From: Nanopusillaceae archaeon | Lineage (GTDB): Archaea > Nanobdellota > Nanobdellia > Nanobdellales > Nanobdellaceae | Direction of reading: 5' to 3' | Length of the DNA stretch: 32,000 nt | Assembly: GCA_049974095.1 (NCBI GenBank) | Contig: JBMFJD010000006.1 | Coordinates: forward strand, 27,895-59,894 | Shown: piece after piece, positions 1-32,000 of the stretch | Numbering within the stretch: position 1 is the stretch's first letter | Layout: the number at the start of each line of letters is the position of its first letter | The notes under the pieces: model-generated | What the model saw: the letters and a program-made list of their open reading frames with translations, nothing else | Told to the model about the DNA's origin: nothing | Database searches by the model: none | Position numbers and translations under genes: made by a program

Positions 1-8
1 CATTTTTA

Positions 9-221
9 ATGAGACTAGATAGAGAGATGACATTACTCAAGACAAATAGATTACCAATGCCAGAATTAACATTACTATATGATAGGATAATATCTTCTAA
101 TTTGAGCACTATATATAGACTTGTATATTCTAAAGCATATGAGGTACAATATAAAAGCCCAGTTGCTAATGAGTCAACTATAAAGGTCTTAGAAAGGATT
201 GGTGCCTTATTAGAAAAATGA
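9..221 (+). CDS. Hypothetical small protein, possibly 5'-truncated by the window edge
   Basis: 70-aa ORF. Its frame stays open back to nt 3. Its stop overlaps the next ATG (ATGA at 218-221). Confidence 0.4.
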   Translation: MRLDREMTLLKTNRLPMPELTLLYDRIISSNLSTIYRLVYSKAYEVQYKSPVANESTIKVLERIGALLEK

Positions 222-841
222 GTCCAATACCAATATCATTTAATGTAACAGATATACAAAATATAACATCATCAGTAGCTCATATTACAAGTAATATTAG
301 TTTAGGCTTTATTGTAGCAATCATGTTAATATTTACTGCCATTATATTACTTACTTTGGTTATCAAAAATATATTATCAAGTATAATACCAAAATTATCA
401 CTTTTAGTATTTATTTTAGCGTCATCATATTTGCTTGCTTTTGCATATTATGTTCCAAAATATATACCTAATACATTTACTGTTGTATCAAATAATACAG
501 TAATAGTTAATACTAATGTAACATCAGATTTGCTGTCACCATATAATTTTATACTAATAACAAAATTCTATGACAATTTATTATACTATATGGCACAGTA
601 TAATGTATCTATATCTGATTTGTTAGTACCTTATGTAATATTAATCCTATTTTATATATATTTTGCATATTCATTGTACGATAAGACAAAAAAATGGGCA
701 ATACTGATAGCAGCACTATTGTTGTTTGTAACTACTGTTGGGCTTAAAGGTTTAATATACGCTAGTATGACATATACTACTTTACTATTTCTAGATATAA
801 TTGTGGCCTTATTATCTATGATTATACTAGTACTAATATGA
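218..841 (+). CDS. Polytopic membrane protein
   Basis: 207 aa with several hydrophobic helices (LGFIVAIMLIFTAIILLTLVI, LSLLVFILASSYLLAFAYYV, WAILIAALLLFVTTVGL, LLFLDIIVALLSMIILVLI). ATGA coupling at both ends. Confidence 0.6.
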   Translation: MSPIPISFNVTDIQNITSSVAHITSNISLGFIVAIMLIFTAIILLTLVIKNILSSIIPKLSLLVFILASSYLLAFAYYVPKYIPNTFTVVSNNTVIVNTNVTSDLLSPYNFILITKFYDNLLYYMAQYNVSISDLLVPYVILILFYIYFAYSLYDKTKKWAILIAALLLFVTTVGLKGLIYASMTYTTLLFLDIIVALLSMIILVLI

Positions 842-1929
842 GTGCTATAAATTTTATAGAGGATTACAAAAAAAGAGATGGACTACTAGGATTATTAAAA
901 TCTTTTAGAGATAAGTTGGTTAATGATTTTCAGAATGAATTTACCAGGATATGGAAGTTGGCATTTCCGAATACAAGGGTAGAGGTAATACCACTAGAAG
1001 CAATAGGTAGATTTTATGGCATATTTATATCAGCATATCAAAGAGCTAGAGCAGATAGGAAAGCATTATTAGAGCAATATTTTAATGAATTTACAAATTT
1101 ATATAATAGATATAGAAGTATAATGCAAAATATTACATTTGGTCAATTATTGAGACTAATCGATACTGGAGAAAGATTAAGAGAAACAGTAAATGGTACT
1201 ACTTATATGGATTTTTTAATAAAACTACATGATTGGATTGATGAAATAGTCTATATATTTAAAACAAATGAGCAAAATATTAGGCCATATTATCAAGATA
1301 TATATAATTATTATGATAAAATGGTTAAGGTACTTGTGGATATATCAACAGACTATGTTGGAGGAGTATTTGAAGGAGCGTTCGAGTTTATATTTGGTGG
1401 ATTTATACATGTAGAGAATTTCATGTATACTGTTACAAATGATCTTCAAATTGGTACATGGGAACCTTTCGTATACTATATTGTAAAGCTAATAAAGACT
1501 TTATCTATACTTGGTGGATATGATGTAGTATTCCCAACAGACTTCTTTAGTCCAGAGGAATCTATAATGGGATATGGTGCAGTTGGAGATTGGGAATATG
1601 TTTTAACAGTATACCCAAAAGAGAGTATTGGTACAGAAGCATCCAAGATTACAGAGAATACATTATTATCTATGGCTGCACAGATAGGTATTGATGTAAA
1701 AGATGATATAGCAGAATTGAGGAAAATAGATAAAGATCTTAGAAGGATGGTAGATGAATTTCCAGCATATTTCTATATAGTTGCATTAACTGGAGGAATG
1801 TATAGAGAAAGAGTAGTATTTAGAGGATATATTCCATGGGACTTTTTGGCATATCCAATACATGAAATAGCCAATAAATTAGAAAAATATAGGTATGCGC
1901 TAAAACCAAGAAGAAGAAAAAGACGCTAA
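838..1929 (+). CDS. Hypothetical soluble protein with a polybasic C-terminal tail
   Basis: 363-aa ORF with no TM segments and no NTPase motifs that I can see. Ends in KPRRRKRR. Start overlaps the upstream stop (ATGA). Confidence 0.65.
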   Translation: MSAINFIEDYKKRDGLLGLLKSFRDKLVNDFQNEFTRIWKLAFPNTRVEVIPLEAIGRFYGIFISAYQRARADRKALLEQYFNEFTNLYNRYRSIMQNITFGQLLRLIDTGERLRETVNGTTYMDFLIKLHDWIDEIVYIFKTNEQNIRPYYQDIYNYYDKMVKVLVDISTDYVGGVFEGAFEFIFGGFIHVENFMYTVTNDLQIGTWEPFVYYIVKLIKTLSILGGYDVVFPTDFFSPEESIMGYGAVGDWEYVLTVYPKESIGTEASKITENTLLSMAAQIGIDVKDDIAELRKIDKDLRRMVDEFPAYFYIVALTGGMYRERVVFRGYIPWDFLAYPIHEIANKLEKYRYALKPRRRKRR

Positions 1930-2582
1930 CGTTTATTTAATAGATATATTGACGCTACTGCAGATAATACTCCAATTATAGCTGTTATAATAAATACTGG
2001 CACATAAATTGTTGGACCTGCAGTTATTGTGAATGGGTATAGAAATGCGGTAGTTGATAGATGACCGGTTACAAATCCTGCAGCTATTCCAAAACCTGAC
2101 AATATAGCTATTGTAACAGCTTTTTCTGATGTTATTTTACCAACTGATGCATTGATGATTGCATAAAATACTAATGCTAATGATGCTCCTATTATTATGA
2201 ATCCTAACCATGCACCAAGTGTTTCTATAAATGTACCATATTGAAAAGTTAATAATTTTATTATTTGATATATTGCTGCAGTTGGACCTTTTGCTCCCAA
2301 TACTTCTAATGTTGTACCAGTGACCGCTTTCTTTGCTAATGAATAACCAAGAGCTCCAATTAATGGGAAAAATAATAATATAGGATTGAACGGTTCTTTT
2401 TTAGATATAAACATAGCTACTTCATAGATTAAAAATATTGATAGACCAAAACCTAGTGCAAAAGCTATAAAACCGATATATAATGAAAGAGTAGGATATG
2501 TTAAAATACTGTTATAACCTATATATAATAATATAAGGCTTATTATTAATAACGTTAAATATATCTTATCAATTTTGTCCAT
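1926..2582 (-). CDS. Polytopic membrane protein
   Basis: 218 aa, about 6 hydrophobic helices rich in G/A/I/L. Its stop codon (TAG on minus, 1926-1928) shares two bases with the TAA stop of the convergent gene (1927-1929). Confidence 0.6.
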   Translation of the reverse strand: MDKIDKIYLTLLIISLILLYIGYNSILTYPTLSLYIGFIAFALGFGLSIFLIYEVAMFISKKEPFNPILLFFPLIGALGYSLAKKAVTGTTLEVLGAKGPTAAIYQIIKLLTFQYGTFIETLGAWLGFIIIGASLALVFYAIINASVGKITSEKAVTIAILSGFGIAAGFVTGHLSTTAFLYPFTITAGPTIYVPVFIITAIIGVLSAVASIYLLNKR

Positions 2583-2614
2583 TATTTATAATTGTTTTTG
2601 TATATTTAAAATAT

Positions 2615-3211
2615 ATGGATAACAAATATTTATATGGGTTGTATCTCCACTATAGGGCATTATTTAATACATATAGTGATATGTATACGGCGTATTTGTA
2701 TATTGATGTAGATGGAGATACAATTAGATCTATATCAATGTTGATACCAGGTGATGAAATAAAGCAGGAGAATGACATAGTATATACAGAAACAATACTA
2801 AAAGAGGTAATATTTTATGGTGATGAGAAAGCACTGATTGATAGAATGAATAAATATTTATATAATAAATTGGTTGGAAAAATTGTTACATATGGTTTCA
2901 ATAATTATATAACACTAGTTAATAAATCTATAACATATGGATCTAGGATGTTATATAGATTCATTACTATACCAATTATCTTTGATTTATCATATCCTGT
3001 ATCGTTATATATGTACAAGAAATATAGAGAATTTAAAGTATTTACCATAGATGAAGCAATAAGTATTATATTAAATGAAAAAAATGATGAACAAGATGCT
3101 TACAAGAAAAGCATTAAATATGTTAACTACATAAAAATGATTTATGATATATTAAAAGAAGAATTTATGGATAAAAAGTTAGCCTCATTGTTTACCAATG
3201 CACGATTGTAA
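2615..3211 (+). CDS. Hypothetical protein; weak resemblance to a degenerate RNase H-fold (DEDD/PolB-exonuclease-like) domain
   Basis: 198-aa ORF. The order YLYIDVDGD ... EKALIDRMNKYLYNKLVGKIVTYGFNNYITLVNK ... DAYKKSIKYVNYIK mimics the Exo I/II/III layout, but the canonical acidic residues are mostly absent. M23 (nt 2681) is an alternative start. Confidence 0.5.
   Translation: MDNKYLYGLYLHYRALFNTYSDMYTAYLYIDVDGDTIRSISMLIPGDEIKQENDIVYTETILKEVIFYGDEKALIDRMNKYLYNKLVGKIVTYGFNNYITLVNKSITYGSRMLYRFITIPIIFDLSYPVSLYMYKKYREFKVFTIDEAISIILNEKNDEQDAYKKSIKYVNYIKMIYDILKEEFMDKKLASLFTNARL
2619..2640 (-). promoter_or_regulatory. Copy 4 of the 22-nt promoter/operator-like motif (21/22 match)
   Basis: ATAACAAATATTTATATGgGTT differs at one base from the exact 22-mer at 25470 and 28278. 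It lies 37 nt from the minus-strand ATG at 2582 and overlaps the first codons of ORF 2615. Confidence 0.35.
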
Positions 3212-3421
3212 AATGTTTAATATTTTATCTAATTTTTCACTTATCTCCTTTAATCTATCCTCAAGATTCAAATTATTTTGTTTATTATACATCTTTGATG
3301 CAACTTCATATCCGATCAAGATCAAGTGAGATATTTTTAAATTTTTTTTCTTAATATCATGGTATATATCATCTGGTATAGTCGTTGTGATATTTCTAAG
3401 TTTTCTTTCGCTTTTATCCAT
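3185..3421 (-). CDS. Ribbon-helix-helix (CopG/Arc-like) DNA-binding protein with a C-terminal coiled coil
   Basis: From M15 of the tracked ORF: MDKSERKLRNITTTIPDDIYHDIKKKNLKISHLILIGYEVA fits the strand-helix-turn-helix pattern of RHH repressors. I prefer the shorter start because the 14-codon extension (to 3463) runs through the conserved promoter motif at 3440-3460. Confidence 0.5.
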   Translation of the reverse strand: MDKSERKLRNITTTIPDDIYHDIKKKNLKISHLILIGYEVASKMYNKQNNLNLEDRLKEISEKLDKILNILQSCIGKQ

Positions 3422-3439
3422 ATAAATATAATTAAATGA

Positions 3440-3460
3440 AACACATATAAATATTTGTAT
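3440..3460 (+). promoter_or_regulatory. Copy 3 of the promoter/operator-like motif, plus orientation
   Basis: AACACATATAAATATTTGTAT is the reverse complement of the 22-mer with one T missing. It sits in the divergent region between the RHH gene and the secreted-protein operon that starts at 3512. Confidence 0.4.
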
Positions 3461-3511
3461 CAATAATGTTAAACTAAGAATACATAAAAATAAATATCGA
3501 AATATATATTT

Positions 3512-4102
3512 ATGGTAAAAAAAATATTAGCAGCGCTTTTATTAATCATGGCACTATCAATACCAATATTTTCCGAATATGTAGAGGCGAAACTAGTAGG
3601 AGTATATAGCATACAAGTAGGGTCAAATAAGTTAACAATTTCTAATGGTCATGTTGATCTACCATTTATGACAACAAATGGAACACTAGTAGTAGAAACA
3701 AAGCATGGAAACTTTAATATGGTATTTCATGGAGAGATGACAGTAACTCAAGAGGGAACAAATATGACAGTAGTAAAGTTTGTACATGAAAATAGAGTAA
3801 CATATATCAATATAGCTGTATACGAGAATATGACAAAGATAACAGAAAAATTCTTTGAGCACTTTGTACATACATATGGAGTAAATCTAACACAAAACAT
3901 TACAATAAGACCAGTTGATAATGATACATTTGTATTAGAAGCAAAGCAAAATGCTACTGCAATGTTGTTATGGTTTATACCAATACGTGTGGTAATAGGG
4001 GAACAAATGTATGTAAATGCAACTAATGGAAATGTAGAGAAAGTAGTATATATAAGGCCATGGTGGTGGTTCTTAGTATTTGGATATAAGACTGAACAAT
4101 GA
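3512..4102 (+). CDS. Secreted or membrane-associated glycoprotein (signal peptide)
   Basis: The N-terminus MVKKILAALLLIMALSIPIFSEYVEA is signal-peptide-like. Multiple N-x-S/T sequons (NGT, NMT x2, NLT, NIT, NDT, NAT x2). Hydrophobic C-terminus WWWFLVFGY. ATGA overlap with the next gene. Confidence 0.65.
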   Translation: MVKKILAALLLIMALSIPIFSEYVEAKLVGVYSIQVGSNKLTISNGHVDLPFMTTNGTLVVETKHGNFNMVFHGEMTVTQEGTNMTVVKFVHENRVTYINIAVYENMTKITEKFFEHFVHTYGVNLTQNITIRPVDNDTFVLEAKQNATAMLLWFIPIRVVIGEQMYVNATNGNVEKVVYIRPWWWFLVFGYKTEQ

Positions 4103-7100
4103 AAAAGGTTAGATTATTACTTGTATTTTTATTATCTCTATTTTTAGTTAAATCTATCTTTTCTCAAGAATATCCATATACTAATTATTCTATAATTACT
4201 ATAAAAAACAATGTTAACTCTAACCTTTATAATTATCCTGTCTTAATTACAATAAACGATACACAAGGTTTAATACTTAATGGATATTTAAATCCTACAT
4301 GTACTAACTTAATATTCCAACAAAATGGACGGCAATTACCTTATTTTGTTCAAACATGTGGTTATATATCTGTAAATACATCTACAGGATTCAGCAATTC
4401 TACAATATTGCTAAAAGATTATCCATCTATTCCTGCAACTCTATCTCCTATAAACGGATCTTGGTGGTATAATAATACATGGACAGGATCAGCCCTAAAT
4501 GAATATGTTTACATAACATTGGATATTAAAGGTTATGTTTATCCTGTATGGTTAGAGGTAAATACAAGTGGACCTGAATATGCAATATGGGTGAATGGTA
4601 AATATTTATACAATAGTAATCCGTGGAATTTTACATATAATTCTCAACAACTAGCAAATATGACAGATCAATTATTTGATATAACTAATTTTATAGTACA
4701 AAATGGTATAAATAATATATTAATATTCGCTACTAGTAATACTACAAATAATACATTAACATTCAGAATAATAATACCATCTGCAAATGTTACTATAACT
4801 CAAGATGGTGTATATTACTTACCTGGTACAATTTGGGTAAATGTATCATCAATACCTGCTAACAATTATACTACTCTGTATATGCTCTTTACATATCCAA
4901 ATATATCAACGATTACGAATAATTTATCTAATGTATTTATTTACGGATCATATCCTATATCAAATACACATACTAGTACATCTACAACTACAGATGCCTT
5001 TTTTACCTATCAAGGTGCATATGTATATGCTCAGTGGGTATTAAATCCTACATTATACATTGTAAATGATTATAGTACAAATACTTCATACTTTATTACA
5101 CCATATACAATAAATAATATTTCAGTATCAACATATAATGCAGGATGTACAATTAGTGGAGTAAATATATTTTACTATTTGACAACATATATGCCAAGTA
5201 GTATGAGTCTTAGACAATTTGTTACTGTCAGTCAAAATGCTTCTTACTATATACCTTCATATTCTACTGTTAGAATAGGTTTACAAACTCCAATATTCTG
5301 GTTAGATGGATATATATTGAACATAATATTTAATAGAGCGCCAGGAGGATGTGGAAGGATATACGTTATAAGTGGAATGAATGCTTTAGAATTATATGGT
5401 TTTTCTTCTTTAGGAAATTACCCACTATATGGTATACCTGTAAGTTCTGCAAATTATTTACCATCTTCTACAATTACTGGTTATTTTAGAAAATATGTTT
5501 ATCCACCACCTTCAGTATCTATAAATACTGTACTTAATGTAAGTTATCCAATATCTATAAGTATACAATATCCACAGCAAAATTCTACAGTTGTAGTAAT
5601 GCCAGATAATCCAGTAATACAACCAGTAGTTACAATAAATTCTATTGTTCCAATAACTATCTGTAATATGACTCTATATGGTGGTACAAATGTAATCTAT
5701 GATGGTGTATGTACAAATTCAATAAATGTTACTGGGGCATCTCCAGGATACTATACATTACTAGTATCAGCATCAAACCAATATAATTCAACAAATGCTA
5801 GTGTAACATTTTATTTAACATTTGCAAATGGAACATACGGATTCTTTTATGTTTCTTATCCACCTAATGTTCCATCTACACCATTTTATGTAAATGTATC
5901 AACAACATGTACTGGTAATATATGTGCTGCTGGTAAGATACAATTAACAGTTCCACCAGTATGTTATACTCCTATATCAACTGTTGATATAACACAATTA
6001 TTGCCTGGACAAGTATTTAGTACATCATTCATTGTTCAATGTGCATATTCATCCAGTCCTTACAATTTTAATGTTAACGTATATCAATCTGGTAATTTAG
6101 TATACACAAATAATTTCACCTTAGATGGACCAAGATTATCTTTATCATATACTACAACTAATGATACATTATATGTATATGCATATCCATCTGGATGGGG
6201 ACAAAATATAACATTACTAGTTACTGTGAAGCAAGGATGGGTTATAAACAGTACAACTACTCAAAGTCAATTCTATGTAAATGTTTCAGACAATACCCAA
6301 TCATTAATATACACTAGTCCTGTATTGCCAGGACAAACATACACAGTATATGCTAATGTATATTATCCTCAACTATTTGCGACATATCCAGTACAGAGCA
6401 TATTTGTAACAATACAAGCAACTCAACCACCTACTATATATTCAGTTACTTCTCCATCTACTAATTATAATGGATTACCTACGGACATTTGTTATAATGT
6501 TTCAGATCAAGTTGCAGTAACAAGTGTATCTGGATATTATATAAATGGTTTGGGACAGGTAGTATATTTATTTAATAGTACATACTTTAATCAAACTGTA
6601 TATGCATGTACTCCAGTTAATTTAACCCTGGGTAATTATTCTATATATGTGAAAGCATGTGATTATTCTGGTTTATGTTCTATATTTCCACCAGTATCTG
6701 TAAGTATTATTCCATATCCTCAATACAATATTATAATATATCCATCTAATGTATCCGTATTCCATTCATCTCCACAAGTAATAAGTATATATTATTCCCA
6801 TCCATTAGAACAATATACATCATGCACTATAACATCAAATGATGAAATGTTCAATATGAAAGTTACATTATATAATAATACAAATAATACTATTACATTT
6901 TCATTATCTCCAGGAGAATATAACATGTTTATTATATGTAGTTCAAATTATACTGCAATAGCTAAACCAATTGTTATAATATATGATACCATGCCACCAA
7001 TCATAGAAGGATTTAATGTTACAAATAATATTTTATACTTGTATTTATATGATAATATTGGATTAGCATATGCACAATATAATGTTACAGTTGGTAATAC

Positions 7101-7911
7101 TACAAATACATATAATGTTTTGTTATCTGGTACATCATATATATTACAAATACCCTTAGCACTATCATCGATAACAATAGAAGGGTACGTATATGATATA
7201 TCTGGATTATCTGTGCCATTTGTATATTCATATAGCTTAGCTCAGCCGATATCGCCTCAAACTCAAGATGTTACCAAACCAAGCACACAAACAAATATTA
7301 CAAGTACACAAACAAACATTACAAATGTTACTAACTTTACAAATATAACTGTATATCAATCATATCAATCTAATTATATTGCATTATTAATACCAACAAT
7401 AAATGCTACAGTAATACATAAAGGCCTACAAATAACAGCATCAGTTACAGCTAGATATTATCCTGTAAATTGTACAATATATCCATTTAATACAACTATG
7501 TTAATACAAACATCTGCGCCATATACTACAATAATTACACAGAATATAGTCCCCGGTACATATGTTGTATATGCAATCTGTACGGATAGTGTTGGAGATA
7601 TTGCTACATCAAATATGGTTGTATTGAATATTACATCTCAAGATATCTACATGTTTGGAGCATCCGCATTTGTCGGAACGCAAAATGGAATATACAGTAT
7701 ACTGCTATTAGGAGGTGTAGTTGCATTACTTGGATACTTAATGAGATCTAGAGTACTTATTCTAATTGGTGCTGGATTGGCAGCATCGCTTGCACCATTG
7801 TATACTGGTATAATATTAGGACAACCAGTATTTGCTGCAGTAGAGGTTGTAGTTATACTTGCAGGCTTATATGTACTAAATAGATATTTATTATATAATG
7901 CTTTCGAATAA
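4099..7911 (+). CDS. Giant secreted, sequon-rich multi-domain protein: DUF2341-like module split by a galactose-binding-like jelly roll, tandem Ig-like domains, C-terminal TM helices
   Basis: 1270-aa uninterrupted ORF with signal peptide MKKVRLLLVFLLSLFLVKSIFS. I count 16 N-x-S/T sequons in the first 280 residues. Repeated modules of about 90 aa end in patterns such as SPGYYTLLVSASN, LGNYSIYVKACD, SPGEYNMFIICSS and VPGTYVVYAICTD. Three hydrophobic helices at the C-terminus. Confidence 0.85.
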   Translation: MKKVRLLLVFLLSLFLVKSIFSQEYPYTNYSIITIKNNVNSNLYNYPVLITINDTQGLILNGYLNPTCTNLIFQQNGRQLPYFVQTCGYISVNTSTGFSNSTILLKDYPSIPATLSPINGSWWYNNTWTGSALNEYVYITLDIKGYVYPVWLEVNTSGPEYAIWVNGKYLYNSNPWNFTYNSQQLANMTDQLFDITNFIVQNGINNILIFATSNTTNNTLTFRIIIPSANVTITQDGVYYLPGTIWVNVSSIPANNYTTLYMLFTYPNISTITNNLSNVFIYGSYPISNTHTSTSTTTDAFFTYQGAYVYAQWVLNPTLYIVNDYSTNTSYFITPYTINNISVSTYNAGCTISGVNIFYYLTTYMPSSMSLRQFVTVSQNASYYIPSYSTVRIGLQTPIFWLDGYILNIIFNRAPGGCGRIYVISGMNALELYGFSSLGNYPLYGIPVSSANYLPSSTITGYFRKYVYPPPSVSINTVLNVSYPISISIQYPQQNSTVVVMPDNPVIQPVVTINSIVPITICNMTLYGGTNVIYDGVCTNSINVTGASPGYYTLLVSASNQYNSTNASVTFYLTFANGTYGFFYVSYPPNVPSTPFYVNVSTTCTGNICAAGKIQLTVPPVCYTPISTVDITQLLPGQVFSTSFIVQCAYSSSPYNFNVNVYQSGNLVYTNNFTLDGPRLSLSYTTTNDTLYVYAYPSGWGQNITLLVTVKQGWVINSTTTQSQFYVNVSDNTQSLIYTSPVLPGQTYTVYANVYYPQLFATYPVQSIFVTIQATQPPTIYSVTSPSTNYNGLPTDICYNVSDQVAVTSVSGYYINGLGQVVYLFNSTYFNQTVYACTPVNLTLGNYSIYVKACDYSGLCSIFPPVSVSIIPYPQYNIIIYPSNVSVFHSSPQVISIYYSHPLEQYTSCTITSNDEMFNMKVTLYNNTNNTITFSLSPGEYNMFIICSSNYTAIAKPIVIIYDTMPPIIEGFNVTNNILYLYLYDNIGLAYAQYNVTVGNTTNTYNVLLSGTSYILQIPLALSSITIEGYVYDISGLSVPFVYSYSLAQPISPQTQDVTKPSTQTNITSTQTNITNVTNFTNITVYQSYQSNYIALLIPTINATVIHKGLQITASVTARYYPVNCTIYPFNTTMLIQTSAPYTTIITQNIVPGTYVVYAICTDSVGDIATSNMVVLNITSQDIYMFGASAFVGTQNGIYSILLLGGVVALLGYLMRSRVLILIGAGLAASLAPLYTGIILGQPVFAAVEVVVILAGLYVLNRYLLYNAFE
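7285..7326 (+). repeat. Tandem 21-nt repeat x2 inside the CDS, encoding sequon repeats TQTNIT(S/N)
   Basis: ACACAAACAAATATTACAAGT / ACACAAACAAACATTACAAAT, read directly. It lies in a linker KPSTQTNITSTQTNITNVTNFTNIT. Confidence 0.8.
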
Positions 7912-8152
7912 AAAAGATAAAAAAATAGAAGAAGCCGCAAAGCTAATTGCCAGAAAATATAGGTACTCTATGTTAGCAGAATATATATATAGAAACAGGT
8001 TGAAGAATATAGCTAGATTTTTAGGAGTATCTCCTGAGGAAATTGAGAAATCAGAAGCCATCCAGAATTTCTATAAAATGATAAAAGAGAGAAGGTTTGA
8101 AATGGCCAAAAAATATCTTGACTGGTTAATAAAAAATTATGGAAAGAAATAG
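7898..8152 (+). CDS. Small basic helical protein, member of the FLG-motif paralog family (4 copies in the window)
   Basis: 84 aa. IARFLGVSPEEIEKSEAIQNFYKMI aligns with VAKFLGTTPDKVANSRAVRNYILFT of ORF 25833. Overlaps both neighbours by 14 nt. Confidence 0.6.
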   Translation: MLSNKKDKKIEEAAKLIARKYRYSMLAEYIYRNRLKNIARFLGVSPEEIEKSEAIQNFYKMIKERRFEMAKKYLDWLIKNYGKK

Positions 8153-8867
8153 AGTAATAGGATTAAGTATAGATTTAGCAGTATTCATAATATCTGTAGT
8201 AGTATTAGCTTATGCTTGGTATCTTCTATCAGTATTAATATTACAGGGAGCATTGCTACAGTCAATAGTTCAATTACAGGAGCAACAACAAATATACCTA
8301 TATTACATAACATTAGCTCTTACTGCTATGCTATATTATGTAACATCAGCATTGCTCGGTAAGCCATATTCACCAACATATCGTACACTGTTTGATAAAA
8401 AGCAATTGTTATGGGCTATTATATTTATACTAATATATATACCTGGTTATATAGCTGGATTGATAAGAATGGGTATACCACCAATATTAACTGTAGTATA
8501 TGCAATACCATTTGCGATTGTATTAGGTGTAATGGGTTTAGTAGAAAACAGATTCTTTATAGGAACATTAGGGTTCGGTATTAAATATGAGCTAGAGAAA
8601 AGAGATATTAGATTATCACCAATATTAGCTGCAATTTTGGTAGGATTAATTGCAACACTATGGCATTTATATATGTTTGTTAGTTTATTAGTAAATGCAG
8701 CATCTTTATTTGTAATAATACAAGTAGCAATCTCAGTATTTATATTTTTCTTCTTTGGTGCTATAATTAGCTTTGACAATGATAATACATGGACATGGGA
8801 TATAGTGCACTTTATGGTTAATTTTGCAGCAGGCTTATTAGGAGCAAAAGGATTTATAATAATATGA
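8139..8867 (+). CDS. Polytopic membrane protein, possibly a CPBP (CAAX protease/Abi)-type intramembrane protease
   Basis: 242 aa with about 7 TM helices. Motif order LVENRFFIG ... LIATLWHLYMF ... IVHFMVNFAAG resembles the CPBP motifs EExxxR / FxxxH / HxxxN. Only the third motif is a clean match. Confidence 0.6.
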   Translation: MERNRVIGLSIDLAVFIISVVVLAYAWYLLSVLILQGALLQSIVQLQEQQQIYLYYITLALTAMLYYVTSALLGKPYSPTYRTLFDKKQLLWAIIFILIYIPGYIAGLIRMGIPPILTVVYAIPFAIVLGVMGLVENRFFIGTLGFGIKYELEKRDIRLSPILAAILVGLIATLWHLYMFVSLLVNAASLFVIIQVAISVFIFFFFGAIISFDNDNTWTWDIVHFMVNFAAGLLGAKGFIII

Positions 8868-10285
8868 GTGACAAATTAAACATATTTTTGATAGTATTGA
8901 TATTATCCGGTTTTATAATACCAATATTAGTATATGATATATATGTAGCACATTCAAATATAGTATCATGTAAATTTGAATCTAATACTGTAAATGTTGG
9001 AAGTTCAATAAATTATCTATGTTATGGTGTTTATAATTTAACCCAAGGGGACAATCTATTTATAATTCCATTACCTGGTACAGGCAATATAATTAGTTCA
9101 TATATTTCATTTATTAATGTACAGACTCCAATAGTATATGTTAACCTTAATGGTACTGTACCTCCAAACTCGCAAAATGTTCTTCAGTTGTATATACCAT
9201 CAAATGCATATAATATAAATATATATGGAGTATTACAAGGGATATCGTCAAACAATCAGTATCCTTTTAATTCATCAATAACTGGAGGAAATTTTCCATT
9301 ATACTGTAGTCCTTCTTGTATATACAATCAGGGCCTAATAATAAACCAATCTGGTTCATATCAACTTATAGTAAATTCTGGTTATGGAGGTGGAGGTGTA
9401 AACTATAAAATATATGGATCATATAATTTGCCAAATCCAATATATAGAATATTTGTTGGTGGATTAGAAATATTTTCAGGTCAAATATCAGATACCAGAA
9501 CAATACCAATACCGATTAATAAATCATCTACAGTTAGTATAAATGTTGACGGATATCCAAATGCTCAAGTGCTATTCTATATAGAACAGAAATGTTCATT
9601 AACTGGTGGATTTTGGAATTGTTCAGCATCTGTAGATCCATTAAATTCATCTAGATCCTTAATAGTATGTACAACTAATGTACAATCAACCTGTTCATTA
9701 TCAAATATTAATATTGAGATACCATTTAATGTAGAGTACTCTAAATACCTAAGAGATGCTGAAAATATAGAAATTTCGGTTAATGGGGTTAGGGTAAACG
9801 CTGATACTAGAGGATTATACAATCTAGTGCCATACTTTGTAATTTATAATATAAATCAGGGTGATAACTTAGTACAAATATCTTATAGAGTACCTTATAT
9901 AATACCAAAAGCACAAGTGCAAACTGGTGTATGTTTAATTTATCCTCCAAGTATTACTGTATATAAATTATCTACTCAATTACCAGTAAATACTACAATA
10001 AGTATAAAAAATACAGGTAATGTACCAATACAAGTTTCTATATATCCATCATCAATAAAAGCAAATGTATACCCATCTGATACAGTGATACAACCAGGAA
10101 GTACGGTAGATATATTGGTTAGTATTGAGGAAGGTAATAACGGATATATAATAATTGAAGGTTGTTCAGCAACACCTTACAAGTTGCCAGTTTCGGTTGA
10201 GTATATGTCATCAATAGTATCACCATTGATAATGATAATTGGTTTATTGGTATTAATAGGATTAATAGTTGTAAGAAAGGTATGA
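8864..10285 (+). CDS. Secreted sequon-rich beta-sandwich protein with a C-terminal TM anchor
   Basis: 473 aa with an N-terminal hydrophobic anchor/signal (IFLIVLILSGFIIPILVY). The motif YN(L/I)(T/N)QGDNL occurs twice. The C-terminal module TISIKNTGNVPIQVSIYPS...QPGSTVDILVSIEEGNNGYIIIEG is CARDB/NEW3-like. Ends in the TM segment PLIMIIGLLVLIGLIVV plus RKV. Confidence 0.8.
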   Translation: MSDKLNIFLIVLILSGFIIPILVYDIYVAHSNIVSCKFESNTVNVGSSINYLCYGVYNLTQGDNLFIIPLPGTGNIISSYISFINVQTPIVYVNLNGTVPPNSQNVLQLYIPSNAYNINIYGVLQGISSNNQYPFNSSITGGNFPLYCSPSCIYNQGLIINQSGSYQLIVNSGYGGGGVNYKIYGSYNLPNPIYRIFVGGLEIFSGQISDTRTIPIPINKSSTVSINVDGYPNAQVLFYIEQKCSLTGGFWNCSASVDPLNSSRSLIVCTTNVQSTCSLSNINIEIPFNVEYSKYLRDAENIEISVNGVRVNADTRGLYNLVPYFVIYNINQGDNLVQISYRVPYIIPKAQVQTGVCLIYPPSITVYKLSTQLPVNTTISIKNTGNVPIQVSIYPSSIKANVYPSDTVIQPGSTVDILVSIEEGNNGYIIIEGCSATPYKLPVSVEYMSSIVSPLIMIIGLLVLIGLIVVRKV

Positions 10286-10707
10286 TTGTAAAATCAAGCA
10301 ATAGATATTATTTTGTTCAGAATAGAGTTGCTAGAGATATATTAAGTAAACTATCCGATAGAAGATATTACAATATATCTATGTTACAAGATGTGATAGA
10401 AAAATATGGCAGAAAAAAAGTTTATGATACAATAAAATTGTTGAGTAAATATGGATTAATCGAAATAAAAAAGAACTATTTGGGTAGGATATACTTTAGG
10501 AGAAATTATTATAAGTCTAGAATATTTGATATATTACTTAGTATAAATATCATATTATCTACAATGATCTATATATTGGCTCATCAGATCATTAGTTATT
10601 CAAATTTTTTATCATTATATGGATTGTTGATTGGTGTCATATCAAGTATTAGTATATTGTTATTATTCATATTGAGGAAAATATATGACGATTCTGTGGT
10701 AATATAA
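10282..10707 (+). CDS. Membrane-tethered winged-helix (wHTH) protein
   Basis: 141 aa. The N-terminal RDILSKLSDRRYYNISMLQDVIEKYGRKKVYDTIKLLSKYGLIEIKKN...RIYF is wHTH-like. The C-terminal half has two hydrophobic helices (IFDILLSINIILSTMIYILA, LYGLLIGVISSISILLLFIL). Confidence 0.6.
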   Translation: MIVKSSNRYYFVQNRVARDILSKLSDRRYYNISMLQDVIEKYGRKKVYDTIKLLSKYGLIEIKKNYLGRIYFRRNYYKSRIFDILLSINIILSTMIYILAHQIISYSNFLSLYGLLIGVISSISILLLFILRKIYDDSVVI

Positions 10708-10783
10708 AATTTATAAATCTTTTCATTGTACTCAGTTGGTACAAGCATTAGTAATATAAGCGAGTTCCGTATAAATATATACT

Positions 10784-11887
10784 ATGGTATTCAACGGCCA
10801 AGCCAGAAGCAAACAGACAGAGTATCTATTAATAGGAGTATTTCTATTGCTAGTAGGTTACGCAGTATTCCATTATACATCAGCACCACCAGCAGCAGTA
10901 GCACAAGTACAATGTGCACCAGTATTAGCACAAGTATATGGATTAGCTGGTCAGCAAGTAAGTGTACCAGTAAAAGTAGTTGATTCAGTAACAAAGAAAC
11001 CAGCTGCAGGAGCTTCTATATACGTATTTGATACACAGCCATACGGATGGGACTTGCAACAAAGATGGACCTTAATAAGATCTATGGTAGCAGGACAAGT
11101 ACCTAGTGCAATAGTTAGTGATCTAGGTAATGCTTCAATTTCAGTATCATTACCACAACCAAACCAAACAGAAACATTATATATGGTAATACAACATCCA
11201 GGATATTGGTCTGAATTGTATACATTATCTGTAGGATACAATCCAACAGTATCTGCATCTTCAGCACAACAATGTATACAACTATTTCCATATTCAACAG
11301 TACAAAATATTTTAGGAACACTAGTACAAGTACAAGCACAAAAAGTAATTGATGGTCAAACATATCAATTAACAAACTTACAATTATCACCAGTAGGATC
11401 ATTAGTACCATCAATAGGCAACATATCTTTAGGAGTATATAGTTTAGGTACAGCATACTATGCTAAATTACAAACATACTATACTGGAGTCGTAAATGGA
11501 GGATCAATAAGAATAACTGGAATTAAATTTACAACATTAGATAATTTGCAAGATCAAGGAGTAAAACAAATATCAGTACAAATAACATCATCCGGACAAA
11601 CATTATACCAAGGAGTTATATATGATTCTAATAATATAAACTTGCCACTAGGAGATGGACAACAAAATAAAACATATACAGTAAATGTTGGTGGAAACTT
11701 AGGAGTTGTAGAATTACAACAAGGATCCACACTACAGATTCAAGTATCTGTTATAGCAGATGCTAGTTCTGATCCAAATAATTATAATGCAGGATATTTG
11801 AATCAAGGAGAAGCAATATTACAGATACAATTATTGTTGGCGGATCCACAACAAAATAATCCAATATCGCTAGTAGTAACCGGTTAG
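10784..11887 (+). CDS. N-terminally anchored protein with atypical (GC-richer; Q/G/V/A-rich) composition; candidate abundant structural protein
   Basis: 367-aa ORF with TM segment YLLIGVFLLLVGYAVFHY near the N-terminus. Its codon usage leaves three long spurious antisense ORFs. A T5 + T8 tract follows it. Confidence 0.8.
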   Translation: MVFNGQARSKQTEYLLIGVFLLLVGYAVFHYTSAPPAAVAQVQCAPVLAQVYGLAGQQVSVPVKVVDSVTKKPAAGASIYVFDTQPYGWDLQQRWTLIRSMVAGQVPSAIVSDLGNASISVSLPQPNQTETLYMVIQHPGYWSELYTLSVGYNPTVSASSAQQCIQLFPYSTVQNILGTLVQVQAQKVIDGQTYQLTNLQLSPVGSLVPSIGNISLGVYSLGTAYYAKLQTYYTGVVNGGSIRITGIKFTTLDNLQDQGVKQISVQITSSGQTLYQGVIYDSNNINLPLGDGQQNKTYTVNVGGNLGVVELQQGSTLQIQVSVIADASSDPNNYNAGYLNQGEAILQIQLLLADPQQNNPISLVVTG

Positions 11888-11902
11888 ACAAGGCAACACA
11901 TA

Positions 11903-11920
11903 TTTTTAAATGTTTTTTTT
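11903..11920 (+). terminator. T-tract terminator candidate (T5 ... T8)
   Basis: TTTTTAAATGTTTTTTTT lies 16 nt after the stop at 11887. Archaeal termination typically occurs at oligo-T tracts. Confidence 0.4.
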
Positions 11921-11931
11921 AATTATGTTTT

Positions 11932-12537
11932 ATGAAAATAGATAGCATAAAGAAAAAACTAAAGATATCTAAAAATAATAGGAGATATGAAAAATTGAAT
12001 ATATTTTTATTTGGAGTATTGGTTGGGCTACTTTTATTTGCGTTTATATTCATATTATCTGGATATCCACGTACAGTACCTTTTATTAAGCCACTTATCA
12101 ATGTAAAACAACTACCTCCAGGATCTCTGGATATGGTAAATATTAATCATATTTATTATTATTCTGGTGTATTGGATACGTTGTATTTTTACTTTACTAA
12201 TACAAGGATTTGCAGATATGATAACCTTTTTACAGCAATGTTCTATATATCAAATAATGGAATATATAATGATTCGACTATATATTTAATATTTGATAAA
12301 AACCATATAAGAACAGCTGTATACTATAATGGTACATTAGAGTTTTTTGATGTTTCAGCCCCAACCTATATATTTTATCCAAATCAAACAAAAATAATGG
12401 CATGTACTCTACCTAGAGAATTTGGTTATGTAACAAAATGTACGGTTATATATGATAGCGGAACAGAAGCATATACAGATCCTCAAGTTGATGATCTTGT
12501 TGTTAAAAAAGTATTTGCCAATCATAATAATTCATGA
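11932..12537 (+). CDS. Type II-anchored or secreted protein
   Basis: 201 aa. Basic N-terminus (KKKLKISKNNRRYEK), then TM segment LNIFLFGVLVGLLLFAFIFILSG. The ectodomain carries sequons and cysteines. Confidence 0.6.
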   Translation: MKIDSIKKKLKISKNNRRYEKLNIFLFGVLVGLLLFAFIFILSGYPRTVPFIKPLINVKQLPPGSLDMVNINHIYYYSGVLDTLYFYFTNTRICRYDNLFTAMFYISNNGIYNDSTIYLIFDKNHIRTAVYYNGTLEFFDVSAPTYIFYPNQTKIMACTLPREFGYVTKCTVIYDSGTEAYTDPQVDDLVVKKVFANHNNS

Positions 12538-12582
12538 AAAATAAACTATAAGTTTTTAATATATACATAGTAATAATATCTT

Positions 12583-14751
12583 ATGAGGTACTTAGTGTAC
12601 TCAATAATCGTTATAATTGGTATTATATTTTTATCAACAATTTTACCTAGTATGACTATTCATAATACTAGAATAACTGAAAAACAGAGTGAACAGAATT
12701 TAGTTGTCGTACAGCAGACATCTCCAGCAATATCTTATATGTCTCAACCATTTATATCTGGCATATTAACAATTAACAATGAATCCATACCATTTTATTC
12801 ACCAGTAGTTACATTTCCGGGATTGACTTTTATATCAACAGGATCTCCATTATACCCAACAACTTTAACAATTTTTGATAAACCAGTTCCATCGTTATAT
12901 ATTACTGATGACCAAATTGGTACAAATGTATTTGGAACTGTATCTTACTATTTTATGACACATACTAGTACAGACTTATATGAGAATCCTTATTCGTCAA
13001 TAATTGCATATGCTCCAGATTCTGGTTATGTCATGGTAACCTCTTATACAATAGATATATATGATAGTAATAATGTACGTATATCACCTACTGGTATTGG
13101 TATGTCTCTATCTGCTGATGGATTAGGAAACATTTATATGTATGATTCTCAAAAAGCTATTGTTAGACCTTTAGTACCACCAAATTATCTAACCGTATCC
13201 AGTTATTATAAATTTGTTGTAACTAATCTATATGTAGCTGGTATATCTAGTTCTTCACAACTGTCTCAATTATTATCTGCAAACAGCAAATCTACAGAAT
13301 ATTTCAATAGTTTATTTGGTATAAATACAGGATATAATCCAACTGTATCTTTTAATATACCATTTGTAGTATATCCATATTCAGCATCTCAAAAAATAAC
13401 TGAAAGAAATCCAATAACAAATTCTAATTTGAGTGCAACATTCTCCCCATTATTTTTCATACCTCCTGGAAGTACAACATGGACTGACAAGATGGTGTAT
13501 ATACCATATGTGATACCATTGTTTGAATCTCTATCTGCACTACCTCCAAGTACAGTTTATGTTTATCCAAATGGTACATATAAGGCATTATACAATGGTA
13601 TAAAGCCATATAAGATAGATATGCCTGTTATGATTGTTGCTGACGGTAAAATAATAATACTGTCTACTGCAATAACTGGAGTAGATCCATTAACTGGCTA
13701 CTTTATTAGACAACAATATCCAGGACAACAAATAGGGTGGTTTGCTGGTCCAGGAGTACAATGTAGCTATGTGTCTATATCAAATCCGGATGTAAAGCAA
13801 TTATCACCATATTCAGAAGTATTTTATATATCTGATACAGGATATGTATCAGCAACAGGTATAGAAGACTCTATTGTAGTTAATGAGAAGATATTTGTTG
13901 TTGATCCATATAATCAAGTTGCATATTTATTTAATATAACGTTGAATATGACACCACAACAGCAAACAAATAATCCGGCAGCATGTTCATTAAATGTGCA
14001 ACAATCTGGTACTATAGTATCGGTTACAAAATATAACCTGCAAGGAATAATATCATTGCAAAATATGAATAAAATATATATAGACAATGAGTATGCAACC
14101 AAAGGAAAGATATTATTCTATAGCATGGATACATTGGGTAATGTTACTGTATATGAATTGGATCTAAATACAGGATCGATAAAAACATATACTATACAAG
14201 TACCATCTATATATGGAGCAATAGTAAGGTATTCTAATCCAATAGTGCATGGAACAGCTGGTCAGTTATTAACTTATGTATCACAAATTAATGATACATA
14301 CTATATGAATACAGTAATTCCCGCATACATACAAGGAAACATACCATTGCTAAATTCCACACAAATGCCAACAAATTATACATTTGCATATTCATATGCA
14401 GAATTTCCTATAACAATATATTACAATGGTTCTAAATCAGCATCGAATGTTGTTGTAATACTAAATATAACAGATCCACAGATCTTATCTGCTATTGGTA
14501 CACCTACAGCACAAGATATACGTGTGTTTATCAATAATACATATGGAACTGACTACTATGCATACCAAGGATTAACATATTCAATATTACAATACAAACC
14601 AGGCAAATTATTATCAATAGCAATATTGTTGCCATATATAAATCCAGGAAACAATACTATATATATGTATATGGGATATCCATATGCGCAATCTGTAATG
14701 GTACCGGCAAATACGTTATTAAATCAATATCCTGTATTAAACTATGGCTAA
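12583..14751 (+). CDS. Large secreted sequon-rich protein with a C-terminal DUF2341-like domain
   Basis: 722 aa with signal/anchor MRYLVYSIIVIIGIIFLSTILPS. The C-terminus AQDIRVFINNTYGTDYYAYQ...LLSIAILLPYINPGNNTIYMYMGYPYAQS matches the remembered DUF2341 pattern (DiRF ... vWVkvP.i.a..ttiYmYYGn). Confidence 0.8.
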   Translation: MRYLVYSIIVIIGIIFLSTILPSMTIHNTRITEKQSEQNLVVVQQTSPAISYMSQPFISGILTINNESIPFYSPVVTFPGLTFISTGSPLYPTTLTIFDKPVPSLYITDDQIGTNVFGTVSYYFMTHTSTDLYENPYSSIIAYAPDSGYVMVTSYTIDIYDSNNVRISPTGIGMSLSADGLGNIYMYDSQKAIVRPLVPPNYLTVSSYYKFVVTNLYVAGISSSSQLSQLLSANSKSTEYFNSLFGINTGYNPTVSFNIPFVVYPYSASQKITERNPITNSNLSATFSPLFFIPPGSTTWTDKMVYIPYVIPLFESLSALPPSTVYVYPNGTYKALYNGIKPYKIDMPVMIVADGKIIILSTAITGVDPLTGYFIRQQYPGQQIGWFAGPGVQCSYVSISNPDVKQLSPYSEVFYISDTGYVSATGIEDSIVVNEKIFVVDPYNQVAYLFNITLNMTPQQQTNNPAACSLNVQQSGTIVSVTKYNLQGIISLQNMNKIYIDNEYATKGKILFYSMDTLGNVTVYELDLNTGSIKTYTIQVPSIYGAIVRYSNPIVHGTAGQLLTYVSQINDTYYMNTVIPAYIQGNIPLLNSTQMPTNYTFAYSYAEFPITIYYNGSKSASNVVVILNITDPQILSAIGTPTAQDIRVFINNTYGTDYYAYQGLTYSILQYKPGKLLSIAILLPYINPGNNTIYMYMGYPYAQSVMVPANTLLNQYPVLNYG

Positions 14752-17608
14752 AAGAGTATTAGCTTTAATAGGTATTATTTTATTATTTTCTTATAGCATA
14801 TACCCAGATCAATATATAACTGTAATTAGTGGTCAGCTAGGATCAGGATCTCAAGTTAATATATGTTATAATACAACTTCAACAAAACACTATTATATTA
14901 TTCAAAATAATCCATATTTACAGTATTATCCATTATTTGGTGGTATTAATACATACACAGGTAATATATACTTTACGGGATTATTAAATTCAAGGTATTC
15001 ACAATATTCAAATAATACATTAACTTTTATTCATGATATATCAAGTGGTAATACGTTTTTACAATTTGTGTCTCCTGATGGTGCTATATCTGCAAATATA
15101 TTGAATAATCCATACAACATGCTTTCTCCAATAACATTTGTATCAATGCCATCTATACAGTTTACAGGAAATAATGTTACTATATCATATATTGCTATCG
15201 GTAATTCTCCAGGAATATACTCTTATCAATTGGGACAACCTGTAGGTGTATCAAAACAGGTTTATGAATGTCCTGCTCCAATAGTCAATATAATATCACC
15301 AGTTAATGAATCATCATTCAGTTCAGGACAAGTATTTAATCTGACAGTGCAAGATGCACCAGTATATAATAACTTATCTATATCTGCAATACAATATATA
15401 ATACTTGTTAATGACCAAGTCTATACACAAAATATAACTATACCACCCCAACCTTATACTGGGTCTATAAGAAATTTCCCAATAACAATTAATGCTGGAG
15501 GTAATACCACTATAAAAGCCATTGTAGCATATCAATATTCTTCTGGATGTATTGGAATAAATGCTACATCAATAAGTGTATACATTACAGCTCCATTTCA
15601 ATTGGTAATAAATAATATTGAGCCAATAAGAGCTGTACCAAATACTTCAATAGGATACAATGTAATAAGTTCTACAAATTTATCAGTTAAGTTTACATTT
15701 TCTGGTAATGTATTATATCCAACACAGTTGGTCTGTTCAATATCGGCAAATCTATTATCACCTTGTTCAAATGAAACAGGATTATCTTCAATAATTACAT
15801 TATATGGACCAGTAACATATACAGGACCAGAAGTTTCGCCTACAGTGTATTTAAATATGACAAATGCAATACAAGGTATATACAGAGTATCAGTAATATG
15901 TAATATAAGTTCAACAACTCTATCAAAATTTGTAGATATATTATATGCATATAACCCAAATACTTGTAAATTGTTCTGTTCAGCATTAAATGGATACTAT
16001 AATGGAACATATTGTTGTGGCTATGGTGGAGAACAACTACCATCTCAAGTAACTGGATATCCAGACCCAACATATTATAATTCATCAACATGTTCCTTGG
16101 TAAAGTTACAGCCAGGACAATGTGTAAATAATAAAGATGTTCCTCCAGACGGATGGATATGTATAAACTCTACAACTGCAGCATATGTTAATTATTCATG
16201 TAGTGTTAATTATCCAAAGATAGATCCTCTTGCTATAGGACAAATAATACAAAATATAACTACATTAAAAGATTGTGGACCAGATGCAGTATGTTCATAT
16301 GGACAATGTGTACCAATAGGTCAAAATATAACACCATCACTATCAATAGAAGTAATTTATCCACAACAAGAACAAAATATATATGCACCAGATGGAACTA
16401 TATTTGTAGAGTTTATACCAAGGGACAATATACAACCGGAGGTATTATGTAGATTATATAATAATAACGTTATGGTATCTGAGGGAAGGTATGCTAGTGG
16501 AAATATAACAATAGTACAGATACCAGTAAAGTCAGGATTAAATATACTCAATATAACATGTACTGATATATATAATATTACAAATTCTACGATGGTAAGA
16601 TTTATGGTAACAACAGGTTATATAGTTACCTCTCCTAAAGGATGTGGTTTACCTTATGTATGTTTATCACCTACCCAAGCAGCACTTGTAAAATATGATA
16701 TTGTTGGAGGCATGTGTAATTATACCGTAATACAGACTTATAATGCTTCACCAGGGCAATACTGTTTTGGAGGTTATCTAATAAATGCAAGTCAAGTATC
16801 AGTTTCAGAACAATTATTCGGAAAGTCTTGTTCACCAGATTTAATGACAATATTAATACAACAGTTAACACCAACTCAACAAGGAGTAGCAGTAAATCTG
16901 TATCCTATACAAACAGCTAAATATAGATGTATGTTTGGATTATCTATAGAACCAGATCAACTACAATCATTTGATAAAATGATAATACCAGTATGTACTC
17001 CAAATAATACAATAGAAGAATATCAAATATTTGCGCAAAATGGAACAATATTGTTTGAAAAGATTGGTGAGAAACAGTGTAATAATCTATGTGTTGCAGG
17101 ACTTTGTGTACAACCAGGATATATAATACAGCCACCAACTGTACAATTGATTAGTGTACCTAAAAAAGTTGCGGTTGGAGATAATGTAACAGTTTCATTT
17201 ATGGTATCAAGTGCATATCCAACAGCCTATGTACAGATATATGTAGTATCACCAAAGAATTCAACCTTAGTATATAGTGGTGTATTTGAAACTAACAAAT
17301 TGGTAGATGCTACATTTATAATGCCGGATCCAGATCAAGCAGAGATATATGTGTTTGCTCTTGACCCAGCTGGTTTTACAGGTTCATCTTCAGAAGTGGT
17401 AGAATTAACATCTGCTGTTACAACACCAGAAACAGGTCCAACACCTACACCAACTCCTCCAACAGGAGTTGGAGGAGGATTACCTTCTGTAGGAGCAGCA
17501 ATTGCTTCTGCTTTAACCTCACAAGGAGGTCCTAATATCATATTAATACTAATTGCTATAGCTATTGGTTCTGCTGTAGCATACTACTACTTTAGAAAGA
17601 GAAGATAG
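14744..17608 (+). CDS. Large secreted protein: Ig-like domains, two Cys-rich modules, Thr/Pro stalk, C-terminal TM + RKRR
   Basis: 954 aa with signal peptide MAKRVLALIGIILLFSYSIYP. Cys-rich stretches end in CGPDAVCSYGQCVPIG and CNNLCVAGLCVQPG. The C-terminus is TTPETGPTPTPTPPTGVGGGLPS...IILILIAIAIGSAVAYYYFRKRR. Confidence 0.85.
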   Translation: MAKRVLALIGIILLFSYSIYPDQYITVISGQLGSGSQVNICYNTTSTKHYYIIQNNPYLQYYPLFGGINTYTGNIYFTGLLNSRYSQYSNNTLTFIHDISSGNTFLQFVSPDGAISANILNNPYNMLSPITFVSMPSIQFTGNNVTISYIAIGNSPGIYSYQLGQPVGVSKQVYECPAPIVNIISPVNESSFSSGQVFNLTVQDAPVYNNLSISAIQYIILVNDQVYTQNITIPPQPYTGSIRNFPITINAGGNTTIKAIVAYQYSSGCIGINATSISVYITAPFQLVINNIEPIRAVPNTSIGYNVISSTNLSVKFTFSGNVLYPTQLVCSISANLLSPCSNETGLSSIITLYGPVTYTGPEVSPTVYLNMTNAIQGIYRVSVICNISSTTLSKFVDILYAYNPNTCKLFCSALNGYYNGTYCCGYGGEQLPSQVTGYPDPTYYNSSTCSLVKLQPGQCVNNKDVPPDGWICINSTTAAYVNYSCSVNYPKIDPLAIGQIIQNITTLKDCGPDAVCSYGQCVPIGQNITPSLSIEVIYPQQEQNIYAPDGTIFVEFIPRDNIQPEVLCRLYNNNVMVSEGRYASGNITIVQIPVKSGLNILNITCTDIYNITNSTMVRFMVTTGYIVTSPKGCGLPYVCLSPTQAALVKYDIVGGMCNYTVIQTYNASPGQYCFGGYLINASQVSVSEQLFGKSCSPDLMTILIQQLTPTQQGVAVNLYPIQTAKYRCMFGLSIEPDQLQSFDKMIIPVCTPNNTIEEYQIFAQNGTILFEKIGEKQCNNLCVAGLCVQPGYIIQPPTVQLISVPKKVAVGDNVTVSFMVSSAYPTAYVQIYVVSPKNSTLVYSGVFETNKLVDATFIMPDPDQAEIYVFALDPAGFTGSSSEVVELTSAVTTPETGPTPTPTPPTGVGGGLPSVGAAIASALTSQGGPNIILILIAIAIGSAVAYYYFRKRR

Positions 17609-17620
17609 TAGCATGGTTCA

Positions 17621-17627
17621 TTTTTTT
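17621..17627 (+). terminator. T7 tract terminator candidate
   Basis: TTTTTTT lies 13 nt after the stop at 17608, with a further T5 at about 17637. Confidence 0.35.
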
Positions 17628-17668
17628 AGAAATTAACATTTTTATTGATGAAATATTAAATAATTATT

Positions 17669-18109
17669 ATGGTATCTATACTGGATAGAATAAGCGCAAA
17701 AGAAACACTAGTGTTATTTGTAGCATCAGCATTTACAGTATTTCTAGTAGCAGCAATAATCTCAATGTTCGGAGTTAGCAGCACTCTAGGATTTATATTA
17801 TTGGCATTATCAGGAGTAGCATTAGGATTTGTCTTGAGCAGATATGCACCACAAATAGCAGCATATCTAAAGTCACAACCATTAACGGCTATTTTAGCTG
17901 TTTCAGCTTTGTTAGGAGTATCAGGATTTGTAGCTGTATTTCTAGCATTTATACCAACACCATACGCTGCAACAGGTACAATTACATTATCTGCTGCAGC
18001 AATACAATCAGCATTAGGAACAGGAATTAACAATTTTATAACAATGTCACTATCAGGATTTATAATGGGCGTAGGTAGCTATTTCGGAGTGTCAGTATTT
18101 GGTAAATAA
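17669..18109 (+). CDS. Small, very hydrophobic 4-TM protein (A/G/S/V-rich, GC-richer); candidate major virion membrane/capsid protein
   Basis: 146 aa, almost entirely hydrophobic helices (LVLFVASAFTVFLVAAIISMFGV, LGFILLALSGVALGFVL, LTAILAVSALLGVSGFVAVFLAFI, ITMSLSGFIMGVGSYFGVSVFG). It has its own upstream A/T box and follows a terminator. Confidence 0.7.
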   Translation: MVSILDRISAKETLVLFVASAFTVFLVAAIISMFGVSSTLGFILLALSGVALGFVLSRYAPQIAAYLKSQPLTAILAVSALLGVSGFVAVFLAFIPTPYAATGTITLSAAAIQSALGTGINNFITMSLSGFIMGVGSYFGVSVFGK

Positions 18110-18122
18110 CACGTGAGGCTAG

Positions 18123-18833
18123 ATGAATTTAAAATATTTTTTAATAATCCTATCTTTTATATTTATACTAATTAATATATTTTTAGCTGTACTAATATAT
18201 AATTTTATAATTGTATCACCTTCATTTAGTATCTCTTTATCATCTAACTATACATTTCCATATGTAGATACAAAAAATTCATTAATACTACCAGGATCGA
18301 TGGTTGTTTTAGCTACTTCTAATACTCCTGGATTTTCAATTAATTTAGATAGACCTACATTTTTATGGTCTGCTGGAATAGGATACCTGTTATTGTCTTT
18401 ATCAATATTTTTTATAATATTGGGAATAGCATTAATCATAACATATGAAGAAAATAATATTGTTTATGGACTACTATTGATTTTGCTATCACCAATTATT
18501 TTTGCATTATCCATTGTATTTAACTCACTGTCATACCCTGGTGATATCTTATGTTATAAAAAGCAAATACATAATCATTACTCATATATATGCCATAAAT
18601 ATATCTATGGTAATAGTACAAATGTAGTTCTATTGAGAGTATACGATAATTCAACGGAAGTTATACCAATACAAGAGGTAACAGGAAAGATTGTTTATAA
18701 TATTCCACCACCAGTCGGTACATTATTGTTTATATATAAGTCCAGTTTAGATTTTATATCAACTTTATATGATATTATAACAAAAGGTAATATACCTCTA
18801 GGGTATAAGGTAGAATATATTAAAGTAGAATAG
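18123..18833 (+). CDS. Membrane protein (about 4 TM) with a C-terminal soluble domain
   Basis: 236 aa. TM segments YFLIILSFIFILINIFLAVLIYNFIIV, GYLLLSLSIFFIILGIALIITY and LLLILLSPIIFALSIVF. Confidence 0.6.
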   Translation: MNLKYFLIILSFIFILINIFLAVLIYNFIIVSPSFSISLSSNYTFPYVDTKNSLILPGSMVVLATSNTPGFSINLDRPTFLWSAGIGYLLLSLSIFFIILGIALIITYEENNIVYGLLLILLSPIIFALSIVFNSLSYPGDILCYKKQIHNHYSYICHKYIYGNSTNVVLLRVYDNSTEVIPIQEVTGKIVYNIPPPVGTLLFIYKSSLDFISTLYDIITKGNIPLGYKVEYIKVE

Positions 18834-18869
18834 AAAAAACTTTATATTTGTTGAATACATATTTATAGT

Positions 18870-19196
18870 ATGGCGTTATACCATGACAAAATCGTAATGG
18901 GGTGTACAAAAAAAGAGGGAAAACTAGTTTGCTATGCATACGATCTAAGTACGTTACCGTTAGGCGCTGAAGATCCTTCAATGGCTAGAAGAAAATGTGA
19001 AATAACATTTGAGGGTGTTGAACCACAATTTACTTTCAGTGGAGATGGAGGAATGAAATTATGTAATGATTTGCTAGAAAACTTAGGAGAAATAATAAAG
19101 AAATCATCCAATCTCGGTATACCTACGGCACAACTATATAAAATAGCATCTAAGTTAAGTCAATCACAGAATATTAGTGAACAAGGCCAGTCTTAA
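18870..19196 (+). CDS. Hypothetical soluble protein
   Basis: 108-aa ORF with an A/T-rich box upstream (TTTATATTTG...ATATTTATAG). No recognisable motif. Confidence 0.55.
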   Translation: MALYHDKIVMGCTKKEGKLVCYAYDLSTLPLGAEDPSMARRKCEITFEGVEPQFTFSGDGGMKLCNDLLENLGEIIKKSSNLGIPTAQLYKIASKLSQSQNISEQGQS

Positions 19197-19198
19197 TA

Positions 19199-19471
19199 AT
19201 GTTAGCTAATATTTTTATTTTTCAATTATCAGTTATTGCAGATATCATATTATTCGGATTTGGCATATATATGTCATATAGGAATAGAATAACAGAGATA
19301 CCAGATGTTTTACATGCTGTAATGATTGGAATATACTCTTCAGCATTTTTATCATTTATGTTATTTCAAGTTAATCCATTATTTATTATAGGTACTGGTT
19401 TTGATTGGTTTATTTCGTATGTAAGTGGATGGTTAATTGGATTATCAATTAACAAACTTATCTCATCTTAG
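19199..19471 (+). CDS. Small membrane protein (3 TM)
   Basis: 90 aa, starting 2 nt after the previous stop. Hydrophobic helices throughout. Its 3' end overlaps the convergent MCM gene by 14 nt. Confidence 0.5.
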   Translation: MLANIFIFQLSVIADIILFGFGIYMSYRNRITEIPDVLHAVMIGIYSSAFLSFMLFQVNPLFIIGTGFDWFISYVSGWLIGLSINKLISS

Positions 19472-20615
19472 TTATATCTGCTATTTTATCATATACTTCG
19501 TAGACTATTTTATCTGTGATATGTGTCTTATTTATTTTTGCATATGCGTATGCAAATCTTAACCATTTTATAGAGCCTCTAACACTGTTTTCCTTTGATT
19601 CTTCTATGATATCACCAATGGCATTTTTTACACCATTAATATCTTTGATTCTCGGTATAAATCCTTCTGTAAATTTTATATATGATCTTATTATATCATC
19701 TCCTCTATTATACAATTCATAGTTACTTGAATGTTCTATAACATGACCTACAATATCTTTAATCTCTTTTTTTGTTGGTGTTTTAAACGATGCTACCAAA
19801 TCAAATCTATCTAATAATTCTGGCCTAAATTTAGTCCTGTTAGAGGATATCATAATTCTAACTTTAGCATCATATCCTATATGCATTCTAGCACCTGTAA
19901 GTATTACTCTACCTTCTTCCATAGCAGATAATAAAGGATCAAGATCTCTATTATTTATTTTATCTGCTTCATCTATACATAATATTTTACCATTAGCAGC
20001 CATTAGTGGTGGAGGTGAAGCTTCAAAAGCCTCTGGGTTTAATGATCCAGATAAGCCAGCAGATGTAGTTCTTAAAGATAAATATATGCCCTCTGATACA
20101 TTAGCTTGCCATTGTAATAATAATGTTTTACCAGTACCAGGATCACCTAACAGAGCAATGTGTATTCTTGATCTAAATCCAGGATCTCCATCAGAAAATA
20201 ACTGCAATAGCATTATTTTTTTTACTAATGGTATGATACCAGAATCTTTAACATATGGTGCTACATATTGTAATAAATCATCAAAAGGATTTTTTAATGT
20301 TATTTTACTATTATTGATTTCAAGATCTTTGTATCTTTTGTATTCGTTAATCATATCTAATAATTTATTTATTGATACTATCTCTATAATTCTTGGATAA
20401 TATGGATTTCTTCTAGCAATTTGGTTATCAAATAAAAATCTTATAGTATTCTGACTTACTAATCCCATTAGATCATCTTCAAATACTATAATATCAGAAT
20501 ATATAGGTATACCTATTAATTTTGCTTTGTCATGGTAGTACGGTAAGGCATACTCTAAAAATTCGAACAAATTTTTAAGATCTTTGATAATGTCCTTAGC
20601 AATATTGTGACCCAT
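19458..20615 (-). CDS. mcm: MCM-family AAA+ helicase, short form (mini-MCM: about 150-aa N-terminal region + AAA+ core + lid)
   Basis: Walker A LLGDPGTGKT (nt 20126-20152, read on minus). Walker B ILCIDEADK (19959-19979), compared with MCM CIDEFDK. SAMEEGRVILTGA compared with MCM EAMEQQTISIAKAG. Sensor-1 IMISSNR. Arginine finger LLDRFDL compared with MCM SRFDL. Sensor-2-like SVRGSIKWLRFAYAYAKI. Confidence 0.85.
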   Translation of the reverse strand: MGHNIAKDIIKDLKNLFEFLEYALPYYHDKAKLIGIPIYSDIIVFEDDLMGLVSQNTIRFLFDNQIARRNPYYPRIIEIVSINKLLDMINEYKRYKDLEINNSKITLKNPFDDLLQYVAPYVKDSGIIPLVKKIMLLQLFSDGDPGFRSRIHIALLGDPGTGKTLLLQWQANVSEGIYLSLRTTSAGLSGSLNPEAFEASPPPLMAANGKILCIDEADKINNRDLDPLLSAMEEGRVILTGARMHIGYDAKVRIMISSNRTKFRPELLDRFDLVASFKTPTKKEIKDIVGHVIEHSSNYELYNRGDDIIRSYIKFTEGFIPRIKDINGVKNAIGDIIEESKENSVRGSIKWLRFAYAYAKINKTHITDKIVYEVYDKIADITKMR

Positions 20616-20652
20616 AAATAAATATTAAAAATGTTTATAATAAAAATAGTTT

Positions 20653-20943
20653 ATGGGTAAACACATGTCAATACGTGCATATGTACTACTGGCATTAGTA
20701 TTGTTACTAACGATATCAGTGATTATGGTACTGGTCTTTTCATTATATAATAAACCTAATAGCACAAAGAATGTATCAACGATACAATTCGGGCAAAATA
20801 CACTGTACATATATAATATAAATGGAAATATATATGTATGTACACAAAATATATCGGGCGAGACATGTTTGGTGGCTCATAACTCATTAATATGTCCGGA
20901 AACTACATGCCTGCAAATATATAATATAGTAAATATATCATGA
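20653..20943 (+). CDS. Small secreted or anchored Cys-containing protein
   Basis: 96 aa. N-terminal TM segment AYVLLALVLLLTISVIMVLVFSL, sequons, 4 Cys. ATGA overlap with the next gene. Confidence 0.5.
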   Translation: MGKHMSIRAYVLLALVLLLTISVIMVLVFSLYNKPNSTKNVSTIQFGQNTLYIYNINGNIYVCTQNISGETCLVAHNSLICPETTCLQIYNIVNIS

Positions 20944-21461
20944 AGTCAACATTCAAATACGCTAAGATGGTAATAGACATATTACAAGTAATATACAATA
21001 ACCCTGGCATATCTATCTCAGAGTTAAGAAAAATTTTTAATTTACCATCATCTACAATGTCTATAATTATAAAAGAATTGAAAGATTCTGGTATAGTATT
21101 TACCTTAGAAGATAAGAAGAAAATTATTGTAAATAGAAGAAATGGTGATAGTTATGAAAGAGTAGTAAAAATAAAGAAGGTATTTCCTTTAGGTGTATCA
21201 TGTAACTCATTTGGTACTGTAATAATACCACATATAGTTAATTCAAATTCAAATTCTGGCTCGTATAATATTGGTTTAAAAGTTTTTAGTTGTCCGTTTG
21301 TTAAAGAATGTCCTTATGTAAATCAAAAAACATTAATACCAGGATATTGTAAATTATATGATCATCTATCCGATGAAGAGAAGAAAGCAATAATCAGTAT
21401 AATGGATAAAATCAATAGTCTGATAGAACTGGCTAAATATAGTACATCTCAAAAAAATTGA
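20940..21461 (+). CDS. wHTH transcription regulator with a C-terminal Cys cluster
   Basis: 173 aa. ILQVIYNNPGISISELRKIFNLPSSTMSIIIKELKDSGIVFTLED is an ArsR/MarR-like wHTH. Downstream lies CNSF...SCPFVKECPYVNQKTLIPGYC. Confidence 0.6.
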   Translation: MKSTFKYAKMVIDILQVIYNNPGISISELRKIFNLPSSTMSIIIKELKDSGIVFTLEDKKKIIVNRRNGDSYERVVKIKKVFPLGVSCNSFGTVIIPHIVNSNSNSGSYNIGLKVFSCPFVKECPYVNQKTLIPGYCKLYDHLSDEEKKAIISIMDKINSLIELAKYSTSQKN

Positions 21462-21499
21462 AGCTAATGTATAAATATATTTAAAACTAATATATAATA

Positions 21500-22051
21500 A
21501 TGGATAGAAGTACAGCACTGTTATTATTAGTACTAGGTATGGGATTTATGTTATTTCTATCCATAAAAGGAAGTACACTATTCTATATTAATACAGAACA
21601 GGATATTGTTATAAATAACGCGAATATGCAAAATATTAATACAGGATCAATTGTTACTACAGGTTCTAAAAATGTAGCTGCAGTTATTTTGTATTATGAT
21701 TACCAAACCAATGAAGCTTTATACCTAAAAAATATATTACGTCAAATAGGTTATGTAACTAATACAATTAGCGCAAATACACAGTTAGGTCAATCATTAC
21801 TAAGAGAGTATTCATCAGAAAATCATGGATATACGACACTACCATTAGTCAAAATAGGACATTATTATTTCTGCGTATCTATGACATATTTACCATATGA
21901 TGAATGTCCTGGAACAATAGAAAACGTATCTGTAGGAGGTATATATGTACCACTCTGTGTATATAATGGAGTATACCTATTAACAATGTCTACAGCAAGA
22001 GAACTGTACAAGGCTTGCATAACAACATCAGATCCTTCATGCTATGGTTAG
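21500..22051 (+). CDS. Secreted or anchored protein
   Basis: 183 aa with signal/anchor ALLLLVLGMGFMLFLSI. Several Cys near the C-terminus. 8-nt overlap with the next gene. Confidence 0.6.
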   Translation: MDRSTALLLLVLGMGFMLFLSIKGSTLFYINTEQDIVINNANMQNINTGSIVTTGSKNVAAVILYYDYQTNEALYLKNILRQIGYVTNTISANTQLGQSLLREYSSENHGYTTLPLVKIGHYYFCVSMTYLPYDECPGTIENVSVGGIYVPLCVYNGVYLLTMSTARELYKACITTSDPSCYG

Positions 22052-24770
22052 ATTTATATTCAAAAAATTAGTACAATTGTTTTTACTGATATTCCTATCT
22101 ATCTTAGTATCTCATAATGTATATTCTATACAAGTTACTACATCTTATAGCTTTGATATAACTGTATCAAACAATAAGCTAATTATTAATTATACTTATC
22201 AAGGATATAATTATCTATGTACACCAATTTCTATGTTTGGTTGTGGTCAGGGACTATTCTTTAGAGTATTTATATATGATCCACAAGGAACTCAAATACA
22301 AGCATTTAGAACAGGAAAGGATGCATGTATAACAGACCTTTCATCAACACAATGTGATATACCATACAACTTTGACAATAAACCGATATCAGGATCAACA
22401 TCTGTATCATTAAATTTACAGCCAGGTACATACAATATTAAAGTAGAATATGTAGTAGATTTGGCTTGGGCTCCAGATCAAACATTAGCGTCAAAGTCTA
22501 TAACATATATATTACAACCACAACAAATATCACAACCTCAACAGAATCAAACATTATATTCATCACCCTCTTTATCGATAACATCATTAGGACCTCTTAT
22601 ATTACCACAAAGTATTGTTGCAGGTCAAACTACAAATATAACAATACCATTACAAATGAAATCAAATTATAATACCGGTATAGTGTTATGGGTATATATT
22701 AAAGATAGCAATGGCCAGCAAGTATTATCAACGATAGTAACTCCAAATGGTTATATTGGAGGACCTACTACGGTATTTGGAAGTTATTACGTATCTGGAA
22801 TACCAGGATATTATACTTTAGCAGCAAATGTGCCAGTATCGCTTAATGTTACTGTATCATTTACACCACCTTCGGAAGGATCATATTATGTATATGTATG
22901 GCCTATGGTACCTACAACGAATGCTGGTATAGTAGGAGTAATATTAGTTCCAGCTACTACAATACCAGTGATGGTTGGATCATTTAATGTAACCTCTAAA
23001 ATCCAACCACAACAGTATGCTATTACAGTATCATCAGGAGATGTGATAATTAGTTTAGGAAATATTACAATATCACCAAATCCTGGATCGGTAGGTCAGG
23101 AGATGCAAATAACATTCCCTGTTTATGTTAAGGTATTATCTGGTGGAGCATATGGACCTACATTATATGTATATATTGAAGATGTTAAAGGACAAGTTGT
23201 TGCATTTTATAGACTAGGATCTCAAGGTTATACAACAGATTCTAATGTAAATTATTATTTCCCAAATACACCACAAGGTGTTTATCAATTCTACAATATA
23301 ACAGTGTCATTCGTTCCAAAACAGCCAGGAACATTCTTTATATATGTACTTCCGAGATATAATGTACAATACTGGACAGATTATGATTTAGGCCCAAAGA
23401 CATTAGTAGCAACATTTACAGTCAATCAAAGTCAGACATCATCTGGAATATGTACTACAGGTCAACCAGTACTAGTAAAAACAGCATGGCTACAGAATGG
23501 TGTAGTAGTAACTTCTGCAGCTGTTGGTCAAGGCGTAGTAGCATATGCAGAATTTACTAATCCTTCAACATGTACCTATGTGGGTTCTATAGTAATAACA
23601 GTATATACAACAGGATTATTCGGATCACAACAACAATATGCTACGTATACGACATCTATTAATCTACCACCAGGACAATCTGTAAACGTTACATATCAAA
23701 TAACATTCCCAACCGCAGGAACATATTACTTTGGAGTAACATATCAAATACCAACATATTCATATAAATATAAACCACAGGATGTACAGACTATTGCTGG
23801 ATATCCAGCACAGAATGAAGCAGGTCCAACGATACAAATAAAAGCACAACCATCGATTACATATAGTGTATCAACATTCTATTTCGTACAGAACGGAAGG
23901 CAAACAACTCAATTAGTGGAAGGATCTCCAGTACAGGCATGTGTTGTATTAACCGCTAATGAGCCATCGCAAGCACAAGTAACATTGAATGTATTTTCTC
24001 ATAATACTTTAGGATTAGAAATTGGTGGTGGATTATGGAATAATCTATGGGCAGTCCAACAAGGAACCTATACAATAACGCCAAATGGTACTACAGTATG
24101 TGCTACATTTACACCAAGACAATCATCTTGGCTACATCAAGATTGTTGGTACTTAGTGGTATATGTAAATGGACAAAGGTTAGGAAAATTCCCAGAATCT
24201 GAGAGTGGAGCATGTGTTATAACTAAGAAGCAATATGTGGAACAAAATGTACAAATATTAAGTTCAGGATGGTATACTCAAGGAGGAGTTCAAGTGACAA
24301 AAGGATCATGGATAACTGGTATCTATTATGTAAATGTCACATTTGCAAATGCTGGAGAAGTTGATGTATCAGTACCAGTTGAAATAACTATAAATACACC
24401 AGGAGGATTCTTCGGATTAATACCACCATCAACAGTAAGGAAATGTTCAGAGGTACTAAGTTTAAAACCAAACTCAACAGCTACAATGTCTTGTAGTGCT
24501 AATTTACCAGATGGAAAATATTATTATGAAATAATAGTAAATGGAAAAACTGCACAAACAGGACCAACAATAACAATAGGATTCATAGAACATGTTAAAG
24601 AATTCTTTACAAATCTATTAACAATAATAGGAATAACAGGAGTAGTTTTGATAATACTGTTTATATTCTTTGGACCATATATAATAAAAGGACTTACATT
24701 TATGTTCATTGCTCTGAAAGATTCGGTAGAGCAATTAATTGAAATAATAAAAAGGATAAGAAGAAGATAA
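22044..24770 (+). CDS. Large secreted protein of tandem CARDB-like Ig domains with C-terminal TM helices + RIRRR
   Basis: 908 aa with signal FLLIFLSILVSHNVYS. Internal repeats: LWVYIKDSNGQQV...VTVSFTPPSEGSYYVYVWP versus LYVYIEDVKGQVV...ITVSFVPKQPGTFFIYVLP, plus more divergent copies. The C-terminus is LLTIIGITGVVLIILFIFFGPYII...IKRIRRR. Confidence 0.85.
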   Translation: MVRFIFKKLVQLFLLIFLSILVSHNVYSIQVTTSYSFDITVSNNKLIINYTYQGYNYLCTPISMFGCGQGLFFRVFIYDPQGTQIQAFRTGKDACITDLSSTQCDIPYNFDNKPISGSTSVSLNLQPGTYNIKVEYVVDLAWAPDQTLASKSITYILQPQQISQPQQNQTLYSSPSLSITSLGPLILPQSIVAGQTTNITIPLQMKSNYNTGIVLWVYIKDSNGQQVLSTIVTPNGYIGGPTTVFGSYYVSGIPGYYTLAANVPVSLNVTVSFTPPSEGSYYVYVWPMVPTTNAGIVGVILVPATTIPVMVGSFNVTSKIQPQQYAITVSSGDVIISLGNITISPNPGSVGQEMQITFPVYVKVLSGGAYGPTLYVYIEDVKGQVVAFYRLGSQGYTTDSNVNYYFPNTPQGVYQFYNITVSFVPKQPGTFFIYVLPRYNVQYWTDYDLGPKTLVATFTVNQSQTSSGICTTGQPVLVKTAWLQNGVVVTSAAVGQGVVAYAEFTNPSTCTYVGSIVITVYTTGLFGSQQQYATYTTSINLPPGQSVNVTYQITFPTAGTYYFGVTYQIPTYSYKYKPQDVQTIAGYPAQNEAGPTIQIKAQPSITYSVSTFYFVQNGRQTTQLVEGSPVQACVVLTANEPSQAQVTLNVFSHNTLGLEIGGGLWNNLWAVQQGTYTITPNGTTVCATFTPRQSSWLHQDCWYLVVYVNGQRLGKFPESESGACVITKKQYVEQNVQILSSGWYTQGGVQVTKGSWITGIYYVNVTFANAGEVDVSVPVEITINTPGGFFGLIPPSTVRKCSEVLSLKPNSTATMSCSANLPDGKYYYEIIVNGKTAQTGPTITIGFIEHVKEFFTNLLTIIGITGVVLIILFIFFGPYIIKGLTFMFIALKDSVEQLIEIIKRIRRR

Positions 24771-24771
24771 A

Positions 24772-25458
24772 TTAGTATTCTTCAGATAAATCTATATTTT
24801 TTGTGGATACTTCTTTAGATTTGTAAGTTATTATGGGTATATCAAGATCTTCAAATTTTTTTACTAAGTTATCTCTAGATACCTTATAGAATATTATTCT
24901 ATCATCATAGTATGGGTCTCTTAGCAATTTGTATCTCCTAAAATTTTCTTTTATTTTTTTAATATATTCTTCTTTTAATGGAATCACTATCGTCCAGAGC
25001 ATAATCTTATCAACATATGTAAATATTCTATCCATTACTAACTTTACATGATCTGGTGTTATATCATTATTTTTAATATATTCATAGAGTATGTCGTCTA
25101 TAATATCATTAATATTTATCTCTAAGACTCTACCGTGATAGCCTCCTATCTGTTCTTTTTCAAAAAATGATATATCTAACAATTCTGGATTGCCAGTAGA
25201 TAGATATCTATATAGAGCATATCTAAGTCTATATGGATCATCGTTAAGTATTACTCTATAGTAAATGTTTTGTAATGGTGTAAATTTCCCTTTAATCTCA
25301 AGTCTAAAACCAGTACCACTAGCACTCCTATATAGTTTTATGTTTTCTCTACCAAATTCCTTTACAGCATATAACAATGATGCTGATAGTTCTCTATAGT
25401 TATCAATGTCAATGGTAATCCTATTCATGCAGTATTCATCTATATTGTCAATTTCCAT
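24772..25458 (-). CDS. Hypothetical protein with AEP (primase-polymerase)-like motif spacing; candidate replication initiator
   Basis: Taken from M100 of the tracked ORF (MEIDNIDEY...), 228 aa. RITIDIDN (DxD), then 33 aa later SASGTGFRLEI (SGxGx[H->R]), then 21 aa later ILNDDPYRLR. The conserved 22-nt promoter motif sits 11 nt upstream of this ATG. Confidence 0.6.
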   Translation of the reverse strand: MEIDNIDEYCMNRITIDIDNYRELSASLLYAVKEFGRENIKLYRSASGTGFRLEIKGKFTPLQNIYYRVILNDDPYRLRYALYRYLSTGNPELLDISFFEKEQIGGYHGRVLEININDIIDDILYEYIKNNDITPDHVKLVMDRIFTYVDKIMLWTIVIPLKEEYIKKIKENFRRYKLLRDPYYDDRIIFYKVSRDNLVKKFEDLDIPIITYKSKEVSTKNIDLSEEY

Positions 25459-25469
25459 AATTATAAATA

Positions 25470-25491
25470 ATAACAAATATTTATATGTGTT
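25470..25491 (-). promoter_or_regulatory. Copy 1 of the exact 22-nt promoter/operator-like motif
   Basis: ATAACAAATATTTATATGTGTT (minus-strand reading AACACATATAAATATTTGTTAT). Separated by 11 nt from the minus-strand ATG at 25458. Identical to 28278-28299. Confidence 0.6.
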
Positions 25492-25594
25492 AATTCGATT
25501 TATTGGGCAATAATTAATATAAAATACGTATCTATTGAATAATTCAAAAAACATAAAGTATATGCTTTTATATAACCTCATATATCTATTATAT

Positions 25595-25807
25595 ATGGTA
25601 AAGACAACTGTACAAGAAGCCAAAGCAAAATACGCCCAAAATATAAAGACAGCAGGGGACAAATATGAATCAGGAATGAGAGCTTTCTTAGGCATGGACG
25701 TATCTGGATCCCTACCAGTAAGGAGATATAAAGAGGCAGTACAAGCACCTGACATTGCAGATAGATGGGAAAGAGGATTAAAAGCGGCTTTCTCAGTTAA
25801 ATACTAG
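25595..25807 (+). CDS. Small helical protein, FLG-motif paralog family
   Basis: I chose the start at MVKTTVQEAKAKY (M21 of the tracked TTG-started ORF) because the paralogs begin MVK/MVT. MRAFLGMDVSGSLPVRRYKEAVQAPDIADRWERGLKAAF aligns with ORF 26107. Confidence 0.6.
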   Translation: MVKTTVQEAKAKYAQNIKTAGDKYESGMRAFLGMDVSGSLPVRRYKEAVQAPDIADRWERGLKAAFSVKY

Positions 25808-25813
25808 TTATTA

Positions 25814-25820
25814 TTTTTTT
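25814..25820 (+). terminator. T7 tract terminator candidate
   Basis: TTTTTTT lies 7 nt after the stop at 25807. Confidence 0.3.
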
Positions 25821-25832
25821 AAGCTATATTTT

Positions 25833-26054
25833 ATGGTCAAATCTATAAAGGATGCAATACTGAATTATTATAGATCAGTAACAGATCCCAAGACACCTAA
25901 AAGATATATTGAAGGGGTTGCTAAATTTTTAGGTACAACTCCAGATAAAGTAGCTAATTCTAGAGCTGTAAGGAATTATATACTATTTACCTATAAGGCT
26001 CGTGTAGATGGACAGAGATATATAGAAAAATTAAAAGAAGCTTTTAAGGAATAG
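25833..26054 (+). CDS. Small helical protein, FLG-motif paralog family
   Basis: 73 aa. YIEGVAKFLGTTPDKVANSRAVRNY...YIEKLKEAF. Confidence 0.65.
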   Translation: MVKSIKDAILNYYRSVTDPKTPKRYIEGVAKFLGTTPDKVANSRAVRNYILFTYKARVDGQRYIEKLKEAFKE

Positions 26055-26106
26055 TTCTGATTATTTGAACAAAACACTTTTAATATTGTATTATTAAATA
26101 TTAAAT

Positions 26107-26328
26107 ATGGTAACAAAAGAAGTTGGTATAAGGAAGTATGAGGAAAAAATAAGATCACCTGAAGCATTAGAAAGCTACTGCAAGAGAATCGCAGAATTCT
26201 TAGAGTTAACTCCAGAGGTAGTTTGTCAATCATTACCTGCAAAACATTGGGAAGAAGCTGTAAAACAACCTGGTATTGGAGAAAGATGGTACGAAAGATA
26301 TAAGGCATCTTTCCTATCCAGATCTTAA
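26107..26328 (+). CDS. Small helical protein, FLG-motif paralog family
   Basis: 73 aa. YCKRIAEFLELTPEVVCQSLPAKHWEEAVKQPGIGERWYERYKASF. Confidence 0.65.
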   Translation: MVTKEVGIRKYEEKIRSPEALESYCKRIAEFLELTPEVVCQSLPAKHWEEAVKQPGIGERWYERYKASFLSRS

Positions 26329-26386
26329 ACATTTTTTATACTTTTTGATATTAAGACTTTTATATAAGAGATTCAATATATATCTT

Positions 26387-27952
26387 ATGAGGAAGTATAT
26401 AAGTTTAACGTTTGTGTTATTTATCCTACCAGCAATTTATTCAGAAGTGTACTATATTAATGCTACAGCTGGATACTATGTAACTAACTTAACATCATCC
26501 CCAACGTATGTACCAGTAGATTATCCTTATACAAGTTATGGGGTAATCTCATGGGAAAATAATAACTTGTGGGTATCTGGAAATAATGCTTTCTTTGTTC
26601 AGTTAAATCTGTCTATAGATCCAAATATATACGACGTTATTATTAAATATGGTGGAATAAATATTACGGCATCTTCTTCAGGTGGTGTAGAAGGATGGGT
26701 GAATAATTTCAATGACGTATACAATTATACATTTGCATGTGGCATTACGTCATCTGGAACTGTATATGGTCAGACAGATCCATGTAGTGTTAATAATTTC
26801 AACTTATCAAGCTATTTGAGACCAGGTGATAATATGATCATAATGTATTGTAATGCTGGGTCAACTTCTACACCATACTGCAACTTTTATTTAACATTAC
26901 CAAAAGGAGTTAAAATAAATAATAACTCCAATATACCTGTATTATATGCTAATATTACTACTGTATCATACATATATAATTATACGAATAATGTGTCTAC
27001 CATATATAATACATCATTTTATAATTTATACAATTATTCATCAAGCGTATATTCAATATATAATGCATCATATATCAAAACTATTCAAAGCGATTTAATA
27101 ATAACACCAAAAGATTATAGTGTAACATCAACAAACAACTCTAAAACAACATCAATAACTGTTGATGTATCTGGATCACAACAGCTACCAATACTTTTAG
27201 TAGCATATTTAGTTACACAAGATAATAATCTAACAAATATAACAGATTATGCACCAACAATAACAGTAAATAATGTCAATTATGGAAATACACCAATAAT
27301 AACATTTATGCATCAGCCACCACTACAAACATATTCAATACAGATAACGGATTATTATCCAAGTTACAAGACACTAGTATTTTTATTTGCATGGAATCCT
27401 AATCAAACAGTAATAGTAGGAATAGCGCCTCTATTAGGTACATATACATATCAAATAGGACAGCCAAAATTGTTGTCATATACAAAATCTGTATCTTTTA
27501 TCTATGGAATACCACTATACATATTTCCAAAGAGAGATTCTAGTAATCCAGCAATACCAGTATTGATAAATATCAAACAGCTATCTGATCAATTAGGTAT
27601 GAATTTGTCATCACAAAGCTTTATAGTAATGAGATATGATCCAATAACTGGAAGCTTTTCTATGGTACCATACTTTGTTGATCCAAATATAAGATATCCA
27701 TATGCATTGATGTTTATAAAAGTACCAGAGTTCAGAGCAAACATACCAGTTATATTATACATATTTGTAACAGATGATAAATATTCTAATTTCGAACAAC
27801 CAAATCTTGTATTCAAATTCTTCGTTAATTTCCAAATACCTTCATATTACTCATTAATAAATCTATATACGACATCGGGAGTAACTTATACACAAACACC
27901 ATTAGGATTACTAGTTAACTTAAATGGTGGTACACTATCAATATATCCATAA
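26387..27952 (+). CDS. Secreted sequon-rich protein: N-terminal jelly-roll-like module + C-terminal DUF2341-like module
   Basis: Start taken at MRKYISLTFVLFILPAIYSE (signal peptide, M38 of the tracked ORF; the extension overlaps ORF 26107). GWVNNFN...FNLSSYLRPGDNMIIMYCNAG resembles a galactose-binding-like fold. The C-terminal FIVMRYDPITGSFSMVPYFVD...YALMFIKVPEFRANIPVILYIFVTDD is DUF2341-like. Confidence 0.8.
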   Translation: MRKYISLTFVLFILPAIYSEVYYINATAGYYVTNLTSSPTYVPVDYPYTSYGVISWENNNLWVSGNNAFFVQLNLSIDPNIYDVIIKYGGINITASSSGGVEGWVNNFNDVYNYTFACGITSSGTVYGQTDPCSVNNFNLSSYLRPGDNMIIMYCNAGSTSTPYCNFYLTLPKGVKINNNSNIPVLYANITTVSYIYNYTNNVSTIYNTSFYNLYNYSSSVYSIYNASYIKTIQSDLIITPKDYSVTSTNNSKTTSITVDVSGSQQLPILLVAYLVTQDNNLTNITDYAPTITVNNVNYGNTPIITFMHQPPLQTYSIQITDYYPSYKTLVFLFAWNPNQTVIVGIAPLLGTYTYQIGQPKLLSYTKSVSFIYGIPLYIFPKRDSSNPAIPVLINIKQLSDQLGMNLSSQSFIVMRYDPITGSFSMVPYFVDPNIRYPYALMFIKVPEFRANIPVILYIFVTDDKYSNFEQPNLVFKFFVNFQIPSYYSLINLYTTSGVTYTQTPLGLLVNLNGGTLSIYP

Positions 27953-27957
27953 TAAAA

Positions 27958-28266
27958 TTATATTGGATAAAATTTATCTTTCTCTTTTTCGTAGAAATAT
28001 TTAGAGTGTTTAATAAAATCTTCTATAGTTAGATTCTTTTCCTTTAGTTTTTTAATCAAATAACTTTTATAAATAAATTGCCATCCCTTTTCTTTAATTT
28101 CATTTAGTAATTCTTCCTCTAATTTTTCTATTTCTTCTATAACTTTTCCTATATCACTTGGTTCTTTTTCATATACATCACTTGCAGGTTTAATAGATAA
28201 AGCATTCAATATTGCATCTAATTTTTTGTTAATTTCGTCAAGATACCTTTTAAGTTCCTCATCCAT
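27958..28266 (-). CDS. Acidic coiled-coil protein
   Basis: 102 aa, E/K-rich heptad-like sequence. The exact 22-nt promoter motif sits 11 nt upstream of the ATG. Confidence 0.6.
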   Translation of the reverse strand: MDEELKRYLDEINKKLDAILNALSIKPASDVYEKEPSDIGKVIEEIEKLEEELLNEIKEKGWQFIYKSYLIKKLKEKNLTIEDFIKHSKYFYEKEKDKFYPI

Positions 28267-28277
28267 TATTACATATT

Positions 28278-28299
28278 ATAACAAATATTTATATGTGTT
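28278..28299 (-). promoter_or_regulatory. Copy 2 of the exact 22-nt promoter/operator-like motif
   Basis: ATAACAAATATTTATATGTGTT, identical to 25470-25491 and with the same 11-nt spacing to the downstream minus-strand ATG (28266). Confidence 0.6.
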
Positions 28300-28302
28300 C
28301 AG

Positions 28303-28539
28303 TTATCTATGCATTCTACTAGTTTTCATTTTCCTAATGAATAGATTTGCTTCTGAAGGGTTATCAAATTGGGCAATTATAATCTCCCAAGATGGAGTAT
28401 CTTCTCTTATAATCTTGAAATGTTTACCACAATATGGGCATAGTTTTACCTTATTTTTGCCATTCCTAACAGAATCATATAATAGTAAATTACCACAATG
28501 TGGACATTCTAATATCCAATATCTCTTAGAATTTACCAT
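28303..28539 (-). CDS. C4 zinc-ribbon protein
   Basis: 78 aa. CPHCGNLLLYD...(13 aa)...CPYCGKHF is a classic two-knuckle zinc ribbon. The layout recalls small archaeal Zn-ribbon families (DUF1922-like, from memory). Confidence 0.65.
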   Translation of the reverse strand: MVNSKRYWILECPHCGNLLLYDSVRNGKNKVKLCPYCGKHFKIIREDTPSWEIIIAQFDNPSEANLFIRKMKTSRMHR

Positions 28540-28954
28540 AAAAATCTGTTATTAATTCTTTAATATCTTTTATAGTGCCTATGTTTCTAGCATTAAATGT
28601 TACCATACTTTTTGCAACATCAACAGCTATTTCACAGTAAGTATCTAAATATTCTTTACATTGAGTTGGTACTACCATCTCAAAATACCCGGTTGGTAAA
28701 ATTCTATTAAATGATATTGATTTTACAAGTTTTGATACAGGATCATATTCTATATATGAAGTTACATATTCTGCTCCAGGTATTGAATTTTTAAGATATT
28801 CTGTTGTCGAATCTGTTAATTCTATTTGGCATATTGGTCTAGAAGAATATTCTGTTGCAGATACTTTTACATTTTTTATTATAATATCTCTATTTAGCAA
28901 TTTAATATTCTCTATGCTCTTTACAACATCTTTACAAGCATCGGGTATGTCCAT
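28526..28954 (-). CDS. Hypothetical protein, distant member of the N-terminal Cys-motif family
   Basis: 142 aa. DACKDVVKSIENIK...PICQIELTD parallels YVCDKIIDNISRRY...GMCSVKIELPD of ORF 29821. 14-nt overlap with the downstream Zn-ribbon gene. Confidence 0.6.
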   Translation of the reverse strand: MDIPDACKDVVKSIENIKLLNRDIIIKNVKVSATEYSSRPICQIELTDSTTEYLKNSIPGAEYVTSYIEYDPVSKLVKSISFNRILPTGYFEMVVPTQCKEYLDTYCEIAVDVAKSMVTFNARNIGTIKDIKELITDFYGKF

Positions 28955-29048
28955 AATTATATAATTAATGTTATACTATATATAATTTACTGCTGATATC
29001 CTACTTTAACAATATATAGTTAATAAGTTTTACATTTAATCATCTTAT

Positions 29049-29372
29049 ATGTCTAATTATAGGATAGGTTATTACTATGAGAGAAAAGTAAAGAAATATC
29101 TTGAGGATAAGGGAAATTATATAGCATGGAGAACACCAGGATCTAAGTCACCAATCGATATAATAGCTATAAACAAGGATACGGGAGAAGTTATACTTAT
29201 ACAAGTTAAAAAAACTAAATACAAAACGCAAGATGATATATATCGTAGTGAGGTAAAAGAATTAGAAAAATTTGCATCAATGTTTAAATCTGATAATATT
29301 AGGGTAGAGTTATGGGTTTTCTCAAATGAGGGCTTATCTATATATCAAATAAATAAGAATAATAAACAATAA
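29049..29372 (+). CDS. hjc: Holliday-junction resolvase Hjc-like PD-(D/E)xK nuclease homolog, with Q in place of the catalytic Glu
   Basis: GYYYERKVKKYLEDKGNYIAWRTPGSKSPIDIIAINKDTGEVILIQVKK aligns by eye with Sulfolobus Hjc GSAVERNIVSRLRDKGFAVVRAPASGSK..PIPDIIALKNGVIILIEMKS. E11, D37 and K54 are present. The ExK Glu is Q52 (CAA at 29202-29204). Confidence 0.75.
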   Translation: MSNYRIGYYYERKVKKYLEDKGNYIAWRTPGSKSPIDIIAINKDTGEVILIQVKKTKYKTQDDIYRSEVKELEKFASMFKSDNIRVELWVFSNEGLSIYQINKNNKQ

Positions 29373-29376
29373 AAAC

Positions 29377-29571
29377 ATGGGTCAATATGAAGGTAGTATT
29401 CTCTATTGGTTAGCTTATACATTATTATTAATATTTATAGTATCAGTAATATTAATATCTGATATTGGACTAATCTACAAAGTAGTTATTGCTATATTAG
29501 GTTTTGTAATATGGATACTAATTACAAAATCATTAGGTATAAAATTAAAAATTTATATGATAAAAAAATAG
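29377..29571 (+). CDS. Small 2-TM membrane protein
   Basis: 64 aa. LYWLAYTLLLIFIVSVILISDIGLIY and VVIAILGFVIWILITKSLG. Confidence 0.45.
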   Translation: MGQYEGSILYWLAYTLLLIFIVSVILISDIGLIYKVVIAILGFVIWILITKSLGIKLKIYMIKK

Positions 29572-29572
29572 C

Positions 29573-29761
29573 ATGTCAAATATGATGCAAATTGAATTTA
29601 ACGTTATGTTACAAATATTAATTATTTTATTTACAAGTATAATTGAGATATTGGTGATATTATACCCAAGTATATTATATTCCGAACCATATAAATACAT
29701 AATTGGACTTTTAATAGCAATTGATATATTGGTATTGCTTGCTCTGTTAAAAGAAATATAG
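29573..29761 (+). CDS. Small 2-TM membrane protein
   Basis: 62 aa, starting 1 nt after the previous stop. I prefer it over the antisense ORF 29545-29802 because of the operon context and its TM-like sequence. Confidence 0.4.
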   Translation: MSNMMQIEFNVMLQILIILFTSIIEILVILYPSILYSEPYKYIIGLLIAIDILVLLALLKEI

Positions 29762-29820
29762 ATAGATATATGAACGGCTATCTGATATATTCTTATAAAC
29801 AATAAACATATATATAACTT

Positions 29821-30204
29821 ATGGAAAAATATGTTTGTGATAAGATTATAGATAATATATCTAGAAGATATAATGTAGTAAGCAGAGATTGGTTTCCTGA
29901 CGGTATGTGTTCGGTTAAAATTGAATTACCAGATTACACAAAAGTAAAATTAAATTTTAATGTTGTTGATAATTCTTTATATGTTGATATGTTTGTACAG
30001 AGACCATTCCAAGAAAAATTAAGAATGTCATACTTTTCAAAAGATTATAACATATATATTGCAGAAGTATATACTTCAAGAGAAGGATTTAATCTATTGT
30101 ATAATTTTGTTGTTGGTGTAAAATTCGATCATGTAAAGGATAAAGATTTTATAATGCAAGGTAGATTTATAGATGAAATGTTGCGCAACTTGAACATAGA
30201 GTAA
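29821..30204 (+). CDS. Hypothetical protein, N-terminal Cys-motif family (intact copy)
   Basis: 127 aa. MEKYVCDKIIDNISRRYNVVSRDWFPDGMCSV parallels the frameshifted gene at 31022. Confidence 0.6.
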   Translation: MEKYVCDKIIDNISRRYNVVSRDWFPDGMCSVKIELPDYTKVKLNFNVVDNSLYVDMFVQRPFQEKLRMSYFSKDYNIYIAEVYTSREGFNLLYNFVVGVKFDHVKDKDFIMQGRFIDEMLRNLNIE

Positions 30205-30272
30205 TAATAGATCACAAAACAAAACCCACATACAAATAAATATTTTTAGCATTGTTATAATAATATAATATT

Positions 30273-30776
30273 ATGGAAATGAGAACATTTAAGGAAAATA
30301 TAGAATGTACAGAAAAACATCTAGAATTTATATACGAAAATCTACATGAGATATCAGAAAAGGTAAGTACTCTAGCACCAGATTTTCTAGACACAATAAA
30401 TAAACTAAGAGGATATATACTATTATACTATAGAACAATACAGGAAATAAAGATAGGATTAAACCAATTAGAATCAAACTATAATGAAGAAATATTCAAC
30501 TACATATATAATAAATTAGACAATATAAGGACAAACCTAAGAACAATAAGAAAAATATTACATAATATGAAAAATACTATTATCGATAGAGAATATGAAA
30601 AATTACTGAAAGATACAGAACCAGACAAACTAAAAGATGCAATAATAAATTATCATTACCCATTAGAAATAGCAAGCCTATTAGAAGAAATTGCAGATAA
30701 TAGGGGAAATCTGTATGCGGCTGAAAGACATCTAACCGAATTCTTAACTGTATTACAAAATAAATTTAAAAAATGA
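30273..30776 (+). CDS. All-helical hypothetical protein
   Basis: 167-aa ORF with coiled-coil-like composition. An A/T box (TAAATATTTTT) lies about 30 nt upstream. Confidence 0.6.
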   Translation: MEMRTFKENIECTEKHLEFIYENLHEISEKVSTLAPDFLDTINKLRGYILLYYRTIQEIKIGLNQLESNYNEEIFNYIYNKLDNIRTNLRTIRKILHNMKNTIIDREYEKLLKDTEPDKLKDAIINYHYPLEIASLLEEIADNRGNLYAAERHLTEFLTVLQNKFKK

Positions 30777-30937
30777 TTGATGAGTGTAGAAAATGTGAAG
30801 ACGATACAAGAATAACAGAAAGAGAAATAAAAGGATTAGATATGACTAGAGATATAAGACAACAACAGGAAGTAAATCCATTACAGAAAGATAAAAAGAA
30901 AGAATTAGAAGAATTAATGAAAACATTAGGTTTATAA
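30773..30937 (+). CDS. Small hypothetical protein (54 aa, below the ORF-track cutoff)
   Basis: My own translation: MIDECRKCEDDTRITEREIKGLDMTRDIRQQQEVNPLQKDKKKELEELMKTLGL. Its ATG overlaps the upstream TGA (ATGA at 30773-30776), suggesting coupling. Confidence 0.35.
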   Translation: MIDECRKCEDDTRITEREIKGLDMTRDIRQQQEVNPLQKDKKKELEELMKTLGL

Positions 30938-31021
30938 ATCACCTAAAATATATTCTTCATCTGTGGATAAGCAGATTTCAAAAATTATAAACATTAACAT
31001 TTTAAGTAGGGATGATAATAT

Positions 31022-31493
31022 ATGTTTATGGCTGATGAATATGTTTGTAAGAGATTAGCTGATGCAATAGAGGATCGTCTTATAGCTAAGAATGTTCAGG
31101 TAAAAGTATAAGTATTATCCAGAAACCGGAGATTGTATAGTATGGTTCTGGAGCAGAGATGAAGTTGAGCTAGCAAATAAAAGGCGCCTTGGTTTTGCAG
31201 ATGCAGAATCATTTGTAAAATATAATGTAAAGGAGGATGCAGTTACACAATTTGGATTACATAGAGTATTACGTGATGATGTAGAAGTCTTTGACATAGC
31301 TCCTGATATACCAGTATCAATACATGTGAACTTTGATAAAAGATTGGTACAGATACATGAAGAACCTGTTGTACCTCCAAGGAAGGTATCACCAGCTACT
31401 ATTATGAGATTAATATATGATGTTTATTATAATGAAGAAGAATATCAAGAATATTTAAGAGAATGGGAATTAACTGATGAAGAAGAGGAATGA
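31022..31493 (+). pseudogene. Frameshifted member of the Cys-motif family (pseudogene, sequencing error or recoding)
   Basis: Frame A (31022-31111) gives MFMADEYVCKRLADAIEDRLIAKNVQVKV and then a stop. Frame B (31104-31493) gives KYKYYPETGDCIVWFWSRDEVELANKRRLG...EWELTDEEEE. Removing one A from GTAAAAG (31100-31106) fuses the two frames. The N-terminus parallels ORF 29821. Confidence 0.5.
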
Positions 31494-31537
31494 AGATATA
31501 TATAATATTTTTTAAACGTCAAATATAGATACATGTA

Positions 31538-31594
31538 ATGGATTGTTCAAAAATCTGTAAAAGATTAATTAATGATATAAAAGATATATTATAA
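31538..31594 (+). other. 18-codon stub resembling the N-terminus of the Cys-motif family
   Basis: MDCSKICKRLINDIKDIL then a stop. Compare EYVCKRLADAIEDRL (31022) and KYVCDKIIDNISRRY (29821). Confidence 0.25.
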
Positions 31595-31670
31595 CAGTAT
31601 ATTTACTACTAGTATAATAGCAATTATACATAATATTTCTATCATAACAATACCAATTTTTATTCAATAA

Positions 31671-31777
31671 GTTCACCATACTGAACGAATATTAATATTT
31701 TTGGTTCACTACATAGAACGAATTTTTTCCTCCCATAGGAAACAACTTTACTAAAATCTTTCCTCCTGAAAGAAAAC
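31671..31777. promoter_or_regulatory. Four short dyad elements at 33-nt spacing (ORB-like); candidate replication origin core
   Basis: E1 GTTCA-CCATAC-TGAAC-GAAT (31671-31690). E2 GTTC-ACTACATA-GAAC-GAAT (31704-31723). E3 TTTCCT-CCCAT-AGGAAA-CAAC (31726-31746). E4 TCTTTC-CTCCT-GAAAGA-AAAC (31757-31777). E1 to E2 and E3 to E4 are each offset by 33 nt. E3 and E4 share TTTCCTCC. Confidence 0.45.
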
Positions 31778-31927
31778 ATATAATATCATAATGTATAATA
31801 TAAAATCGAGATTTGTAGTATAGTAGTCGATAATATTGCCAATATTCTAATCATTTTAATATACATATAATATTGGAAAAAACATATTATTAACAATATA
31901 TATTATAGTAAGTTTATAAGGGTTGTG

Positions 31928-31991
31928 CCACCACCGGGGTTTAAGTTCATTTAGCGAAAAATTTATAAATTTTTCTGTTACTACCGGGTGG
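31928..31991. repeat. GC-clamped nested inverted repeat (outer 8-bp stem with a 2-nt bulge, inner perfect 20-nt palindrome)
   Basis: CCACC(AC)CGG at 31928-31937 pairs with CCGGGTGG at 31984-31991. The inner GAAAAATTTATAAATTTTTC (31956-31975) is its own reverse complement. An A9 run follows at the window end. Confidence 0.7.
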
Positions 31992-32000
31992 AAAAAAAAA

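Follow-up and report, generated by a model that had tools for sequence, protein, structure and literature searches.

The stretch of DNA analysed here (the window, 32,000 nucleotides) is the right half of contig C6 (59,894 bp, ~59.9 kb) of a Nanopusillaceae-type assembly, and it represents half of a ~60-kb mobile element that forms a separate, mosaic replicon of this nanoarchaeal assembly. Neither a tRNA gene nor a housekeeping gene occurs in the ~60 kb of C6. The GC content of C6 is 28% (0.28), compared with 23-25% (0.23-0.25) for the chromosome, and only six C6 proteins have matches on the chromosomal contigs; the large exported proteins have no homologues there, and the thermopsin, MCM and Hjc of the element resemble their chromosomal counterparts. 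A 19-nt motif is present 27 times on the element contigs and is absent from the main chromosomal contigs; being private to the element, it indicates that the window is not a chromosomal locus. Two more colinear relatives were identified in the same assembly, in which 34 of 39 window genes are common at 30-87% identity, and further colinear relatives exist in four other metagenome samples. The element marker genes were not found in 20 other genomes of the order, nor in same-genus genomes that are complete. A surface-protein locus of the ordinary chromosomal kind, which the earlier note had named as the finding that would overturn its view, would fit a surface-protein-rich sequence that is part of a genome assembly; however, it is very improbable in the face of 60 kb free of tRNA and housekeeping genes, three diverged copies, the private motif and marker genes that were not found in complete same-genus genomes.

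The relatives retain the gene order of a tight one-strand module at 40-80% identity. The closest relative of C6 changes from contig C9 to C11 inside the gene for the 1270-aa protein, and duplication of surface genes has expanded the sets in C9 and C12, the latter of which contains three tandem copies of the 521-aa gene. The C6 ends show no terminal repeat, circular join or tRNA att match, no meaningful repeat family was found, and none of the three spacers of a small array on contig C21 matches the element beyond chance. Of the checks proposed by the earlier note, that of the contig ends thus came out negative, as did that of CRISPR spacers for these three local ones. A 20-nt palindrome at the contig end, common to contig C1, was considered as an att site and rejected as an AT-rich promoter-like word.

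The element contigs are unlinked to the chromosome, have no spacer or att link and lie 4-5 points higher in GC, which would be expected if the element were a virus or plasmid belonging to a different low-GC archaeon of hot springs, for example the crenarchaeal host, and had been mis-binned by composition. We consider this improbable. In six of the seven element contigs, GC3 is 0.13-0.18 and RSCU correlates with that of the chromosome at r = 0.94-0.97; the overall codon usage of element and chromosome correlates at r = 0.96, although AT-rich genomes correlate anyway. The Hjc of the window is close to nanoarchaeal Hjc, and 17 of its 18 genome matches are from Nanobdellales and none is crenarchaeal, a count biased towards Nanobdellales because the Hjc of the host was itself among the search patterns. 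The Hjc tree contains no outgroup from beyond Nanobdellales and therefore shows no donor.

Table 1. Features of the window and of the adjoining part of C6 (positions refer to the window)
Feature	Position	Strand	Remarks
C6 left 27.9 kb, outside window			MoxR-type AAA + DUF2201 vWA, small AAA+, thermopsin
C6 left 27.9 kb, outside window, continued			full MCM, MCM core, RAMP-like ORF
Conserved cytoplasmic/membrane block, end	218-2582	.	5-TM protein (207 aa), soluble protein (363 aa), convergent 218-aa membrane protein; no family
Putative RHH-type regulator, 78 aa	3185-3421	-	by eye; Pfam gave no support
N-anchored sequon-rich protein, 196 aa	3512-4102	+	PWW motif at end; 74-79% identity to sister elements
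Exported protein, 1270 aa	4099-7911	+	53 sequons, weak DUF2341 module, C-terminal TM pair
FLG paralogue, 84 aa, basic	7898-8152	+	five-helix family
Polytopic membrane protein, 242 aa	8139-8867	+	candidate intramembrane protease; CPBP/Rce1 residue order
Beta protein, 473 aa, N- and C-anchored	8864-10285	+	ASH/PapD-like Ig domain at end
Beta-rich N-anchored protein, 367 aa	10784-11887	+	in all relatives, 53-64% identity
Exported proteins, 722 aa and 954 aa	12583-17608	+	954-aa protein Cys-rich, tail-anchored
Hydrophobic multi-TM protein, 146 aa	17669-18109	+	no sequons; candidate matrix/membrane protein, inferred
Mini-MCM AAA+ ATPase, 385 aa	19458-20615	-	Pfam MCM, E 4e-18
wHTH/MarR-like regulator with Cys motifs	20940-21461	+	family match
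Ig-repeat protein, 908 aa, exported, tail-anchored	22044-24770	+	
AEP-primase-like protein, 228 aa	24772-25458	-	motif only: invariant DxD, GTGFR, DDP
Element-specific 19-nt promoter-like motif	25473-25491	+	further copies near 2622, 3440, 28281
Three tandem FLG paralogues, 70, 73, 73 aa	25595-26328	+	candidate nucleocapsid/DNA-coating proteins
Exported sequon-rich protein, 521 aa	26387-27952	+	DUF2341-like motifs
Zn-ribbon protein	28303-28539	-	family match
Holliday-junction resolvase Hjc	29049-29372	+	55% identity to chromosomal Hjc of the assembly
Non-coding tail up to contig end	31494-32000	.	no terminal repeat or circular join; no att match to a tRNA

The window comprises 40 genes with 94% coding density; 4-nt overlaps of the ATGA type couple seven pairs of co-directional genes, and convergent neighbours share 4, 14 and 27 nt, in agreement with the compact architecture described in the earlier note. 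The MCM, Hjc, wHTH/MarR and Zn-ribbon genes called there by eye are likewise supported by family matches, and the RHH call is not. The claim that no capsid, packaging ATPase, polymerase or integrase is recognisable extends to the whole of C6: among the C6 ORFs, no capsid, terminase, A32/FtsK/HerA, PolB or integrase family was matched in Pfam or PHROGs (the best 25 of 63 families were listed, and the rest are single-member families with E >= 2e-4). This result denotes the lack of a profile match, which is distinct from absence, and the window itself is half of the element. The same PHROG and Pfam searches yielded none of the Caudoviricetes set (HK97 capsid, portal and large terminase with a P-loop), and no jelly-roll major capsid protein was matched by profile in the C6 ORFs, few of which were folded. 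The MCM carries the only P-loop of the window, and P-loops are exclusively of the AAA+/MCM type across the element contigs, where the scan, together with Pfam for the first of these, revealed no A32/FtsK-type packaging ATPase, VirB4/TraG/HerA-type conjugation P-loop or partition ATPase. The single PF00589 integrase match of the genome lies on contig C2, in a region of housekeeping genes. C6 contains three MCM ATPase genes. The DxD and DD of the AEP-primase-like ORF are invariant, and an Arg occupies the position of the AEP His (SxxGxH) in all six sequences; this ORF has no Pfam, PHROG or PDB match.

The six largest exported proteins contribute 48% of the residues, or 61% when the smaller anchored ones are added. 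Thus, the assertion that about half of the coding capacity is spent on secreted glycoproteins holds for export; glycosylation is a prediction, and the sequon density behind it is uneven, namely 3-4 per 100 aa in four exported proteins versus 0.8 in chromosomal ORFs, and only 1.1-1.8 in the 367-, 908-, 473- and 722-aa proteins. The 722-aa protein appears by eye to contain propeller-like repeats and has a DUF2341-like motif at its C-terminal end. The 367-aa protein is a candidate for the major envelope or surface protein. The AlphaFold model of the 473-aa protein is of low confidence (pLDDT 60) and matches ASH/PapD at residues 355-447 (Z 12), with nothing specific in BFVD and Atlas. A class II fusogen (fusexin) identity for this protein was considered and is unsupported, given the pLDDT and a match confined to the C-terminal Ig domain. 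In the candidate intramembrane protease, E136, H176, H224 and N228 are invariant across five relatives, and searches of Pfam, NCBIfam and PDB gave no match.

The four FLG paralogues belong to a family that, with its spread and fold, is a new finding of this study. It consists of 68 clusters spread over diverse archaeal mobile elements, and was not found among 300 genomes of the phylum. The AlphaFold model (pLDDT 96) comprises five helices, and the family medians are 21% for R+K+N and +5 for net charge, which is just +1 in one window paralogue. Five of six neighbourhoods examined look like those of a virus or MGE, a Zot-related ATPase, an integrase, PolB, a primase, glycosyltransferases or MoxR/vWA being encoded nearby; one homologue is isolated in the chromosome of Metallosphaera cuprina. 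These proteins resemble, in general features only, the archaeal nucleoprotein major capsid proteins, which have 78-204 aa, five helices and about 20% RKN (PMC12273771), a size range that three of the paralogues fall short of. The model has no real structural match in PDB, BFVD or Atlas (best Z 5.1), no SIRV2-fold major capsid protein (Adnaviria) was among its fold matches, and the sequence profile matches nothing in PHROGs and PDB. One of three SEV1 VP4 peptides, picked by eye, agrees with the core of FLG (shuffle p 0.002); the two remaining peptides do not fit in order, and a word-limited FLG profile search did not retrieve VP4. The link to VP4 is weak. FLG may also be a regulator or chromatin protein, because its core can be read as a plain helix-turn-helix. 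FLG proteins are the best candidates for coating the genome of the element.

The earlier note took the window for an undescribed virus lineage. The mobile, nanoarchaea-associated element is confirmed; the virus is not, no virion protein being proven. That the element is a ~60-kb dsDNA virus of Nanopusillaceae, as yet undescribed, shell-less and with an enveloped nucleoprotein core, is the best reading, and we regard its chances as even. In such a virus, the MCMs, possibly with the AEP-like ORF, would recruit the host replisome, and the four FLG proteins would form a filament by coating the DNA, as small five-helix proteins do in SEV1 and SPV1, so that a packaging motor would be unneeded. The small multi-TM proteins could form a matrix, and the large Ig, DUF2341 and propeller-like proteins may serve as receptor-binding spikes on a host-derived envelope. 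The CPBP-like candidate protease might mature or release the spike proteins, and the receptor range would vary as the exported genes are duplicated and recombined.

An adhesin-like half-genome would be equally suited to a plasmid of an ectosymbiont. The main alternative, less likely than a virus, is that the element is a large non-viral plasmid of the nanoarchaeon, which supplies variable adhesins for attachment to the crenarchaeal host or spreads in membrane vesicles that it encodes itself, as plasmids of the pR1SE type do, and in which FLG would be a chromatin or regulatory protein. The undetected capsid and packaging families, the co-occurrence of three relatives in one assembly, the cell-surface folds (ASH/PapD Ig, DUF2341) of the exported proteins, the multiplied surface genes of C9 and C12, and the similarity of thermopsin, MCM and Hjc to chromosomal genes all favour such a plasmid. 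By contrast, partition and conjugation ATPases were not detected either, the one-strand module keeps its order among diverged relatives, FLG homologues reside chiefly on virus-like contigs, and every large exported protein lacks a chromosomal homologue.

It is tempting to speculate further, from the virus reading, that large enveloped viruses infecting nanoarchaeal ectosymbionts form a new family, in which a previously unrecognised five-helix nucleocapsid protein packages the DNA and a virus-encoded CPBP protease matures the envelope proteins; this is a tentative proposal, and if it is true, FLG genes would be the hallmark of many archaeal viruses, so far unclassified, in metagenomes from hot springs and elsewhere. 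FLG would provide a small, easily expressed candidate for a new nucleocapsid protein of archaea, as well as a marker by which related capsid-less elements can be found. An element of a tenth of the host chromosome size, with three recombining relatives and many adhesin-like proteins, bears on gene exchange in the symbiont and perhaps on host switching.

DPANN archaea have few known viruses, and a single uncultivated virus of hot-spring nanoarchaea was found in the literature. This virus, Nanoarchaeota virus 1 (NAV1), which Munson-McGee, Rooney and Young are said to have described in 2020, reportedly has a circular genome of ~35.6 kb with mostly unknown ORFs. The present element likewise is uncultivated, comes from hot-spring nanoarchaea and consists mostly of unassignable ORFs. 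The shared host group and habitat type would suit a relative of NAV1, and hence a lineage that is known though uncharacterised, but this is unlikely: the size of NAV1 is far below 60 kb, and four window proteins had no match in IMG/VR and the phage collection except generic MCMs, although these collections may lack NAV1 and near-identical records. Pattern scans of IMG/VR with element proteins were also negative, and the phage collection gave no tblastn match to FLG homologues or to the 367-aa protein. A described virus matching at high identity, which the earlier note would have taken as refutation, did not emerge from the collections searched.

Among the other systems, Bicaudaviridae (ATV, STSV, SMV) have genomes of 50-75 kb that encode a small AAA+ ATPase and MoxR AAA paired with vWA. 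The element falls within this size range, and its AAA_5, DUF2201 and VWA matches lie in the left half of C6, although MoxR/vWA pairs are widespread on unrelated elements; it differs in having no PHROG match on C6 to the capsid protein, including the spindle-type hairpin form, or integrase, and the only PF00589 (tyrosine integrase) match is chromosomal. The pR1SE-type plasmid-vesicle elements of haloarchaea are about 50 kb, lack a capsid and encode many membrane-associated and propeller-like proteins. The element matches this description in size class, lack of a recognisable capsid and membrane or propeller-like proteins, but has no small GTPase-type P-loop and a different host. Pyrobaculum spherical virus (Globuloviridae) has an enveloped nucleoprotein virion rich in membrane proteins, of the kind proposed for the element; its six-frame translation matched neither the element proteins (phmmer) nor the FLG profile (hmmsearch). 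Pleolipoviridae and the nanohaloarchaeal pleomorphic viruses have ~9-kb genomes with a VP3/VP4/ATPase module (10.1101/2025.02.15.638363). They share with the element an apparently shell-less organisation, the logic of a small membrane protein plus a tail-anchored spike, and known DPANN hosts; in contrast, the element encodes at least six large exported proteins, and PHROGs gave no match to the module of VP3 matrix, VP4 fusogen and ATPase, the 473-aa model being of low confidence. In SEV1 (Ovaliviridae) and SPV1 (Portogloboviridae), a small five-helix RKN-rich protein coats the DNA inside a lipid envelope (PMC12273771). The element differs from both in its MCMs, its very large exported proteins and the lack of a visible jelly-roll shell, from SPV1 in genome size (20 kb; PMC8459092) and from SEV1 in possessing four FLG paralogues of 70-84 aa in place of a 107-aa VP4, to which any homology is tentative; what it resembles in them is a five-helix, RKN-rich protein, as modelled for FLG, and one VP4 peptide that is like the FLG core.

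Contig C6, the right half of which (bases 27,895-59,894) is the window, belongs to a 764-kb assembly of 48 contigs; its GC content is 28% vs. 23–25% in the chromosomal contigs, which carry all 43 tRNA genes of the assembly, C6 carrying none. Six further contigs (C9, C11, C12, C13, C16, and C17) are colinear with C6, together span its length about twice, and contain counterparts for 34 of the 39 window genes, at 30–87% identity. We infer that they comprise two sister elements, C17-C9-C16-C12 and C13-C11; the gap between C9 and C16 is bridged by one metagenome contig, and metagenomes in NCBI, JGI, and ENA contain more relatives in which this gene order is kept. The closest relative of C6 switches at the gene for a 1270-aa protein, from C9 to its left (61–81% identity) to C11 to its right (52–87%), which suggests that C6 is a mosaic and that elements residing together have recombined. 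One 1449-aa frame in C9 takes in both the 196-aa and the 1270-aa ORF. Exported genes are expanded in tandem in the sister contigs (Table), and the ~340-aa gene is likewise present in three tandem copies in C9.

An ordinary chromosomal surface-protein locus is refuted by these colinear relatives, by the failure to find the marker genes of the element in 20 other genomes of the order (single-contig genomes included), and by a private 19-nt motif, whose 27 copies lie on the seven element contigs and on a fragment of 575 bp, with none on the main chromosomal contigs. Encoded in the left half of C6 are a MoxR-type AAA protein and its DUF2201 vWA partner, a small AAA+ protein, a thermopsin, and two further MCM ATPases. 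At its left end, the motif, exact or nearly so, precedes each of four paralogues to which no family could be assigned; the array is mirrored in C17. No terminal repeat, circular join, or att site was found for the element. The three local spacers, those of a CRISPR-like array on C21, matched neither the element nor anything else in the sequences compared. WG-like repeat proteins are encoded on four tiny contigs (C26, C35, C48, and C39), together with a mini-AEP-like ORF, the second of its kind, which suggests that the bin contains still other, unrelated mobile DNA.

The compact, virus- or plasmid-like architecture described in the earlier note is borne out: 94% of the window is coding, with ~40 genes, seven 4-nt start-stop overlaps, and overlapping ends of convergent genes. 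Family matches confirm the MCM, Hjc, wHTH, and Zn-ribbon genes that it listed, but not the RHH gene. Its estimate that about half of the coding capacity serves secreted proteins also holds, since the six largest exported proteins account for 48% of residues; in four exported proteins, sequon density is four to five times the chromosomal value. As it had stated, no capsid, packaging ATPase, polymerase, or integrase family was detected in any ORF with Pfam and PHROG, nor in ten ORFs scanned with NCBIfam, and the left half of C6 likewise yielded none of these genes. The P-loops on element contigs are without exception of the AAA+/MCM type, and the single tyrosine recombinase of the assembly lies on C2 amid housekeeping genes. 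The most likely reading, to which we give an even chance, is an enveloped virus; the main rival, a plasmid that provides adhesins or moves in vesicles, is less likely.

The FLG family comprises four small paralogues, aligned on an A-x-F-L-G core, whose genes recur in both sister elements. A profile search recovered 68 clusters at 50% identity, and no member was found in 300 other genomes of the phylum. Five of six gene contexts are mobile-element-like, in two cases adjoining a Zot-related ATPase with MoxR/vWA and an AAA protein with glycosyltransferases, respectively. The sixth, in Metallosphaera cuprina, may be a remnant or may have been domesticated; no genes are called in ~1 kb upstream of it. 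The AlphaFold model consists of five helices (pLDDT 96), and a structural search with it gave no convincing neighbor. Archaeal nucleoprotein-filament capsid proteins are reported to be small, five-helix, sequence-unrelated proteins with ~20% R/K/N (PMC12273771); the FLG family has 21% R/K/N, and its median net charge is +5. One published peptide of VP4, the nucleocapsid protein of Sulfolobus ellipsoid virus 1, fits the FLG core (p 0.002), having been picked by eye, while the remaining peptides misaligned. Because of this manner of selection, and because the core also resembles a helix-turn-helix, a nucleocapsid function is held as a lead, with roughly balanced chances if the element is a virus. 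The survey of the family and its fold are the new contribution here.

Table. Coordinates of features in the window and in related or compared loci
Feature	Location	Strand	Description
Gene for 1270-aa protein	window 4099-7911		switch point of closest relative
FLG paralogues (four)	window, starts 7898, 25595, 25833, 26107		70-84 aa
ORF 8139	window 8139..8867	+	242-aa polytopic membrane protein
ORF 24772	window 24772..25458	-	228-aa protein
Lys/Glu-rich paralogues (four)	L001:1935-5415 (C6 left half)		~280 aa, tandem, low-GC block (20-24%)
Six alternating tandem genes	L003:9048-17324 (C12)		three ~500-aa exported, three ~340-aa
FLG context	L069:10001-10297		convergent with tyrosine integrase; Archaeoglobaceae MAG with PolB, primase, clamp loader
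FLG context	L068:2224-2511		convergent with tyrosine integrase; contig unrelated to L069
FLG context, sixth	L058:10001-10309		lone homologue, M. cuprina chromosome
CRISPR-like array	C21 2525-2780 (2.8-kb contig)		four repeats; adjoins Csx1-like ORF

The element is likely to have a nanoarchaeal host. Its Hjc shares 55% identity with the one on the chromosome of the assembly, and 17 of 18 Hjc genome matches belong to Nanopusillus, Nanobdella, Nanoclepta, and their kin, in a search seeded in part with the host gene; the three copies from the elements group on a single branch in a tree built without an outgroup, and codon usage correlates between element and chromosome (r 0.96). The seeding and the tree leave this link short of proven. 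A Nanopusillus MAG has two additional, divergent Hjc genes on small contigs (L049 and L051); their neighbors are unlike those of the element, and they possibly belong to another mobile element.

In ORF 8139, residues E136, H176, H224, and N228 are invariant, in the order of the CPBP/Rce1 catalytic residues, and ORF 24772 has primase-like motifs, but with Arg where His is expected; profile searches with either protein gave no match. An ASH/PapD Ig domain forms the C-terminal end of the predicted structure of a 473-aa protein; this model, itself weak, did not support a fusogen fold.

The gene inventory, mobility, and conservation of the element are established. For the particle, we infer each step: host enzymes would replicate the DNA with the assistance of MCM, FLG proteins would coat it, a membrane carrying the large exported proteins would wrap the coated DNA, and a CPBP-like protease may perform processing. 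The defining features tested for tailed viruses, globuloviruses, conjugative elements, and integrating bicaudaviruses were not found in the element, nor was the packaging ATPase of icosahedral viruses. It has no demonstrable structural gene in common with the known enveloped nucleoprotein viruses of archaea that were tested and is probably new at the family level; if viral, however, it would share their way of working.

Follow-up and report, generated by a model that had tools for sequence, protein, structure and literature searches.

We propose that a run of 14 plus-strand genes at positions 3,512–19,471 of the window (the whole 32-kb stretch analyzed here, part of a 59.9-kb contig in a Nanopusillaceae MAG deposited at NCBI) is probably the surface module, encoding envelope or adhesin proteins, of a virus-like, MCM-encoding mobile element of ~35 kb associated with hot-spring Nanopusillaceae (Nanoarchaeota). 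Judged by sequence, the module proteins of this uncharacterized element have no relatives in curated databases. Their reading as exposed glycoproteins, which an earlier note on this DNA had put forward, is supported by predicted topology, by a conserved excess of N-x-S/T sequons, and by domains of adhesin type (Ig-like and DUF2341). We infer the host link, integration, and circularity of the element from binning and from its relatives. Almost nothing is known about DPANN archaeal viruses and mobile elements, and this element family, which combines a minimal replication set with an oversized, conserved set of putative glycosylated, adhesin-like membrane proteins, bears on the open question of how nanoarchaea recognize and hold their hosts.

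Organization of the block and its genes

The block is 98.6% coding and co-directional, as had been noticed before, with 14 genes instead of the 16 first counted; the NCBI annotation likewise has 14 (MGC9133263-276). Six junctions within it have overlapping stops and starts (4, 14, 14, 4, 4, and 8 nt), also as described earlier, and topology prediction recovers the three product classes named in the earlier note: signal-peptide or anchored proteins (ORFs 3512, 4099, 8864, 10784, 11932, 12583, and 14744), polytopic membrane proteins (ORFs 8139, 17669, 18123, and 19199, plus ORF 10282 with a wHTH domain and two TM helices), and small soluble proteins (ORFs 7898 and 18870). Most block products are predicted to carry a signal peptide or signal anchor, and four large proteins (ORFs 4099, 8864, 14744, and 22044) have C-terminal TM anchors, followed in two of them by a short Arg-rich tail. 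The exported proteins, about ten, together exceed 6,000 aa, and secreted and membrane proteins, summed from topology predictions, take up ~68% of the coding capacity of the window. A promoter-like 22-nt motif with a TATA-like core (AACACATATAAATATTTGTATC) lies at 3,440–3,461 on the plus strand, ~50 nt before the module's first gene, and further copies lie on the minus strand at 2,619–2,640, 25,470–25,491, and 28,278–28,299, each directly upstream of a start codon. At three or fewer mismatches the motif has four matches, compared to 0.01 expected from shuffled sequence, and all four are just upstream of start codons; we regard it as an element-specific, promoter-like signal preceding the block.

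The first part of the block (3,512–10,707) is variable and present in close relatives only. It opens with a sequon-enriched, 196-aa signal-peptide protein (3,512–4,102) with an N-terminal hydrophobic segment, whose homologues in the related loci L001, L003, and L002 are 67%, 75%, and 26% identical. The following gene encodes a 1270-aa giant (4,099–7,911), a putative glycoprotein that starts with a signal peptide and a DUF2341-like N-terminal domain, continues as an all-beta ectodomain, and ends in three TM helices; its homologue P0002 is 62–64% identical. Next to it lies the gene for an 84-aa charged helical protein (7,898–8,152; L001 homologue 46% identical), which has paralogues at 25,562–25,807, 25,833–26,054, and 26,107–26,328 that share the motif '..A.FLG..P..V..S.A..'. 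A 242-aa polytopic membrane protein (8,139–8,867), with about 7 TM segments by hydropathy and zero sequons, has no Pfam, PHROG, or NCBIfam match; a motif-based idea that it is a CPBP protease was dropped, since the protein lacks the EExxxR motif and matches no family. The segment ends with a 473-aa protein (8,864–10,285) predicted to have an N-terminal signal or anchor, a C-terminal TM anchor, and a beta-rich ectodomain with weak Pfam matches to PapD and Ig-like Cep192, and with a 141-aa protein (10,282–10,707) that joins an N-terminal winged-helix-like domain, seen in weak wHTH-type Pfam matches, to two predicted C-terminal TM helices.

Four genes downstream of this segment, ORFs 10784, 11932, 12583, and 14744 (367, 201, 722, and 954 aa), form a collinear core that is kept across the element family. 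The product of the first (10,784–11,887) is N-terminally anchored, rich in Gln, Val, Gly, and Ala, and has two invariant Cys; homologues in L008 (33%) and L010 (35%) occur in the same gene order, and its family profile has no PDB match. The second (11,932–12,537) encodes a predicted type-II membrane protein with an N-terminal anchor and has a collinear homologue in L008 with 28% identity. The third (12,583–14,751), with homologues in L008, L009, L010, and L011, encodes an N-terminally anchored protein whose conserved C-terminal ~120 aa are DUF2341-like according to the family profile. The fourth (14,744–17,608) encodes a type-I membrane protein, a putative glycoprotein, with a signal peptide, a C-terminal TM helix, an RKRR tail, Cys-rich regions (29 Cys), a Thr/Pro linker, and three Ig-like (Big_7/PKD-type) modules assigned from homologues. 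Only seven clusters among 1.84 billion representatives contain homologues of this protein; the six archaeal-type members have a signal peptide, a C-terminal TM helix, and an RRR tail, and all members have 29–45 Cys.

The block closes with a gene for a 146-aa, strongly hydrophobic membrane protein rich in Ala, Gly, Ser, and Val (17,669–18,109), which lies in the highest-GC part of the module and has homologues in L007 and L009, followed by three small genes (18,123–19,471) for proteins of 236 aa (3 TM), 108 aa (soluble), and 90 aa (2 TM) by topology prediction, whose order is kept in L009 at 44–54% identity. Convergent with the module end, on the minus strand, lies the gene for a 385-aa MCM-like AAA+ ATPase without N-terminal MCM domains (19,458–20,615; Pfam MCM E 4e-18). 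It is labelled 'AAA family ATPase' by NCBI, matches a PHROG DNA helicase, is 56% identical and syntenic in L009, and is presumed to be the replicative helicase of the element. Further along the plus strand are the two genes that the earlier note had added to the set, and topology prediction places both in the same class as the module proteins: a type-I membrane protein of 908 aa (22,044–24,770) that contains internal repeats of ~155 aa and is 31% identical to a 773-aa L010 protein encoded within the core block of that locus, and a sequon-enriched, 521-aa signal-peptide protein (26,387–27,952) weakly similar to DUF2341-type proteins of L002 and L008. Family matches in the window are limited to the short MCM-like ATPase, an Hjc resolvase, wHTH proteins, and Zn-ribbon proteins.

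Sequon excess and predicted domains

Four of the exported proteins contain more sequons than their amino-acid composition predicts: ORF 4099 (53 vs 23.9 expected, z 6.8), ORF 14744 (31 vs 12, z 6.0), ORF 3512 (8 vs 2.0, z 4.9), and ORF 26387 (18 vs 9.6, z 3.3). ORFs 8864, 10784 (z 0.6), 12583, and 22044 show no significant enrichment beyond composition, so that the description of these proteins as sequon-saturated holds for the first four and fails for the other four. The count of 16 sequons given earlier for the first 280 aa of ORF 4099 was exact. Compared with P0002, ORF 4099 retains 72% of its sequons at 64% identity, and its sequon Asn are conserved more often than other Asn (85% vs 72%). 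All seven members of the ORF 14744 family have a sequon excess, making two families in which the excess is kept among divergent homologues. In Nanopusillus, the cell surface carries glycans and glycosylation is a heavy investment (PMC4935971). The conserved excess makes it possible to test whether an archaeal mobile element has been selected for a glycan coat.

Matches of the module proteins to Pfam, PHROGs, and NCBIfam are confined to weak ones with DUF2341, Ig, and Y_Y_Y families, and core-family profiles found nothing significant among PDB sequences. ORF 4099 matches DUF2341 (PF10102; E 0.002) with 18.9 bits, below the 23.4-bit gathering cutoff, and also has weak matches to Y_Y_Y in Pfam and to a bacterial Ig domain in the PDB. 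A 328-aa L010 protein scores 23.0 bits against the same 23.4-bit cutoff. In the ORF 12583 family, four of five C-terminal domains match PF10102 (best E 6.4e-4); window ORF 12583 has no such match but is 39–45% identical to family members that do. The two DUF2341-like families of the window (ORFs 4099 and 12583) align weakly to each other in hhalign (E 0.018). All DUF2341 matches are at or below the Pfam gathering threshold, yet their repeated, independent occurrence argues for true remote homology. DUF2341 proteins encoded in type IV pilus loci of archaea have been proposed to act as adhesins at the pilus tip (PMC4858521), and such proteins are also present on viral contigs from Yellowstone hot springs (PMC11003980).

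The ~90-aa repeated beta-sandwich modules reported earlier gained indirect support from Big_7/PKD matches at three positions in ORF 14744 homologues (~177–246, ~517–590, and ~776–815), with Pfam scores of 40.9 (P0022), 29.5 (P0021), and 21.6 bits (P0020) against a cutoff of 24.1. ORF 14744 itself has no Big_7/PKD match in Pfam, and its Ig-like modules are assigned through full-length alignment with the homologues that do. Internal repeats detectable in the sequence occur only in ORF 22044, with a period of ~155 aa. An AlphaFold (AF2) model of the ORF 4099 ectodomain, which probably contains Ig-like modules, is all-beta with a mean pLDDT of 32, too low for a fold search. The model of the ORF 838 family (mean pLDDT 56) is confident only in an N-terminal helical bundle, and a Foldseek search of PDB and BFVD gave nothing below E 0.1.

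Relatives, mobile-element status, and comparable systems

Ten short contigs from metagenomes and a 35-kb sister contig in the same MAG carry relatives of the window, rearranged yet syntenic. The related loci (L001–L011), from ENA, JGI, and Logan assemblies, all have 27–38% GC. Core gene ORF 838 has a second copy, 81% identical, on the 35,048-bp contig of the same MAG, and a unit of ~35.3 kb is implied by the order of genes in L002. Soluble proteins are also conserved in the element family, among them the ORF 838 family and the 381-aa and 340-aa families of L002 and L008. Pattern scans with two queries detected the core families in none of 185,579 GTDB representative genomes, and pattern scans of IMG/VR with five queries gave no relatives. 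INPHARED phages and archaeal viruses contained no related sequence, and no nanoarchaeal virus there was matched (megablast; tblastn with 10 window proteins and the MCM-like ATPase). A tblastn search of 72,556 PLSDB plasmids with 10 window proteins gave no match, and the literature searched does not mention the sample accessions of the related contigs. The absence from IMG/VR indicates that standard pipelines have not called the element family viral, and we attribute its absence from such standard viral catalogues to the lack of recognizable hallmark genes.

Neither the window nor the related loci encode a recognizable capsid, portal, terminase, packaging ATPase, or integrase, and the window gave no Pfam or PHROG match to a Caudoviricetes terminase large subunit, portal, or HK97-fold capsid. 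A head-tailed virus was considered on account of a sub-threshold Gp13-like match in L002 (E 0.0026), which was judged spurious, the protein being a coiled coil and its 617-aa neighbour no portal or terminase but a further membrane glycoprotein. The 32-kb window contains no housekeeping, tRNA, or Rfam genes, and no att-type long direct repeats or RNA genes were found at its right end. The premise that this is an element and not chromosome is thus supported by the missing housekeeping genes, the MCM-like, Hjc, and wHTH genes, the second core-gene copy, the rearranged relatives, and the absence from GTDB. S-layer or pilus-machinery families, which in a chromosomal context would have pointed to ordinary host loci, were sought with Pfam and NCBIfam in the window, and none were found; nor is the context chromosomal.

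In its inferred unit size, the element resembles Nanoarchaeota virus 1 (NAV1), an uncultivated element linked to Nanoarchaeota of terrestrial hot springs, which Munson-McGee, Rooney and Young are said to have described in J Virol in 2020, reportedly as a 35.6-kb circle made up almost wholly of ORFans. The ~35.3-kb inferred unit and the 35,048-bp sister contig match NAV1, compared by description only, whereas the window's own contig is 59.9 kb. Pleolipoviridae (VP4/VP3) and fuselloviruses (the VP4 end-filament protein) combine type-I membrane glycoproteins, which have a signal peptide and a C-terminal anchor, with small multi-TM proteins and have no conventional capsid. The same combination is predicted here; unlike those viruses, which have one or two spike genes, this element has the much larger exported set described above. 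No Pfam, PHROG, or tblastn similarity was detected to Fuselloviridae and Pleolipoviridae VP1/VP3 and VP3/VP4 or to their conserved ATPase and integrase. Archaeal type IV pilus (Epd-type) loci share with the block a DUF2341-like domain in large exported proteins, for which a PilY1-like tip-adhesin role has been proposed (PMC4858521), but the window, where the DUF2341 matches are sub-threshold, has no PilB/FlaI-type ATPase, TadC/FlaJ platform, or prepilin peptidase. A type IV pilus locus was rejected because no ATPase or platform protein is encoded; ORF 20653, with a weak Pilin_N match (E 0.005), has the sole pilin-like N-terminus in the window.

Alternative explanations and possible function

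An element of non-viral, plasmid type, whose membrane cluster serves DNA transfer, cell contact, or vesicle formation, is a less probable reading; comparable roles have been proposed for the half of the Thermococcales plasmid pT26-2 that encodes hydrophobic proteins and for vesicle-forming haloarchaeal plasmids. The pT26-2/TKV-type elements of Thermococcales and Methanococcales have a co-directional cluster of ORFan membrane proteins beside an AAA+ ATPase, related elements have MCM helicases, and the authors left the function of the cluster open between 'conjugation or viral infection' (PMC2926602). The block shares this layout, including large proteins with hydrophobic ends and the adjoining ATPase (PMC2926602), and the failure to find capsid or packaging genes and the absence from IMG/VR also suit a plasmid. 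However, no PLSDB plasmid has sequence similarity to it (the presence of pT26-2 itself in that collection was not confirmed), none of the seven pT26-2 core genes, including t26-5p and -6p, came up in the same tblastn search, and the window encodes neither an integrase, SSV-type or other, nor a transfer ATPase of the VirB4, TraG, or FtsK type. The proteins here are also far larger than those of pT26-2, in a different host phylum and at a different GC content, and their dense, conserved sequons and Ig/DUF2341 modules are more in keeping with a recognition layer on the outside than with a conduit. An origin in another low-GC thermoacidophile, such as a member of Sulfolobales, with the same function but a contig mis-binned by composition or coverage, is about equally doubtful. 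MAG binning is the sole host link, a GC content of 27–38% is compatible with Sulfolobales viruses too, and Sulfolobales and their viruses typically have sequon-dense surface proteins. Against this, tblastn matched none of the deposited viruses and plasmids of Sulfolobales, the same nanoarchaeal MAG received two related contigs, and the inferred unit size fits that reported for NAV1 (35.6 kb).

We consider it improbable that the block is an ordinary, non-mobile surface island of the nanoarchaeal chromosome, encoding adhesins or S-layer-associated proteins for host attachment, even though binning placed the contig in a Nanopusillaceae MAG, hypothetical surface proteins evolve fast in Nanoarchaeota (PMC6142677), whose surfaces are heavily glycosylated (PMC4935971), and cellular pilus loci contain DUF2341 proteins (PMC4858521). 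The 185,579 GTDB representative genomes, scanned with two queries, yielded no core families. The cluster accompanies an MCM-like helicase, Hjc, and wHTH genes in an order that is reshuffled between relatives, one MAG holds two divergent copies, and 32 kb lack a housekeeping gene in what is normally a very compact genome.

Under the virus-like-element reading that we prefer, the block proteins would use the host Sec system for export, receive N-glycans from the host oligosaccharyltransferase, be stabilized by disulfides, and be displayed on a membrane. The conserved four-gene core might serve a particle, or else the carrier cell, as its attachment or entry complex, the variable cassette with the giant protein could provide receptor specificity or a glycan shield, and the small hydrophobic proteins may be membrane parts of that same structure. 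We favor a virion envelope only weakly over purely cellular display; we infer rather than observe a virion, because no capsid or packaging gene was identified, and a virion coat and remodelling of the host surface cannot be separated with the sequence data. A more tentative proposal is that these elements are a new family of enveloped viruses, capsid-less or with a novel capsid, or of vesicle-borne elements, of DPANN nanoarchaea, with about two thirds of their coding capacity devoted to glycosylated adhesins organized as a four-protein attachment core and a swappable giant-adhesin cassette. The carrier is itself an ectosymbiont that needs attachment to another archaeon, so the adhesins of the element could also change the host cell that the nanoarchaeon chooses. 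In that case the element would be a host-range cassette that moves within a parasite system of three levels. Its products are candidate proteins for virion or cell–cell attachment in the cultivable Nanopusillus–Acidilobus system. Near the right end of the window, a gene at 30,773–30,937 is truncated and an ORF at ~31,018–31,493 is frameshifted, which suggests that the copy in the window may be partly decayed.

Layout and products of the block

The window is AT-rich (29% GC), and ORF calling in its block of plus-strand genes at 3512-19471 gives 14 non-overlapping ORFs. NCBI annotation of the 59,894-bp contig likewise places 14 genes there, with consecutive accessions, and the sixteen genes counted in an earlier note are therefore an overcount. 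What that note had said of gene arrangement held: six of the 13 junctions overlap, by 4-14 nt, and the block is co-directional, all minus-strand ORFs inside it being shadows of larger plus-strand ORFs. The coding fraction of the block is 98.6%. The contig belongs to an NCBI MAG labelled 'Nanopusillaceae archaeon', in which the window proteins occur exactly and nearly all bear the annotation hypothetical.

Hydropathy analysis also bore out the product classes claimed for the block (signal-peptide, polytopic membrane and small proteins). All on the plus strand, and named by their start coordinates in the window, ORFs 3512, 4099 and 14744 encode signal-peptide proteins; ORFs 8864, 10784, 11932 and 12583, N-terminally anchored proteins; ORFs 8139, 17669, 18123 and 19199, polytopic or small hydrophobic proteins; ORF 10282, a wHTH-like domain with two TM helices; and ORFs 7898 and 18870, small soluble proteins. 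C-terminal TM anchors are present in ORFs 4099, 8864, 14744 and 22044, followed in the last two by a short Arg-rich tail, which is the topology of a type-I membrane protein. Summed from hydropathy, exported and membrane proteins make up ~7,300 of the ~10,700 residues encoded across the window, about 68% of its coding capacity.

ORFs 10784-11887 and 17669-18109 lie in higher-GC stretches of the block and encode Ala/Gly/Val/Gln-rich products that, unlike their neighbours, have no excess of sequons (N-x-S/T) despite their predicted export or membrane location; the products may be structural proteins that are abundant and packed tightly. The 7-TM product of ORF 8139-8867 carries an HxxxN motif (HFMVN) with a conserved His upstream, features that recall intramembrane proteases of the CPBP/Rce1 type; the EExxxR motif of that type is absent from it, and it matched no family. 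The N-terminus of a 96-aa product encoded at 20653-20943 (…SIRA/YVLLALVLLL…) weakly matches the archaeal type IV pilin N-terminus (E 0.005), and no pilus assembly genes were found near it.

Four copies of a 22-nt motif with a TATA-like core, AACACATATAAATATTTGTTAT, lie in the window (0.01 expected), at 2619-2640(-), 3440-3461(+), 25470-25491(-) and 28278-28299(-). Each copy is directly upstream of a start codon, one of them 50 nt ahead of the first module gene, and the motif suggests a shared element-specific promoter or operator. Its placement further suggests that the true start of minus-strand ORF 24772-25755 is Met 25458. TATA-like, possible internal starts lie in the block's four larger gaps. 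No tRNA genes, Rfam families or housekeeping genes were detected in the 32-kb window, and clear domain matches there are limited to an MCM-like AAA+ ATPase of 385 aa without N-terminal MCM domains (19458-20615, minus strand; Pfam MCM, E 4e-18), an Hjc-type resolvase (29049-29372), a MarR-type wHTH protein (20940-21461) and a zinc-ribbon protein.

Sequons and domains of the large proteins

The 1270-aa giant encoded by ORF 4099 was said to hold 16 sequons in its first 280 residues, and our recount gave exactly that number. Measured against 300 composition-preserving shuffles per protein, sequons are in excess in ORF 4099 (53 observed, 23.9 expected; z 6.8), ORF 14744 (31 and 12.0; z 6.0), ORF 3512 (8 and 2.0; z 4.9) and ORF 26387 (18 and 9.6; z 3.3), and at or near expectation in ORF 8864 (8 and 7.2; z 0.3), ORF 10784 (4 and 3.2; z 0.5), ORF 12583 (13 and 9.1; z 1.5) and ORF 22044 (12 and 8.6; z 1.4), so that the term sequon-saturated fits the former four and not the latter. 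In P0002, a homologue 62-64% identical to ORF 4099, 38 of the 52 sequons fall in alignment columns shared with ORF 4099, and conservation between the two is 85% for sequon Asn, compared with 72% for other Asn and 64% overall. The ORF 14744 family has an excess in all seven members (z 3.3-5.9). Judged from these alignments and counts, the excess is kept through evolution; the retained columns in P0002 and the excess in every ORF 14744 relative indicate that saturation is real and selected for in some of the proteins.

None of the module proteins reaches the curated threshold in Pfam, PHROGs or NCBIfam. Homologues of ORF 14744 have Big_7 Ig-like domains at ~177-246, 517-590 and 776-815, two of the matches exceeding the gathering score, and, against the PDB, the family profile weakly picks up PKD domains and bacterial Ig domains. 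All seven members contain 29-45 cysteines, several of them invariant, and the six archaeal-type members all start with a signal peptide and have, at the C-terminus, a TM helix followed by a tail of aromatic and Arg residues. The most distant homologue (P0024, E 1e-5) is encoded in a bacterial genome (GCA_023111095.1, contig JALGYW010000003.1, 1404-4216) and adjoins CHU_C and PorP/SprF domain genes, a type IX secretion adhesin neighbourhood, which argues that the Ig/Cys-rich region common to P0024 and ORF 14744 is of a cell-surface adhesin type.

Conservation in the ORF 12583 family is highest over the C-terminal ~120 residues, and four of five members match the Pfam family DUF2341 (best E 6.4e-4). 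ORF 4099 has a DUF2341 match near its N-terminus (E 0.002), and a 328-aa protein of the related locus L010, kin of the ORF 26387 type, scores 23.0 bits against a 23.4-bit cutoff. The alignment of the ORF 4099 and ORF 12583 families by hhalign is weak, yet covers the same segment. DUF2341 is a mark of large proteins in methanococcal type IV pilus loci, which have been compared with the tip adhesin PilY1 (PMC4858521), and in Yellowstone hot-spring viral contigs DUF2341 proteins are found among cell-derived genes (PMC11003980). In the related locus L002 (13186-13964), a 75-aa gene, whose product has a typical DUF2341 N-terminal motif at its end, is followed by a 178-aa fragment; the two look like parts of a single DUF2341-type protein that is split.

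The ~90-aa beta-sandwich modules that the earlier note described are plausible for ORF 4099. AlphaFold, with two sequences in the alignment, returned an all-beta ectodomain at pLDDT 32, an unusable model. Three internal repeats of ~155 aa in ORF 22044-24770 (residues ~164-291, 321-438 and 535-571) are the sole clear sequence-detectable ones among the large proteins.

Relatives, gene order and mobility

Scanned in full with HMMER, 1.84 billion representative proteins yielded only seven clusters of ORF 14744 homologues. We compared, by BLAST matrices, ten related loci (27-38% GC), comprising the contigs of these homologues and the metagenome loci L001 and L002. L009 is collinear with window 12583-20940, including the convergent MCM gene (56% identity), and the order 10784-11932-12583-14744 is kept in L008 (~355, 170, 716 and 949 aa) and L010. 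Homologues of ORFs 838, 24772 and 2615 come after this core block in L008 instead of before it, and L010 has an ORF 22044 homologue inside its core block. The segment 3512-10707 (196, 1270, 84, 242, 473 and 141 aa) is confined to the close relatives L001 and L003. By gene order, then, the 16-kb module falls into three parts: a core of four conserved genes, a tail specific to the lineage (17669-19471) and a head that varies and carries the giant.

The left edge of the window cuts a gene; in L002, the homologue of that gene has those of 30273-30776 and 30773-30937 4.8 kb upstream of it, an order that points to a unit of ~35.3 kb, either circular or partly duplicated. Between window 30273-30937 and L002 4114-6476, the coiled-coil-like 167-aa product of 30273-30776 is 63% identical to its counterpart, and 30773-30937 corresponds to the first 55 codons of a 617-aa membrane glycoprotein, ending exactly where the TM segment would start; homology between window and L002 ends at 30937.

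An ORF 838 paralogue, 81% identical, is encoded on a second contig of the MAG (35,048 bp), and ENA and JGI metagenomes contain homologues at 41-49% identity. The two contigs of the MAG bear proteins MGC9133263-285 and locus tags ACP5GJ_02565 and ACP5GJ_03550. In 185,579 GTDB representative genomes, pattern scans detected no member of the ORF 838, ORF 10784 or ORF 12583 families, IMG/VR likewise yielded none, and ten window proteins had no tblastn match in deposited phage or archaeal virus genomes or plasmids.

Readings of the block and its element

The element occurs sporadically and in reshuffled order, one bin contains two copies, it has a helicase and a resolvase of its own, and cellular genes are absent; taken together, these features favour a mobile element by a wide margin over a nanoarchaeal chromosomal surface island, a reading that we consider quite improbable. 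The block is probably a mobile-element surface module, unusual in scale and in domain content. With modest confidence, we interpret it as the surface or adhesin module of a virus-like element, and within that interpretation lean slightly toward proteins of a virion envelope rather than of the carrier cell's surface. We think it unlikely that the block encodes a plasmid-borne apparatus for transfer or vesicles, which would be analogous to the hydrophobic cluster of pT26-2 (PMC2926602). Whatever the function, there is a small chance that the element was binned wrongly and has another low-GC thermoacidophile as its host.

Among the proteins encoded in L002/L008 and absent from the window are the 617-aa protein, another membrane glycoprotein; a 381-aa coiled coil; and a 340-aa helical protein. 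They bear no resemblance to a portal, terminase or capsid protein, a Gp13-like match being sub-threshold and in the coiled coil, and no integrase was found. In the conserved, soluble ORF 838 family, an N-terminal helical bundle is predicted with confidence and the C-terminal tail is Arg-rich (KPRRRKRR in the 363-aa window protein); neither the PDB nor a set of viral models gave a significant structural match to the family's model. Given the lack of portal, terminase, capsid and integrase matches, the virion is putative, and we infer the particle nature, host and mechanism of the element.

In the mechanism that we think most probable, the block would be transcribed from the motif-bearing promoter, and its products would be exported, N-glycosylated by the host oligosaccharyltransferase, stabilised by disulfides and displayed on a membrane. 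Surface glycans and a heavy investment in glycosylation are documented for Nanopusillus (PMC4935971). The conserved 367-, 201-, 722- and 954-aa set could form the element's structural attachment complex, the variable cassette with the 1270-aa DUF2341/Ig protein could provide receptor specificity or a glycan shield, and ORFs 10784 and 17669 are candidate structural components that would be abundant and tightly packed.

In function and layout the block resembles the envelope spike and membrane protein sets of enveloped archaeal viruses, the pT26-2-type membrane-protein cluster and the DUF2341 adhesins of archaeal pili; the family membership tests run on the element assigned it to no family. The closest published entity is probably the virus NAV1, reportedly a 35.6-kb circular, ORFan-rich genome tied to Yellowstone Nanoarchaeota. 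Mobile elements of this host group are almost unknown, and the block proteins are testable attachment candidates in a three-level parasite system.

Other genes of the element are also conserved. All relatives have a trio consisting of a 5-TM protein (218-841, plus strand), the 363-aa soluble protein (838-1929) and an opposite-strand 6-TM protein (1926-2582, minus strand). The best-conserved gene between distant family members, at 24772-25458 on the minus strand (228 aa), is 51% identical to L008 13641-14333, compared with 25-35% for others; its DIDxY and SASGTGFRLE motifs recall primase-polymerase motifs I and II, with Arg replacing His. Its product, which had no match in Pfam, PHROG or PDB sequences, may be the replication initiator of the element. 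A short ORF at 31018-31110, followed in another frame by a long open stretch lacking a start codon to 31493, looks like one frameshifted gene of ~155 aa, and the frameshift could reflect a pseudogene, an assembly error or recoding. Charged, helical paralogues of 73-90 aa (7898-8152, 25562-25807, 25833-26054 and 26107-26328; L001 4741-4989) have in common the motif ..A.FLG..P..V..S.A.. and each adjoin a large DUF2341-type exported protein (ORF 4099 or ORF 26387), for which they could serve as dedicated chaperone or regulator.

Follow-up and report, generated by a model that had tools for sequence, protein, structure and literature searches.

Prokaryotic CPBP proteases are abundant and their functions are mostly unknown; to our knowledge, the first experimentally shown sorting role for one of them dates only from 2025. 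The group also takes in the bacteriocin-immunity proteins PlnI/SkkI and the non-proteolytic regulators SpdC and Abx1. Among the closest described systems, MrtX (MXAN_2755 of M. xanthus) is a sorting protease for surface proteins whose cleavage has been shown experimentally (PMC11980579)—a protein of 239 aa with seven transmembrane (TM) helices, E146/E147 in TM4, H188, and H223/N227 in TM7 (PMC11980579), a canonical EExxxR motif, and dozens of MYXO-CTERM clients that are encoded elsewhere and in which an invariant Cys is needed. The gene of a second enzyme, MrtJ, adjoins a single JDVT-CTERM client gene in 16 of 17 cases (bioRxiv 10.1101/2023.06.07.544157), and these clients, otherwise unrelated, share a short C-terminal domain whose TM helix contains a DP motif and is flanked by an invariant Cys. 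In archaea, the MrtA/CGP-CTERM system of Thermococcales (NF040590) comprises a chromosomal housekeeping enzyme that is proposed to process Thr/Ser-rich surface proteins of thermophiles, which end with a TM helix and then a basic tail (bioRxiv 10.1101/2023.06.07.544157), its clients carrying Cys-Gly-Pro at the TM boundary. Finally, a protein annotated as 'CAAX-like protease self-immunity' has been reported on an archaeal (Asgard) plasmid (PMC11529989), and MmRce1 (PDB 4CAD; PF02517) represents the Rce1-type enzymes, the substrates of which end in a prenylated CAAX box.

Here, we describe a gene of this kind in a 32,000-nucleotide window of a Nanopusillaceae archaeon assembly (GCA_049974095.1, contig JBMFJD010000006.1, forward-strand positions 27,895 to 59,894). 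The DNA is best explained as part of a virus-like or plasmid-like element linked to Nanopusillaceae (Nanoarchaeota), which are heat-loving nanoarchaea; we know of almost nothing reported on the viruses or mobile elements of Nanoarchaeota. The gene, at 8139..8867 (+), was confirmed as an ORF running from ATG to stop and encoding 242 aa, and the ORF, its homologues, and an AlphaFold2 (AF2) model point to a divergent CPBP/Rce1-like seven-helix membrane protein. Because every homologue begins with MERNR/MVENR, the start codon is correct. A dN/dS of 0.14–0.17 against three close relatives (~0.15 overall) shows purifying selection and marks the gene as real, and it is conserved better than any other gene of the module. 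The AF2 model, built with 11 homologues (mean pLDDT 83, pTM 0.83), places seven helices at residues 2–35, 40–73, 87–111, 116–154, 160–184, 190–214, and 218–234, in agreement with the seven-TM protein of a preliminary description of this DNA.

That description had also recognized the three CPBP motifs in their characteristic order and spacing, and all three are present: LVENRFFIG (E136) in helix 4, LWHLY (H176) in helix 5, and IVHFMVNF (H224 and N228) in helix 7 of the model. The distance from Glu to the first His is 40 residues and from His to His 48, both within the ranges observed for 74 reference CPBPs (25–93 residues, median 33, and 21–75 residues, median 37, respectively). Across the family alignment, in which identity falls to 24–28%, only 11 of 242 columns are invariant, and E136, H176, H224, and N228 are all among them (hypergeometric P = 2.4e-6). 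The E/H/H/N motif signal thus exceeds chance, and the suggestion that the Glu of ENRFF and two His residues might prove conserved in homologues was borne out. The motifs are nonetheless not canonical. In motif 1, the invariant E136 aligns with the first Glu of the EE in EExxxR, but the family has E-N instead of E-E (with Thr at the second position in the family member P0015), and Ile or Val replaces the Arg, while the following Gly is kept in most members. In motif 2, H176 aligns with the His of FxxxH and is the only residue retained, position -4 being Ala and not Phe. Motif 3, HxxxN, is complete, with both H224 and N228 found in 15 of 15 sequences. MrtX is nearly identical in size (239 versus 242 aa) and layout, with seven TM helices of which TM4 carries the Glu, TM5 the His, and TM7 the HxxxN, whereas the protein described here has an E-N motif 1 that lacks the Arg and, in place of many scattered clients, a single adjacent partner.

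Assigning the protein to the CPBP family was less direct than the motifs might suggest. No model in Pfam, NCBIfam, PHROGs, or PADLOC detects it directly; PF02517 returned no match for the 242-aa protein and its 10 closest homologues even at E-values up to 10. The NCBIfam library, which we take to include the Mrt models, NF040590 among them, was matched neither by this protein nor by any other member of its family. Scanning the family member by member yielded nothing except PF02517 for P0013, P0014, and, weakly, P0015. Sequence searches of solved structures with two profiles (A1 and A2) and with P0014 likewise found no CPBP match. In a Foldseek search of 350,542 PDB chains, the top match of the 242-aa model was MmRce1 (4cad), the sole CPBP structure recognized among the matches, although the two folds agree only weakly (E 0.38, TM-score 0.41, rmsd 9.6 Å). 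MmRce1 has the same types of catalytic residues on equivalent helices, although it has eight TM helices as against the seven modeled here, and a direct sequence match between the two is undetectable. Taken at face value, the missing profile match and the Foldseek E-value would suit an unrelated polytopic membrane protein, such as a virion or transport component, that carries E/H/H/N by chance or convergence.

We consider that reading very unlikely, given the more distant members of the family. P0014, the homologue encoded at locus L016, is clearly a relative of the 242-aa protein (32% identity over 199 aa, BLASTP E 1e-15) and, when 1.84 billion proteins were searched with the family profile, it was retrieved at E 3e-14. 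It matches PF02517 at E 1.4e-5 over profile positions 5–93 of 93, its 25.7 bits exceeding the gathering score of 22.4; P0013, at 21.9 bits, falls just under the same threshold. In these alignments, the Glu and the HxxxN of the family fall at approximately profile positions 19, 87, and 91, as they do in a bona fide CPBP. Profile–profile comparison points the same way, to a degree that depends on which members are used. We collected 74 CPBPs as a reference set (all four of those checked are PF02517 members), against which hhalign aligned the 15-sequence family over 95 columns with P 7e-4 but a probability of only 26%. The 11 close members alone gave P 1.2e-3 in the same region, four distant members a probability of 62%, and P0014 alone a probability of 90% (P 1.6e-6). 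E136, H176, H224, and N228 are placed on the CPBP motif residues. The real score of 26.5 lies well above those of reversed decoys (13) and column-shuffled decoys (11.7±2.3), whereas decoys made by shuffling 20-column blocks reached 21.1±2.3 with a maximum of 27.4; as these come near the real score, much of it stems from individual motif blocks. This, like the low whole-family probability, is a point for an unrelated protein; against it stand not only P0014 but also a purpose-built CPBP HMM for which family members took the top four places among 235 ORFs, and four invariant residues on the expected helices. From a family member that passes PF02517, the hhalign match at catalytic columns, and the residues invariant across the family, we conclude that the 242-aa protein is very likely a divergent CPBP/Rce1-like protein, recognizable via remote homology only. 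The CPBP assignment made in the preliminary description can therefore be kept, by way of P0014 rather than through the direct profile match that is missing.

The gene belongs to a chain of overlapping genes that spans 3512 to 10707. The chain begins with a sequon-rich secreted protein of 196 aa (3512..4102, +), which is followed by a giant, sequon-rich surface protein of 1270 aa (4099..7911, +) with a signal-like N-terminus, a weak match to DUF2341, and three C-terminal TM helices. Next come a small, basic, helical protein of 84 aa with no TM segment (7898..8152, +), the CPBP gene, a partner of 473 aa (8864..10285, +), and a protein of 141 aa with weak winged-helix-like matches at its N-terminus and two C-terminal TM helices (10282..10707, +). 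From the giant onward, consecutive genes overlap by 14, 14, 4, and 4 nt, so that the 84-aa gene shares 14 nt with each of its neighbors. Translational coupling of the CPBP gene had been proposed on both sides, to the 1270-aa gene upstream and the 473-aa gene downstream; downstream, the partner's start at 8864 overlaps the CPBP stop codon (ATGA), whereas upstream the conserved 84-aa ORF separates the CPBP gene from the 1270-aa gene. Conservation of the chain varies with distance. The 1270-aa gene is conserved where the CPBP protein is at least 40% identical and is absent from loci L011 and L012 (L016 ends too close to the cassette for it to be seen). Homologues of the 84-aa gene, 56–93 aa in length, lie upstream of the CPBP gene in closer loci and are missing from the most distant ones, and the 141-aa gene is conserved in closer loci.

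A homologue of the 473-aa gene comes immediately downstream of the CPBP gene at every one of the 15 informative loci, usually overlapping it, at partner identities of 22–70%, and the pair is kept even in the distant loci L011, L012, and L016. This pairing bears on the proposal that the CPBP protein acts as a general sorting or maturation protease for ORFs 4099, 8864, 14744, and 22044, reading their TM-plus-basic C-termini much as a housekeeping sortase would. The C-termini had been quoted correctly: a TM helix and a basic tail do close several of the large proteins, the Cys-rich, sequon-rich 954-aa protein (14744..17608, +; outside the chain) has a Thr/Pro stalk before its TM helix and RKRR tail, and the 1270-aa protein has three helices at its end but lacks the basic tail. 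Housekeeping CPBP sorting enzymes are known in MrtX and MrtA, and closer loci preserve the collinearity of the giant and the CPBP gene. MrtA is likewise archaeal and acts in thermophiles, but the CGP motif of its clients is absent here. When the C-termini of the large proteins were compared, no signature motif and no invariant Cys beside the TM helix was found to be common to different families; the ends are generic TM-plus-basic tails, so that neither a common sorting signal on the four ORFs nor a general sorting system for the large proteins finds support. As the giant lacks a basic tail and the distant loci keep only the 473-aa gene beside the CPBP gene, we regard a general sorting role as quite unlikely. 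What survives of the original idea is narrower: co-occurrence holds in every informative locus for the 473-aa gene but not for the tail-anchored giant, which speaks for a dedicated maturation system limited to this one partner. The claim that a protease of this sort would be new was too strong, with CPBP sorting proteases already described (PMC11980579; bioRxiv 10.1101/2023.06.07.544157), as well as a plasmid-borne CAAX-like protease (PMC11529989).

The description of the neighbors as glycoprotein genes applies to part of the region. The 1270-aa protein (53 versus 24.6±3.9 expected) and the 954-aa protein (31 versus 11.8±3.0) have an excess of N-glycosylation sequons, as do proteins of 558 and 196 aa, but sequons show no enrichment in the 473-aa partner (8 versus 7.2 expected) or in a 908-aa protein.

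The partner has an N-terminal TM helix (residues 2–29), an all-beta ectodomain, and a C-terminal TM helix (452–470) followed by a short basic tail (AF2 model, pLDDT 80.6). Five of its Cys residues are invariant (253, 269, 277, 357, and 434). The last of these belongs to an invariant GC (G433, C434) that lies 17–25 residues before the C-terminal TM helix, inside the last beta domain, where Cys434 may simply form a disulfide. The residues adjoining and within the C-terminal TM helix are not conserved, the basic tail is generic, and we found no Cys-containing signature beside the helix of the type used by known CPBP sorting enzymes. Of those systems, MrtJ/JDVT-CTERM offers parallels in gene arrangement and client ends: a CPBP-type gene adjoins one client gene with conserved co-occurrence, and basic residues come after the C-terminal TM helix of the client. 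Unlike the JDVT clients, however, the partner family is homologous over its full length, has its conserved Cys well before the TM helix, and bears an extra N-terminal TM helix; the settings also differ, MrtJ being encoded on proteobacterial chromosomes and the 242-aa protein on an archaeal mobile element.

Weighing these observations, we give about even credence to the reading that ORF 8139-8867 encodes a highly diverged but catalytically intact CPBP (Rce1-like) glutamic intramembrane endopeptidase with the 473-aa protein as its dedicated client. Both proteins would be made from one overlapping gene chain; by analogy to MmRce1 and MrtX, E136 and H176 would activate a water molecule, and the oxyanion hole would be made up of H224 and N228. 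Cleavage of the partner would then fall in or beside one of its two membrane anchors, so that a protein anchored at either terminus would become the mature form of the surface or envelope. From the homology, the invariant residues and their helix placement, the strict gene pairing, and the topology of the partner, we infer the protease activity, the identity of the substrate, and the position of the cut; adjacency by itself denotes a functional link and not an enzyme–substrate relation.

A functional link of another kind is conceivable, in which the neighbor is not cut and the CPBP protein serves as an immunity or superinfection-exclusion factor, a regulator, or a chaperone—for example, by shielding the carrier cell from the surface or fusion protein of the element. 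CPBP proteins were first tied to bacteriocin self-immunity and many of their roles are unknown, the Asgard plasmid protein bears a self-immunity annotation, and tight pairing with a membrane-active partner would also suit a toxin/immunity-like logic. Like the CPBP/'Abi' immunity proteins and the Asgard plasmid protease, the present gene sits on a mobile element, or beside a gene on which its product might act; those immunity proteins, though, deal with small peptides or toxins, whereas the partner here is an all-beta membrane protein of 473 aa. The superinfection-exclusion alternative raised in the preliminary description gained nothing from PADLOC, which matched none of the 242-aa protein, three distant homologues, and three neighboring genes. 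Four residues of catalytic type that stay invariant over deep divergence would be unexpected in a pure scaffold, and the gene lies within a structural, surface-protein-like block and not in a defense island. We judge this family of explanations unlikely. An enzyme directed at host proteins—at lipid-modified or prenylated Cys or at surface proteins that are remodeled during infection or egress—strikes us as highly improbable. Rce1-type enzymes do cut after a lipid-modified Cys, and the proteins of the element show no such motif of their own: among the element ORFs read, none ends in a CAAX box, and the only C-terminal Cys is in the '...SCYG' of a 183-aa ORF, which is not CAAX. Yet host targeting would not explain why the gene is so strictly paired, often with overlap, with the 473-aa gene, and a candidate host substrate cannot be named.

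The dedicated-client reading leaves room for a more specific role of the partner, suggested by its fold and by one distant locus. In the Foldseek lists for the partner, alphavirus E1 predominates together with bunyavirus and nido-like virus glycoprotein polyproteins, which contain class II fusion proteins. These matches have E-values of 3e-6 to 1e-3 but TM-scores of only ~0.15–0.19, and arrays of Ig domains score equally, so that the resemblance to class II fusion proteins, seen in weak fold matches of a predicted structure, is only a lead. In L012, the CPBP–partner cassette directly adjoins an Fsx1/HAP2-like gene, which would link the module to archaeal fusexin elements. It is thus conceivable, though improbable, that the cassette is a protease-primed membrane-fusion module, in which two anchors would hold the 473-aa protein, as a class II (fusexin-like) fusogen or its companion, inactive until the CPBP protein cuts one of them and so arms it. 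Such a module would recall flaviviruses and alphaviruses, in which furin primes prM/p62, except that the protease would be a CPBP enzyme encoded by the element itself. The partner has no match to the Pfam HAP2/Fsx1 models, and hhalign of its family against the Fsx1-like protein of L012 was negative. In our window, the position of the Fsx1/HAP2-like gene is occupied by the 954-aa gene, with no detectable sequence similarity between the two proteins.

The 242-aa family is rare, comprising ~16 sequence clusters among billions of proteins, and its members are labeled 'hypothetical protein' in the source databases, save one labeled 'PsiE'. Searches of 185,579 GTDB species genomes and of IMG/VR turned up no relatives, indicating that the family is neither a core nanoarchaeal gene nor part of the catalogued viral contigs. 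Likewise, neither blastn of window positions 4100–12000 nor tblastn of the CPBP and partner proteins matched any of 50,697 phage and archaeal-virus records. A clade missed by standard annotation is hereby identified, with its catalytic residues kept around an E-N variant of motif 1, and gene order that is fixed across deep divergence supplies a candidate client, making for a two-gene system that is directly testable. The system could reveal how surface proteins mature in viruses or mobile elements of Nanoarchaeota and, if the partner proves fusogen-like, would bear on cell entry by archaeal viruses or mobile elements and on how class II fusion proteins arose. As to the carrier itself, the window contains neither a wrap-around nor a long repeat, and its MCM-like ATPase has distant matches only, to archaeal tailed viruses.

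The gene at 8139–8867 (+) lies in a window of about 29% G+C that contains no tRNA genes and is densely filled with plus-strand ORFs whose ends overlap. Its start codon is fixed by the N-terminus MERNR or MVENR common to all homologues of the 242-aa product, and dN/dS values of 0.14–0.17 against three relatives (81–86% protein identity) mark it as a real gene under constraint. AlphaFold2, given 11 homologues as input, returned a confident seven-helix model (pLDDT 83, pTM 0.83) in which helices 4 and 5 carry E136 and H176, respectively, and helix 7 carries both H224 and N228. All three motifs from which the preliminary description had proposed a CPBP/Abi-like protease were found in the protein, confirming that observation, and its putative catalytic Glu and His residues proved invariant: E136, H176, and H224, together with N228, make up four of only 11 invariant columns in an alignment of 15 family sequences reaching down to 24–28% identity (P 2.4e-6). 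In direct searches, lenient thresholds included, neither the protein nor its close homologues matched any model in Pfam, NCBIfam, PHROGs, or PADLOC, and a PDB sequence search with the family was likewise negative. The family is tiny: a search of 5.8 billion proteins yielded 11 clusters at 90% identity, and an exhaustive profile search of 1.84 billion proteins recovered only five representatives, beyond which we found one further sequence (P0016). One source labels a family member “phosphate starvation-inducible membrane PsiE”, probably a mis-annotation.

On sequence grounds, the question of CPBP membership is decided by two remote members of the family, P0014 and P0013. P0014 shares 32% identity with the window protein (BLASTP E 1e-15; family profile E 3e-14) and matches PF02517 (Rce1-like) over profile positions 5–93 of 93 with 25.7 bits, against a curated threshold of 22.4; P0013 reaches 21.9 bits. 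Both matches place the Glu at about profile position 19 and the HxxxN at about 87 and 91, where a bona fide CPBP protein also has them. We also assembled a reference set from 120 loci with an EELxFRG-encoding pattern in GTDB genomes, which yielded 74 proteins with a downstream HxxxN/D (4/4 of those checked are PF02517 members, E 1e-12 to 1e-21). Aligned to this set with hhalign, the 15-sequence family gave a probability of 26% (P 7e-4, 95 columns), the four distant members 62%, and P0014 alone 90% (P 1.6e-6), while the eleven close members alone aligned over the same region (P 1.2e-3). The whole-family alignment pairs E136 and N137 with the first and second Glu of EE, the next Gly with Gly, H176 with the motif-2 His, and H224/N228 with HxxxN. 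Its score of 26.5 compares with 13 for reversed alignments, 11.7±2.3 for column shuffles, and 21.1±2.3 (maximum 27.4) for decoys that keep 20-column blocks; the nearness of the last to the real score indicates that much of the signal resides in the motif blocks themselves. When a purpose-built CPBP HMM was run against 235 ORFs of the window and its related loci, family members took ranks one to four. Foldseek placed MmRce1 (4cad), the only recognised CPBP structure among the PDB matches of the model, first of 350,542 PDB chains, as a weak match (E 0.38, TM-score 0.41). The 242-aa protein thus very probably belongs to the CPBP superfamily, with the case made through remote members, profile alignment, and invariant residues instead of a direct profile match. 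Its family is a derived clade in which motif 1 reads E-N instead of E-E and lacks the Arg, and motif 2 lacks the Phe; it represents a new and strongly divergent variant within a known group of proteases.

Gene order around the CPBP gene is conserved: a giant (1270 aa; 4099–7911, +), a small ORF (84 aa; 7898–8152, +), the CPBP gene, a 473-aa partner (8864–10285, +), and a protein of about 140 residues (141 aa; 10282–10707, +). The CPBP gene therefore does not directly follow that of the giant, as had been proposed; the conserved 84-aa gene intervenes. In an all-against-all comparison, the CPBP gene was the best conserved of the module, and a partner homologue lay directly 3′ of it in every locus with the region present, including three distant ones (L011, L016, and L012; partner identities 30%, 28%, and 22%). 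The two genes usually overlap, sharing ATGA in the window. Co-occurrence with the giant did not extend to all distant loci: giant and small ORF are absent in L011 and L012, and the L016 contig, which reaches only 610 bases beyond the CPBP gene on the upstream side, is uninformative on both. What is conserved is a two-gene cassette on a nanoarchaeon-associated element.

The partner's AlphaFold2 model (pLDDT 80.6) has a TM helix at each end (2–29 and 452–470), the C-terminal one followed by a short basic tail, and an all-beta ectodomain; the more distant homologues carry an additional TM helix at the C-terminus. Its earlier designation as a glycoprotein needs correcting in that N-glycosylation sequons are not enriched, unlike in the 1270-, 954-, 558-, and 196-aa proteins. 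Five Cys are invariant in the partner family, one of them in a GC motif 17–25 residues ahead of the C-terminal helix; this motif sits in the final Ig-like domain, in the loop that joins its last two strands. The N-terminal TM helix contains a GFxxP motif (window 8864–8950) that is conserved in homologues of at least 35% identity (L001, L002, L005, L006, and L008). Such conservation is unusual for a cleavable, disposable signal peptide, and the motif could be a site of recognition or cleavage within the membrane. Alphavirus E1, together with glycoprotein polyproteins of bunyaviruses and nido-like viruses, which contain class II fusion proteins, makes up most of the Foldseek lists for the model. 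The top PDB match was alphavirus E1 (E 2.6e-6; many entries, including SFV E1 1rer), and a viral library returned bunyavirus, hantavirus, and nairovirus glycoprotein polyproteins. E values were about 1e-6 to 1e-3, yet TM-scores were only 0.15–0.19, and ciliary Ig-domain arrays score as well; the modelled resemblance to viral fusion glycoproteins is therefore a lead and does not count as a finding.

Of the possible readings, the one with the best support is that the 242-aa protein and its partner form a dedicated protease–client pair. We infer protease activity, substrate, and cleavage site alike: one of the partner's two anchors would be removed, and either could be the one. Comparable systems include MrtX, a protease of MYXO-CTERM clients that matches the 242-aa protein in size and catalytic layout (PMC11980579), MrtJ, whose gene adjoins a single JDVT-CTERM client gene in 16/17 cases, and the archaeal counterpart MrtA (bioRxiv 10.1101/2023.06.07.544157). 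In contrast to these systems, the partner here is conserved over its whole length, has two anchors, and lacks a Cys signature adjoining the TM helix. The preliminary interpretation is supported in part: family membership stands; the wider proposal of a sorting enzyme for all tail-anchored giants finds no support, given that no motif is common to their C-termini, and the Abi alternative, for which PADLOC gave no match, has no positive evidence. An immunity or regulatory role is possible, and there is precedent for a CPBP gene on an archaeal mobile element (PMC11529989).

Locus L012 (Logan SRR14699978, an 18-kb contig) carries, right after the cassette and two genes downstream of its CPBP homologue (L012:10001–10762), a gene for a 614-aa protein (L012:12860–14704) with a precomputed Pfam match to Fsx1 (archaeal fusexin) and a sub-threshold HAP2-GCS1 match (E 2.9e-4). 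In sequence comparisons this protein proved unrelated both to the partner family and to the 954-aa protein of the window. Further similarity links window 17669–18833 with L012:14701–15870: a 236-aa three-TM protein (18123–18833) has a counterpart at L012:15151–15870 (30% identity, E 7e-19), and in both elements it comes after a gene for roughly 146 residues and one for a large surface protein, 954 aa in the window and Fsx1-like in L012. Given these shared neighbours, the 954-aa Cys-rich protein stands where L012 has its fusexin-like gene, to which it shows no detectable sequence similarity. The L012 contig also encodes radical SAM/SPASM and Alba proteins.

Relatives of the element were absent from GTDB representative genomes, IMG/VR, and a phage/archaeal-virus collection, which makes it look like a virus or plasmid not yet catalogued. 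The assignment of its host to Nanopusillaceae comes from binning only. Homologous contigs are metagenomic and span 3–35 kb. Two of them (35 kb and about 28 kb) fall in one Nanopusillaceae-labelled MAG with two diverged cassette copies (ACP5GJ_03585/03590 and ACP5GJ_03790/03795; P0006/P0021 and P0026/P0022), so that the bin contains either two related elements or a mixed population. The window also encodes many membrane or secreted proteins without known relatives; confident family assignments are confined to a short MCM-like AAA+ ATPase (19458–20615, −; PF00493, E 4e-18), with distant relatives among archaeal tailed viruses and in a virus of Altiarchaeum, an Hjc-type Holliday junction resolvase (29049–29372, +; E 6e-10), and a MarR-like winged-helix protein (20940–21461, +). 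A 96-aa protein (20653–20943) weakly matches PF07790, the N-terminal domain of archaeal type IV pilins, below threshold (E 0.005). A possible major structural protein is the Gln/Val/Ala-rich 367-aa product of 10784–11887, which has a single N-terminal TM helix and matches no family; it is kept in all closer loci, and in L011 its gene lies directly upstream of the CPBP gene. Finally, a 38-nt direct repeat (25454–25491 and 28262–28299; 89% identical) with a TTTATAT box, probably a shared promoter or leader, lies just upstream of the starts of two minus-strand genes, ORFs 24772–25755 and 27958–28266; the former likely begins at MEIDNIDEY, making the annotated 327-aa ORF about 100 codons too long.

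Follow-up and report, generated by a model that had tools for sequence, protein, structure and literature searches.

Replication in archaea and eukaryotes is driven by the MCM helicase, whose N-terminal tier is regarded as central to its loading, to the formation of double hexamers and to processivity. In the SF3 proteins papillomavirus E1 and SV40 large T antigen, an N-terminal targeting domain is joined to an AAA+ ring, in which a single pre-sensor-1 (PS1) hairpin pulls DNA. The concept of MCM-like helicases with non-canonical N-termini on mobile genetic elements (MGEs) has precedents, since BcMCM, Cch/SaPI Rep and the Thermococcales viral MCMs have been documented. BcMCM, encoded by a Bacillus cereus prophage, unwinds DNA with 3'->5' polarity by means of its AAA domain (Samuels et al. 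2009, PMC2715239). Viral MCMs of Thermococcales carry N-terminal HTH extensions, and were proposed to combine origin recognition with unwinding (PMC12934983). Self-loading Rep helicases of the SF6 type with winged-helix (WH) domains are also known on MGEs (PMC9371898).

We analyzed a window of 32,000 nucleotides (the whole stretch of DNA under study) and found a gene encoding a short MCM-like protein. We propose, with a probability of roughly 0.58, that the product is a minimal MCM-clade AAA+ ring ATPase, which acts as initiator-helicase when a virus-like mobile element of DPANN (Nanopusillaceae-type) archaea replicates. Like BcMCM, it is encoded by an MGE, is related to MCM only in the AAA region, and has the usual N-terminus replaced (PMC2715239). 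However, the N-terminus of BcMCM is primase-like and binds Zn and ssDNA, whereas that of the short protein is a Cys-free helix and winged-helix-like module of 108 aa. BcMCM comes from a bacterial phage and the short protein from an archaeal element, and the two are likened by description, not by sequence. With the Thermococcales viral MCMs and T. kodakarensis MCM1/2 (PMC12934983; PMC3239210), it has in common a virus-borne MCM, an added putative N-terminal DNA-binding domain, and no viral Orc1/Cdc6. In those viral proteins, ~200 aa are added to a complete canonical MCM with its Zn finger, whereas the short protein lacks the canonical N-terminal tier and has a short-type core. Staphylococcal SaPI Rep2 and SCCmec Cch would resemble it as MGE initiator-helicases combining an AAA+ (SF6/MCM-like) motor with a winged-helix origin-binding domain, the 3'->5' polarity being theirs (PMC9371898). 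But these bacterial proteins have their WH domain at the C-terminus, and PDB searches brought up no close sequence similarity to them. E1 and large T antigen offer a functional analogy only; they belong to another AAA+ clade, and no sequence or fold match ranked above MCM.

The gene is a complete reading frame from ATG to TAA (Table 1), and its 3' end overlaps a convergent ORF (19199-19471) by 14 nt. We identified 17 full-length homologues (38-79% identity, 374-410 aa), in which the N-terminus and all catalytic residues are kept, and conserved synteny on at least four other contigs. This indicates that the gene is not a chance ORF. Its product is a genuine and conserved, but pared-down, relative of the MCM helicase that serves replication in archaea and eukaryotes. 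With the architecture conserved down to 38% identity, the sequences indicate that the subfamily is old.

Table 1. Positions in the window of the short MCM-like gene, its domains and motifs, and its neighbor
Feature	Position	Strand	Basis
Complete ORF, short MCM-like AAA+ ATPase (385 aa + TAA stop)	19458..20615	-	PF00493 65.7 bits; homologues
N-terminal module, residues 1-108, in place of canonical MCM N-terminal domain	20292..20615	-	AlphaFold2 pLDDT 83-84; conserved across subfamily
AAA+ alpha/beta core, residues 109-280 (MCM P-loop domain)	19776..20291	-	Pfam, PDB sequence and fold searches
Walker A, GDPGTGKT, residues 157-164 (K163 invariant)	20124..20147	-	Sequence reading, alignment
Helix-2-insert region, residues 188-212, Pro-rich	19980..20054	-	Loop comparison, model
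Walker B, CIDEADK, residues 213-219 (D215, E216 invariant)	19959..19979	-	Sequence reading, alignment
Pre-sensor-1 beta-hairpin, residues 236-249 (RVILTGARMHIGYD)	19869..19910	-	Model, loop comparison
Sensor 1, SSNR, residues 257-260 (N259 invariant)	19836..19847	-	Alignment
Arginine finger, DRFDL, residues 269-273 (R270 invariant)	19797..19811	-	Alignment, sequence reading
Pre-sensor-2 helices and lid, residues 281-385	19461..19775	-	Alignment, model, sequence reading
Sensor-2 Arg R346 in NSVRG	19575-19589	-	In lid; lid helix WLRFAYAYAK
Divergent intergenic region, 37 nt, 35/37 A/T (95%)	20616..20652	.	Sequence reading, gene tables
MarR/HTH_24 winged-helix neighbor, four invariant Cys in C-terminal part	20940..21461	+	Pfam; alignment of 6 orthologues

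The AAA+ core belongs to the MCM clade, not to MoxR or Mg-chelatase. PF00493 (MCM) exceeded its cutoff of 23.3 bits, while other AAA+ profiles in Pfam scored lower (AAA_5, 36.5 bits; AAA, 30.7 bits). Mg_chelatase (PF01078) reached 26.9 bits and covered only 56 residues (205-260), and AAA_3/MoxR (PF07726) stayed at 13.6 bits, under its cutoff of 27. The best NCBIfam match was also MCM; the Mg-chelatase model TIGR02030 scored 34.7 against a cutoff of 467, and YifB scored 21.7 against 362. In the PDB phmmer search, MCM accounted for 59/60 matches listed, with SsoMCM as the best (1.5e-11). The structure model (overall pLDDT 83.9) retrieved only MCM subunits among its best 50 Foldseek matches in the PDB (E ~1e-17), and superposed on MCM AAA+ tiers with a TM (query) of ~0.6 over 311-392 columns. 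The MCM-typical motifs LLQLFS...R.RIH.ALLGDPGTGKT, TSAGLS and IDEADK were found by direct reading. Thus Pfam, PDB sequence and fold searches agree on the MCM assignment made in the original prediction, and the profile check found no assignment to the MoxR/Mg-chelatase clade.

Every AAA+ motif quoted in that prediction was located, together with the lid Arg and SAMEEGRVILTGA, which spans residues 230-242. K163, D215/E216, N259, R270 and R346 are unchanged across 22 aligned family members. Walker A/B, sensor 1, the trans-acting Arg finger and sensor 2 are intact, indicating a protein built for ATP hydrolysis as an oligomer. That the protein is a helicase is an inference.

The N-terminal part was said to hold about 150 residues ahead of Walker A, without CxxC pairs and without the canonical domain. 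We counted 156 such residues, of which only 108 precede the AAA+ domain, and found no CxxC pair; C213 is the single Cys of the protein. The Pfam search gave no match to MCM_OB or MCM_N, and the helical, Zn-finger and OB parts of the canonical tier are all absent by Pfam, Cys count and model. In their place, AlphaFold2 predicted a long helix (2-34), a beta-H-H-beta-beta winged-helix-like unit (42-79) and a linker helix, with a pLDDT of ~90 for the winged-helix-like unit (residues ~36-81). Foldseek returned no significant fold match for this module (best E = 0.13), and the weak matches were mostly winged-helix proteins (SarA, TrmBL2, MarR, cullin WH-B, Z-alpha and STIV F93). Pfam and PDB sequence searches gave no match to the module, except for a weak MarR match (E = 0.008) in 1/13 homologues. 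The winged-helix-like part is net acidic (4 K+R versus 6 D+E), which fits protein-protein contacts as well as DNA binding. It is plausible that the protein uses a different mode of loading or origin recognition.

The canonical archaeal MCM of Saccharolobus solfataricus (PDB 3F9V/6MII) is the best match in both sequence and structure. The two proteins share the AAA+ fold, Walker A/B, sensor 1, an SRFD-type Arg finger, sensor 2, the lid helix and the length of PS1. However, subdomains A (helical), B (Zn-binding, Cys4 or Cys3His) and C (OB fold) of the N-terminal tier are missing from the short protein, as is the C-terminal winged helix; the chain stops ~25 residues past the lid helix, with no WH match there. 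The core departs from canonical MCMs as well. The external-hairpin region has 10 residues versus mostly 15-16, and the helix-2 insert has 25 versus 28-31 (3-6 shorter). In the predicted model this insert forms short helices, and a beta-hairpin is absent both here and at the external-hairpin region. Sensor 1 and the Arg finger are separated by 12 residues versus 24-28 (typically 26) in 21 canonical-type sequences, and the NPxxGRY loop of 13-14 residues is missing from this segment.

The PS1 tip Lys is essential in SsoMCM. In the short protein, the PS1 hairpin is predicted with strands at 236-240 and 245-249 and has the canonical length, with 44 residues from Walker B to sensor 1. Its tip reads TGAR in place of the canonical AKAG, and the basic residue is not conserved in the subfamily, R/K being present only in the four closest sequences. 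Of the three hairpins with which MCM engages DNA, two are trimmed here, and the Lys of the third is not conserved. We counted the trimmed external hairpin and helix-2 insert and the unconserved PS1 Lys against an initiator-helicase.

The reduced DNA-contacting hairpins and the unconserved PS1 Lys speak for another explanation, namely that the protein derives from the MCM/MoxR/Mg-chelatase (pre-sensor-2-insert) stock and acts as an AAA+ remodeller or regulator without being a helicase. It could then help, as a chaperone-like ATPase, to assemble the virion or the host interface, or act with the neighboring wHTH protein as an ATP-dependent transcription/lysogeny switch. Such a chaperone-like role in assembly has been proposed for MoxR-type ATPases of other archaeal viruses. 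MoxR and the Mg-chelatase subunits BchI/ChlI share with the short protein the pre-sensor-2-insert supergroup, a size of ~320-380 aa, weak profile matches and a short sensor-1 to Arg-finger segment (RPxLLDRF), and here this segment (NRTKFRPELLDRF) is of Mg-chelatase-like length. Along the same line, TIGR02030 fits residues 201-362 to 169 positions, whereas the MCM model takes 192 for residues 147-315. BFVD fold matches include MoxR-like viral ATPases and ATV ORF618, and in a tree with a MoxR outgroup the short forms were recovered as one clade in only 19/100 replicates. The flanking ORFs look like membrane and structural proteins, and the pairing with the wHTH gene is tight. However, MCM is ahead of every other AAA+ family by ~30 bits or more, the best PDB matches in sequence and fold are all MCM, and the motifs specific to MCM that the short protein has within helix 2 and ahead of Walker A are lacking in MoxR. 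The vWA (von Willebrand-type) or chelatase partner subunits are absent among the scanned ORFs, and defence-system models gave no match. We therefore consider a remodeller unlikely.

The gene was expected to be transcribed divergently from the operon starting at 20653; this was confirmed, and the A/T-rich gap between them was measured at 37 nt. TATA-like runs occur in both orientations within this gap, which probably holds back-to-back promoters for leaderless transcripts. The corresponding gap is ~39 nt in three related loci (L001, L003, L005) and ~332 nt between called genes in L080. The wHTH gene, whose four-Cys product is a candidate DNA-binding partner or regulator, adjoins the short MCM gene in all of these loci and in L081, and this pairing persists for family members of only 41-46% identity. 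Collinearity of the window with L001, L005 and L080 extends over at least 20 kb. The short MCM gene is therefore counted among the core genes of this ORFan-rich family of collinear elements, which shows 41-79% identity and was binned with Nanopusillaceae.

To our knowledge, very few viruses are known for Nanopusillaceae-type DPANN hosts, and NAV1 is reportedly the one described nanoarchaeal virus (Munson-McGee 2020). The element is virus-like, linked to DPANN (Nanopusillaceae) archaea, and undescribed in the phage, plasmid and IMG/VR records searched. The 10 kb around the gene gave no megablast match to annotated phage records, and the only matches of the protein by tblastn against phage records were canonical MCMs of haloviral and Altiarchaeum-virus origin, with 25-32% identity. 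Against plasmids, tblastn of the protein returned canonical MCMs only, and a neighbor of 954 aa gave nothing against phages. Neither this neighbor nor the short protein had a close relative in IMG/VR, where the family alignment gave only four distant loci. GTDB genomes held only distant relatives (up to 35% identity) in diverse archaeal MAGs, besides MoxR-type bacterial matches.

Among ORFs of at least 90 aa (29 scanned by Pfam, 10 by PHROGs), we found no polymerase, primase, Orc1/Cdc6 or other helicase, and the short MCM-like gene is the only recognizable replication gene. No tRNA or Rfam features were found, and the search for origin-like iterons, tandem repeats and long A/T-rich repeats near the gene gave nothing convincing. 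In L003, a full-length MCM of 891 aa and a fused primase lie 5-8 kb from the short MCM gene. Should these genes be the element's own and not the host's, the role of replicative helicase need not fall to the short protein. This full-length MCM, the missing iterons and the unmatched, acidic N-terminal module were also counted against an initiator-helicase.

It is also conceivable, but improbable, that the protein is an initiator or loader and not a fork helicase, forming an Orc1/Cdc6-like ATP-dependent ring that marks the origin or recruits host MCM, primase and polymerase. AAA+ joined to a winged-helix-like part follows the logic of Orc1/Cdc6, and trimmed pore hairpins would matter less for such a role. 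A full-length MCM of a DPANN-type host and a fused PriS-PriL adjoin an integrated relative, so that a host helicase is at hand. On the other hand, no Orc1/Cdc6 family appeared among the Pfam or NCBIfam matches at E <= 1, the fold, the motifs and the trans sensor-2/lid arrangement are of MCM type, and the winged-helix-like module is N-terminal, acidic and without a significant match.

Under the favored reading of an initiator-helicase, six copies would assemble as a ring, in which the retained PS1 hairpin would be the pore loop that translocates DNA. Helicases of the papillomavirus E1 or SV40 large T antigen type use this hairpin alone. The N-terminal winged-helix-like module, perhaps together with the wHTH/4-Cys protein, may direct the ring to the element origin or to host replisome factors. 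Orc1/Cdc6-dependent loading would be bypassed in this way, and the element would be copied by host primase and polymerase. The gene would mark the replication module in a family of virus-like elements from Nanopusillaceae-type DPANN archaea. Its conserved and widespread trimmed motor, joined to a small unrelated N-terminal module, is a natural minimal system for asking which MCM elements unwinding needs. The short MCM family also bears on whether MGEs borrowed MCM from cells or hold an independent old lineage.

Judged by sequence, short MCM-like proteins form a large, uncharacterised group that includes this one, and the short-core traits are common to at least 130 clusters of 280-550 aa proteins. 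Its core has four indel states in common with this clade and not with canonical MCMs, and its identity to canonical MCM cores is ~26%. In rough NJ trees, with sampling biased to the best 150 matches, canonical-type MCMs formed a clade without this protein, with bootstrap values of 92/100 (unrooted) and 83/100 (MoxR outgroup). The history implied in the original prediction, that of a captured, N-terminally remodelled cellular MCM, is not supported, since the core loops of the protein differ from canonical ones and are common to the short group, and the trees exclude it from the canonical clade. Archaeal MGEs have taken MCM genes repeatedly (Krupovic et al. 2010, as cited in PMC4889955 and PMC12934983) and truncated MCMs with canonical loop lengths are present in our data set (P0025, P0026, P0028), but a recently captured host MCM that is merely truncated at the N-terminus is very improbable, because the canonical clade excludes the protein in these trees, its indel states and low identity set it apart, and its subfamily is old.

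A broader and speculative scenario, which we regard as doubtful, is that the short MCM-like proteins are an old lineage largely confined to mobile elements, sister to or older than the cellular MCMs. They would then represent a minimal AAA+ helicase in which the OB/Zn tier, external hairpin, NPxxGRY loop and full helix-2 insert were never gained or were shed very early, and which loads itself via interchangeable N-terminal modules, here as the sole replication protein of a new virus family of genome-reduced DPANN archaea. If true, this would throw light on how the replicative helicase of archaea and eukaryotes came to be assembled, and MCM mechanics would have a minimal model. The polarity of the indels is ambiguous in the MoxR-outgroup tree.

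PF00493 also matched 10/10 other short-clade members scanned. We found no primase fusion partner in 10 longer clade members, only inteins or N-termini without annotation. Inteins are a typical feature of essential replication ATPases, and those that break the AAA+ core of other short-clade members were therefore counted in favor of a replication role.

The minus-strand gene of the short MCM-like protein is a genuine ORF, and all five AAA+ motif strings of the original prediction, together with the lid arginine (R346, within NSVRG), were located in its product. Pfam matched the protein to MCM (PF00493; 65.7 bits, cutoff 23.3), followed by AAA_5 (36.5 bits), Mg_chelatase (26.9 bits, spanning 56 residues only) and the MoxR family AAA_3 (13.6 bits, below cutoff). 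MCM was the top match in NCBIfam, and the top PHROGs match was an MCM-length 'DNA helicase' family. Of the 60 matches listed when the PDB was searched by sequence, 59 were MCMs (best SsoMCM, 1.5e-11), and the best 50 Foldseek matches of the AlphaFold2 model (pLDDT 83.9) against the PDB were all MCM subunits (E ~1e-17). Thus PF00493, the PDB sequence search and Foldseek all favour MCM over a Mg-chelatase or MoxR clade, and the protein belongs to the MCM P-loop domain family. K163, D215/E216, N259, R270 and R346 are invariant in 22/22 family members. Its sequence marks the protein as an oligomer-dependent ATPase of the MCM type; it is a homologue of the MCM motor and is predicted to work in the same way.

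Features of the window and of related metagenomic contigs (L001, L003, L005, L080, L081; contig named before the coordinates)
Feature	Coordinates	Strand	Remarks
Short MCM-like protein	19458-20615	-	385 aa; ATG start, TAA stop
AAA+ motif strings of the short MCM-like protein	residues 157-164, 213-219, 230-242, 257-260, 269-273	-	
Convergent ORF	19199-19471		14-nt overlap with 3' end of short MCM gene
96-aa protein	20653-20943	+	First gene of divergent operon; N-terminal hydrophobic segment; archaeal type IV pilin signal PF07790, E = 0.005, below cutoff
MarR/HTH_24 winged-helix (wHTH) protein	20940-21461	+	Pfam; alignment of orthologues
wHTH orthologues	L001:9165-9647, L005:9168-9683, L080:9144-9668, L003:3775-4245, L081:8495-9028		
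146-aa protein	17669-18109	+	Extremely hydrophobic, Ala/Gly/Val-rich; locally G+C-richer stretch; conserved in L001, L005, L080
Hjc-type Holliday-junction resolvase homologue	29049-29372	+	PF01870, E = 6e-10; also in L001, L005
196-aa ORF	3512-4102	+	Anti-CRISPR AcrF1 family PF20829, E = 0.0047, 17.6 bits, cutoff 30.5
22-nt motif ATAACAAATATTTATATGTGTT, direct	2619-2640, 25470-25491, 28278-28299		
Motif ATAACAAATATTTATATGTGTT, inverted	3440-3465		
Primase and full-length MCM genes adjoining the element	L003:15676-20370		ENA contig k141_576568

The short MCM gene is under selection: the N-terminus, overall length and every catalytic residue of its product are kept in 17 full-length homologues of 374-410 aa (38-79% identity). 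The predicted A/T-rich spacer between this gene and the divergent ORF that starts at 20653 is 37 nt long, with 35 A/T positions. By direct reading, TATA-like runs lie ~27 nt upstream of the start codons of both divergent genes, suggesting back-to-back promoters for leaderless mRNAs.

The protein differs from canonical cellular-type MCMs in its N-terminal tier, NPxxGRY loop, C-terminal winged helix and tree placement. As predicted for the Zn-finger/OB domain, the helical/Zn/OB tier is absent, and so is the C-terminal winged helix. We counted 156 residues ahead of Walker A, where about 150 had been estimated; the only cysteine is C213, and no CxxC occurs in the whole 385 aa. In the prediction, residues 1-108 begin with a long helix and continue through a beta-H-H-beta-beta unit into a linker helix. 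The AlphaFold check proposed for this part gave a confident fold (pLDDT 83) but, with the module modelled alone, no significant PDB match (best E = 0.13); the weak fold matches were nearly all winged-helix proteins. Sequence profiles found no match to the module, save one weak MarR match in one homologue. The module is conserved across the window protein's subfamily, and its winged-helix-like part carries a net acidic charge. Because of the acidic charge and the lack of significant matches, we treat it as a hypothetical DNA-binding winged helix.

We aligned 158 cores and found four traits common to the window protein and 136 mostly short proteins, unlike the 21 canonical-type sequences. The external-hairpin region has 10-11 residues in the short type (15-16 in most canonical-type sequences), and the helix-2-insert region mostly 21-25 (28-31). 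Only 12-13 residues separate sensor 1 from the Arg finger, compared with ~26, indicating that the NPxxGRY loop is missing in the short type. At the tip of the pre-sensor-1 (PS1) hairpin, Lys is not conserved, and the window protein reads TGAR where canonical MCMs read AKAG. The AlphaFold2 model predicts a beta-hairpin at PS1 only.

The window has a G+C content of ~29%, and its genes are almost entirely ORFans. Its products include large beta-rich proteins (722, 954, 908 and 1270 aa) as well as numerous small membrane proteins, and searches of the 32 kb for tRNAs and Rfam families found none. Only three neighbours gave clear or partial matches: the MarR-type wHTH protein, the Hjc-like resolvase and the weak pilin-like signal. 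Hjc-type resolvases are frequent in crenarchaeal dsDNA viruses. The wHTH protein has four invariant cysteines in its C-terminal part (C88, C118, C124, C137), likely a metal-binding domain. Across orthologues of 31-82% identity, no more than a few genes ever separate its gene from the short MCM gene, and its product is the foremost candidate DNA-binding partner or regulator of the short MCM-like protein. The hydrophobic 146-aa product is a candidate membrane or capsid protein, as in spindle-shaped archaeal viruses; Pfam and the PDB give no support. The AcrF1-family match is probably due to chance. Each of the four copies of the 22-nt motif lies at the 5' end of a small gene or close to it, and two copies match over as much as 38 nt; the motif may represent a common promoter/operator or a conserved N-terminal coding segment.

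The window is collinear with L001, L005 and L080 over at least 20 kb (~9.5-29.4 kb), and in the distant L003/L004 and L081 (41-46% identity) the short MCM gene is still a few genes from the wHTH gene. Two family members are annotated in NCBI on Nanopusillaceae MAG contigs. INPHARED and IMG/VR gave no relatives of useful similarity; from its sequence, and as compared with these collections, the window looks like an undescribed virus-like element. NAV1 is, to our knowledge, the sole described nanoarchaeal virus. On L003, the distant relative of the element adjoins genes for a DPANN-type primase of 435 aa, in which PriS and PriL are fused, and for a full-length MCM of 891 aa; the relatives of this primase are likewise fused and come from DPANN archaea, on contigs 0.4-0.8 Mb long. 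Since L004, an independent contig, stops precisely at this junction (by a derived offset), the junction may be an integration boundary, suggesting a provirus in a DPANN chromosome.

The best-supported reading, with a probability of roughly 0.58, is that the short MCM-like protein is the initiator-helicase of the element. Six MCM-type motors would form a ring whose pore loop is the PS1 hairpin that the protein has kept; the N-terminal module, the wHTH/4-Cys partner or both would target this ring. Since the element has no further recognisable replication gene, the ring would recruit host primase and polymerase. Among the precedents, SsoMCM lacking the N-terminal tier is reported to keep helicase activity. 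Like the window protein, BcMCM joins an MCM AAA core to a non-canonical N-terminus, and it unwinds DNA 3'->5' through that core (PMC2715239). Viral MCMs of Thermococcales carry N-terminal HTH domains with a proposed link to origin recognition (PMC12934983), and the Rep proteins of staphylococcal islands are AAA+ helicases that load themselves and carry WH domains (PMC9371898). Helicases of this MCM-like kind, borne by MGEs and with non-canonical N-termini, have been established in earlier work, and the protein therefore forms no new category.

Against an initiator-helicase stand the trimmed external and helix-2-insert hairpins, the non-conserved PS1 Lys, the acidic N-terminal module without a match, and the lack of origin-like repeats near the short MCM gene. 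The trimmed hairpins would fit a remodeller or regulator without helicase activity from the MCM/MoxR/chelatase supergroup; the profile and structure searches point to MCM itself, and we consider this reading unlikely. An Orc1/Cdc6-like loader of host MCM would also be an AAA+ protein; with MCM subunits filling the Foldseek matches, we regard it as rather improbable. The implied history, a captured host MCM remodelled or truncated at its N-terminus, fared worst: in rough NJ trees (one alignment, sampling biased towards the query), a canonical-type split excludes the window protein in 92/100 replicates unrooted and 83/100 with MoxR outgroups, so that a recent event of this kind is very improbable.

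In the same trees, the window subfamily (P0001-P0018) is monophyletic (99/100 and 98/100), and the short forms make a single clade in only 19/100 rooted replicates. The short type may be ancestral or a very old reduction; the data fit both. The family profile search of 1.84 billion cluster representatives gave 12,415 matches at E <= 1e-3, of which 664 reached E <= 1e-30. Nearly all of the ~115 top-scoring representatives measure 280-550 aa and lack CxxC pairs before Walker A, and canonical-type MCMs first appear at ~165 bits, with P0083 (1513 aa, MCM OB and MCM P-loop domains) the sole higher-ranked exception. Many short-type members consist of the AAA+ part alone (~300-330 aa), and in others it is preceded by 100-300 aa of unrelated sequence without annotation. 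Among MAGs, distant relatives turned up in Methanoperedens, Bathyarchaeia, Thermoplasmatota and several DPANN lineages; a few IMG/VR contigs carry them too. The range and coherence of this clade seem under-described, as does a short MCM that is the sole replication gene to be recognised in an undescribed family of virus-like elements of Nanopusillaceae-type archaea. The finding would gain interest if the clade were an independent, ancient, self-loading lineage.

A second kind of short MCM was observed outside the window (P0025, P0026, P0028, P0151 and P0160; 387-506 aa), with canonical loop lengths and an NPxxGRF-type loop. Because of these loops and their clustering with canonical MCMs, they appear to be genuinely truncated canonical forms. 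Inteins with LAGLIDADG homing endonucleases were found inside the AAA+ (P-loop) core of several short-type MCM-like proteins outside the window (P0077, P0086, P0091 and P0097).
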